DNA of 64,000 nt from NCBI GenBank assembly GCA_965112155.1, contig OZ218105.1. The stretch is one strand, 5' to 3'. The position numbers and the translations under genes were made by a program. The number at the start of each line of letters is the position of its first letter. Position 1 is the first letter of the stretch. The notes beneath the pieces are model-generated. The model was not told where the DNA came from, searched no databases, and saw only the letters and a program-made list of their open reading frames with translations. This DNA comes from Podarcis liolepis. Its lineage: Eukaryota. Positions 1-64,000 of this stretch are shown here, piece by piece.

Positions 1-353
1 ACATTCAGCGGGTTTTCCACCACAACTTCAAACTGAACAAAGCAAAGTGGATTTTTGCCACATATCCCCTCCCTATCAATCCTGTCATTTACATAGAGGT
101 TTCCATTCTCTGCATTGATACTGAAATGCTGCATTTTAGCCACAGACACAGTGTGCAGATTGCGATGTTTTAGTTCTTTGGTGCTCAGTCCCAGGTCCTT
201 GGCGAGGTTCCCCACAACGGAACCCTTTGCCATCTCCTCAGGGGTTGAATAATGAATCTGCTCTGATGCAGCCCAACAGGTAAAAGACAAGAGAGAGAGA
301 AGCAGTACTTGCCTTGTGAGTGCCCTGCCATTCCCTGGGTGCCTTCTCTCCAT
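1..353 (-). CDS. PCDHGB: Protocadherin gamma-B-like variable exon, class Y (Y0), 5' part only (signal peptide + most of EC1); runs off the window edge
   Basis: 1-353 is nearly identical to 20161-20513, the 5' end of the 848-aa ORF MERRHPG...; ATG at 353. Confidence 0.9.
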
Positions 354-625
354 CTGGCTGGTTCTCTCAAAAACAGGCTGCTTCCTTTTCTCAGTTTCCT
401 ATGCTCAAGCTCTCACAGTGATGAAGGAAACAACATGAGGTATCACTGAAGAAGAATAAACTGCCCTTGTTCTTATATTTGTGCAAAGCAAAAGAGATTT
501 TTCCTTCTCTGCAACAGTTCCCTGTCTCTGTGCTCTTCAGCTGGCCTGATCTGAACAACAGTGATGGGAGTTACTGCAGTCTAGGAAGCATCAATGGATG
601 TCTATCCTCTCTCTGGCTGTCATAC

Positions 626-666
626 TGGCCAACACTGACACTTGGAGGACTACTGAAGGAACTGCA
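626..666 (-). promoter_or_regulatory. CSE/CTCF-like promoter element of Y0 (CAGT core)
   Basis: Minus strand TGCAGTTCC-N15-AGTGTCAGTGTTGGCCA ~270 bp upstream of the ATG; aligns with the CGCT-containing element of the gamma-A exon. Confidence 0.75.
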
Positions 667-909
667 AGGAAAACCATGTTCACCATAACATAGAAAGATG
701 GAGCTAAAATAATGCACGTTTCCACAATGTGAACTTTTTCTTTAGCCAATTGCAAGTGGAGAATTTGAAAAAGTTTTTCCTTGTTTCACCTTCGTTTAGC
801 ATATTACTTTTATTGTCCACACCTTCAGCAACAAAGGCTTCCAGGGTGGGGTACAGGTCCAAAAAAGCAATATAAATAAAACAAAAATAAAACAAACTAC
901 ACTCATAAT

Positions 910-1078
910 AGAGACCAACTAAGTTTGTTATTGGTATGAGTTTTCGTGTGCATGCACACTTATTCGTGCATGCACACGGAAGCTCATACCAATAACAAAC
1001 TTAATGGGTCTCTAAGGTGCTACTGGAAGGATTTTTTAAATTTTGTTTTGACTACGGCAGACCAATATACCTACCTGT
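910..1078. mobile_element. Short Penelope-like retroelement remnant with inverted 5' segment and 15-bp target-site duplication
   Basis: Long inverted repeat ~911-1011; direct repeat AACTACACTCATAAT at 895-909 and 1079-1093; ...GGTCTCTAAGGTGCTACTGGA... resembles squamate Penelope ends (family from recall). Confidence 0.6.
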
Positions 1079-4000
1079 AACTACACTCATAATGTTTGGT
1101 TATGAATAGATTTCATTTATTTTCTAAGTGGCCTCAATCCAGCTCCCTTTCAAAATGGGATTGGTGGCTCTGGCAGATTTTCATTATTCCCCTTACACAT
1201 ACATGCAAAAGAAGCACATTTTAAAATGCAATAGAAGGCCCTTTGAGATACTAGGTGTGGATAAACTTATGGATAATTCCCCCCCCCCCGCTTCACTCAG
1301 TTCCCTTCAGTAACAAAGTGAAGTATGGGCTCTCTTTTCCCTGCTACTCTTCTCAGTAACCTCAGTTCATGGTAGATGTGGGCAGAGATGGCAGTTAGCG
1401 TTTTGCAGACATATTCAAAGGAAGATTCCTCTTTTGCCTTCCTTGTCAATAATGGGTGTAGCTTCTTCATACACTAGGACTTTGACTGAGGAGGCTGCAG
1501 CTCCCAGAGGAGACCAGTGGCTCTCTCCAAGGTCTTCAGCAAAGGGATCAGAAGACAGCAGAGGAACACAGAGGCTAGAGCTACTTTCAGTGGCTTTTTA
1601 GATAGTACTGTGAAAATTGAGATTGCATCTGGGACTGCAGTTTCGCTTACATGAAGATGATACTCATGTCCACTTTTTATTGGTAATATGGTGACATTGT
1701 TAATATATATACTTGTGTGCAGTTATAACCAGTATATTTAACGTTCCCCCACCATATTACATATCTGTGTTGCACAAATAAACTGTGCCATTAATTTGAA
1801 GCAGAGAATTGAATCCTGTCATGGAAAACAGTGTGGGGTGGTTTTATGGTTTGAGAGTTTCATTATCACCAGTAGTTGCTGATCCTTGGTGATACTTCCA
1901 AGTAAAGAGCCTTCCTCCATTTCCTCAGGGAAAAAGTGGCGAATCTTCAAGGAGTGGTAATGACTTGCCAATGTTAACAGATAAAAGAGACAGAGTGATA
2001 AAAGAATTGTAAGTCTAAGGTGTTAGAAGCAAGATCTCCTGATTCAGAGGTATAAATAGGACCAATGTGAGCAATTTTGTTAGCAGGTTTTATTGAAAAT
2101 ATGCCACCGTGGTCTTTAGGAGGTGGCTTGCTTTGGGTGGTGGGGATAGATTGAGTTGTAACTTCCTGTCAACAGCTAAAACAGTCCTGCGTGGCACCCC
2201 CCATGCAATTTCAGTGAACAAGGAAACTCTCTTTGCTGCTCCTAAGACAAATCATAGAAATGCAAACAGGCCTTGTGCCGTGTTCAGACATATCCAACAA
2301 GAGCCTGACATTCTTTATAAAGTTATCCAACTCCATCCAGAACTGAAAGATTTTCATTGCTCTCATAGCTTCTCTCATTCATATTGCAGAAAGTTTTTTT
2401 TTAAAAAAATCATACAAAATACAAGGATGATAAATATACAATTACATATGGCTTGAGCTAACCGGAGGCAACTATAGGAGGACACACATCAAAACTACCC
2501 ACCGTTATGCGGCCACTGCCAGATCCACAGCCCTGCTGTTCACATTAGCCATAGCAGAATATGGAGATCCAGAATGACCTGGTCCGAGTCTGTTGCATGA
2601 CTGCAGCAAGACTGGCTCAGGATACAGCAGTTACTTGGCCAGCTCAGCCATGCCCCTGCCCTCAGAATGCCCCATTTGGGGATCTCCATTGGCTCCTGCA
2701 CATCCAGCAGGTAGAAGGTGATGTCAGCTGAGCCGAGAGTGCCAGGCAGGGGGACGTCTCTGCCTAATCCAACCCCGTTGTTCCCTAGCTCAGTGGAAAT
2801 GGGGGTTGGATTGCTTTGTGTATCATCACTGGCTTATTAAAATACCTGTCTGACCTCTTTAGACTCTCAGATGAGGCCAAATATTATTGCTCAAAATGTG
2901 AAATAAATTTGCCTTGTTATAATATCCTACTACACGAACATTTAACACACGATTGTTTTCTGTATGATGAAATTATGGGAGACTGAACCAATGGAAGGGA
3001 AAGAGCAGGGAGCCATTCCCCACTGGCAGAGACAATACTTGGCCATTATATGGCACTTCTGACTGTTAGGCCAGTGCTATTTATTGCACTGGTATTACAG
3101 ATTTGCAGCTGAGAATGAGAAAAAGTAACATGCCTAATGAGAGCAAAAGTATATGTGGCTTTAAATGTTTTATTACATTGAATGAAAATGCATTCTTAAT
3201 GGAAATAGATGTCATTGGGGGAGCAGGATCATGACCATGGGTGCAGAGACAGTATCAATGGGACCTTTCGTCTTCTCAGTGCAAATAATGAAGTGGGTTA
3301 GGATTTTTCTTGCAACTCTGCTTCTGCTGTCCCATCCAAGGGATCTATTTCCATTTTTAAATGCAATAAATCATTTAATGTCACCAAAGTTTGTGGCAAG
3401 AGCCAAAATTCAAATTACAGATCTCATGCCTATCAGCTCACATACTTGGCCAATAAACTAGGTGAGTTCTTACTTAGTATACAGGTTTAATTCCTGATAT
3501 CTCCAGTTTTTTAAAACATCTAATAAAACTAGGCTGAGAAACACCTGAGTTACCACCTACTGCTCATAAGGCTGGAAAATACTAATTAGATAGATTATTG
3601 ACCCTGTTTAGTAAACACACAACTGATCTATCCATATGAGTAAAGACATAAACTATTTCAGACACAGAATTAGAGGGCAGTAAATAAAAGTTCAAATATT
3701 TTGGGAAGCCTGGATTTTCCACAGATACTATTATTTGAGAACTAAATAACCTTTCCAAGAGGCAAGAAGGTCAAGAAAGAAGCTCCGAAAGAAGCATTCA
3801 ATTTAAACAAGAAAACCATCACAATCATGCAAAAATCGCTGAACAAGAAAATATATGAATATCTCTAATATTTGTCTCATGGTTGCTCTTTAAGCACTTA
3901 AGCTCTTGTGGGACAAGCTGTTTACAATTCTCCTATCTCTACACGCATTTGCTTGCAACAGAAACAACCACATATACAAAAAGTGAACTATGTGAACTCC

Positions 4001-4157
4001 CAAACCTCATTTTATCTGAAGAGAACAAGTATAAATGAGAGAATATGTCTCCAGTTCCATTTCTTCAGAACAAGTGCAAAACAAATAATATAAATGGCAT
4101 TAATGTCTAACTGAAAATATAAAGTGAAAAACCTTTGATTTGATAGCAAAACTTCAC

Positions 4158-6569
4158 CTGTATATTGGCTGAATCCCCATTACTGTTTGCAATCTCTTCA
4201 GCAATGAGAAAGGGATCATTTATCTCACAGGGCTGGTGACTGGTCATAGTATTGGAAATATTTCCCTTGGGAAATCCGAAATTGCTCTTCCTAGAGTCTG
4301 TAGTGAGAGAAACCTCCTGGCAGTAGGAGTGCAGAAATGCTCGGACTCCGTCAATCCCCACAAACTGTGAAACTGGAACTCCACTAAACTTCTCAGTTCC
4401 AGACTGTGAATATCTCCACCTATGAAGTTTAACTGCCAGTAACACAAGGAGGAAGATGAAGAACAAGCAGGAGACAAAAGCCACTGCAAGGACCAGGTAG
4501 AAGGTGAGGTCAGACGGAGGCTCCACAGGAGCTGAGATGCTGCTCAGGTCTGAGAGGATTGCAGGGATGGTGTCAGCCAGCACCACAGTCAGAGTGGCTG
4601 AAGCAGAGAGAGGTGGCTGCCCATTGTCCTTGACTAAAACCACCAGGCTTTGCTTGAGAGCATCTTTCTCCAGAAAGAAGCGGGCTGTCCTGATCTCTCC
4701 CGTGTGGAGCCCCAGAGTGAAGAGCCCTGGCTCGGTGGCCTTGATCAGCTGGTAGGAGAGCCAGGCATTCTGGCCAGAGTCCGCATCCACGGCCACCACC
4801 TTAGTGACCAGGTAGCCTGGCTCAGAGGAGCGAGGGGCCAGCTCTATCCCTGTGGAGCCATCAGTGGGAGGGGAGGGGTACAGGATTTGGGGAGCATTGT
4901 CATTCTGGTCCAGGATGAAGAGAGTCACTGAGACGTTGGAGCTGAGTGGTGGAGAACCTCCATCCTGGGCCTTGACCAGAAACTTCATCTCCCTCATCTC
5001 CTCATAATCAAAAGAGATCAGGCCATAGACAATCCCAGTCTCAGAGTTAATGGAGAGGAAGGAAGATACTGGGGAGTCACTGATGTTGTGCTCAATGATG
5101 GAATAAGTGACTCTGGCGTTCTCTCCACAGTCTGGATCATCAGCCTTCAGGGAAAATATGGAGGCCCCTCTTGGGTTGTTCTCCATTAAATACGAAGTGT
5201 AAACAGATTGCAGGAAGTGTGGAGGGTTGTCATTTGTGTCTAAAACCTCAAGTGGAATAACAATTGATGTGGAAAGTGGAGGGGTCCCGTGATCCGTGAC
5301 TGTGACAGTGATGTTGTAGGCTGCCACCTGCTCTCTGTCCAGGGCTCTTGCTGTCACCAAACTGTAGTAGTTGCCATAGGCTTTTGTCAGTAGAAAGGGG
5401 AGGTTGCTGGGGATAGAGCACGTGACTTCTGCATTCTCTGCCGAATCCTCATCTTGCACATTCAAAAGGGCTATTGCAGTCGCTGGTGGAGAGTTCTCAG
5501 GGATGGAGCTGATAAGTGAAGTTATTTCCAGTTTGGGTGCATTGTCATTTACATCAGTAACAAATATTATGACAGTTGAAGTGTCAAATAGCCCTCCACT
5601 ATCATGGACTTGGACCTCCATTTCATAAAGAGCAGAGTCTTCGTAGTCTAAGCTTCCTATGAGTGTTATCTCACCTGTGTGTGTATCTAAGTGAAATATC
5701 TGGGAAATCTTTCCCGTGATTTTTGCAAAGGAAAATGTCATTTCTTTGTTGGTCCCTTCATCCAAATCAGTAGCTTTTAATGTAACCACAATGGTTCCTA
5801 TAGGTAAATCCTCCCTTGCGCTCACTTCATAAATGCGTTGGCTAAAAATTGGTGCATTGTCATTCACATCCAGGACTGTAATGTGCAGCTGCGCAGTGCC
5901 ACTCCTGACTGGATCACCACCATCATATGCGGTGATGATAAGATTATGAACTGCTTCTTTTTCATGGTCCAGAGGTCTTTCCAACACAATTTTTCCATAT
6001 TGTTTGCCCTTAACTGATGTTTGGAGAATCAAAGAAAAATGGCTATTGTTGCTGAGTTTGTACCCCTGTAGAGAATTGTTTCCTAAATCAGGATCTTGAG
6101 CTTCCAAGAGGGGAAACTGGGACCCCAATGCTGCATTCTCGCTGATATTTATCACTAGTTTCTCTGACGGGAAGGTGGGCGCATGGTCATTGATATCTGT
6201 GACTTCCACTTCAACTCCATAAATTTTCATTGAATCTTCAACTATAATCTCAAAATTCAAAATGCATTTCTCTTCCTGACCACAGATCTCCTCTCTGTCT
6301 ATTCTCTTTGTGGTGTGCAAATGGCCACTCTTATAATTCAAAGCAAAATACTGAGTCCTACCTGGTGAAACAATGCGAATTCCACGATCTGAGAGCTCCT
6401 TTGCGTCCAGTCCAAGATCCCTTGCAATATTCCCCACCAAAAAGCCTCTCTCAGTTTCTTCAGGAATGGAGTACTGGATCTGTCTGGTGATGGCTTGGCA
6501 GATGTTAGCAAACAGAAATAAAAAGAAAACTCTCCTTTTGCAAGCTTGAGAATACTTTGCTGTTGCCAT
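4158..6569 (-). CDS. PCDHGA: Protocadherin gamma-A-like variable exon (804 codons)
   Basis: Six cadherin repeats (DxNDN, LDxE), EC1 C-X5-C, gamma-A-type motifs [46 protein letters not shown]. The ORF-track start at 6662 is TTG; the first ATG is 6569. Phase-0 donor CAG|GTGAAG at 4158/4157. Confidence 0.92.
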
Positions 6570-6754
6570 TCCTGGTCTGATATGAAGCTGTTGGGGAGAT
6601 CTGTGATTCAGGATGAAGGAGTGTTGCCAGAAAGGGTCTTGCAGCTGAGATCCCCAAAGCAAAAATGTTCACTGAAACTCTGATCTCTCAGCATTTTCTG
6701 AGCTGAGCTGCTCATCTGGGAAGGCTGAATTTCTCAGTGTATTTCTTAGCCTTG

Positions 6755-6796
6755 GTTGGTCAACAGCGACACTCAGAGTCACAGCCAGGAACTGCA
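6755..6796 (-). promoter_or_regulatory. Canonical clustered-Pcdh CSE (CGCT box; CTCF-like site with upstream module)
   Basis: Minus strand TGCAGTTCC-N14-AGTGTCGCTGTTGACCAA, CGCT at 6765-6768, ~200 bp upstream of the ATG. Confidence 0.85.
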
Positions 6797-6821
6797 CACA
6801 CTACATTTTTTTGTTTCGATT

Positions 6822-6949
6822 NNNNNNNNNNNNNNNNNNNNNNNNNNNNNNNNNNNNNNNNNNNNNNNNNNNNNNNNNNNNNNNNNNNNNNNNNNNNNNN
6901 NNNNNNNNNNNNNNNNNNNNNNNNNNNNNNNNNNNNNNNNNNNNNNNNN
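6822..6949. other. Assembly gap (128 N)
   Basis: Run of N. Confidence 1.
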
Positions 6950-7041
6950 AATTAATTACTAACCCGTTTTATCACTAAATGTCATGCTCGTGTTTCCTTG
7001 CTCTATCAATTTAATGCATTTATTTGCGTCAATACACAAGA

Positions 7042-7179
7042 CATATAATAGGATCACAGATTTTGAAGGCACCACAAAGGTGATCTAGTCCAATCCCCTG
7101 CAATTCAGGAATCTTTTTGTCCCACATGGGGCTCAAACCCACATTACGAGTCTCATACTCTACTGAACTGAGGTATCCC
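7042..7179 (-). mobile_element. Degenerate tRNA-derived SINE with CR1-like tail
   Basis: Minus strand begins GGATACCTCAGTTCAGTAGAGTATGAGACTC...GTGGGTTTGAGCCCCA (tRNA-like A/B boxes), followed by GGATTGGACTAGATCACC, typical of CR1 3' ends. Confidence 0.55.
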
Positions 7180-8100
7180 ACATAAGCGGGAATGCTGCTG
7201 ATGTGCACTCTGTTTCACAGATAAACAAAACCAGGTGAGTATTTATTTTAATTTATCATGAAACACCAAGTTATGCCTTGTAAGTGGATTCTTATTCTCT
7301 AGAAAAGGAGAGAACCCCAATAACCAACAAGTCAGTTAAACCTTCCTTGGTAAGATTAAGTTTTCTACATAGGTATGTAATGGGCACAGTTACCACATAA
7401 ACAAGTATGGAAATTTGTACACAGGAATCCTAATGTTAGAGGAAAATCATGAAAATCTTATGTTTTTATGCATTTTCCCTAGCTCTTGGAACATTGACTC
7501 CTAAATATATATAGTATTTTAAGAACATTTTTACTGGAAATATGTGTGTCTTTTCAAGGCTCAATACATCATAGCATCTACTAGGAATTCCTCACAAAAC
7601 ATTATGAGGGCGGGTGAGGGGAGGGAACTTGTAAAATAATTTCAAAGTAAAACATTCTAAAAAAAATTATATGAAAAATGCAAACTAATGGATGCTTAAT
7701 TAAACATTTTCTGAAAATTTATTTATTATAATTATTTTCTTCAGCAGAAGGGCTGGAATAATTCTTTTTTGAATCTTTCCTAAGTTGTTAGATGTCTGTC
7801 AATCAGCATTTATGGAATGCATGTATCCAGAACAGTTATTCTTGGTCCCTAGTAGGAATCTGGCTACTCCAAGAGTTCTCCTGTAAATGCAAACTACGCA
7901 TGGTCCAGCTCTTTTGCGCCACAGCATCACAATGCTGACTCATATAACAGTATTCATCTAGCGTCTGCTCCCTCTGTCTTTCAGAAGTGCTATTTTCTGT
8001 GCTTTTGATTATAGTTTCCTTACAAGTCCTTACAGTTGAATCTTTACAATCTGCCAAATTCTGGAGGTAAGGAACATTTTCAGAGAATCCCATGCATCCC

Positions 8101-8180
8101 CCTTCCTTCCTTCCTTCCTTCCTTCCTTCCTTCCTTCCTTCCTTCCTTCCTTCCTTCCTTCCTTCCTTCCTTCCTTCCTT
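8101..8180. repeat. (CCTT)20 microsatellite
   Basis: Direct reading. Confidence 0.98.
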
Positions 8181-8982
8181 TCTGTTTACTGAGGGTACAA
8201 TAAACAGCTTCTATTTAGACAGCGCCTGTTTACTGAGGGTACAACAAGCAGCAATGTTAAGATCTCTCCCGCTTCTACTTAGGCAGTGGTGGGTCATAAA
8301 AATCTGTTCACTGGTATTAGTTCCATAGCAGACTCCTACTTGCTGGTGCCATGCAGAGCTCCTTCTGCAGCATTTGCTCCCCTGTGGCCAGAGCAGGATC
8401 TAACCACCAATGCAGGAACAATTACAGTAATTGCTCTACCAGCGCTTGGCATGGTATTGGATCCAAAAACATGAAATAGGTTTGTTGGACATCATAGGCT
8501 GTGTACACATGTAGCCTCTAAAATGCACAGGGGAAATCACCCCCCCCCTCACTTTGTACGTAGTTGTTTGCAGTGCTTCTTCTTCTTCTTCTTTTTTACA
8601 AAGAGAGGTGCAGGAACTCCCAAATTTGTTGAGCTTCTTTTTGGGAGCCATCATAAACACACGCCACATCAACTACCTTAAAAAGAGCCCAAAACACTCA
8701 CCACGCCAAGTCCCAATCCATCCCAGGTCTGCCGGAACGCTCAGGAGAGGTGCTACTGGAAAAAAGACCTGGTTGTTTGCAATTTCACACACCTTTGTGC
8801 AATAACATCATCCAAAGTAGCAGCTACTCTCTGTGCTGTCTGTACACAGGTGGGCATGTTTTCAAACTAGTGTGTAATGAAGTTCTGTGTTCCCCTCCCC
8901 ATCAGTACTTCCTATTATCACATACCTTAAAAAAGCACATATTTTTCAGTCTTTTGGGAGGGGGTTGGAAACTGATGTGTTG

Positions 8983-9028
<46 letters not shown>
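8983..9028. repeat. (ATATAC)n microsatellite
   Basis: Direct reading. Confidence 0.95.
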
Positions 9029-9797
9029 TTTTTATGGAGAGAGCTAAGTTGCTGTACTGCTCCGTTTTTGTTTTTGCCTCTTTCATTCACAGACAGGTTA
9101 AACAAGGTGAGTTGCAGTGTCACAGCCATGCAACATCAGTAGATCTGCTCCAATAGGAGGTGACCTAAGAAAGCATTCTTGGTCTACACTTGCATGCAAC
9201 AAGTGCTTGAGAAGTACAATCTTGGCACAAAACAGATTATAACCATTCCAGAAGGATACACCTAAAATGACAAATAGTGTGGGACAGGGCTGACATCGGG
9301 ATGACGTGTGCACAGCACCCCCAAAAGGCGTATCTGAATCCGGCACTGAATGCACATTATCATGCAGTTTGTACACACCATTACTGGTATATTTGAACTC
9401 ATATGCTCTAGATGAAGGAGGATGTCAAAGGATTGATAGATTAGAGACTTCGGCAATTAAGTAGTATATGAAAATACATTAAATGAAAAGATTGTGATAA
9501 TTACATTATGACGGTCAGGAACTGAGAGCAATAGAAAGACAAAGTAAGAGAGTGATACAAGAAATCAAGATATCTAATTCAGAAGGATTTTATGATACTG
9601 TAGAGGTTTCCTTGGAAAATAACAGAAGTAGTTTGATTTTGATTTGTCCACATTAATGGTAATAGCCCCTATTATTGTTCTGTATAATAGCCCACAAGAT
9701 GCAATTTCCCCCCATTAATTAAATTCATTAAATTTCATCTTACGGTCTGTCTCACAACACCACACAGTATACCCATGCACAGAATTCCATTCCATGA

Positions 9798-10435
9798 AAA
9801 CATAAGAACAGTCCTACTGAATCAGACCATTGACCTATCCAGTCAAGCATCCTGTCTCCCACAGTGGCTGGCCAGATTCCTCTCAGAAGCTCCATTCTTG
9901 GACCACAGCAACTAAAATCAGGGGCACAATGCCTCTCAGACTAGAGGTAATATTGCCACCATGACTACAAACCAGTGATGGCTTTATCCACCATAAATTT
10001 CTTTATTAAATTTACATCTTGCCATTTTTCCTGTAGGAGCCCTCATATGATCTAATTCTCCTTAAAGCCACCAAGTTGGGGGTGATCACTGCATCTTGTA
10101 GTAGCAAATTCCATAGCCGAACTATAAGGTGAACTATAACTTACATTGTTATAAAGAACAAAGAAACATAACATAAGAAGAAGCCTGCAATATTGGCCCA
10201 AAGGTGGAGCTTGTCCAGGACTCATGGAGGCCACCGGAAGCCCATGAGAAGCCCCCAAGCAGAACATGAGCACAACAGCACTGCCACCACCTGTGATTCC
10301 ATGAACCTCATACTCACAGGCATATAGCCTCTGGCAGTGGAGGCAGAACCTAGACAACATGGTTAGTAGCCATGGAATTTGTGTAAACCTCTTTTAAAGC
10401 CATTCAGGCTGTGGGCTATCACAGCCTCTTGTTAG
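9798..10435 (-). mobile_element. Two degenerate CR1 LINE 3'-end fragments (~9798-10120, ~10170-10435)
   Basis: AACATAAGAA...CTAGTC/CAGCATCCTG and TTAAAGCCA..CAAGTTGG..ATCACTGCATCTTGT motifs typical of reptile CR1 3' regions; boundaries approximate. Confidence 0.5.
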
Positions 10436-10927
10436 TTATGTGAGAGAGAAAACTTTTCTATTTCTGCATTTTCCACACTATGCTGAAATCTATGCCTCTC
10501 AATTATGTCCTTCCTTATTTGCCTTTTCTCCCCTAAACTTAAAAATAAAAAATGTCATAACCTTTTTTCATAGGGGAATTACTCCACCCACCTGTCATTG
10601 TGCTTGCTCTTTCCTGAACATTCTTCAGTTTTATTTTTAATTCCTTTCCTAACAATTTCTACCATGGTTTTCACCTTTTCCACATCTGTTTTACACTGAG
10701 TCAATATCTTCATCAAGCTATCCACTATGACTCCAGGATCTTGTTCCTAGTGAGTCACCGCTGATGACAAAATATGTGAAAAAAAGATTTCTTTGCACTT
10801 TCTTACATGGGGTCTTACATTGAATTGCTGTTACCTTATTATTGATATCTACATTAGTACGGAAAACTCAAATTCACCGCACTCTTCCATTTCATTCATA
10901 ATTACTAGAAGTTAAACCATAACAACA

Positions 10928-11284
10928 GGGACGCGGGTGGTGCTGTCGGTTAAACCACAGAGCCTAGGACTTGCAGATCAGAAGGTCGGTGGTTTGAATC
11001 CCCGCGACGGGGTGAGTTCCTGTTGCTCGGTCTCAGCTCCTGCCAACCTAGCAGTTTGAAAGCACGTCAAAGTGCAAATAGATAAATAGGTACCGCTCCG
11101 GCAGGAAGGTAAACGGCATTTCCGTGCGCTGCTCTGGTTTCGCCAGAAGCGGCTTAGTCATGCTGGCCACATGACCCAGAAGCTGTACACCCGGCTCCCT
11201 TGGCCAATAAAGCGAGATGAGCGCCGCAACCCCAGAGTCGGCCACGACTGGACCTAATGGTCAGGGGTCCCTTTACCTTTACTT
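10928..11284 (+). mobile_element. Full-length Sauria SINE with 14-bp TSD
   Basis: GGGACGCGGGTGG.. head, B-box-like GGTTTGAATCCC, TCATGCTGGCCACATGACC core, (ACCTTT)n tail; TTAAACCATAACAA at 10912-10925 and 11285-11298. Confidence 0.9.
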
Positions 11285-11675
11285 TTAAACCATAACAAGA
11301 TCAAGACTCACCTGAACATAATTTTCAGCTACAGCATTGAAAATGCCCCTGCCATTGCAACTTGAGGGCTTGTAAAAAAAATTCTCTACATTCTGAACAG
11401 CAGGTTCTAGTAATATAATTTCATGTTTTTCTAGTTCTCTCATGTACTAAATCAGGTAGGTAAGAGGAAGACAAGCTAAAAATATTAGTTTTACTCAGTG
11501 CAATTTGTCTAGGCAAAGAGGTGCCTACTTTGTTCTCTTATAATGGCAAAACAGCCTACCTGAGAGGCGCCAGAACTGAGTGCTGGTGCATTCTGACAGA
11601 AAGAAAGGTCTGGTTTTATTCCTACAAGGAGCAAGCCTGTGCTGCCAACATCACAGTTCCGAAAGCAAAGCTTAC

Positions 11676-14105
11676 CTGCTCACCAACCTCCTCTTTGGCA
11701 TTGGCATCCCCACAGTTGCCATCCACAAGAACCACCTGAGAGCTATCATTGCATAGCAAGTTTTCTGCCACCTGGATATGGGGTTTTGGGAAAGAGATCT
11801 GCTCTTTCCTCATCTCTGACGATAGACAGAGTTGGTAGGAATAAGGTAAAGTTCCTTCTTCATAGTTTGGTGGAAATATGACCTGGGCCTTAGGAAAAGT
11901 ATTAGGTTCAAAGCATTGGAATAATTTGGGATTTCCTGATTGTCGAAGTTTCATGACAATGACCAGTATCACCGTCAGGAGGAATAAAAATGAGATCAAT
12001 GCCAAAGCCAACACCAAGTAAAACTGAAGGTCAGAATGATGTTCTGTGTCACTGGACTGCCTAGTCATTTCTGGAAGTGCCTCTTGGAAGTTCTCGGCAA
12101 CCACAAGGTTGAGGACCACAGTAGCTGAGAGCGGAGCCTTCCCATTGTCCTTCACCAAGATGACCAGCTTCTGTTTCACAGCATCTTTCTCCAGAAGGGC
12201 TCGTGACGTCCTGATCTCTCCCGTGTGGGTCCCAATGGTGAAGAGGGCCGGCTCCGTGGCCTGCAGCACTTGGTAGGAGAGCCAGGCATTGTGCCCAGAG
12301 TCTGCGTCCACAGCCACCACTTTGGTCACCAGGTATCCTGGCTCTGCCGAGTGAGGAACCATCTCAAACAAGGCAGAGCCCTCAACACCCGGGACAGGAT
12401 ACAGAACGCGAGGGCTGTTATCGTTCTGATCCAAAATGTACACCCACACGGTGGCATTGTTGCTGAGAGAGGGAGAGCCGCCATCTTGGGCCTTCACTTG
12501 GATCTGAAACTCCCTGAATTGCTCATAGTCAAAGGAGCGTTGTGCATAGATAGTTCCCGTCTCAGAGTTGATGGAGACGTAAGAGGAGAGAGGCAGCTCC
12601 TGCATGTTGCTGTTGAGGATGGAGTAAGTGATACGTGAGTTGCGGCCCAGATCCGGATCCGAGGCTTTGATGGAGAAAATGGAGGCACCTGAGGGATTGT
12701 TTTCTGGCACAAAGACACTGTAGGTTGATTTTTCAAAGGCAGGGGGGTTGTCATTGATATCTGAAATCTGCAGGGAGATGGTTTTGTTGGAGGAGAGAGG
12801 GGGGCTACCTTTGTCGGTGGCCGTGATTGTGATGTTGTATCCTGAGGCTTTTTCTCTGTCCAATGGACTGTCTGTGTGGATTTTGTAGTTATTCTTAGAT
12901 ATTGATGCTGTTTTAAATGGAACATTACTTTGTAAGTGGCAGGTAATTTTTCCGTTTTCTCCAGAATCCCTATCCTTTACGTTGATGAGAGCAATTACTG
13001 TTCCAGAAACAGAGTCTTCTGGAATCGGACTGGATAAGGAGGCCAGAATGATCTCTGGTGCATTGTCATTCTCATCTATAATCTTTATATCAACATTAGA
13101 GTGAGCCACTAATCCTCCTCCATCTCTGGCTTCAACGGTCATAGTGTACTTTTCTGTTTCCTCAAAGTCAAGAGCTTCCTTAATTGTAATTGTACCAATT
13201 TGTGGATCTAGTTCAAATATTTGGTGGGCTGTTTCTGGGATGTTATTAAAAATATAACTAATATCTGCATTTAGACCTTCATCCCTATCAGAGGCTTTTA
13301 CTTGGAGTACTGGGGACCCAACGGGGGAATTTTCCCTCAGGCTAACTGTATAAACTTCTTGAGTGAAGACTGGTGGGTTATCATTGGCATCTGTGATGTT
13401 AATCCATATCTGGGCAGTCCCAGTTTTTCTGGGTTCACCCCCATCCAAGGCCGTAAGAATCAACTGAAGCGAGTGCTCACTTTCCCGATCCAAAGGTTTC
13501 TGCAACACCAATTCTGCATATTTATGGCCATCTTCTCTCTGTCGAATCTCTAGAATGAAATAGTGATTTGAACTCAGCTGGTAATTTTGGAGAGAATTAA
13601 TCCCAATATCAGGATCTTGAGCTTTCCCAAGAAGAAATTTGGCACCTGGCAATGTGGATTCAATTATTTGAAGCCCAATATTGCCCTTTATGAATTGTGG
13701 GATGTTATCATTAATGTCCTGAATTGCTACACTTACATGGAAAACATTCAATGGCTTTTCAACCACAGCTTCAAAATCTATAATGCAGTGTGTGCTCTCT
13801 CTACACATCCCCTCACGATCTATCCTTTCATTTACATACAGGTTTCCATTTTCAGCATTGATAGTGAAATATGGCTTTTTACCTTCAGAAAGGATATGCA
13901 GGTTTCTGCTCTTCAGTTCTCTGGCATTCAGTCCCAGATCCTTGGCAAGATTTCCCACCAAAGACCCCTTTGCCATCTCCTCAGGGATGGAATAGTGAAC
14001 CTCTTCCAAAACTGCTCCACAAAACAAAGATGATAATATCAGAAGGGTAATATGCCTTCCTGGTGTTTGAAAGCTCTCTCCATGAAGGATTCCTCTTCTG
14101 TTCAT
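11676..14105 (-). CDS. PCDHGB: Protocadherin gamma-B-like variable exon, class X (X1; 810 codons)
   Basis: Six EC repeats; gamma-B-type motifs [42 protein letters not shown]; ATG 14105 is shared by paralogues; donor CAG|GTAAGC at 11676/11675. Confidence 0.92.
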
Positions 14106-14349
14106 TTTCCTCTTCTCTTTGATGAGCACAGGATTTCCGATTTCCACAAAGACAGGAGATTTTATTTTGCCCAGTAAAAAAAATAACTGGATCTTTTGGT
14201 TTAATTTGTATATGCTGCAGTGTTTTCTTTTTTCCCAGCTGAAACGTTTGCTCCAGCGTCTGCTGGTTTTCCCGATGTGCAGTTTGGGACAAAGAGATCT
14301 CTCTGCAGAAAGCATCAGTGCAACTTCAGCTGCCCATGGATTGCCGCCT

Positions 14350-14390
14350 TGTCCAACAGTGACACTGTGAGTCTGAAGCAGAGAACTGCA
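14350..14390 (-). promoter_or_regulatory. CSE/CTCF-like element of X1 (CACT core)
   Basis: Minus strand TGCAGTTCT-N15-AGTGTCACTGTTGGACA ~250 bp upstream of the ATG. Confidence 0.75.
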
Positions 14391-14791
14391 ATCTTTTCCC
14401 AGTGATTTTTCTCTCCTAATTCATGACATGGCATGGTGGTATTTATATTTAATGACTCAAACTACATTCTGATACAGGATATGTGAACCCTCTTCTGTTA
14501 TAAAGCAGAAATATTTGTGTTTTGTTTGTGTTATCTTTTCACTAGTATTACAGGTAAAAAATGAGTATTTGCAGTAAAGAACAAGCAATAAAAACACAGT
14601 ATAGAGTCATTTCCTCAATTTAAAGCACTTACAATTGTTACCAAGAATATCAATCTGTAAACCTCTTTATGAGAAAAATTGTATTACTCTAGTGGATTTC
14701 TCTATGAAGTGTTACGGTGTATAAAGAAAAAGACGATGGGAGAATTGAGGAAATTTTATTCAAGGTTTTAAAAACCTCCAAGGAAGGAGAG

Positions 14792-14905
14792 ATAGAATGA
14801 TGGAATCTTAGTGTTGGAAGTGACCCCAGGGGTCATCTATTCCCACCTCCGCAATGCAGGAATCTCAGTTAAAGCATCCATGGCAGATGGCCATCCAACC
14901 TCTGT
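14792..14905 (-). mobile_element. CR1 LINE 3'-end fragment
   Basis: ATAGAAT..GAATCTTAGTGTTGGAAGTGACCCCAGGGGTCATCTA...CAGATGGCCATCCAACCTCTG resembles the reverse complement of CR1 3' ends. Confidence 0.6.
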
Positions 14906-17331
14906 GTATAAATTGAATTAAGTGCAATTCAAGTGTTCAATGTGCTTTAAGTGTCTTCAGCTGGTGTAGTGTAAGAAACAGAATAGTAATGCAGTTTATG
15001 TCCTGCATTTGGCATGAACTCAGCAGGTTCCCTTAAGTAAGCCACACTTCCCTCAAGGCTCTTCCTGCAGTATGGGAATAATTGCACTAATACTATATAA
15101 TATTATAATATATATATTATACTTATATATATTATAAGTAATGTTGCTGTTCTGACAAATCCTGGATATTTGAGGATCTTTACTCAGCTTTAGCTCCAGA
15201 CTTAGCCTGCAAACTTTTGCACTGCGCTGGTGGTGGTAGGGTTTGGATTGGTTGGAGCTGTTCCTCAGCCAAGCCCTACCAGCCTCTAGTGGCCTCTACC
15301 CACAGGGGGTCACTCTGCTGCGGCAGAATTGCCTGTTCCCTCTGCCAAATGTATGCTTGGTCATGCCAGTGGGATCTCCACTCATGGCAGCTGACGAAAA
15401 ATTCTGAAAGGGGACAAGGACAGGGAGAGACAGGAACCAGTCCCACTACTGTCCCGTGGTGGCACTGGGCCTGATGTGGGTCTAAGTGAGGTGCCCCTCC
15501 ACCTTCTGCCCAGACCAGCAGCAATGCTGCGGATGTGACAGTGGTCTCTTTGCTCTGTTATGCCTCACGACACCCAAGCCAGGATTTGGATAACAGCCTT
15601 AGTCATGGTATAGCTGATCCACAAAAATCAATGTGGTTTAACTCAGTAATAGCTCACTTGTCAAGTTGATTTCAATGCTTCGACTCTATGTATGGCCAAG
15701 TCTGGATCCAGCCCACTATATACATAACCCTAAATAATCCAAGATAGCCACAATTCACATTTCTTCAGCAAAAGCAGTCTCTAAGCAGTTTACAACTATA
15801 AAATAAATATGATCAACTAGTTGTGCATAAAGGGCTTTAATGTATCTCCAGCTAAATAATCAATATCCACGCTCTACTCTAGAAGACCACTGCCGATTAG
15901 TCTTGACCTAGTGGTGGATTTTATATCACGCATACTGAAACATGATTGAACTACACAATACAGGTAAAAAGTGTGGTCCATGTTTGCTTCCACACCCCAG
16001 CATGAAGCCAGACACAGTGGATGGATTTGACTATGTGCCACAACTTATTTATTTACAAGTCTGGTCTACATATGATTAAATTATACTACTTCTACAACCT
16101 CAGTGATGACATACTTAATGCCAAGATGGAGGCTAGGAACTATCTTTTCTGCCAGGCACATTAAACAGTTGTCGCCATTCTGGGTCCAAGTATTGGATCA
16201 ATATTGAAACTGGTCTTTTCTCTTCAGTGCCCTCCTCCGCAGCTCCACTGAGTGCAAATGAGGACCTTTAGGTATCATCAGCCCTGAGCCAGTAAGTCAA
16301 TGAGGTCATCAGTACAGACGAATAATTGCCATGACCAGATTCTCCCAAATTAGTAAGAATACCATGGAGGTTGGTTTGGGTAACTCTCCTTTCAGGTCTT
16401 GGGCTGCTCACTATAGGATTCTTATGTTTTCTAACCTACTTGTTAGTACTACTAACCACTTGCCAGTTGTGGCACATTTAAAAAGAATGGCTGGGGTCGA
16501 ATTACAGCCAGTCTTTAATTATTGACTGCCTAGCAGATGAGAAAGCTCCTGTCATTCATCCTCTCATTCGGCCAATTTAGCAACAAGAACAAAATACTAC
16601 CATTCAGCCCCAACTGGGAACTGATAGATCCTGCCTTGTTTGAAGCTAGAAGGAGAAGGCCAGATACTGCCATGCCAAACAGAGGCATAGAGAATGGTGC
16701 CACCATGCCCACGCCAACTGTCCACAGAGGCAGCGTTGAGAACATGCTGCACAATTTACACCTCCAAAAGATTAAAGTAAAAGCATCTTCTGTGGAGTTC
16801 AAAGATACACATAAAAAGGTTGCATCCACATTACACATGACCTGCTACATTAAAACAATGGGTTAAGCATTGCATCCAGTGCTCAATTAAATACCAACAA
16901 TTTGATCAGTGAAATCCAATCTGCACTGTTAAATGAAACAGGGAAACTCTAGATCCGAACCATGATGTCAAAGTACTTTGTACAATGTTCTTCAACATGA
17001 AGCACAAGTAGCCTATTCAGACTTTTGTAAGGACTCTAGTATATCCGAAATTAAAATCATTTTAGACCTAGTGAAGCCATATCATATTATTTTAAATCCA
17101 AGTAGCTACAATGCACTACTGGTGAAAAATGATACATTGTACTCCAATAATTGAATGTTGTAGTTGACCATTCTTGATTCAAAAGGAAAGAAAGAAGGGG
17201 GCTATGATCATAAAATAGAAGCATCAGCACATTGCTCCCACCCCATGTCATGAAATGATCAGAAAATAATTATCTTCCTCATTTACTATATTATTTAATG
17301 TTCAAGCTACTTATGCTGGAAAGCTGGAATA

Positions 17332-17582
17332 CAATTGTACTTTGGATCCTGAACACCCTGGAACTCGGAGGTTTTGTCTCCTGAATGCCGCAAACCCGGA
17401 AGTGATTGTTCCGGTTTGCATACATTTTTTTGGAACCCGAATGTCCAATGGGGGTTCTGAGACTTCTGATTGGCTGCAGGAGCTTCCTGCATCCAATCTG
17501 AAGCAACAATTTGGGTTTCAAAGGTTTTGGAAGTCAAATGGACTTCCAGAATGGATTCTGTTTGACTTCCAAGGTAGGACTG
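17332..17582. mobile_element. Degenerate Tc1/mariner(pogo)-type MITE
   Basis: Imperfect TIRs (CAATTGTACTTTGGA / TCCAAGGTAGGACTG), left TA, internal palindromes (GCAAACCCGGAA..TTCCGGTTTGC; GATTGG.TGCAGGAGCTTCCTGCA.CCAATC). Confidence 0.5.
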
Positions 17583-17771
17583 CACAATCTGGGAGTAAGC
17601 CCTATTGAACTCAATAGCACACAACTGCCATACAGAAAGAAGTATACCTTCTCAATTATATAATAAAAACGCCGGCACATTCCACACCCACTCATAAGAT
17701 TAAATAAGCAATATATATATCCATTTCACTTCATTTAATTTCATGTTCCCACTATTCAAATTCCAAAGCTT

Positions 17772-17851
17772 AAATCCTAAGCACTCTTACCTGACAGAAA
17801 GTCACACTGAATTCAACAGGACTCACATCTGGGTAGATATGGTTAGGATTG
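17772..17851. repeat. Short quasi-palindromic interspersed repeat (related copy ~54454-54529)
   Basis: AATCCTAA...TGAATTCA...TTAGGATT symmetry; resembles a short repeat common in lizard genomes. Confidence 0.5.
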
Positions 17852-18092
17852 AACTAGAAATCTCAAAATGCAATGGAGAAAATAGACTATACCTGCAACA
17901 GGTAGTTTAGCCTCAGCTGTTTACTATATATAAAGAAGATGATGATTCATGAATCTAGATGGAAAATTAACTAAAGACTGAAAAATGAAAAGGCAAGTAC
18001 ATATGATGTATAAAAGGTTGTATTGAAATGTCACTTAACGGTAAAGAACTACAGAGTGTACCATGCATGTAACTGCAGAGAACAAATCTTAC

Positions 18093-20513
18093 CTCTTCAC
18101 CATTCGCCATCTCAGACTGAAAATTGTTTCCTTCATTGCCTGTAAAAGGAACACTAGGTTTCTCACTGCTAAGAATATTGTCTACCATCTGAGCACTGGG
18201 TGTCAGGAAGGCAAACTCATTCTTCCTGGTCTCAGAAGACAGACACAGCTGGTAGGAATAGGGCAAAGTCCCATCTTCAAAGTTGGGTGGGAAGATGGCA
18301 CCATTCTTGGAATGGGGAACAGGACCAAAGCACTGTAGGAACCTGGGATGCCCTGATTGACGGAGCTTCATTGTAACGGCCAGAATCACGGTCAAGAGGA
18401 ACAAGAAGGAGATCACAGCTAAGGCCAGCACCAAGTAGAACTGCAGGTCAGACTGATACTCCGAGCTGCTGGGTTGGCTCTTCATTTCCGGAAGGGCCTC
18501 CTGAAAGTTCTCAGCAAACACCAGGTTCAGAGTCATGGTGGCCGAGAGAGACGGCTGTCCGTTATCCTTCACTATAATGATCAGTCTCTGTTTCACAGCG
18601 TCTCTCTCCACAAAGGCCCTGGCGGTCCTGATCTCTCCAGTATGAGAACCAACCGTGAAGAGTGCCGGCTCAGTGGCCTGAGTCAGGTGGTAGGAGAGCC
18701 AGGCATTGTGTCCAGAATCTGCATCCACGGCCACCACCTTGGTGACAAGATAATCTGCCTCGGCCGAACGAGGCACCATCTCAAACAAGGCTGAGCCCTT
18801 GGCTTCTTGTGAGGGGGACAGGATACGAGGGCTGTTATCATTCCTGTCAAGAACAAACACCCTGATGGTCACATTGCTGCTGAGAGGGGGAGAACCCCCA
18901 TCTTGGGCCTTCACTTGCAGCCGGAACTCTCTGAATTGTTCATAGTCAAAGGATCTCTGGGCATAGATGGTGCCAGTCTCTGAATTAATGGAGATATAGG
19001 AGGAGATGGGAAACTCCTCAATGTTGCTGTTGAGGATGGAGTATGTGATCCGTGAGTTCTGGTCCGTATCAGGATCCGAAGCTTTGATGGTGAAAATGGA
19101 GGCACCTGAAGGATTGTTTTCTGGCACATAGATGTTGTAGGATGGTTTCTGAAAAGTAGGGGCATTATCATTGATATCCGAAACCTGTAGTGAGATTGTT
19201 TTGTGTGTGGAAAGAGGCGGAGTTCCTTTGTCAGTGGCTGTGATTGTAATATTATATGCAGGAGTTTTTTCTCTGTCCAAAAGGCTGACTGTCAGAAGTT
19301 TGTAGAAATTGTTAGATGAGGAAATAATCTTGAAGGGCAAATCACTGTTTAAATAGCAGGTAACTTTTCCATTATCACCGGCATCTTTGTCATTTACATT
19401 GATCAGAGCAATTAAGGTTCCAGATGGTGAATCTTCAGGAACAGGGCTGAACATGGAGGTTAAGGTCACATCCGGGGCATTATCATTCTCATCAAGAACC
19501 CTTATCTCAATATTGCAATGAGTCACCAATCCTCCGCCATCTTTTGCAGCAACCGTCATAGTATATTCATCGTTGTCCTCAAAATCCAGTCGCTCCAAGA
19601 GGGTGATTATGCCAGCAATGGGATCTAGACTGAATTTCTCTTGGGAAGTTGCTGGTATGTTGCTGAAATGATACCTGATTTGGGCATTTGTACCATCATC
19701 ATCATCAGAGGCTATGACCTGGAGCACCGTGGATCCAATAGGAGCATTTTCACTCAAACTGACCTTGTACACCTCTTGAGTGAAAATGGGAGGGTTGTCA
19801 TTGGCATCGGTGATATTAATCCGTATCTGGGCTGTTCCAGTTTTTCTAGGCTCACCCCCATCCATTGCGGTAAGTACTAAGTGAAGGGTTTGTTCTTTTT
19901 CCCGATCCAAAGATTTCTGCAACACCAATTCTGCATATTTATTTCCATCTTTTCTCTCTCTAACTTCCAAATTGAAGTACTGATTGGAGCTCAGCTGGTA
20001 ATCCTGTAGGGCGTTCATCCCAATGTCAGGATCTTCCGCTTTCCCAAGGAGAAATCGAGTGCCTAGTAAAGTGGATTCAAGGATCTCTAAATTGATATTG
20101 CTATTCAGGAACTGGGGCGCATTATCATTAATATCCTGGATTTCTACTGTTACATGGAAAACATTCAGCGGGTTTTCCACCACAACTTCAAACTGAACAA
20201 AGCAAAGTGGATTTTTGCCACATATCCCCTCCCTATCAATCCTGTCATTTACATAGAGGTTTCCATTCTCTGCATTGATACTGAAATGCTGCATTTTAGC
20301 CACAGACACAGTGTGCAGATTGCGATGTTTTAGTTCTTTGGCGCTCAGTCCCAGGTCCTTGGCGAGGTTCCCCACAACGGAACCCTTTGCCATCTCCTCA
20401 GGGGTTGAATAATGAATCTGCTCTGATGCAGCCCAACAGGTAAAAGACAAGAGAGAGAGAAGCAGTACTTGCCTTGTGAGTGCCCTGCCATTCCCTGGGT
20501 GCCTTCTCTCCAT
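18093..20513 (-). CDS. PCDHGB: Protocadherin gamma-B-like variable exon, class Y (Y1; 807 codons)
   Basis: Intact ORF with six EC repeats, TM and gamma-B motifs; donor GAG|GTAAGA at 18093/18092. Confidence 0.92.
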
Positions 20514-20785
20514 CTGGCTGGTTCTCTCAAAAACAGGCTGCTTCCTTTTCTCAGTTTCCTATGCTCAAGCTCTCACAGTGATGAAGGAAACAACATGAGG
20601 TATCACTGAGGAAGAATAAATTTCCCTTGTTCTTATAGGTGTTCAAAGCAAAAGAGATTTTTCCTTCTCTGCAAGAGTTCCCTGTCTCTGTGCTCTTCAG
20701 CTGGCCTGATCTGAACAACAGTGATGGGAGTTACTGCAGTCTAGGAAGCATCAATGGATCTCTGTCCTCTCTCTGGCTCTCATAC

Positions 20786-20826
20786 TGGCCAACACTGACA
20801 CTTAGAGGACCACTCAAGGAACTGCA
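20786..20826 (-). promoter_or_regulatory. CSE/CTCF-like element of Y1 (CAGT core)
   Basis: TGCAGTTCCTTGAGTGGTCCTCTAAGTGTCAGTGTTGGCCA on the minus strand. Confidence 0.75.
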
Positions 20827-22580
20827 AGGAAAACCATGTTGTGCAATGTACAGTACTTTCCCTTTAGCAAATTTCAAGTTATTTGCTTTCAGTTTGTACA
20901 CATTAAAGCAACAGCTCCTCTGATTGCTGCGCATAACAGGTCACAAGACTCAAAACCCAGTCTGGAGATATACAGCCTCTTGAAAACATGTTTTGCCTTG
21001 ATGTCTGTCCCACTGAAATTGAACCCTGTTGAATGGAAGCTACATAGCCAAGAGATCACCAGCAGAGCATTGCCTCACTTTAACACGCTTATAGTCCTTT
21101 GTCCACCAGTCTATCACACAACATCAGGACACACAATTCCTTTCATTAAAATGTAACAACATAAGAAGAGCCTTGATGGATCAGACCCAAGGCCTTTCTT
21201 GTTAAGCAACTTGTCTCCCACTGTGGCATTTGGAGGCCTCCTACTTCTAGTTAGCACGACTTGCGGCCACCATGAAGTTGTCTATAAGGCATCCAAGTTA
21301 GTGGCCATCACAGCTTTTTGTGGGAGCAATTCCCATAAGTTATTTATTTATTAAAATGTGTAAAGTATGTGTGATTGTTCTGTATAAATAAAAATAATGG
21401 CTGGATACAAGTTTCAATAGTTTTATATTATACACTCAAAGAAAGCATACCGATTTATAAAGTTTCTAACAGTGTGTGTGCGTCTGTATTATCTTGAACC
21501 TTATTGTGCAAATTAAGTATGAAAATGTTGTATTTTTCCACAACAATGTTATCAGTCTCCGCACTTTGACTCTTACCATATTCATTAGTTTAACCATAGA
21601 TAATATGTCCCATACTCCACTCCTGTAAAGCTGGTGTTCTTAACCAGACACTCCACTCAACTTATACCAAATAGTTGTTCTTGCTATAGTTAACAAGTCT
21701 TGGACTACTACTCTGCTAGTATTAAACCCTTAATACAACTGAATAAAACAATCAGAATAACCGTTGATAAAGTGTATCCTGTTATTGTTTCAGCTTCCCT
21801 TATTATATCCACCTGGAACCTTTCATTTCAGGACATGCCCCACAAAAATGTTGCTTCCTAGCACTGGTTGCCTTGCACCTCCCACTTAAATTACTTGCTG
21901 TCCTGTAGATGTGGTTGAAATGTGGCACTGGCAGGACCATATCGCTTCTCCCTTGTCTTTGATCTATACTAAATATTTTAAGCATTGTATTTTCTCCGAA
22001 TAAAGAAGTTGTTCCACCCACTTGACCATCTTAGTTGCGCTTTTCTGAGCATTCTGCATTTCATACAAGTTCTTTGTATGTAAATCTTCCAGAGAAGTTC
22101 AAAACACTCCAAAAGATCTACTATGAACAAATAGGAAGCATTCATGTTTTACACATTTTTCAGTTAACTCGAATCAGAACAGGATGAATAAACTATGTGA
22201 GTGAACGAAGTAAAAATCCACATATCTAACCTCTAGGAGGAACTAAAAAATAACTACTGTATATAATGATGGTGATATTTTAATAATCTACAGGAAGAAA
22301 ATTACAAGGAGGAAGAACAGGATATAAATTCCATAATTCATGAAGACTCACCTGAACGTCATTTTCAGACTTAGCCTCTGTCATTGCAATTTGTAGACTA
22401 CTTGTAAAAAAAGTTTTCTACAGTCTGAACAACTGGTGCTAGTAATATAATTTGATTTTTTTTAGTTCTCTCATTTAGCAAATTAGGCAGTTAAGAGGAA
22501 GACAGCTAAAAATACTAGTTATGCTCATACAAGGAACAAGGTTGTGATGCCAACATCACAGTTTCTGAAACAAAGCTTAC

Positions 22581-25004
22581 CTGCTCACCAACCTCCTCTT
22601 TGGCATTGGCATCCCCACAGTTGCCATCCACAAGAACCACCTGAGAGCTATCATTGCATAGCAAGTTTTCTGCCACCTGGATATGGGGTTTCGGGAAAGA
22701 GATCTGCTCTTTCCTCATCTCTGACGATAGGCAGAGTTGGTAGGAATAAGGTAAAGTTCCTTCTTCATAGTTTGGTGGAAATATGACCTGGGCCTTAGTA
22801 TTAGGTTCAAAGCATTGGAATAATTTGGGATTTCCTGATTGTCGAAGTTTCATGACAATGACCAGTATCACCGTCAGGAGGAATAAAAATGAGATCAATG
22901 CCAAAGCCAGCACCAAGTAAAACTGAAGGTCAGAATGATGTTCTGTGTCACTGGACTGCCTAGTCATTTCCGGAAGTGCCTCTTGGAAGTTCTCGGCAAC
23001 CACGAGGTTGAGGACCACAGTAGCTGAGAGCGGAGCCTTCCCATTGTCCTTCACCAAGATGACCAGCTTCTGTTTCACAGCATCTTTCTCCAGAAGGGCT
23101 CGTGATGTCCTGATCTCTCCCGTGTGGGTCCCAATGGTGAAGAGGGCCGGCTCCGTGGCCTGCAGCACTTGGTAGGAGAGCCAGGCATTGTGCCCAGAGT
23201 CCGCGTCCACAGCCACCACTTTGGTCACTAGGTAGCCTGGCTCTGCTGAGTGAGGAACCATCTCAAACAAGGCAGAGCCCTCAGCACCCGGGACAGGATA
23301 CAGAACGCGAGGGCGGTTATCGTTCTGGTCCAAAATGTACACCCACACGGTGGCATTGTTGCTGAGAGAGGGAGAGCCACCATCTTGGGCCTTCACTTGG
23401 ATGTGAAACTCCCTGAATTGCTCATAGTCAAAGGAGCGCTGTGCATAGATAGTTCCCGTCTCAGAGTTGATGGAGACGTAAGAGGAGAGAGGCAGCTCCT
23501 CCATGTTGCTGTTGAGGATGGAGTAAGTGATACGTGAGTTGCGGTCCAGATCCGGGTCCGAGGCTTTGATGGAGAAAATGGAGGCACCTGAGGGATTATT
23601 TTCAGGCACAAAGACACTGTAGGTTGATTTTTCAAAGGCAGGGGGGTTGTCATTGATGTCTGAAATCTGCAGGGAGATGGTTTTGTTGGAGGAGAGAGGG
23701 GGGCTACCTTTGTCAGTGGCCGTGATTGTGATGTTGTATCCTGAGGCTTTTTCTCTGTCCAAAGGACTGTCTGTGAGGATTTTATAGTAGTTCTTTGAAG
23801 TTGACACTATTTGAAATGGTACATTACCTTGTAGATGGCATGTAAGTTTTCCATTTTCTCCAGAATCTTTATCCTTTACGTTGATGAGAGCAATTAGTGT
23901 TCCAGAAGCAGAGTCTTCAGGAACTGGACTAGATAAGGAGGCCAGAATGATCTCTGGAGCATTGTCATTTTCATCTAGAATCTTTATATTGACATTACAA
24001 TGAGCCACTAATCCTCCTCCATCTCTTGCTTCAACCGTCATAGTGTACTTCTCTGTTTCCTCAAAGTCAAGAGCTTCCTTAATTGTAATTGTTCCATTTT
24101 GTGGAAATAGGTCAAATTTTTGGTAGGCTCTTTTAGGAATATTACTAAATGTATAATGAATTTGGGCATTTAGACCTTCATCCCTATCAGAGGCTTTTAC
24201 TTGGAGTATTGGGGACCCCACAGGAGAATTTTCCCTCAGGCTAACTGTATAAACCTCTTGAGTGAAGACTGGTGGGTTGTCATTGGCATCTGTGACGTTA
24301 ATCCATATCTGGGCAGTCCCAGTTTTTCTGGGCTCACCCCCATCCAGGGCCGTAAGGATCAACTGAAGGGAGTGATCACTTTCCCGATCCAAATATTTTT
24401 GCAACACCAATTCTGCATATTTATGGCCATCTTCTCCCTGTCGAATCTCTAGAATGAAATAGTGATTTGGACTTAGCTGGTAATTCTGGAGAGAATTAGT
24501 CCCAATATCAGGATCTTCCGCTTTCCCAGTATGAAATCTTGTACCTGGTAATGTGGATTCAACAATTTCAAGCCTCATGATTTCATTTAAGAACTGTGGC
24601 AAATTATCATTAATGTCCTGAATTGCTACAATAATATGGAAAACATTCAAAGGATTTTCAACCACAGCTTCAAAATTAATCAGACAGTGTACACTCTCCC
24701 CACATATTTCCTCACGATCTATCCTTTCATTTACATACAGGTTTCCATTTTGTGCACTGATAGTGAAATATGGCTTTTTACCTTCAGAAAGGATATGCAG
24801 GTTTCTGCTCTTCAGTTCTCTGGCATTCAGTCCCAGATCCTTGGCAAGATTTCCCACCAAAGACCCCTTTGCCATCTCCTCAGGAATGGAATAGTTAACC
24901 TCTTCCAAAACTGCTCCACAAAACAAAGATGATAATATCAGAAGTGTTATATGCCTTCCTGATGTTTGAAAGCTCTCTCCATGAAGGATTCCTCTCATAT
25001 TCAT
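22581..25004 (-). CDS. PCDHGB: Protocadherin gamma-B-like variable exon, class X (X2; 808 codons, 2-aa cytoplasmic deletion)
   Basis: Intact ORF; ORF-track start is GTG, first ATG 25004; donor CAG|GTAAGC at 22581/22580; EPNTKAQ vs EPNTFPKAQ. Confidence 0.92.
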
Positions 25005-25249
25005 TTTCCTCTTCTCTTTGATGAGCACAGGATTTCAGATTTCCACCAAGACAGGATATTTTTTTGCCCAGTAAAAAAAGAATTGGATCCTTTGGCTTAA
25101 TTTGTATATGCTGCAGTGTTTTCTTTTTTCTTTCTCAGCTGAAACGTTTGTTCCAGCGTCTGCTGGTATTCCCGATGTGCAGTTTGGGACAAAGAGATCT
25201 CTCTGCAGAAAGCATCAGTGGAACTTCAGCTGCCCTTGGATTGCCGCCT

Positions 25250-25290
25250 TGTCCAACAGTGACACTGTGAGTCTGAAGCAGAGAACTGCA
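25250..25290 (-). promoter_or_regulatory. CSE/CTCF-like element of X2 (CACT core)
   Basis: Identical to the X1 element. Confidence 0.75.
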
Positions 25291-26057
25291 ATCTTTTCCC
25301 AGTGATATTTCTCCCCAATACATGTCACAGAAGGTCTCTGTTGGTGTTTATATGTGATGGCTCAAGGCAGGCTTTTAAACAGAATATGTGAACCTTCTTT
25401 ACTAGCTTAAATTTTCACCCCAATCTTGATATTTTGCAGGTTAATTTTTTACTCTGCGTTGATAGAGATATTTACACTTATTTCCAAGCTTATTAATTTG
25501 CAGTGCTGCTGACAAAAATGGAATTACAGGCTGCACAATTAAACATTATCATTTATAGTATGGGACTATTTAGAAATTGAGGAAAATGTATTATTGCCTA
25601 TAGTTAGGCCTTCACATGAACCTTAGAAACAAGAATGCCTGCTTTTAGAGGTATATATCTTCTTGTGTTTGAGTGTATATCCTAAGGAAGCATCTTGTAT
25701 TACATTGCTTATCACTGAAATTAGTCCCACATCTCATGCTTAGTTTTGTCATCTCACCTCGTATTAGCGCTCAGAATATTGGTCTATTTGTGTAGACAAC
25801 CCCTTCAATAGATTTATTTAGCAGCTCTCAACTTTGCCATTGTTCCCCCCACATTCATGTGCTCCAGTAATTCAGTCACGGTAGATAGCTTTCCAATTTC
25901 TAGTGTTAATTCAATTTACTATGTGTGTTTCTGACCTTGCACATCTACTTCACAGTCTCACAGGTATGGCTCATCACCCTCTTCTTTACACAGAACAATA
26001 ACATTATAGGTTTTTTGTAAGGCAATAGTATGTAAGGGATCCTGAGTATGCAGCTTG

Positions 26058-26059
<2 letters not shown>

Positions 26060-26098
<39 letters not shown>
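26060..26098. repeat. (CA)n microsatellite (paralogue at 50857-50904)
   Basis: Direct reading. Confidence 0.95.
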
Positions 26099-26099
<1 letters not shown>

Positions 26100-26469
26100 C
26101 CTCTGCACGGCCTGGTCGGCCTCCACTGGTTTCCACCCACAAAGTGATGTTAGTGCCACTCTGCTGGTGCATAATTGCCCATTGTTAGTAGACCTTTCAG
26201 CATGAATCAGATTGGAATAATCACTTTCAGTTTCTGGAGTTCAAATGCTTCATTCATGCAGAAACTATCTACAGGATGATTAGTGATGAGAGAGAGAAAC
26301 AGAAGACATCTTATCTCAACAAGTTGGGAGACAACAACAAAATCGCTCAGCTTTTAGGGGTGAGGTTAACTTAGACATAATAGATACAAACAAGTGCTCA
26401 CTAGATTGTTACACAATCAAGGATTAATTATAAATTATTAGCAGATGACATCCAATTGTCTTGCGGACT

Positions 26470-26850
26470 ACACTCTGGATTTGTGTAGGGGATAGCCTGC
26501 AAGGCAGCAGAGTTTTGGATCAGAGTTTTCCTTCTCCTAAATGTGTTACCTTCCCAGGTTGAAAAGGAAGTGATCTGCCACTCACTTCCCTCTACGGCAT
26601 GTGCAGTAACCACCTTCTTGATTGCTGAACCCACTATTATTTTGTCTGCTCAATCCACCAGACTAACTCAATTCCTAACTCACTGAGGGTTTGAGACCCA
26701 TCAGCTACCCTCACTTGCTTTAGCCAGTCAGTCAAAGTCATATCCCAGGATGTGACCACTGCCATAGTGCCTGTGTGCATGGTGGGGACCAAAGACAGAC
26801 AAACTACCTCAGAAGTAGGATGATGTTTCTCCTTTGATGCCCACCCGCCA
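26470..26850. mobile_element. Probable interspersed retroposon remnant (family uncertain; paralogue ~51280-51680)
   Basis: GAGTTTTCCTTCTCCTA...CCTTCCCAGGTTGA...GAGACCCATCAGCTACCCTCAC resembles a repeat seen in lizard genomes; not evident in the related spacer near 16.2 kb. Confidence 0.4.
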
Positions 26851-27378
26851 AGGTCCAAGTATTAGATCAATACTGAAACTGGTCTTTTCTCTTCAGTGCC
26901 CTACCCCTCAGCTCCACTGAGTGCAAATGAAGACCATTAGGTATCATCAGCTCTGAGCCAGTAAGTGCTACAGTCAATGAGGTCTTCAGTACAGACGAGT
27001 AATTGCCATTACCAGATTCCCCCAAACTAGTAAGAATACCATGAAGGTTGGTTTGGGTAACTGTCCTTTCAGGTCTTAGGCTGCCCACTATAGGATCCTT
27101 TTGCTTTCTAACCAACATAGCACTTGCCAGTTGCGGCACATTTAAAAAGAATGGCTGGGGTCCAATTACAGCCAGTCTTTAATTATTGACTGCCTAGCAG
27201 ATGAGAAAGCTCCTGTCATTCACCCTCTCATTCGGCCAATTTAGCAACAAGAACGAAATACTACCATTGAGCCCCAACCAGGAACTGATAGATCCTGCCT
27301 TGTTTGAAGCTAGGAGGAGAAGGCCAGATACTGCCATGCCAAAACAGAGGCCTAGAGATAGTGCCACCATGCCCATCT

Positions 27379-27940
27379 CAACTGTCCACAGAGGCAGTGT
27401 TGAGAACATGCTGCACAATTTACACCTCCGAAAGATTAAAGCAAAAGCGTCTTCTGTGGAGTTCAACGATACACATAAAAAAGTTTGTATCCACATTACA
27501 CATGACCTCCTACATTAAAACAATGGGTTAAGCATTGCATCCAATGCTCAATTAAATACCAACAATTTGATCAGTGAAATCCAATCCTCACTGGTATATG
27601 AAACAGGGAAACTCTAGATCTGAACCATGATGTCAAAGTACTTTGTACAATGTTTTTCCCAACTGTCCACAGAGGCAGCATTGAGAACATGCACAACCAT
27701 TTACATCTCCAAAAAATTAAAGCAAATGCATTTTCTGTGGAGTTCAAAGATGCACAAAAAATGTTGCATCCACATTACAGATGAAATCCTGTATTAAAAT
27801 AATGGGTTACATGTTGCAGCCAATGTTCAATTAAATGCCAACAATTTAAGGAGAGGAACCCAATTCTTGCTATTGAATGGAACAGGGAAATTCTGTATCT
27901 GAACCACCGGGGTTGTGGGTGCGGGTGTGTATTACAATGA
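27379..27940. repeat. Diverged ~280-bp tandem duplication (paralogue 52205-52760)
   Basis: CAACTGTCCACAGAGGCAG..TTGAGAACATGC recurs at 27379 and 27660; single copy at ~16715-16990. Confidence 0.85.
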
Positions 27941-29340
27941 TCTTCAATATAAACTATAGGCAACCTCTTCAGACTTGTAAATATAAGCAGCCTAGTACTA
28001 GATTAAAATCAATTTATAACATAAATCCAGATTGCTACAGCTCACTACAGGTTAAAAACGATACAGATACACTATATTGGGTGATAATAATAATAGTATA
28101 GTAATAGTAATAACTGTAATAACAATAGCAATAGTAATAACTGGGTGAATGTTGTAGTTGTCCATTCATCATGGCACAACGTACTTGATGCAAGGTATAC
28201 ATGTGCGTTGTGTGTGTATGTGTGTAACCAACACCCCCCCCCCCGAACAAATCTTGAAGAAAAGAGATTTATAACTAGCCTAGCTTTAGGGAGATTTAAG
28301 TTAATCATAAGCCCCCCCATGCCATTTTTATTATGACTCATGATGATGTATGAATGCTTATTTTGTTTTTGGTTCTTTGTTAATGTTCTTGATATTGTTT
28401 TGTGGACTATGAGAGCTGTAATGCTTTGTGAATTTTATAATATGACTTTAGCCTATTTTTAAACTTGTTTTGTTAAAAGTGTATTTTAAAAGGTGGTTGT
28501 TTTACTTTACTGATGATTTGTTTATTATTTTATATGATTTTTATTGTGCTTGTGATGTTCTACTGTGTTATTATTTATGGGATAATAAGCCGCTTTGTGA
28601 CTAATGTGAGTGAGTGTCCCATATCTTCCTGCTGAAATCCTGCAACATTTTATAACACCAATGCTCTGGTTTATTCTTTGTCCCACTTTCATTATACAGT
28701 AGTGCCCCTACAAATGGCAATAGTTTAACTAGCAAGTAGTGCTATTTTTCATGTAAGTTTATGTAAATCTTATTACCTAGTTTAGATTTTGTTACCTTGC
28801 TCTGTGCTAAGGACTAATGCAATGACAGCTGCTCTCTTCAAAAATGCAATAACACTGGGGAGGCAGCTCAAAACAAGCAATAAAGAAAAATGATGTGTGG
28901 ACAATCCAGTATACATTGACTATTAATACACTATTATTGTGTCAAATGTTGAAGAATGCACCAGCAAAACAAAAAACAAAAAATTGCAATATGCCCTGAA
29001 AGTAGAAAATGGAATACCTCAACTGACTACGAAATAGCTAATTGCACCAGGTGGTTTAGCCTCAGCTACTTAGAACAGATAGGAAAGATGATGACACATG
29101 AGAGCTTTTATATTGCAAGCTGCCATGTGATCTTTGGATGAAAGGGAGTATAGAAAGCTAATAAATAATTAAAATGAACATACAAAATAAAGCCCCACCT
29201 ATTGATTTCTATATGAAAAACTAACTAAAGACTGAAAAAGACAGGTACACCTGCAGTATAAAAGGTTGTATTGAAATGTCACTTAACGGTAAAGAACTAC
29301 AGAGTGTACCATGCATGTAACTGCAGAGAACAAATCTTAC

Positions 29341-31761
29341 CTCTTCACCATTAGCCATCTCAGAATGAAAATTGTTTCCACTGTTGCCTGTAAAAGGCAC
29401 AGCAGGTTTCTCACTGCCAATAATATTGTCTACCATCTGAACACTGGGTGTCAGGAAGGCAAACTCATTCTTCCTGGTCTCAGAAGACAGACACAGCTGG
29501 TAGGAATAGGGCAAAGTCCCATCTTCAAAGTTGGGTGGGAAGATGGCACCATTCTTGGAATGGGGAACAGGACCAAAGCACTGTAGGAACCTGGGATGCC
29601 CTGAGTGACGGAGCTTCATTGTAACGGCCAGAATGACAGTCAAGAGGAACAAGAAGGAGATCACAGCTAAGGCCAGCACCAAGTAGAACTGCAGGTCAGA
29701 CTGATACTCCGAGCTGCTGGGTTGGCTCTTCATTTCCGGAAGGGCCTCCTGAAAGTTCTCAGCAAACACCAGGTTCAGAGTCATGGTGGCCGAGAGAGAC
29801 GGCTGCCCGTTATCCTTCACCATAATGACCAGTCTCTGTTTCACAGCGTCTCTCTCCACAAAGGCCCTGGCGGTCCTGATCTCTCCAGTATGAGAACCAA
29901 CCGTGAAAAGTGCCGGCTCAGTGGCCTGAGTCAGGTGGTAGGAGAGCCAGGCGTTGTGTCCAGAATCTGCATCCACGGCCACCACCTTGGTGACAAGATA
30001 ATCTGCCTCGGCCGAACGAGGCACCATCTCAAACAAGGCTGAGCCCTTGGCTTCTTGTGAGGGGGACAGGATACGAGGGCTGTTATCATTTCTGTCAAGA
30101 ACAAACACCCTGACGGTCACATTGCTGCTGAGAGGGGGAGAACCCCCATCTTGGGCCTTCACTTGCAGCCGGAACTCTCTGAATTGTTCATAGTCAAAGG
30201 ATCTCTGGGCATAGATGGTGCCGGTCTCAGAATTAATGGAGATATAGGAGGAGATGGGAAGCTCCTCAATGTTGCTGTTGAGGATGGAGTAAGTGATCCG
30301 TGAGTTCTGGTCCATATCAGGATCAGAGGCTTTGATGGTGAAAATGGAGGCACCTGAAGGATTGTTTTCTGGCACATAGATGCTGTAGGTTGATCTCTGA
30401 AAAGCAGGGGCATTATCATTGATATCTGAGATCTGTAGTGAGATTGTTTTGTGTGTGGAAAGAGGTGGAGTTCCTTTATCAGTGGCTGTGATTGTAATAT
30501 TGTATGCAGGAGCTATTTCTCTGTCCAAAGGACTGTCTGTCTGGAGCTTGAAGAAATTGTTTGATGAGGGAAGAACTTTAAAGGGTATATCATTGTTTAA
30601 GTAGCAAGTAACCTTCCCATTATCTCCACTATCTCTGTCATTTACATTGATCAGAGCAATAACTGTCCCTGGCAGAGAATCTTCAGGAACTGGGCTGAAC
30701 ATGGAGGCTAAGGTCACATCCGGGGCATTATCATTCTCATCATGAACCCTTAGCTCAATGTTAGAATGTGTCATCAATCCACCTCCATCTTTTGCAGCAA
30801 CTGTCATAGTATATTCATCGTTCTCCTCAAAATCCAGTTGCTCCAGTAGTGTGATTTGGCCGCTGATGGGATCCAGCTTGAATTTCCGTTCGGCAGTTGC
30901 AGGTATGTTGCTAAAATGATACCTGATTTGGGCATATAAACCTTCATCTTTATCAGAGGCTGCAACCTGGAGAACAAGTGACCCAACAGGAACATTTTCA
31001 GATAAACTGAGCTTGTATACCTCTTGACTGAAAACAGGTGGGTTGTCATTGGCATCTGTGACATTAATCCGTATCTGGGCCGTCCCAGTTTTCCTAGGCT
31101 CACCCCCATCCATAGCGGTAAGAACCAAGTGAAGGGTCTGTTCACTTTCTCGATCAAGAGGTTTCTGTAGCACCAGTTCTGCATATTTATTTCCATCTTT
31201 TCTCTCTCTAACTTCCAAATTGAAGTACTGATTGGAGCTCAGCTGGTAATCCTGGAGAGAATTCATCCCAATGTCAGGATCTTCTGCTTTCCCAAGGAGA
31301 AATCGAGTGCCTGGCAAAGTTAGTTCACCTGTCTCCAAGCTGATATTATCATTGAGGAATTGGGGTGCATTATCATTAACATCCTGTATTTCCACTAGTA
31401 CATGAAAAATATTCAAAGGGTTTTCCACCACAACTTCAAAATTAACAAAGCAATTTGGATTTTTGCCACATATCCCCTCCCTATCAATCCTGTCATTTAC
31501 ATAGAGGTTTCCATTCTCTGCATTGATACTGAAATGCTGCATTTTAGCCACAGACACAGTGTGCAGATTGCGATGTTTTAGTTCTTTGGCGCTCAGTCCC
31601 AGGTCCTTGGCGAGGTTCCCCACAACGGAACCCTTTGCCATCTCCTCAGGGGTTGAATAATGAATCTGCTCTGATGCAGCCCAACAGGTAAAAGACAAGA
31701 GAGAGAGAAGCAGTACTTGCCTTGTGAGTGCCCTGCCATTCCCTGGGTGCCTTCTCTCCAT
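29341..31761 (-). CDS. PCDHGB: Protocadherin gamma-B-like variable exon, class Y (Y2; 807 codons)
   Basis: Intact ORF; donor GAG|GTAAGA at 29341/29340. Confidence 0.92.
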
Positions 31762-32031
31762 CTGGCTGGTTCTCTCAAAAACAGGCTGCTTCCTTTTCTC
31801 AGTTTCCTATGCTCAAGCTCTCACAATGATGAAGGAAACAACATGAGGTATCACTGAGGAAGAATAAACTGCCCTTGTTCTTATATTTGTGCAAAGCAAA
31901 AGAGATTTTTCCTTCTCTGCAAGAGTTCCGTCTCTGTGCTCTTCAGTTGGCCTGCTCTGAATAGCAGGGATGGGAGTTACTGCAGTCTAGGAAGCATCAC
32001 TGGATGTCTATCCTCTCTCTGGCTCTCATAC

Positions 32032-32072
32032 TGGCCAACACTGACACTTAGAGGACCACTCAAGGAACTGCA
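32032..32072 (-). promoter_or_regulatory. CSE/CTCF-like element of Y2 (CAGT core)
   Basis: Identical to the Y1 element. Confidence 0.75.
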
Positions 32073-32770
32073 TTTTGTTCTATGAAAATAGACAGAGGTG
32101 AATAAATGCAGGTGTTTCTCCAGCACATACTGTACCTTCCTTTCTGCTCACTGAGTGGAGCATTTGAGAAAGCTTTTCCTTGGTGTTCTTTCTTAGTGTA
32201 CAGCTACCCTCATTTATGTTTGTGGCTCTTCAGTACTGTGAAAATTGGGGTCGTATCTGATACTGCAATTACATGAAGGTTATACACATCTTCATTTTTT
32301 ATTGGAAGTATGGAAACATTATTATTAATATGTAAATATCCAGTTATATAGTAAAATGAGAGCTGTAAGTCTCCTGTATTTTTTCCTTAAATAGAATTAA
32401 TATAAACAACCTACTGAAATTATTCTCTTTTTTATCTCTTCTATATTGTTGGATGTCTATCAACATTTATGGAACAGAGTACAAGTTATTTTCAGTGTTG
32501 GGTAGGAATTCCAAAAGTAACTTACTATTCCAAGAGTTCTCTCTCTGTCTGTTGAGGATAAGATAAGATGCAACACATGTAGCTTCTGTCTAGGCAGCAC
32601 TAGGTAATAAAAGTGTGTTCGCTGGTATTGGTTCTACATCAGACTCTGCCACTGCCTCCTACCTGCTGGTGCCATACAAATGTCCTTGCTTAGCAGTTGC
32701 TCCCCTGTGATCAAAGCAGGAAGACAGCACAAGTGTAGGACCAATGGCTGTAGCTGCTCTACCAGCAGTA

Positions 32771-32948
32771 AAAAAAGGTAAAGGACCCCTGGATAGTTAA
32801 GTTCAGCCAAAGGCGACTATGGGGTGGCAGCACTCATCTCTCTTTCAGGCCGAGGGAGCAGGCATTTGTCCACAGACAGCTTTCCAGGTCATGTGGCCAG
32901 CATGACTAAACAGCTTTTGGCACAATGGAACACCTTGACGGAAGCTAG
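32771..32948 (-). mobile_element. 5'-truncated Sauria SINE (paralogous copies ~44558-44730 and ~58390-58565)
   Basis: AAAGGTAAAGGACCCCTGGA...GGTCATGTGGCCAGCATGACTAA is the reverse complement of the SINE 3' half at 11150-11284. Confidence 0.8.
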
Positions 32949-33397
32949 GCATGATCCAACAGGATAAAATGTTTGTTGGCACTTTACACATGATTTCATA
33001 TTATGATAATAGCATCATGAAGTTTGGGAACTGAGAACAGTGGAGAGACAAGAGGTGTTAGAAGAAATCAATTGTGTCTAATTGAAAGAGTATATGATAC
33101 AGGTCTTATTAGAAAATAACTAAAGTAATTTACTTTCAGTTTGTACGCATTAAAGGTAATAGCTCCTCTTATTGCTCCATAGAACTGCCTACAAGACCAT
33201 AAACCCAATCTGGAGATGTGTATCCTCTTTAAATATTTTTGCCTGCCATATATCCCCTTGAAACTGGAACCCCACTGAACAGAACTGACATTTCCAAGGG
33301 ATCACAACCAGAGTGCTGCCTAATTTTCAACATGCTTCTAGTTTTTCATCTGCTAGTCTATCACACAGAAACATTGCACACAATTCTATTTCATAAA

Positions 33398-33630
33398 AAC
33401 ATAAGAAGAGCCCTGCTGGATCAGGCCAGAGCTCTATTGAGTCCAGCATCCTTTCTCCCACTGTGGCCAACCAATTGCCCCTCAAAAGCTCTGCCCTTGG
33501 TCCACATTCAGAGGTGTCTGGTACTAGACATAATATAGCCAATGTGACAATGATTTTTTCTAATCCCCCTTTAAAACCACCCAAGTAGGTGACCATCGGT
33601 GCACCTTGTGATAGTGATTTCCATTGTTTG
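33398..33630 (-). mobile_element. CR1 3'-end fragment (paralogues ~21158-21340, ~45571-45800, ~59014-59245)
   Basis: AACATAAGAAGAGCCCTGCTGGATCAGGCC...GTCCAGCATCC motif. Confidence 0.6.
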
Positions 33631-34189
33631 TTTGTTTAAATAAGTAAATTATTTAGAAATGGTTTATATAAAAACCAAATGGCTAGGCATACAATTATCA
33701 TTAAATTCCTATTATGAACTCAAATAAAGCATATAGCCTTCATAAAGGTCCAAATAAAGTATGTGGGTCTGCGTTATCTTGAAGTTCATTGCACCAATAA
33801 ATTATGAAAAAACACACAGAAAGTTATCAGACTGCCTCCCCTCCCTGACTCTTAGTTGTACCATTGATAAAATATTCCATGCTGTAGTAATCCATTCCCC
33901 TAAAGTTGGTGTTCTTAGCCCCTGCTAAGACAAATAGTTGCTCTGGCCACAGACAGTAACTGTTGGAGTAATTATCTGTCTTCTGTTGTACTAAATCCTT
34001 AAAATAACTAGATAAATCAATGAGAGGATCCATTGGCAAATTGCATCCTGTCATTATTCCATTTTCTCTTATTATATCCACCCACAAATTCTTAATTTAG
34101 GGACATGTCTCCCAAATATGTTGCATCCTAGCATTGGTTGAATTGTACTTCCAACGTAATTATTTGCTGTACTATAAATTTGACCAAAC

Positions 34190-34275
34190 TGTGGGAGGCA
34201 GTGGAAGGCAGGAGTGCCTGGCGTGCTCTGGTTCAGGGGGTCACGACGAGTCAGACACAACTAAACAACAACTAA
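34190..34275 (+). mobile_element. RTE/BovB-type 3' tail fragment (paralogues ~46362-46455, ~59793-59885)
   Basis: GCCTGGCGTGCTCTG..CATGGGGTCACGA.GAGTCAGACACAACT followed by an (ACA)n-like tail. Confidence 0.65.
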
Positions 34276-34429
34276 AATGTGACGAAGCTACAGCAGTGTC
34301 ATATACCATCAAAAAATAAACTTATACAAGTGTTTCTTAAGATTCACACTAATTGTTTGCTGCCATTTCCATTTTCACTGATATGATGTCCCAGACATCT
34401 CTGGCAAGTACTTTGTTGCATTTAGTTGT

Positions 34430-34610
34430 CAACAAGGAATTCCATAGTTTAACTATGCATTGTATGAAGAAGGTCTTCCTTTTATCTGTTCTGAATCTCC
34501 CAATGTTCAGCTTCACCCAATGGCCACAGGCTCCGGTAATATGGGGGAGAGGGATCTCTCTATTCATTTTCTCAACCTCGTTCATAATTCTATACAGCTG
34601 TCTCACTTCC
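34430..34610 (-). mobile_element. CR1 ORF2 C-terminal remnant (paralogue ~46615-46790)
   Basis: Translates to GHWVKLNIGRFRTDKRKTFFIQCIVKLWNSL, the recognisable end of CR1 ORF2. Confidence 0.7.
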
Positions 34611-35202
34611 CTTCTTGTAATTTATTTTATCTAAACTAAATATCCCTACAGAAGTTGTTGCACCCATGGATCATTTGGGATGCCTTTTTCTGTGCTTGCT
34701 GTTATTTCACACAACTTCTTTTTATGAATCCTCCAGAGAAGCCCCACACAGCCCAAAATTATACTACAAATAAACAGGAAGCATTCTTGTTTTATACATT
34801 CTTCAGTTAAGCTGATCATAACAGAACAAATAAACTGTGCTTTGTGTAAGTGAAAAAGTACAAATCCATATTTTTAATTGATGAGGGATGTATAAATAAC
34901 TATATATGTATGGTGACATGCTAATATCCCACAGGAAGATTGAACACTCAAGCTGTATGCATGCCTACATTTCCTTTAATTCCTGAGATGAAGACTCACT
35001 CTGCCGTTATTGTATGCCTCAGAATTTATGCTGCGTCTACCATTGCAATTTAAAAGCTACTTGTAGGAAAAGTTCTTCACTATCAGAGCAACTGCTGCTA
35101 ATACTGTAATTTGATTTTGCTGACCCCTTTATATAGTAAAATGAAATAAAAATATTAGTTTTATTCCTATAAGGTAAGGCCATTTCTGAAAGCAAAACTT
35201 AC

Positions 35203-37632
35203 CTGCTCACCAACCTCCTCTTTGGCACTGGCATCCCCACAGTTGCCATCCACAAGAACCACCTGAGAGCTATCATTGCATAGCAAGTTTTCTGCCACCT
35301 GGATATGGGGTTTTGGGAAAGAGATCTGCTCTTTCCTCATCTCTGACGATAGACAGAGTTGGTAGGAATAAGGTAAAGTTCCTTCTTCATAGTTTGGTGG
35401 AAATATGACCTGCGCCTTAGGAAAAGTATTAGGTTCAAAGCATTGGAATAATTTGGGATTTCCTGATTGTCGAAGTTTCATGACAATGACCAGAATCACC
35501 GTTAGGAGGAACAAAAATGAGATCAATGCCAAAGCCAGCACCAAGTAAAACTGGAGGTCAGAATGATGTTCTGTGTCACTGGATTGCCTAGTCATTTCTG
35601 GAAGTGCCTCTTGGAAGTTCTCTGCAATCACAAGGTTGAGGACCACAGTAGCTGAGAGCGGAGCCTTCCCATTGTCCTTCACCAAGATGACCAGCTTCTG
35701 TTTCACAGCATCTTTCTCCAGAAGGGCTCGTGACGTCCTGATCTCTCCCGTGTGGGTCCCAATGGTGAAAAGGGCCGGCTCCGTGGCCTGCAGCACTTGA
35801 TAGGAGAGCCAGGCATTGTGCCCAGAGTCTGCGTCCACAGCCACCACTTTGGTCACTAGGTAGCCTGTCTCTGCCGAGTGAGGAACCATCTCAAACAAGG
35901 CAGAGCCCTCGGCACCTGCAACAGGATACAGAACGCGAGGGCTATTATCGTTCTGATCCAAAATGTACACCCACACGGTGGCATTGTTGCTGAGAGAGGG
36001 AGAGCCGCCATCTTGGGCCTTCACTTGGATGTGAAACTCCCTGAATTGCTCATAGTCAAAGGAGCGCTGTGCATAGATAGTTCCCGTCTCAGAGTTGATG
36101 GAGACGTAAGAGGAGAGAGGCAGCTCCTCCATGTTGCTGTTGAGGATGGAGTAAGTGATACGTGAGTTGCGGTCCAGATCTGGGTCCGAGGCTTTGATGG
36201 CAAAAATGGAGGCACCTGATGGATTGTTTTCAGGCACAAAGACACTGTAGGTTGATTTTTCAAAGGCAGGGGGGTTGTCATTGATATCTGAAATCTGCAG
36301 GGAGATGGTTTTGTTGGAGGAGAGAGGGGGGCTACCTTTGTCAGTGGCTGTGATGGTGATGTTGTATCCTGAGGCTTTTTCTCTGTCCAAAGGACTGTCT
36401 GTGTGGATTTTGTAGTTGTTTTTAGATATTGATGATATTTTAAATGGTACATTACTTTGTAGATGACATGTAATTTTTCCATTTTCTCCAGAATCCCTAT
36501 CCTTTACATTGATGAGAGCAATTATTGTTCCAGAAACAGAGTTTTCTGATACTGGGGTGGATAAGGAGGCCACGATGATCTCTGGAGCATTGTCATTCTC
36601 ATCTAGAATCTTTATATCAACATTACAGTGAGCCACTAATCCTCCTCCATCTCTTGCTTCAACTGTCATAGTGTATTTTTCTGTTTCCTCAAAGTCAAGG
36701 GTCTCCTTAATTGTAATTGTTCCACTTTGTGGATCTAGTCTAAATTTCTCATACACTTTTTCTGGGACTTTACTGAATGTGTAATGGATCTGACTATTTG
36801 AACCTTCATCCCTATCAGAGGCTTTTACTTGGAGTATGGGGGACCCCACAGGGGAATTTTCCCTCAGGCTAACTGTATAAACCTCTTGAGTGAAGACTGG
36901 TGGGTTGTCATTGGCATCTGTGACATTAATCCATATCTGGGCAGTCCCAGTTTTTCTGGGCTCACCCCCATCCAGGGCCGTAAGGATCAACTGAAGGGAG
37001 TGCTCACTCTCTCGATCCAAAGGTTTCTGCAGCACCAATTCTGCATATTTATGGCCATCCAGACTATGCTTAATTTCTAATATAAAGAACTGATTTAGGC
37101 TTAACTGATAATTCTGGAGAGTATTAATCCCAATATCAGGATCTTCAGCTTTCCCAAGGAGAAATCTGGCACCCGGCAATGTGGATTCAATTATTTCAAG
37201 TCTAATATTGGCTTCTAAGAATTGTGGCGCATTATCATTAATGTCTTGGATTGCTAGACTGACATGGAAAACGTTCAATGGATTTTCGACCACAGCTTCA
37301 AAATCAATAAGGCAGTGTGTGCTCTCTCTACACATCCCCTCACGATCTATCCTCTCATTCACATATAGGTTTCCATTTTCAGCATTGATAGAGAAATATG
37401 GCTTTTTACCTTCAGAAAGGATATGCAGCTTTCTGCTCTTCAGTTCTCTGGCATTCAGTCCTAGATCCTTGGCAAGATTTCCCACCAAAGACCCCTTTGC
37501 CATCTCCTCAGGGATGGAATAGTGAACCTCTTCCAAAACTGCTCCACAAAACAAAGATGATAATATCAGAAGTGTTATATACCTTCCTGCTGTTTGAAAG
37601 CTCTCTCCAGGCAGGATTCCTCTCATCTTCAT
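35203..37632 (-). CDS. PCDHGB: Protocadherin gamma-B-like variable exon, class X (X3; 810 codons)
   Basis: Intact ORF; ATG 37632; donor CAG|GTAAGT at 35203/35202. Confidence 0.92.
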
Positions 37633-37865
37633 TTTCCTCTTCTCTTTGATGAGCACAGGATTTCAGATTTCCACCAAGACAGGATATTTCCCCTCAGTAA
37701 AAAAAGAACTGGATCCTTTGGCTTTTATGTGCTGCAGTGTTTTCTGTTTTCCAGCTGAAACGTTTGTTCCAGCGTCTGCTGGTATTCCCGATGTGCAGTT
37801 TGGGACAAAGAGATCTCTATGCAGAAAGCATCAGTGGAACTTCAGCTGCCCATGGATTGCCGCCT

Positions 37866-37906
37866 TGTCCAACAGTGACACTGTGAGTCTGAAACCGAGA
37901 ACTGCA
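37866..37906 (-). promoter_or_regulatory. CSE/CTCF-like element of X3 (CACT core)
   Basis: As X1, with two spacer substitutions. Confidence 0.75.
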
Positions 37907-40900
37907 ATCTTTTCCCAGTGATTTTTCTTCCCCAATTCATGACATGACATAGTAGTATTTTAAAGTAATAACTCAGACCATATTCTCATACAGGTTTTCT
38001 GAATAAGCCTGTTGGAAAGTGTTATCTGTTCACCATTACAATAGGTTAAAAGGAATCAGCTTCAAATTAATATTTGCAGCAAAGAAAAAGCAGTAATGAA
38101 TTTATAGCACTATTTCCACTATTTCTTTAGGAAAAATCAGAATAGCAGACTGCAGTATGAGAATGCTATCGTTGATTATAATAAAACACTTTTAAACAAA
38201 TTAGAAAAATATTGTATTAGGTATTTACAGGCATCTTAGACTGTGTGTGGAAAGCCTAGAACCGTGTCTGAAAATTGTCTTTATCTTTACATAATTTCAC
38301 TGAAAATAGTGCCACATCTCAAGTCCTATATTGTCACCTTATGCCCACATGATTTCTGGTCTGTTTGTGTAGCTTTCTCCTTCAACAGTTGTACTGTGTC
38401 AGTATTTACCTTTGCCATTTTCCCCACCTGCCCATTTGTCCAGTTATGATAGACACTTTGCTGATTTCATTTACTTGGTGGTGTGTGCTTTTGACCTTAT
38501 ACAACACTCCAGCTACTTAACAATCTCACAGATATGGGTCATCCCCTCTACATATGCAAATAATATGGAGACCCCTATTTTGCCGGGGGATGGGATAGGA
38601 CAACCAGAATTCTACTCAGAAATCTCTACAGTCCTTTCAGTATTTTAGAAAGTTACATGTGGTCTCCAACTGTCAATGCAACTTCATTTAATCAAGGAAC
38701 AAAACTGCATACATAAGCCCTGGGTGTTATATGCTGGACCTCAAATGTTCTGAGCTTTCCCCTCCATTTTGAAACTTCTTTTTCTTTGTTTCCTGAGCAC
38801 ACTGCAATTGTCAGTAATGGGCCTGTGCCCTAATTCCTTCCAGCAGCTAGCACCAACCCTGCCAAGAACATTCCTCCATCCTCATATCTGCCCTACTGGC
38901 CATGAGCCCAGCAGGGAGTTGGAGGGGGTTGTTCATTGCAGGCTTAAGGAACTCAAGTACCTGCTAAGATATCCCACAATGCTATGATCAGAAATACAAT
39001 TGTCCATCTATTCATGCATTCATGCCATGTAAGTATCATAGCTAACATGTTGGTAGAGGAGTTCGAGAATTCAACATGCTTCATGTATATTGAGCTGGTC
39101 TCATGTGAAAAACTGTGAACCAGGAATTCCATGGTATGAATTTTGCCTCTGACAGGAACTCACTAATATAAGAATTCTAAGATAATGTGTCAAATCCAGA
39201 CTCCATCATACTTAGAGTAGCCCCACTTAAACAAATTTGACTTAAATTAGTCTTGTTTGACTAATTGATCCAAGGATAACTAATTCTGAATTTGACCCAT
39301 TATATGCAATGCCCTTTGAAACTTATAAATATCATATACACAGTATCATTATTATTGTCTATATCATGAGGCAGAAATACATGACGCAGGCAGTGCAATC
39401 TGGCCGGTAGCATTATTGAAAAAACTGTCATGGAAATTGAAGAAAGCAAGAGGCCAGGGGAAATATGATAACTTTTATGCAGTCTTGGATGACTTTATAG
39501 ATTATACAAACAATGAGGCATGTGGCAGAACAGTGCCTTGGCATAGCTGTCAACTTTTCCCTTTGCTTGCGAGGAATCCTATTCGGAATAAGGGAATTTC
39601 CCTTGAAAAAATGGAAACGTTGACAGCTATGTGCCTTGGCCTACAGCACAGTTTGGTGTGCATGAAGCACATATTTTATTTTATTTTTCCTCCTTCCTTC
39701 TTGCCTTTGAATAATCCCTGCAGACCAACACTGCTGCTGATACAATATATATTTGTGATCAACAGTCAAAGAGATGGAGGTTATTACGTACCATTTTGTT
39801 TTTGTTAAGATTGAAATGATTTTAGAATATACACTTTACAAAGCTCTGTGGAGTATTTGAAGATAACTCTCTGACTGTATGTAATTCTTTTATTTTTGTT
39901 TTAAATAAAATTTAAAAATAAATAAATGCACAACGCATGTATTTAAGAAAATGTTCCACATTATCTGTCCGCCTGTCTGTCTCTCAGACAGTTGTTTAGA
40001 AAGAGCTTTGATGCAATGTCGTTTCACTTAAAGGAATATAGGGGCTGGAAATATCCACAATCGACTCATTTATTTACAAGTCTGATCTGATTTCTACCAA
40101 GTTGAAGGCCTTCCTTGCTAGTCACATTTAATTGGTGACCCCATCTTGACTTAAGATTGGGATCAGTACTGAAACTGGTATTTGCTCTTCACTCAATTTT
40201 GTGTAGAGGAGGACATTTAAACACCAGGAGCTGGTAAATCTTAGGTATGAGATAATTAGTTCTCCTTTCCAGATCCACCCAAGCTAGTAAAGACGCTATG
40301 AAGCTAAGCATCCTTTTATGCCATGTTGTGCCCACTCTAGGTTCCTTAGGTTTCTAATCTACATAGAACATGTGCATTGTGGGCTATTTAAATGGAATAC
40401 TGGTATCTAGATGTAGCAAGGCTTTAAATCTCCACACTCTGAATTTTAATACTGAATTCCAGTATTAAAATTAGAAAAATGTGTGGACTAAACTAATTTG
40501 GATGTCATTAGTTTGATAAGGCAATTCAATCAGATGTTTCTGGAACTTTCCTCTTCATTGAATGAAACAGGGAAGCTCTAGATCTGAACTATGTATAAAT
40601 ACTTTATACAATGATGTTTAATGTGAATTGTAGGCAGCAATTCATTGTATAATTTCTAAGTGAAATTATATAAACAGAATAATTCACACTCATAACTTAG
40701 ATTCAAACAATCTACTGAAGTTCATGGTAGCTGCAGTTCATTAAACTGAAAACTCACACAGTATAAATTAACAAATTTATAATTAATTTGATTTTATGGA
40801 GAAGGAAGTAAAGCATAATTTACAGACACCTCTCAAAAGTATATGTCTTTAAAATCTATTGCTTAAAAAAATTGCTAGTAATACTAATAACAGTGACAGT

Positions 40901-41310
40901 ATTTTCTGCTATATAGCAAGGTGCCCTCCTATGATTCTACAGCCAAAATTTCTGCCCCCCCCCAAGCCAAGTAATGTGAAAAACAAAGTTCTTTCCCTCA
41001 CTTTATTTAATTTAATAAAAGTAGTTGAAGGTCAACTCCTCAAAATACTAGTTGTTCAAATGACAACAAGATAAGTTCTACCAGATGGTTTCAAGGGCAT
41101 GGCTCGAAGCTGTAATGTGTAGCTTCCCCATGGAGTGAAAAGGACGCATCCTGATTCATGAAAGCCAAATGATGTAAGAGCCAAACTATTCATTTATATG
41201 ATGAAAAACAAAAAGGCAGTCACATTAACTGGATAAAAAGCACTCTGACAATGTCACTAATGGCAAAGAATAATAGATAATGTCATTTAATTTCAGAAAA
41301 CAAACCTTAC

Positions 41311-43731
41311 CTGTTCTCCATTATCTACTGCAGAATCAAAATTGTTCCCTACATTGCCTGTAAAAGGCACAGCAGGTTTCTCACTGCTAACAATATTGTC
41401 TACCATCTGAACATTGGGTGTCAGGAAGGCAAACTCATTCTTCCTGGTCTCAGAAGACAGACACAGCTGGTAGGAATAGGGCAAAGTCCCATCTTCAAAG
41501 TTGGGTGGGAAGATGGCACCATTCTTGGAATGGGGAACAGGACCAAAGCACTGTAGGAACCTGGGATGCCCTGATTGACGGAGCTTCATTGTAACGGCCA
41601 GAATCACAGTCAAGAGGAACAAGAAGGAGATCACAGCTAAGGCCAGCACCAAGTAGAACTGCAGGTCAGACTGATACTCTGAGCTGCTGGGTTGGCTCTT
41701 CATTTCCGGAAGGGCCTCCTGAAAGTTCTCAGCAAACACCAGGTTCAGAGTCATGGTGGCCGAGAGAGACGGCTGCCCATTATCCTTCACCAGAATGACC
41801 AGTCTTTGTTTCACAGCGTCTCTCTCCACAAAGGCCCTGGCGGTCCTGATCTCTCCAGTGTGAGAACCAACAGTGAAGAGTGCCGGCTCAGTGGCCTGAG
41901 TCAGGTGGTAGGAGAGCCAGGCGTTGTGTCCAGAATCTGCATCCACGGCCACCACCTTGGTGACAAGATAATCTGCCTCGGCCGAACGAGGCACCATCTC
42001 AAACAAGGCTGAGCCCTTGGCTTCTTGTGAGGGGGACAGGATACGAGGGCTGTTATCATTTCTGTCAAGAACAAACACCCTGACGGTCACATTGCTGCTG
42101 AGAGGGGGAGAACCCCCATCTTGGGCCTTCACTTGCAGCCGGAACTCTCTGAATTGTTCATAGTCAAAGGATCTCTGGGCATAGATGGTGCCAGTCTCAG
42201 AATTAATGGAGATATAGGAGGAGATGGGAAGCTCCTCGATGTTGCTGTTGAGGATGGAGTATGTGATCCGTGAGTTCTGGTCCACATCGGGATCAGAGGC
42301 TTTGATGGTGAAAATGGAGGCACCTGAAGGATTGTTTTCTGGCACGTAGATGCTGTAGATTGATCTCTGAAAAGCAGGGGCATTATCATTGATATCTGAG
42401 ATCTGTAGTGAGATTGTTTTGTGTGTGGAAAGAGGTGGAGTTCCTTTATCAGTGGCTGTGATTGTAATATTATATGCAGGAGCTATTTCCGTATCCAGAG
42501 GACTGTCGGTCTGGAGCTTGAAGTAATTGTTAGATGAGGGAAGAATTTTGAAGGGTAAATTATCGTTTAAGTAGCAAGTAACCTTCCCATTATCTCCACT
42601 ATCTTTGTCATTCACATTGATCAGTGCAATGATTGTTCCTGGAAGAGAATTTTCAGGAACAGGGCTGAACATGGAGGCTAATGTCACATCCGGGGCATTA
42701 TCATTCTCATCATGAACCCTTATCTCAATATTAGAATGTGTCACCAATCCACCACCATCTTTTGCAGCAACTGTCATAGTATATTCATCATCGTCCTCAA
42801 AATCCAGTTCCTCCAGAAGAGTGATTCTACCACTGATGGGATCCAGCCTGAATTTCTGTTCAGCAGTTGCCGGTATGTTGCTAAAATGATACCTGATTTG
42901 GGCATTTGTACCTTCATCCTTATCAGAGGCTGCAACCTGGAGAACAAGTGACCCAACAGGAACATTTTCAGATAAGCTGACCTTGTACACCTCTTGAGTG
43001 AAAACAGGTGGGTTGTCATTGGCATCAGTAACATTAATCTGTATCTGGGCCGTCCCAGTTTTCCTAGGCTCACCCCCATCCATAGCAGTAAGAACCAAGT
43101 GAAGGGTCTGTTCACTTTCCCGATCAAGAGGTTTCTGTAGCACCAGTTCTGCATATTTATTTCCATCTTTTCTCTCTCTCACTTCCAAATTGAAATACTG
43201 ATTGGAGCTCAGCTGGTAATCCTGGAGAGAGTTCATCCCAATGTCAGGATCTTCCGCTTTCCCAAGGAGAAAGCGGGCCCCAGGCAAGGTTAGTTCGCCT
43301 GTCTCCAGGTTGATGTTGCCATTGAGGAATTGTGGTGCATTATCATTAACATCCTGTATTTCCACTAGTACATGGAAAATATTCAAAGGGTTTTCCACCA
43401 CAACTTCAAAATTAACAAAGCAATTTGGATTTTTGCCACATATCCCCTCCCTATCAATCCTGTCATTTACATAGAGGTTTCCATTCTCTGCATTGATACT
43501 GAAATGCTGCATTTTAGCCACAGACACAGTGTGCAGATTGCGATGTTTTAGTTCTTTGGCGCTCAGTCCCAGGTCCTTGGCGAGGTTCCCCACAACGGAA
43601 CCCTTTGCCATCTCCTCAGGGGTTGAATAATGAATCTGCTCTGATGCAGCCCAACAGGTAAAAGACAAGAGAGAGAGAAGCAGTACTTGCCTTGTGAGTG
43701 CCCTGCCATTCCCTGGGTGCCTTCTCTCCAT
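41311..43731 (-). CDS. PCDHGB: Protocadherin gamma-B-like variable exon, class Y (Y3; 807 codons)
   Basis: Intact ORF; donor CAG|GTAAGG at 41311/41310. Confidence 0.92.
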
Positions 43732-44001
43732 CTGGCTGGTTCTCTCAAAAACAGGCTGCTTCCTTTTCTCAGTTTCCTATGCTCAAGCTCTCACAGTGAT
43801 GAAGGAAACAACATGAGGTATCACTGAAGAAGAATAAACTGCCCTTGTTCTCATATGTGTGCAAAGCAAAAGAGATTTTTCCTTCTCTGCACGAGTTCCG
43901 TCACTGTGCTCTTCAGCTGGCCTGATCTGAATAGCAGGGATGGGAGTTACTGCAGTCTAGGAAGCATCAATGGATGTCTATCCTCTCTCTGGCTCTCATA
44001 C

Positions 44002-44042
44002 TGGCCAACACTGACACTTAGAGGACCACTCGAGGAACTGCA
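44002..44042 (-). promoter_or_regulatory. CSE/CTCF-like element of Y3 (CAGT core)
   Basis: As Y1, with one spacer substitution. Confidence 0.75.
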
Positions 44043-44873
44043 TTTTGTTCTATGAAAATAGACAGAGGTGAATAAATGCAGGTGTTTCTCCAGCACATAC
44101 TGTACCTTCCTTTCTGCTCACTGAGTGGAGCATTTGAGAAGGCTTTTCCTTGGTGTTCTTTCTTAGTGTACAGCTACTCTAATTTATGTTCGTGGCGTTT
44201 CAGTACTGTGAAAATTGGGTTCATATCTGATACTGCAATTACATGAAGGTTATACACATCTTCATTTTTTTTGAAACATGGAAACACTATTATTAATACA
44301 TAAATATCCAGTTACATAGTAAAACTTTATCTTAAAATTAATGTATTACGATAATAGTTACGCTATAGTAGCACAAGAGCTGTAAGTCAACTGTATTTTT
44401 GTTGTTGTTGCTTAAATAGAATATAAACACCCTATTGAAATTATTCTCTTTTTTTATCTCTCCTAAGTTGTTGGATGTCTGTTCATCGACATTTATGGAA
44501 CAGAGTACAAGTTCTTCTCAGTGTTGGGTAGGAATTCCAAGAGTAATGTAATAAAAGTGTAAAGGACCCCTGGATAGTTAAGTTCAGTCAAAGGCGACTA
44601 TGGGGTGGCGGCGCTCATCTCTCTTTCAGGCCGAGGGAGCCGGCATTTGTCCACAGACAGCTTTCCAGGTCATGTGGCCAGCATGACTAAACAGCTTTTG
44701 GCACAACGGAACACCTTGACGGAAGCTAGGCATGATCCAACAGGATAAAATGTTTGTTGGCACTTTACATGTGAGCTCATATCATGATAATAGCATCATG
44801 AAGTTTGGGAACTGAGAACAGTGGAGAGACAAGAGGTGTTAGAAGAAATCAATAGTGTCTAATTGAAAGAGTA

Positions 44874-45217
44874 CAGTGGTGCCTCGCAAGACGAAATTAA
44901 TTCGTTCCGTGAGTTTTTTCGTCTAGCAATTTTTCGTCTTGCGAAGCACGGTGTCGGAAAAGTTTTGGAAAAGCTTCAAAAATCACCAAAAACCTCAAAA
45001 AAGGCTACCACACCGCGTTCTATGAGTTGCTCCTCGAAGTCAAGTCGCAACTGTATTAACAGTGTTAAGAAAAAGGAAACAAACTTGCAAGACGTTTTCG
45101 TCTTGCGAAGCAAGCCCATAGGGAAATTCGTCTTGCGAAGCAGCTCAAAAACCGCAAAACCCTTTCGTCTAGCGAGTTTTTCGTCTTGTGAGGCATTCGT
45201 CTTGCGGGGCACCACTG
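44874..45217. mobile_element. Young Tc1/mariner(pogo/Tigger)-type MITE, 344 bp, TA target duplication
   Basis: TIRs CAGTGGTGCCTCGCAAGACGAA / TTCGTCTTGCGGGGCACCACTG flanked by TA; empty sites in paralogues at 33091 and 58708. Confidence 0.93.
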
Positions 45218-47370
45218 TATATGATAAAGGTTTTATTAGAAACTAACTAAAGTAATTTACTTTCAGTTTGTACGCATTAAAGGTAATATTGCTTTATAGA
45301 ATATTGCTTTATAGAAGATAACATTGCTTTACAGAACAGCCTTTATTGCTCCATAGAACAGCCTCCAGGACCATAAACCCAATCTGGAGATGTGTATGCT
45401 ATTCAAATATTTTTGCCTGCCATATATCCCCTTGAAACTGGAACCCCACGGAACGGAATTGACATTTCCAAGTGATCACAACCAGAGTGCTGCCTAATTT
45501 TCAACATGCTTCTAGTTTTTCATCTGCTAGTCTATCACACAGAAACATTGCACACAATTCTATTTCATAAAAACATAAGAAGAGCCCTGCTGGATCAGGC
45601 CAGAGCTCTATTGAGTCCAGCATCCTTTTCCCACTGTGGCCAACCAGATGCCCCTCAAAAGCTCTGCCCTTGGTCCTCATTCAGAGGTGTCTGGTACTAG
45701 ACATAATATAGCCAACATGACAATGATTTGTTCTAATCCCCCTTTAAAACCACCCAAGTAGGTGACCATCGTTGCATCTTGTGATAGTGATTTCCATTGT
45801 TTGTTTGTTTAAATAAGTAAATTATTTAGAAATGGTTTATATAAAAACAAAATGGCTAGGCATACAATTATCATTAAATTCCTATTATGAAATCAAATAA
45901 AGCATATAGCCTTCATAAAGATCCAAATAAAGTATGTGGGTCTGTGTTATCTTGAACTTCATTGCAACAATAAATTATGAAAAAACACACAGAAAGTTAT
46001 CAGACTGCCTCCCCTCCCTGACTCTTAGTTGTATCATTGATAAAATATTCCATGCTGTAGTAATCCATTCCCCTAAAGTTGGTGTTCTTAGCCCCTGCTA
46101 AGACAAATAGTTGCTCTGGATACAGACACTAACTGTTGGAGTAATTATCTGTCTTCTGTTGTACTAAATCCTTAAAATAACTAGATAAATCAATGAGAGA
46201 ATCCATTGGCAAAGTGCATCCTGTAATTATTTCATTTTCTCTTATTACATCCACCCACAAATTCTTAATTTGGGACATGCCTCCCAAATCTGTTGCATCC
46301 TAGCATTGGTTGAATTGTACCTCCAACATAATTATTTGCTGTGCTATAAATTTGACGAAACTGTGGGAGGCAGTGGAAGGCAGGAGTGCCTGGCGTGCTC
46401 TGCTCCATGGGGTCACAGCAAGTAAGACACGACTAAACAACTAAACAACAACCACCAAAATGTGACGAAGCCACAGTAGTGTCGTGTACCATAAAAAAAT
46501 AAACATATATAAGTGTTTCTTAAGATTCACACTAATTGTTTGCTGCCATATCCATTTTCACTGATCCAATGTCCCAAACGTCTGTGGCAATTACTTTGTT
46601 GCATTTAGTTGTCAACAAGGAATTCCATAGTTTATCTATGCATTGTATAAAGAAGTACTTCCTTTTATCTGTTCTGAATTTCCCAATGTTCAGCTTCATC
46701 CAGGCTCCAGTAGTATGAGGGGGGGGGATCTCTCTATTCATTTTCTCAACCTCATTCATAATTCTATACAGCTGTCTCACTTCCCTTCTTGTATTTTATC
46801 CAAACTAAATATCCCTACAGAAGTTGTTGCACCCATGGATCATTTGGGATGCCTTTTTCTGTACTTGCTGTATTTCACACGACTTCTTTTTATGAATCCT
46901 CCAGAGAAGCCACACACAGTCCAAAATTATAATACAAATAAATAGGAAGCATTCATGTTCTATGCATTCTTCAGTTAAGCTGATGATAACAGGACAAATA
47001 AACTGTGCTTTGTGTGAGTGAAAAAGTACAAATCCATATTTTTAATTGATGAGGGGTGTATAAATAACTATATATTTATGGTGACATGCTAATACACCAC
47101 AGGAAGATTGAATACTCAAGCTGTATGCATGCCTACATTTCCTTTAATTCCTGAGATGAAGACTCACTCTGTCATTATTCTATGATTCAGAATTTATGCT
47201 GCGTCTACCATTGCAATTTAAAAGCTACTTGCAGGAAAAGTTCTTCACAATCAGAACAACTGATGCCAATACTGTGATTTGATTTTGCTGACACCATTTT
47301 ATAGTAAAACAAAATAAAAATATTAGTTCTATTCCTATAAGGTAAGGCCATTTCTGAAAGCAAAACTTAC

Positions 47371-49800
47371 CTGCTCACCAAACTCCTCTTTGGCATTGGC
47401 ATCCCCACAGTTGCCATCCACAAGAACCACCTGAGAGCTATCATTGCATAGCAAGTTTTCTGCCACCTGGATATGGGGTTTCGGGAAAGAGATCTGCTCT
47501 TTCCTCATCTCTGACGATAGACAGAGTTGGTAGGAATAAGGTAAAGTTCCTTCTTCATAGTTTGGTGGAAATATGACCTGCGCCTTAGAAAAAGCATTAG
47601 GTTCAAAGCATTGGAATAATTTGGGATTTCCTGATTGTCGAAGTTTCATGACAATGACCAGTATCACCGTCAGGAGGAATAAAAATGAGATCAATGCCAA
47701 AGCCAGCACCAAGTAAAACTGGAGATCAGAATGATGCTCTGTGTCACTGGATTGCCTAGTCATTTCTGGAAGTGCCTCTTGGAAGTTCTCTGCAATCACA
47801 AGGTTGAGGACCACAGTAGCTGAGAGCGGAGCCTTCCCATTGTCCTTCACCAAGATGACCAGCTTCTGTTTCACAGCATCTTTCTCCAGAAGGGCTCGTG
47901 ACGTCCTGATCTCTCCCGTATGGGTCCCAATGGTGAAGAGGGCCGGCTCTGTGGCCTGCAGCACTTGGTAGGAGAGCCAGGCATTGTGCCCAGAGTCAGC
48001 GTCCACAGCCACCACTTTGGTCACGAGGTAGCCTGGCTCTGCCGAGTGAGGAACCATCTCAAACAAGGCAGAGCCCTCAACACCCGGGACAGGATACAGA
48101 ACGCGAGGGCTGTTATCGTTCTGATCCAAAATGTACACCCACACGGTGGCGTTGTTGCTGAGAGAGGGAGAGCCGCCATCTTGGGCTTTCACTTGGATCT
48201 GAAACTCCCTGAACTGCTCATAGTCAAAGGAGCGCTGTGCATAGATAGTTCCCGTCTCAGAGTTGATGGAGACGTAAGAGGAGAGAGGCAGCTCCTCCAT
48301 GTTGCTGTTGAGGATGGAGTAAGTGATACGTGAGTTGCGGTCCAGATCCGGATCCGAAGCTTTGATGGAGAAAATGGAGGCACCTGAGGGATTGTTTTCA
48401 GGCACAAAGACACTGTAGGTTGATTTTTCAAAGGCAGGGGGGTTGTCATTGATATCTGAAATCTGCAGGGAGATGGTTTTGTTGGAGGAGAGAGGGGGGC
48501 TACCTTTGTCGGTGGCCGTGATTGTGATGTTGTATCCTGAGGCTTTTTCTCTGTCCAAAGGACTGTCTGTGAGGATTTTATAGTAGTTCTTTGAAGTTGA
48601 CACTATTTGAAATGGTACATTACCTTGTAGATGGCATGTAAGTTTTCCATTTTCTCCAGAATCTTTATCCTTTACGTTGATGAGAGCAATTAGTGTTCCA
48701 GAAGCAGAGTCTTCAGGAACTGGACTAGATAAGGAGGCCAGAATGATCTCTGGAGCATTGTCATTCTCATCTAGAATCTTTATATTGACATTACAGTGAG
48801 CCACTAATCCTCCTCCATCTCTTGCTTCAACCGTCATAGTGTACTTCTCTGTTTCCTCAAAGTCAAGAGCTTCCTTAATTGTAATTGTTCCATTTTGTGG
48901 AAATAGGTCAAATTTTTGGTAGGCTCTTTTAGGAATATTACTAAATGTATAATGAATTTGGGCATTCAGACCTTCATCTCTATCAGAGGCTTTTACTTGC
49001 AGTATGGGGGACCCCACAGGAGAATTTTCCCTCAGGCTAACTGTATAAACCTCTTGAGTGAAGACTGGTGGGTTGTCATTGGCATCTGTGACATTAATCC
49101 ATATCTGGGCAGTCCCAGTTTTTCTGGGTTCACCCCCATCCAGGGCCGTAAGGATCAACTGAAGGGAGTGATCACTTTCCCGATCCAAAGATTTTTGCAA
49201 CACCAATTCTGCATATTTATGGCCATCTTCTCCCTGTCGAATCTCTAGAATGAAATAGTGATTTGGACTTAGCTGGTAATTCTGGAGAGTATTAGTCCCA
49301 ATATCAGGATCTTCCGCTTTCCCAGTATGAAATCTTGTACCTGGTAATGTGGATTCAACAATTTCAAGCCTCATGATTTCATTTAAGAACTGTGGCATAT
49401 TATCATTAATGTCCTGAATTGCTACAATAATATGGAAAACATTCAAAGGATTTTCAACCACAGCTTCAAAATTAATCAGACAGTGTACACTCTCCCCACA
49501 TATTTCCTCACGATCTATCCTTTCATTTACATACAGGTTTCCATTTTGTGCACTGATAGTGAAATATGGCTTTTTACCTTCAGAAAGGATATGCAGGTTT
49601 CTGCTCTTCAGTTCTCTGGCATTCAGTCCTAGATCCTTGGCAAGATTTCCCACCAAAGACCCCTTTGCCATCTCCTCAGGGATGGAATAGTGAACCTCTT
49701 CCAAAACTGCTCCACAAAACAAAGATGATAATATCAGAAGTGTTATATACCTTCCTGATTTTTGAAAGCTCTCTCCATGAAGGATTCCTCTCATATTCAT
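47371..49800 (-). CDS. PCDHGB: Protocadherin gamma-B-like variable exon, class X (X4; 810 codons)
   Basis: Intact ORF; ATG 49800; donor CAG|GTAAGT at 47371/47370. Confidence 0.92.
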
Positions 49801-50046
49801 TTTCCTCTTCTCTTTGATGAGCACAGGATTTCAGATTTCCACCAAGACAGGAGATTTTTTTGCCCAGTAAAAAAAGAACTGGATCCTTTGGCTTAATTTG
49901 TATATGCTGTAGTGTTTTCTTTTTCCTTTTTCCAGCTGAAACGTTTGTTCCAGCGTCTGCTGGTATTCCCGATGTGCAGTTTGGGACAAAGAGATCTCTC
50001 TGCAGAAAGCATCAGTGGAACTTCAGCTGCCCTTGGATTGCCGTCT

Positions 50047-50087
50047 TGTCCAACAGTGACACTGTGAGTCTGAAGCAGAGAACTGCA
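50047..50087 (-). promoter_or_regulatory. CSE/CTCF-like element of X4 (CACT core)
   Basis: Identical to the X1/X2 element. Confidence 0.75.
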
Positions 50088-50854
50088 ATTTTTCCCCAGT
50101 GATTTTTCTCCCCAATACATGTCACACAAGGTCTCTGTTGGTGTTCATATGTGATGGCTCAAGACAGGCTTTTAAACAGAATATGTGATCCTTCTTTACT
50201 AGCTTTAATTTTCACCCCAATCTTGATATTTTGCAGGTTAATTTTTTACTCTACGTTTATAGAGATATTTACACTTATTTCCAAGTTTATTAATTTGCAG
50301 TGCTGCTGACAAAAATGGAATTACAGGCTGCACAATTAAACATTATCATTTATAGTATGGGACTATTTAGAAATTGAGGAAAATGTATTATTGCCTATAG
50401 TTAGGCCTTCACATGAAGCTTAGAAACAAGAATGTCTGCTTTTAGAGGTATATATCTTCTTGTGTTTGAGTGTATATCCTAAGGAAGCATCTTGTATTAC
50501 ATTGCTTATCACTGAAATTAGTCCCACATCTCATGCTTAGTTTTGTCATCTCACCTCGTATTAGCGCTCATAATATTGGTCTATTTGTGTAGACAACCCC
50601 TTCAATAGATTTATTTAGCAGCTCTCAACTTTGCCATTGTTCCCCCCACATTCATGTGCTCCAGTAATTCAGTCACGGTAGATAGCTTTCCAATTTCTAG
50701 TGTTAATTTAATTTACTATGTGTGTTTCTGACCTTGCACATCTACTTCACAGTCTCACAGGTATGGCTCATCACCCTCTTCTTTACACAGAACAATAACA
50801 TTATAGGTTTTTTGTAAGCCAATAGTATGTAAGGGATCCTGAGTATGCAGCTTG

Positions 50855-50856
<2 letters not shown>

Positions 50857-50904
<48 letters not shown>
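50857..50904. repeat. (CA)n microsatellite
   Basis: Direct reading. Confidence 0.95.
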
Positions 50905-50907
<3 letters not shown>

Positions 50908-53229
50908 CTTCCTCTGCACGGCCTGGTCGGCCTCCACTGGTTTCCACCCACAAAGTGATGTTAGTGCCACTCTGCTGGTGCATAATTGCCCATTGTTAGC
51001 AGACCTTTCAGCATGACTCAGATTGGAATAATCACTTTCAATTTCTGGAGTTCAAATGCTTCATTCATGCAGAAACTATCTACAGGATGAATAGTGACGA
51101 GAGAGAGAAACAGAAGACATCTTATCTCAACAGGTTGGGAGACAACAACAAAATCGCTCAGCTTTTAGGGGTGAGGTTAACTTAGACATAATAGATACAA
51201 ACAAGTGCTCACTAGATTGTTACACAATCAAGGATAAATTATAATTTATTATCAGATGACATCCAATTGTCTTGCGGACTACACTCTGGATTTGTGTAGG
51301 GGATAGCCTGCAAGGCAGCAGAGTTTTGGATCAGAGTTTTCCTTCCGCTAAATGTGTTACCTTCCCAGGTTGAAGAGGAAGTGATCTGCCACTCACTTCC
51401 CTCTATGGCATGTGCAGTAACCACCTTCTTGATTGCTGAACCCACTATTGGTTTTGTCTGCTCAATCCACCAGAACTTGTCTTCACATACAGAGAAAGTC
51501 CCTAACTCACTGAGGGTTTGAGACCCATCAGCTACCCTCACTTGCTTTAGCCAGTCAGTCAAAGTCATATAGCAGGATGTGGCACCTGCCATAGTGCCTG
51601 TGTGCATGGTGGGGACCAAAGACAGACAAACTACCTCAGAAGTAGGATGACGTTTCTCCCTTGATGCCCACCCCCCAGGGTCCAAGTATTGGATCAATAT
51701 TGAAACTGGTCTTTGTTCTTCAGTGCCCTCCCCCTCAGCTCCACTGAGTGCAAATGAGGACCTTTAGGTATCATCAGCCCTGAGCCAGTAAGTGCTACAG
51801 TCAATGAGTCATCAGTACAGATGAGTAATTGCCATCACCAGATTCCCCTAAACTAGTAAGAATGCCATGAAGGTTGGTTTGGGTAACTCTCCTTTCAGGT
51901 CTTGGGCTGCCCACTATGGGATCCTCGTGCTTTCTGACCTACATAGCACTTGCCAGTTGCGGCACATTTAAAAAGAATGGCTGGGGTCCAAACACAGCCA
52001 GTCTTTAATTATTGACTGCCTAGCAGATGAGAAAGCTCCTGTCATTCATCCTCTCATTCGGCCAATTTAGCAACAAGAACAAAACACTACCATTCAGCCC
52101 CAACTGGGAACTGATAGATCCTGCCTTGTTTGAAGCTAGGAGGAGAAGGCCAGATACTGCCATGCCAAACAGAGGCATAGAGAATGGTGCCACCATGCCC
52201 ACGCCAACTGTCCACAGAGGCAGCGTTGAGAACATGCTGCACAATTTACACTTCCAAAAGATTAAAGCAAAAGCGTCTTCTGTGGAGTTCAAAGATACAC
52301 ATAAAAGGTTGCATCCACATTACACATGACCTCCTACATTAAAACAATGGGTTAAGCATTGCATCCAGTGCTCAATTAAATACCAACAATTTGATCAGTG
52401 AAATCCAATCCTCACTGGTATATGAAACAGGGAAACTCTAGATCTGAACCATGATGTCAAAGTACTTTGTACAATGTTTTTCCCAACTGTCCCCAGAGGC
52501 AGCATTGAGAACATGCACAACCATTTACATCTCCAAAAAATTAAAGCAAATGCGTTTTCTGTGGAGTTCAAAGATGCACAAAAAATGTTGCATCCACATT
52601 ACAGATGAAGTCCTGTATTAAAATAATGGGTTACATGTTGCAGCCAATGTTCAATTAAATGCCAACAATTTAAGGAGAGGAACCCAATTCTTGCTATTGA
52701 ATGGAACAGGGAAATTCTGGATCTGAACCATCGGGGGTGTGGGTGCGGGGTGTATTACAATGATCTTCAATATAAACTATAGGCAACCTCTTCAGACTTG
52801 TAAATATAAGCAGCCTAGTACTAGATTAAAATCAATTTATAACATAAATCCAGATTGCTACAGCTCACTACAGGTTAAAAACGATACAGATACACTATAT
52901 TGGGTGATAATAATAATAATAGTATAGTAATAGTAATAACTGCAATAGTAATAGCAATAGTAATAGTAATAACTCGGTGGATGTTGTAGTTGTCCATTCT
53001 TGAGTCAAATTGATGCCAAAAAACACAAGGTACTTAGATAATTATGTCACAACGTACTTTATGCAAGGTATACATGTGCGTTGTGTGTGTATGTGTGTAA
53101 CCAACCCGCTCCCCCTGAACAAATCTTGAAAAAAAGAGATTTATAACTAGCCTAGCTTTAGGGAGATTTAAGTAAATCATAAGGCCCCCCCATGCCATTT
53201 TTATTGTGACTCATGATGATGTATGAATG

Positions 53230-53308
53230 CTTATTTTGTTTTTGGTTCTTTGTTAATGTTCTTGATATTATTTTGTGGACTATGAGAGCTGTAATGCTTT
53301 GTGAATTT

Positions 53309-53380
<72 letters not shown>

Positions 53381-53598
53381 TCTTTATTGTCCTTGCCCCC
53401 TCTCGGGGACAACGAAATTAATATGAAATTAATATGACTTTTCTTGTGGCTGTGCTGTTTAGCCTATTTTTAAACTTGTTTTGTTAAAAGTGTATTTTAA
53501 AAGGTGGTTGTTTTACTTATTTTGTTTTTGGTTCTTTGTTAATGTTCTTGATATTTTTTTGTGGACTATGAGAGCTGTAATGCTTTGTGAATTTTATA

Positions 53599-53645
<47 letters not shown>

Positions 53646-53782
53646 TCTTTATTGTCATTGCCCCCTCTCGGGGACAACGAAATTAATATGAAATTAATAT
53701 GACTTTTCTTGTGGCTGTGCTGTTTAGCCTATTTTTAAACTTGTTTTGTTAAAAGTGTATTTTAAAAGGTGGTTGTTTTACT
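53230..53782. repeat. Recent ~270-285-bp tandem duplication, each unit containing an (AAT)n tract
   Basis: Units start at 53230 and 53516; single copy without the AAT insert at ~28358-28510. Confidence 0.9.
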
Positions 53783-54893
53783 TTACTGATGATTTGTTTA
53801 TTATTTTATATTATTTTTATTGTGCTTGTGATGTTCTACTGTGTTATTATTTATGGTACAATAAGCCGCTTTGTGACTAATGTGAGTGAGTGTCCCATAT
53901 CTTCCTGCTGAAATCCTGCAACTTTTTATAATACCAATGTTCTGGTTTATTCTTTGTCCCACTTTCATTATACAGTAGTGCCCCTACAAATGGCAATAGT
54001 TTAACTAGCAAGTAGTGATATTTTTCATGTAAGTTTATGTAAATCTTATTACCTAGTTTAGATTTTGTTACCTCGCTCTGTGCTAAGGACTAATGCAATG
54101 ACAGCTGTTCTCTTTAAAATTGCAATAACACTGGTTAGGCAGCTCAAAACAACTAATAAAGAAGAATGATGTGTGGACAATCCAGTATACATTGACTATT
54201 AATACACTATTATTGTGTCAAATGTTGAAGAACAAAACAAAGAACAAAAAATTGCAATATCCCCTGAAAGTAGTATGTACTTATAAGCAAAAGTATGCAT
54301 ATCACTGATGATATTTTCTGCCAACAGAAAGAAGTGTATTTCCTTGATTATATAGTAAAAAAAATGACATACTCCAAACCACGTGCCATAAAAGGAGCAC
54401 AAAAACCTCACTTCTTATCATTTAATATTAAATTTATTTAAGCACTAAAGCTGAAATCGTAAGCCATCTTCCCTGGAAGTAAGCCTCGTTGAATTCAATA
54501 TAACTACTGGGTAGATATCCTTGGGATTGAACTGTCAATATAAAACAAAATAGAAAATGGAATACCCCAACTGACTACGAAATGGCTAATTGCACCAGGT
54601 GGTTTAGTCTCATCTACTTAGACTAGATAGGAAAGATGATGACTCATGAGGGCATTTATATTGCAAGCTGCCATGTGATCTTTGGATGAAAGGCAGAATA
54701 GAAAGCTAATAAATAATTAAAATGAACATAAAAAAACAAAATAAAGACCCACCTATTAATTTCTATATGAAAAACTAACCAAAGGCTGAAAAAGGCAGGT
54801 ACACTTGCAGTATAAAAGGTTGTATTGCAATGTCACTAAAGCTAAAGAACTACAGAGTGTACCATACATGTAACTGCAGAGAACAAATCTTAC

Positions 54894-57314
54894 CTCTTCA
54901 CCATTAGCCATTTCAGAATGAAAATTATCTCCACTGTTGCCTGTAAAAGGCACAACAGGTTTCTCACTGCCAATAATATTGTCTACCATCTGAGCACTGG
55001 GTGTCAGGAAGGCAAACTCATTCTTCCTGGTCTCAGAAGACAGACACAGCTGGTAGGAATAGGGCAAAGTCCCATCTTCAAAGTTGGGTGGGAAGATGGC
55101 ACCATTCTTGGAATGGGGAACAGGACCAAAGCACTGTAGGAACCTGGGATGCCCTGATTGACGGAGCTTCATTGTAACGGCCAGAATCACAGTCAAGAGG
55201 AACAAGAAGGAGATCACAGCTAAGGCCAGCACCAAGTAGAACTGCAGGTCAGACTGATACTCCGAGCTGCTGGGTTGGCTTTTCATTTCCGGAAGGGCCT
55301 CCTGAAAGTTCTCAGCAAACACCAGGTTCAGAGTCATGGTGGCCGAGAGAGACGGCTGCCCGTTATCCTTCACCATAATGACCAGTCTCTGTTTCACAGC
55401 GTCTCTCTCCACAAAGGCCCTGGCGGTCCTGATCTCTCCAGTATGAGAACCAACCGTGAAGAGTGCCGGCTCAGTGGCCTGAGTCAGGTGGTAGGAGAGC
55501 CAGGCGTTGTGTCCAGAATCTGCATCCACGGCCACCACCTTGGTGACAAGATAATCTGCCTCGGCCGAACGAGGCACCATCTCAAACAAGGCTGAGCCCT
55601 TGGCTTCTTGGGAGGGGGACAGGATACGAGGGCTGTTATCATTCCTGTCAAGAACAAACACCTTGACGCTCACATTGCTGCTGAGAGGGGGAGAACCCCC
55701 ATCTTGGGCCTTCACTTGCAGCAGGAACTCTCTGAATTGTTCATAGTCAAAGGATCTCTGGGCATAGATGGTGCCAGTCTCAGAATTAATGGAGATATAG
55801 GAGGAGATGGGAAGCTCCTCGATGTTGCTGTTGAGGATGGAGTATGTGATCCGTGAGTTCTGGTCCATATCGGGATCAGAGGCTTTGATGGTGAAAATGG
55901 AGGCACCTGAAGGATTGTTTTCTGGCACATAGATGTTGTAGGATGGTTTCTGAAATGTAGGGGTATTATCATTGACATCTGAGATCTGTAGTGAGATCGT
56001 TTTGTGTGTCGAAAGAGGTGGAGTTCCTCTATCAGTGGCTGTGATTGTAATATTATATGCAGGCGCTATTTCTCTATCCAAAGGACTGTCTGTCTGGAGC
56101 TTGAAGTAATTGTTTGATGAGGGAAGAACTTTGAAGGGTAAATCATCCTGTAAATAGCAAGTAACCTTCCCATTATCTCCACTATCTCTGTCATTTACAT
56201 TGATCAGAGCAATAACTGTCCCTGGCAGAGAATCTTCAGGAACAGGGCTGAACATGGAGGCTAAGGTCACATCCGGGGCATTATCATTCTCATCATGAAC
56301 CCTTAGCTCAATGTTAGAATGTGTCATCAAGCCACCTCCATCTTTTGCAGCAACTGTCATTGTATATTCATCGTTGTCCTCAAAATCCAGTTGCTCCAAG
56401 AGGGTGATTGAGCCACTGATGGGATCCAGCTTGAATTTCCGTTCGGCAGTTGCTGGTATGTTACTAATATGATACCTGATTTGGGCATATAAACCTTCAT
56501 CCTTATCAGAGGCTGCAACCTGGATAACAAGTGACCCAACAGGAACATTTTCAGATAAACTGACCTTGTACACCACTTGAGTGAAAACAGGCGGGTTGTC
56601 ATTGGCATCAGTGACATTAATCCATATATGAACAGTCCCAGTTTTCCTAGGCTCACCCCCATCCATAGCGGTAAGAACCAAGTGAAGGGTCTGTTCACTT
56701 TCTCGATCAAGAGGTTTCTGTAGCACCAGTTCTGCATATTTATTTCCATCTTTTCTCTCTCTAACTTCCAAAGTGAAGTACTGATTGGAGCTCAGCTGGT
56801 AATCCTGGAGAGAGTTCATCCCAATGTCAGGATCTTCTGCTTTCCCAAGGAGAAATTGTGTGCCTAGCAGAGTGGATTCAAGGATCTCTAAATTGATATT
56901 GCTATTCAGGAATTGTGGTGCATTATCATTAACATCCTGGATTTCCACTAGTACATGGAAAATATTCAAAGGGTTTTCTACCACAACTTCAAAATTAACA
57001 AAGCAATGTGGATTTTTGCCACATATCCCCTCCCTATCAATCCTGTCATTTACATAGAGGTTTCCATTCTCTGCATTGATACTGAAATGCTGCATTTTAG
57101 CCACAGACACAGTGTGCAGATTGCGATGTTTTAGTTCTTTGGCGCTCAGTCCCAGGTCCTTGGCGAGGTTCCCCACAACGGAACCCTTTGCCATCTCCTC
57201 AGGGGTTGAATAATGAATCTGCTCTGATGCAGCCCAACAGGTAAAAGACAAGAGAGAGAGAAGCAGTACTTGCCTTGTGAGTGCCCTGCCATTCCCTGGG
57301 TGCCTTCTCTCCAT
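54894..57314 (-). CDS. PCDHGB: Protocadherin gamma-B-like variable exon, class Y (Y4; 807 codons)
   Basis: Intact ORF; donor GAG|GTAAGA at 54894/54893. Confidence 0.92.
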
Positions 57315-57586
57315 CTGGCTGGTTCTCTCAAAAACAGGCTACTTCCTTTTCTCAGTTTCCTATGCTGAAGCTCTCACAGTGATGAAGGAAACAACATGAG
57401 GTATCACTGAGGAAGAATAAACTGCCCTTGTTCTTATATTTGTGCAAAGCAAAAGAGATTTTTCCTTCTCTGCAAGAGTTCCCTGTCTCTGTGCTCTTCA
57501 GTTGGCCTGATCCGAATAGCAGGGATGGGAGTTACTGCAGTCTAGAAAGCATCAATGGATGTCTGTCCTCTCTCTGGCTCTCATAC

Positions 57587-57627
57587 TGGCCAACACTGAC
57601 ACTTAGAGGACCACTCAAGGAACTGCA
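57587..57627 (-). promoter_or_regulatory. CSE/CTCF-like element of Y4 (CAGT core)
   Basis: Identical to the Y1/Y2 element. Confidence 0.75.
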
Positions 57628-60009
57628 TTTTGTTCTACGAAAATAGACAGAGGTGAATAAATGCAGATATTTCTCCAGCACATACTATACCTTCCTTTCT
57701 GCTCACTGAGTGGAGCATTTGAGAAGGCTTTTCCTTGGTGTTCTTTCTTAGTGTACAGCTACCCTCATTTATGTTCGTGGCTTTTCAGTACTGTGAAAAT
57801 TGGGTTCATATCTGATACTGCAATTACATGAAGGTTATACACATCTTCATTTTTATTTTATTTTTTTGAAACATGGAAACATTATTATTAATATATAAAT
57901 ATCCAGTTACATAGTAAAATTTTATCTTAAAATTAATGTATTACGATAGTAGTTATGCTATAGTAGCACAAGAGCTGTAAGACAACTGTATTTTTGTTGT
58001 TGTTGCTTAAATAGAATATAAACACCCTATTGAAATTATTCTCTTTTTTTATCTCTTCTATATTGTTGGATGTCTATCAACATTTATGGAACAGAGTACA
58101 AGTTCTTCTCAGTGTTGGGTAGGAATTCCAAGAGTAACTTACTATTCCAAGAGTTCTCTCTCTGTCTGTTGAGGATAAGATAAGATGCAACACATGTAGC
58201 TTCTGTCTAGGCAGCACTAGGTAATAAAAGTGTGTTCGCTGGTATTGGTTCTACATCAGACTCTGCCACTGCCTCCTACCTGCTGGTGCCATACAAATGT
58301 CCTTGCTTAGCAGTTGCTCCCCTGTGATCAAAGCAGGAACTCAGCACAAGTGTAGGACCAATGGCTGTAGCTGCTCTACCAGCAGTAAAAAAAGGTAAAG
58401 GACCCCCGGATAGTTAAGTTCAGTCAAAGGCGACTATGGGGTGGCAGCACTCATCTCTCTTTCAGGCCGAGGGAGCCGGCATTTGTCCACAGACAGCTTT
58501 CCGGGACATGTGGCTAGCATGACTAAACAACTTTTGGCTCAACGGAACACCTTGACGGAAGCTAGGCATGATCCAACAGGATAAAATGTTTGTTGGCACT
58601 TTACATGTGAGCTCATATCATGATAATAGCATCATGAAGTTTGGGAACTGAGAAAAGTGGAGAGACAAGAGGTGTTCGAAGAAATCAATAGTGTCTAATT
58701 GAAAGAGTATATGATACAGGTCTTATTAGAAAATAACTAAAGTAATTTACTTTCAGTTTGTACGCATTAAAGGTAATAACTCCTCTTATTGCTCCATAGA
58801 ACTGCCTACAAGACCATAAACCCAACCTGGAGATGTGTATCCTCTTCAAATATTTTTGCCTGCCATATATCCCCTTGAAACTGGAACCCCACTGAACAGA
58901 ACTGACATTTCCAAGTGATCACAACCAGAGTGCTGCCTAATTTTCAACATGCTTCTAGTTTTTCATCTGCTAGTCTATCACACAGAAACATTGCACACAA
59001 TTCTATTTCATAAAAACATAAGAAGAGCCCTGCTGGATCAGGCCAGAGCTCTATTGAGTCCAGCATCCTTTCTCCCACTGTGGCCAACCAGATGCCCCTC
59101 AAAAGCTCTGCCCTTGGTCCACAGTCAGAGGTGTCTGGTACTAGACATAATATAGCCAATGTGACAATGGTTTTTTCTAATCCCCCTTTAAAACCACCCA
59201 AGTAGGTGACCATCATTGCACCTTGTGATAGTGATTCCCATTGTTTGTTTGTTTAAATAAGTAAATTATTTAGAAATGGTTTATATAAAACATACAATTA
59301 TCATTAAATTCCTATTATGAACTCAAATAAAGTATATAGCCTTCATAAAGATCTGAATAAAGTATGTGGGTCTGCGTTATCTTGAAGTTCATTGCACCAA
59401 TAAATTATGAAAAAACACACAGAAAGTTATCAGACTGCCTCCCCTCCCTGACTCTTAGTTGTACCATTGATAAAATATTCCATGCTGTAGTAATCCATTC
59501 CCCTAAAGTTGGTGTTCTTAGCCCCTGCTAAGACAAATAGTTGCTCTGGCCACAGACACTAACTGTTGGAGTAATTATCTGTCTTCTGTTTTACTAAATC
59601 CTTAAAATAACTAGATAAATCAATGAGAGGATCCATTGGCAAATTGCATCCTGTCATTATTCCATTTTCTCTTATTATATCCACCCACAAATTCTTCATT
59701 TAGGGACATGTCTCCCAAATATGTTGCATCCTAGCATTGGTTGAATTGTACTTCCAACGTCATCATTTGCTGTACTATAAATTTGACCAAACTGTGGGAG
59801 GCAGTGGAAGACAGGAGTGCCTGGCGTGCTCTGTCCATGGGGTCACGACGAGTCAGACACAACTAAACAAATAAACAACAACAACTAAAATGTGACGAAG
59901 CCACAGCAGTGTCATATACCATCAAAAAATAAACTTATACAAGTGTTTCTTAAGATTAACACTAATTGTTTGCTGCCATTTCCATTTTCACTGATCTGAT
60001 GTCCCAGAT

Positions 60010-60555
60010 CAATGACAATGAATTTTTCTAATCCCCCTTTGAAACCACCCAAGTAGGTGACCATCATTGCATCTTGTGATAGTGATTTACATTGTTTGTT
60101 TGTTTAAATAGGTAAATTATTTAATAATGGTTTATATAAAAACCAAATGGCTGGGTATACAATTATCATTAAATTCCTATTATGAACTCAAATAAAGCAT
60201 ATAGCCTTCATAATATCTAAATAAGTATGTGGGTCTGGGTTATCTTGAACTTCATTGCACAAATAAATTATGAAAAAACACACAGAAAGTTATCAGACTG
60301 CCTCCCCTCTCTGATTTTTACTGTATTAATTAGTTGAACCATTGATAAAATATTCCATGCTGTAGTAATCCATTCCACTAAAGTTAGTGTTTTTAGCCCT
60401 GCCCCCTGCCCACAATTATAACAAATAGTTGCTCTGGCCACAGACAGTAACTGTTGGAGTAATTATCTGACTTCTGTTGTTCTAAATCCTTAAAGTAATC
60501 ATATAAGACAATGAGAGGATCCATCGGCAGAGTGCACCCTTGTATTCTTTCAGTT
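60010..60555. repeat. Diverged local duplicate of ~59160-59675
   Basis: TGACAATG..TTTTTCTAATCCCCCTTT through CAATGAGAGGATCCAT occurs twice ~850 bp apart. Confidence 0.85.
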
Positions 60556-61257
60556 TCCCTTATCTTCACCCAATGGCCACAGGCTCCGGTAATATGGGGG
60601 AGAGGGATCTCTCTATTCATTTTCTCAACCTCGTTCATAATTCTATACAGCTGTCTCACTTCCCTTCTTGTAATTTATTTTATCTAAACGAAATATCCCT
60701 ACAGAAGTTGTTGCACCCATGGATCATTTGGGATGCCTTTTTCTGTGCTTGCTGTTATTTCACACAACTTCTTTTTATGAATCCTCCAGAAAAGCCACAT
60801 ACAGCCCCAAATTATACTACAAAGAAACAGGAAGCATTCATGTTTTATGCATTCTTCAGTTAAGTTGATCATAACAGGGCAATTAAACTGTGCTTTGTGT
60901 GAGTGAAAAAGTGCAAATCCTTATTTTTAATTGATGAGGGATGTATAAATAGCTATATATGTATGGTGACATGCTAATACCCCACAGGAAGATTGAACAC
61001 TCAAGCTGTATGCATGCTTACATTTCCTTTAATTCCTGAGATGAAGACTCACTATGCCGTTATTGTATGCCTCAGAATTTATGTTGCATCTAGCATTGCA
61101 ACTTAAAAGCTATGTGTAGGGAAAAATTTTCACAATCAGGACAATGGCTGCTAACACTGTAATTTCATTTTCCTGACCCCTTTATATAGTAAAATAAAAT
61201 AAAAATATTAGTTTTATTCTTATAAGGAGCAATGCTGTTTCTGAAAGCAAAGCTTAC

Positions 61258-63687
61258 CTGCTCACCAACCTCCTCTTTGGCACTGGCATCCCCACAGTTG
61301 CCATCCACAAGAACCACCTGAGAGCTATCATTGCATAGCAAGTTTTCTGCCACCTGGATATGGGGTTTTGGGAAAGAGATCTCCTCTTTCCTCATCTCTG
61401 ACGATAGGCAGAGTTGGTAGGAATAAGGTAAAGTTCCTTCTTCATAGTTTGGTGGAAATATGACCTGTGCCTTAGAAAAAGCATTAGGTTCGAAGCACTG
61501 GAATAATTTGGGATTTCCTGATTGTCGAAGTTTCATGACAATGACCAGTATCACCGTCAGGAGGAATAAAAATGAGATCAATGCCAAAGCCAGCACCAAG
61601 TAAAACTGGAGGTCAGAATGATGTTCTGTGTCACTGGATTGCCTAGTCATTTCTGGAAGTGCCTCTTGGAAGTTCTCGGCAACCACAAGGTTGAGGACCA
61701 CAGTAGCTGAGAGCGGAGCCTTCCCATTGTCCTTCACCAAGATGACCAGCTTCTGTTTCACAGCATCTTTCTCCAGAAGGGCTCGTGATGTCCTGATCTC
61801 TCCCGTGTGGGTCCCAATGGTGAAGAGGGCCGGCTCTGTGGCCTGCAGCACTTGGTAGGAGAGCCAGGCATTGTGCCCAGAGTCAGCGTCCACAGCCACC
61901 ACTTTGGTCACTAGGTAGCCTGGCTCTGCCGAGTGAGGAACCATCTCAAACAAGGCAGAGCCCTCAGCACCCGGGACAGGATACAGAACGCGAGGGCTGT
62001 TATCGTTTTGATCCAAAATGTACACCCACACAGTGGCGTTGTTGCTGAGAGAGGGAGAGCCGCCATCTTGGGCCTTCACTTGGATCTGAAACTCCCTGAA
62101 TTGCTCATAGTCAAAGGAGCGCTGTGCATAGATAGTTCCCGTCTCAGAGTTGATGGAGACGTAAGAGGAGAGAGGCAGCTCCTCCATGTTGCTGTTGTGG
62201 ATGGAGTAAGTGATACGTGAGTTGCGGTCCAGATCCGGGTCCGAGGCTTTGATGGAGAAAATGGAGGCGCCTGAGGGATTGTTTTCAGGCACAAAGACAC
62301 TGTAGGTTGATTTTTCAAAGGCAGGTGGGTTGTCATTGATATCTGAAATCTGCAGGGAGATGGTTTTGTTGGAGGAGAGAGGGGGGCTACCTTTGTCGGT
62401 GGCCGTGATTGTGATGTTGTATCCTGAGGCTTTTTCTCTGTCCAAAGGACTGTCTGTGAGGATTTTATAGTAGTTCTTTGAAGTTGACACTATTTTAAAT
62501 GGTACATTACCTTGTAGATGGCAAGTAATTTTTCCATTTTCTCCAGAATCTTTATCCTTTACGTTGATGAGAGCAATTAGTGTTTCAGAAGCAGAGTCTT
62601 CAGGAACTGGACTAGATAAGGAGGCCAGAATGATCTCTGGAGCATTGTCATTCTCATCTATAATCTTTATATCAACATTACAGTGAGCCACTAATCCACC
62701 TCCATCTCTTGCTTCAACTGTCATAGTGTACTTCTCTGTTTCCTCGAAGTCAAGGGTCTCCTTAATTGTAATTGTTCCACTTTGTGGATCTAGTCTAAAT
62801 TTCTCATAGACTTTTTCTGGGACTTTACTGAATGTGTAACTGATCCGACTATTTGAACCTTCATCCCTATCAGAGGCTTTTACTTGGAGTATGGGGGACC
62901 CCACAGGGGAATTTTCCCTCAGGCTAACTGTATAAACCTCTTGAGTGAAGACTGGTGGGTTGTCATTGGCATCTGTGACGTTAATCCATATCTGGGCAGT
63001 CCCAGTTTTTTTGGGTTCACCTCCATCAAGAGCCGTGAGGATCAACTGAAGCGAGTGCTCACTTTCCCGATCCAAAGGTTTCTGCAGCACCAATTCTGCA
63101 TATTTATGGCCGTCCAGACTATGCTTAATTTCTAATATAAAGAACTGATTTAGGCTTAACTGATAATTCTGGAGAGAATTAATCCCAATATCAGGATCTT
63201 CAGCTTTCCCAAGGGGAAATCTGGTACCCGGCAATGTAGATTCAATTATATCTAGTCTAATATTGGATTCTAGGAATTGTGGGGCATTATCATTAATGTC
63301 CTGAATTGCTACACTTACATGGAAAACATTCAATGGCTTTTCAACCATAGCTTCAAAATCAATAATGCAGTGTGTGCTCTCTCTACACATCCCCTCACGA
63401 TCTATCCTCTCATTCACATACAGGTTTCCATTTTCAGCATTGATAGTGAAATATGGCTTTTTACCTTCAGAAATGATATGCAGGTTTCTGTTCTTCAGTT
63501 CTCTGGCATTCAGACCCAGATCCTTGGCAAGATTTCCCACCAAAGATCCCTTTGCCATCTCCTCAGGGATGGAATAGTGAACCTCTTCCAAAACTGCTCC
63601 ACAGAACAAAGATGAAAATATCAGAAGGGTAATATGCCTTCCTGGTGTTTGAAAGCTCTCTCCATGAAGGATTCCTCTCATCTTCAT
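61258..63687 (-). CDS. PCDHGB: Protocadherin gamma-B-like variable exon, class X (X5; 810 codons)
   Basis: Intact ORF; ATG 63687; donor CAG|GTAAGC at 61258/61257. Confidence 0.92.
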
Positions 63688-63926
63688 TTTCCTCTTCGCT
63701 TTGATGAGCACAGGATTTCAGATTTCCACCAAGACAGGAGGTTTTTCACCCCCTAGTAAAAAAAAGAACTGGATCCTTTGGCTTTGTATGTGCTGCAGTG
63801 TTTTCTGTTTTCCAGCTGAAACGTTTGTTCCAGCGTCTGCTGGTTTTCCCGATGTGCAGTTTGGGACAAAGAGATCTCTCTGCAGAAAGCATCAGTGCAA
63901 CTTCAGCTGCCCATGGATTGCCGCCT

Positions 63927-63967
63927 TGTCCAACAGTGACACTGTGAGTCTGAAACCGAGAACTGCA
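63927..63967 (-). promoter_or_regulatory. CSE/CTCF-like element of X5 (CACT core)
   Basis: Identical to the X3 element. Confidence 0.75.
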
Positions 63968-64000
63968 ATCTTTTCCCAGTGATTTTTCTCTCCTAATTCA

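Follow-up and report, generated by a model that had tools for sequence, protein, structure and literature searches.

In the textbook account of neuronal barcoding, a methylated promoter CTCF site lying in a CpG island locks unchosen protocadherin isoforms. The C of the CGCT box in the promoter element (CSE) is taken here to be CTCF core position 12, from its alignment to the CTCF consensus. Each alternate-promoter CTCF site of mammals is stated to contain a CpG (PMC7087399), and every variable promoter is described as flanked by prominent CpG islands (PMC10463633). It was a premise of the original prediction for this locus that CSE methylation blocks CTCF. A review from the Wu laboratory, according to which box methylation precludes CTCF, upholds that premise (PMC7811963), but other work does not: the main inhibition by methylation has been placed at core position 2, with position 12 tolerant (PMC10484683, PMC10325916, PMC10287918) and indeed methylation-insensitive in structures and in Methyl-Spec-seq (PMC10484683, PMC10287918), and in an EMSA the methylation of an alpha CSE left complex formation unaltered (PMC3333863). 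A methyl group on the opposite strand, which a CA box presents, is reported as the state that raised binding (PMC10484683, PMC10325916, PMC10287918), and only 29% of CTCF motifs are said to have a CpG at either of positions 2 and 12 (PMC10325916). A CpG-independent gate has been described in mouse neurons, where SETDB1/H3K9me3 blocks CTCF sites at Pcdh-gamma (PMC10762014), and the description of a Pcdh locus regulator restricted to therians (PMC11343191) provides a precedent for mammal-specific layers.

Several described systems lack such CpGs. The alpha CSEs of Xenopus tropicalis and zebrafish are reported without the CGCT box and frog gamma with it, in a paper whose CSE discussion, in its available text, mentions neither CpG nor methylation (PMC4978886). 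HS5-1b, in the mouse and human Pcdh-alpha enhancer, is a CpG-free CTCF site reported to be bound constitutively (PMC7087399, Jia 2020). Mammalian olfactory receptor arrays have CpG-poor promoters and are expressed from heterochromatin, and mammalian protocadherins are named as the exception to this loss of islands (PMC10463633). For reptiles, the anole protocadherin cluster has been laid out in the order delta-alpha-beta-gamma, the available text of that paper saying nothing on CpG, CTCF or motif (PMC2764143). A search of the full-text literature within reach turned up no paper describing, for reptile protocadherins, the loss of CpGs from CSEs or a lack of islands; supplementary data of papers beyond it may bear on mammalian gamma-B boxes.

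The window analysed here, a 64,000-nt stretch of Podarcis liolepis DNA, carries on its minus strand ten full protocadherin variable exons, all with intact reading frames, and the start of an eleventh (Table 1). A CSE-like element lies 199-284 bp above the ATG in 11 of 11 promoters. All 11 shared elements were found on the minus strand where the original prediction had placed them, and their reported anatomy was borne out: the box reads CGCT at gamma-A only, CACT in five of five X copies and CAGT in five of five Y copies, and the spacing is N14 in gamma-A and N15 in all ten gamma-B elements. A recount likewise agreed that the stretch from CSE to ATG lacks any CpG in Y0 and Y1 (313 bp in each) and holds few in the other Y copies (Y2, 1; Y3, 3; Y4, 1). 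The X copies carry 4-6 CpGs over the same interval, and the box CpG of the gamma-A promoter is the only one which that promoter has. In three of the ten gamma-B elements a CpG falls within the spacer that separates the core from the upstream motif (63958, 37897 and 44032). Promoter identity is 93-98% among X copies, 95-97% among Y copies and about 63% between X and Y. The ten gamma-B promoters thus represent two lineages and two losses, and ten independent CpG losses within the window are ruled out.

Table 1. Promoter elements and associated exons in the 64,000-nt window (window positions; boxes and ORFs on the minus strand)
Feature	Position	Strand	Box	Exon ORF	Remark
Y0 gamma-B CSE	630..666	-	CAGT 637-634		upstream motif + core; ATG 353
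gamma-A CSE	6761..6796	-	CGCT 6768-6765		sole box CpG of window
gamma-A variable exon ORF	4107..6569	-			single-copy lineage
X1 gamma-B CSE	14354..14390	-	CACT 14361	end 11622	likely ATG 14105
Y1 gamma-B CSE	20790..20826	-	CAGT 20797	20513-17967	
X2 gamma-B CSE	25254..25290	-	CACT 25261	25004-22515	
Y2 gamma-B CSE	32036..32072	-	CAGT 32043	31761-29221	
X3 gamma-B CSE	37870..37906	-	CACT 37877	37632-35167	one spacer CpG
Y3 gamma-B CSE	44006..44042	-	CAGT 44013	43731-41293	one spacer CpG
X4 gamma-B CSE	50051..50087	-	CACT 50058	49800-47335	
Y4 gamma-B CSE	57591..57627	-	CAGT 57598	57314-54756	
X5 gamma-B CSE	63931..63967	-	CACT 63938	63687-61165	one spacer CpG

Within the coding sequence, CpGs peak in the EC6 region of all nine full gamma-B exons (12-15 per 400 bp, against 1-10 elsewhere), roughly 1600-2000 bp after the ATG, in the part most alike between paralogues; gene conversion may be the source of this peak. 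Some 300-400 bp above the Y1 CSE, at 21117-21217, there is a short interspersed repeat, recognised by the high depth and numerous loose ends of related-species contigs.

In comparison with solved structures, Y1 is best matched by gamma-B4 (789 bits) and the ORF at 4107-6569 by gamma-A9, a mammalian comparison of subfamily identity that covers these two of the 77 alternate genes. The gamma-B (30 genes) and gamma-A (15 genes) groups form clades in a quick tree, with SH-aLRT values of 100 and 99. The wider survey took in 964 kb around the window and found one 5' delta-like, 12 alpha, two alpha-C, 20 beta, 15 gamma-A, 30 gamma-B and five gamma-C variable exons, a census that may have overlooked pseudogene fragments without the EC1 motif, and in which the labels alpha, beta, C-type and delta rest on position, the quick tree and known motifs. 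The delta-alpha-beta-gamma gene order is that of the anole (PMC2764143).

Over this larger region the box CpG is kept in 6 of 12 alpha, 0 of 20 beta, 9 of 15 gamma-A and 5 of 30 gamma-B promoters, or 20 of the 77 alternate promoters, and is absent from the other 57. Loss specific to gamma-B, as originally proposed, therefore does not stand, since five gamma-B promoters retain CGCT and six gamma-A, six alpha and all 20 beta promoters are without it; the contrast between gamma-A and gamma-B is an effect of the window. At least one CpG is present in the 15-bp core of 28 of 77 alternate promoters (none in 49) and in the 39-bp footprint of 36. At core position 2 a CpG occurs in only 4 of 77, and in none of the 45 gamma promoters, the gamma-A promoter of the window included.

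CTCF normally requires C at core position 12. The beta elements have T there in 16 of 20 cases; position 12 aside, the cores of the beta genes (G000:C8:85030299-85141847, window-relative 276299-387847) are nearer to consensus than those of gamma genes. In one gamma-A and one beta variable exon (window-relative 216430 and 331088) the reading frame is interrupted and the CSE intact. Mammals have three C-like genes, as against five gamma-C genes here; the first of these (window-relative -29444) has a CSE with two core CpGs in a strong CpG island with o/e above 1, and the other four have no clear CSE.

None of the 77 alternate promoters lies in a CpG island by either of two island criteria, the best 500-bp o/e being 0.54, and five of the eight delta-like and C-type promoters pass. 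Island prediction in lizards is reported to be unreliable because of low GC, although unmethylated islands there have mammal-like o/e (PMC3583005); the alternate promoters of this cluster fail the island test on o/e alone. Gamma promoters that keep the box CpG did not differ in local CpG o/e from those that lack it (0.22 and 0.18; p=0.14). In our judgement the cluster-wide absence of islands outweighs the single base in importance.

The elements themselves retain the marks of CTCF sites. A strict form of the element pattern has 15 matches in 964 kb, all in the sense orientation and all at gamma-promoter positions, with none antisense, and so the element is not a chance occurrence. With subfamily-specific matrices the CSE was the best match, scoring at least 16, in 77 of 77 alternate promoters, although these matrices were derived from the very promoters that they scored; they were adopted because a first matrix scan misplaced two beta elements and scored most beta elements weakly. 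Counting one gamma lineage per cluster of recent copies (n=23), C2, G8, G10 and C12 are invariant in all 23, and position 13 is G in 14 and A in nine. Between gamma-A and gamma-B the spacing of the upstream motif differs by a single base, in keeping with the variable spacing of 5-6 nt described for CTCF (PMC10287918). The cores are weak, with 3-6 mismatches to the 14-base consensus. Weak cores are also described for mouse Pcdh promoter sites, those that lose CTCF in the R567W mutant being rich in upstream motifs (PMC11217373), and a report on defective CTCF cores finds that the upstream motif gives no rescue (PMC10287918), which speaks against CTCF binding at the poorly matching gamma-B cores. 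Taken together, the CSE elements are likely to be intact CTCF sites, as far as their sequence allows one to judge.

The weakness of the cores, with six mismatches in 19 of 30 gamma-B cores and T12 in most beta cores, might be read as decay, with CTCF binding weak or absent at many of the amplified gamma-B and beta promoters, which would then be rarely used. This appears very improbable, given the core positions that are invariant across the gamma lineages and the open reading frames that are intact in all ten full exons of the window. Transcription in a relative is at least suggestive in the same direction. In one stranded RNA run from a related species, 31 reads (23 of them only partly aligned) fell on 19400-22400. 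They have the expected strand, span a Y-type exon with its 5' leader and end near the CSE; depth is about 4 across the Y1 leader, falls to 0.75 in the bin that contains the CSE and reaches zero just upstream. These reads hint that a Y-type promoter fires and are silent on the box of the copy concerned; in related-species contigs over the Y1 element, no box difference appears among the 40 listed of 151 differences.

The forward-oriented promoter CSEs face reverse-oriented consensus CTCF sites downstream of the constant exons, judging from sequence. Past gamma constant exon 3 (-75986) they lie at window-relative -96616, -102490 and -116674, and past alpha constant exon 3 (434497) at 405626 and 403034. 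Forward sites were also seen at -138142 and -139432, downstream of the gamma constant exon 3 region, and the gamma-downstream sites (-96616 to -139432) are a candidate beta/gamma super-enhancer and boundary. The reverse pair at 405626 and 403034, located after alpha constant exon 3 and before the beta genes, is a candidate HS5-1 enhancer; a forward site at 402089 accompanies it, and a CpG-richer 10-kb bin adjoins it. In 8 of 12 alpha exons (G000:C8:85287084-85383044) there is a further forward CTCF-like site with at most three mismatches, about 360 bp into EC1 and roughly 650-720 bp below the CSE, at the position of the mammalian eCBS; C12 is found in none of the eight, which hence have no CpG there.

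The route by which the box CpG was lost was followed on promoter trees with the box masked, exon trees being confounded by conversion. These call for at least nine losses, four in gamma-B, two in gamma-A and three in alpha, one odd alpha element being left out of the count. All nine are CG>CA and none is CG>TG (p=0.002 against equal odds of the two changes), so that the C read by CTCF at position 12 is retained. Among 24 recent duplicates, with gapped and poorly conserved columns dropped, CpG columns of non-coding promoter DNA were variable in 11 of 17 cases against 44 of 397 other C/G columns (5.8x), and those of exons in 86 of 204 against 322 of 3368 (4.4x). CpG columns that mutate 4-6 times faster than others suggest that the nearby CpGs are methylated in the germline.

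Genome-wide, exact matches to the CTCF consensus end in CA 2558 times (64%) and in CG 1461 times, the reversed-consensus controls giving 56 and 61, and CA is thus an accepted core ending, as had been claimed. Of the cluster elements with C12, 20 of 60 have CG, a share indistinguishable from the 1461 of 4019 ordinary consensus sites (p=0.69), and the pattern may therefore be plain drift without regulatory meaning. On such an account position 13 alternates between G and A as it does at any CTCF site, the box CpG never served as the switch, and isoforms are chosen as in mammals, through regional methylation of the few CpGs that remain and through nucleosome occupancy. The reported scarcity of CpGs at positions 2 and 12 of CTCF motifs (PMC10325916) fits it well, as do the insensitivity of position 12 and the lack of effect of CSE methylation on the complex (PMC3333863). 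Drift does not, however, account for an alternate cluster devoid of islands when set against the mammalian state, nor for the sorting by copy number described below, and we regard it as a possible but unlikely explanation. The sparse CpGs that remain near the start sites, such as those of the X copies, could nevertheless carry a methylation signal, and in neurons non-CpG methylation may reach the CAC context as well.

None of the 28 gamma promoters that share 92% identity or more with a neighbour has the box CpG, which 14 of 17 single-copy gamma promoters keep; by lineage, the association of box state with amplification has a Fisher p of 0.0008. In simulations (20000 at each of five loss rates) no single rate reproduced both figures. 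Retention in 14 of 17 single-copy promoters goes beyond what fast neutral decay would leave, and suggests that the box CpG may still matter there. It is tempting to suppose two promoter classes. In the old single-copy isoforms the box CpG would still work as a switch; the amplified isoforms would have CpG-less, always-bound promoters, whether through selection relaxed by redundancy or through amplification favoured by the loss. A box whose methylation precludes CTCF, as reviewed in PMC7811963, would suit this. Given 5-7 losses, the simulated probability that all amplified promoters had lost the CpG is 0.001-0.03 at loss rates of 0.5-1.5, but it climbs to 0.24-0.68 at rates of 2.5-4. The sorting was moreover noticed post hoc and assumes no regain, and its six amplified clades stem from five losses and, to judge from gene order, probably from about three co-duplicated gene pairs. 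The alpha promoters are single-copy and yet half of them lack the CpG, and shielding of the site from germline methylation by bound CTCF predicts the same pattern without any switch. A division into two such classes consequently seems improbable.

On balance, and with some reserve, we favour an explanation in which the CSEs are likely CTCF-bound, their box CpG has been eroded by decay in an island-free cluster, and choice probably owes less to methylation of the site than to heterochromatin and looping. The elements would be protocadherin promoter CSEs whose box CpG was lost repeatedly, likely via deamination of germline-methylated cytosine; in alpha and gamma, selection for CTCF binding would have passed only CG>CA changes, and tandem duplication would then have multiplied the CA versions. 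The suggestion that such promoters may bind CTCF irrespective of methylation is sound to the extent that a site without a CpG cannot be blocked by methylation of its own CpG, for which HS5-1b is a precedent (PMC7087399). At most promoters, then, CpG methylation of the site itself would be unable to gate CTCF, and choice would likely rest on competition between CTCF and H3K9me3 heterochromatin and on cohesin looping to the reverse downstream sites, which is partly shown in mouse, with regional methylation as a likely secondary layer.

A more radical form of this, to which we give a low probability, would dispense with a DNA-methylation switch altogether: at island-free, germline-methylated and mostly CpG-blind promoters, choice would be made by heterochromatin and cohesin alone, or would be less random. 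Were it true, the methylation and demethylation circuit of the mouse would be an addition made in mammals, and gene amplification would have gone together with loss of the site CpG. Under the explanation that we prefer, isoform choice in the neurons of this animal likely leans less on DNA methylation than it does in mouse neurons.

By sequence the element is a genuine variant form of the known promoter element, with a putative regulatory consequence. The role of the box CpG itself is disputed, and CG and CA versions coexist here in one island-free locus. The cluster is thus a natural experiment, in which one brain could reveal the effect of the CpG on CTCF occupancy or on choice frequency, and which could also tell if the methylation layer is inherited from an ancestor or arose in mammals.

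The cluster resembles the mammalian one in having a single forward element about 200-290 bp above each alternate ATG, composed of a weak core and an upstream motif, with reverse sites downstream of the constant exons (PMC7811963, PMC11217373). It differs in that mammals, according to statements in PMC7087399 and PMC10463633, have the site CpG and the island everywhere, whereas here 57 of 77 alternate promoters are without the box CpG and none has an island. With the alpha CSEs of frog and zebrafish it shares retention of the CSE without the CGCT box outside mammals (PMC4978886). Those cases count in part against the original prediction, for which CpG-less cores were not to be commonplace in well-studied gamma-B promoters. 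There the loss is described for alpha; here it extends to four subfamilies, is repeated, and sorts with recent duplication. HS5-1b is alike in being a CTCF site without a CpG (PMC7087399). It is, however, a reverse-oriented enhancer site, whereas the elements described here are weak and forward-oriented, sit in promoters, and belong to an array from which each mammalian cell makes its own choice. Mammalian olfactory receptors likewise form tandem arrays whose promoters are CpG-poor (PMC10463633); by sequence the protocadherins here fit that pattern, to which those of mammals are the exception, but each promoter keeps a CTCF-like site.
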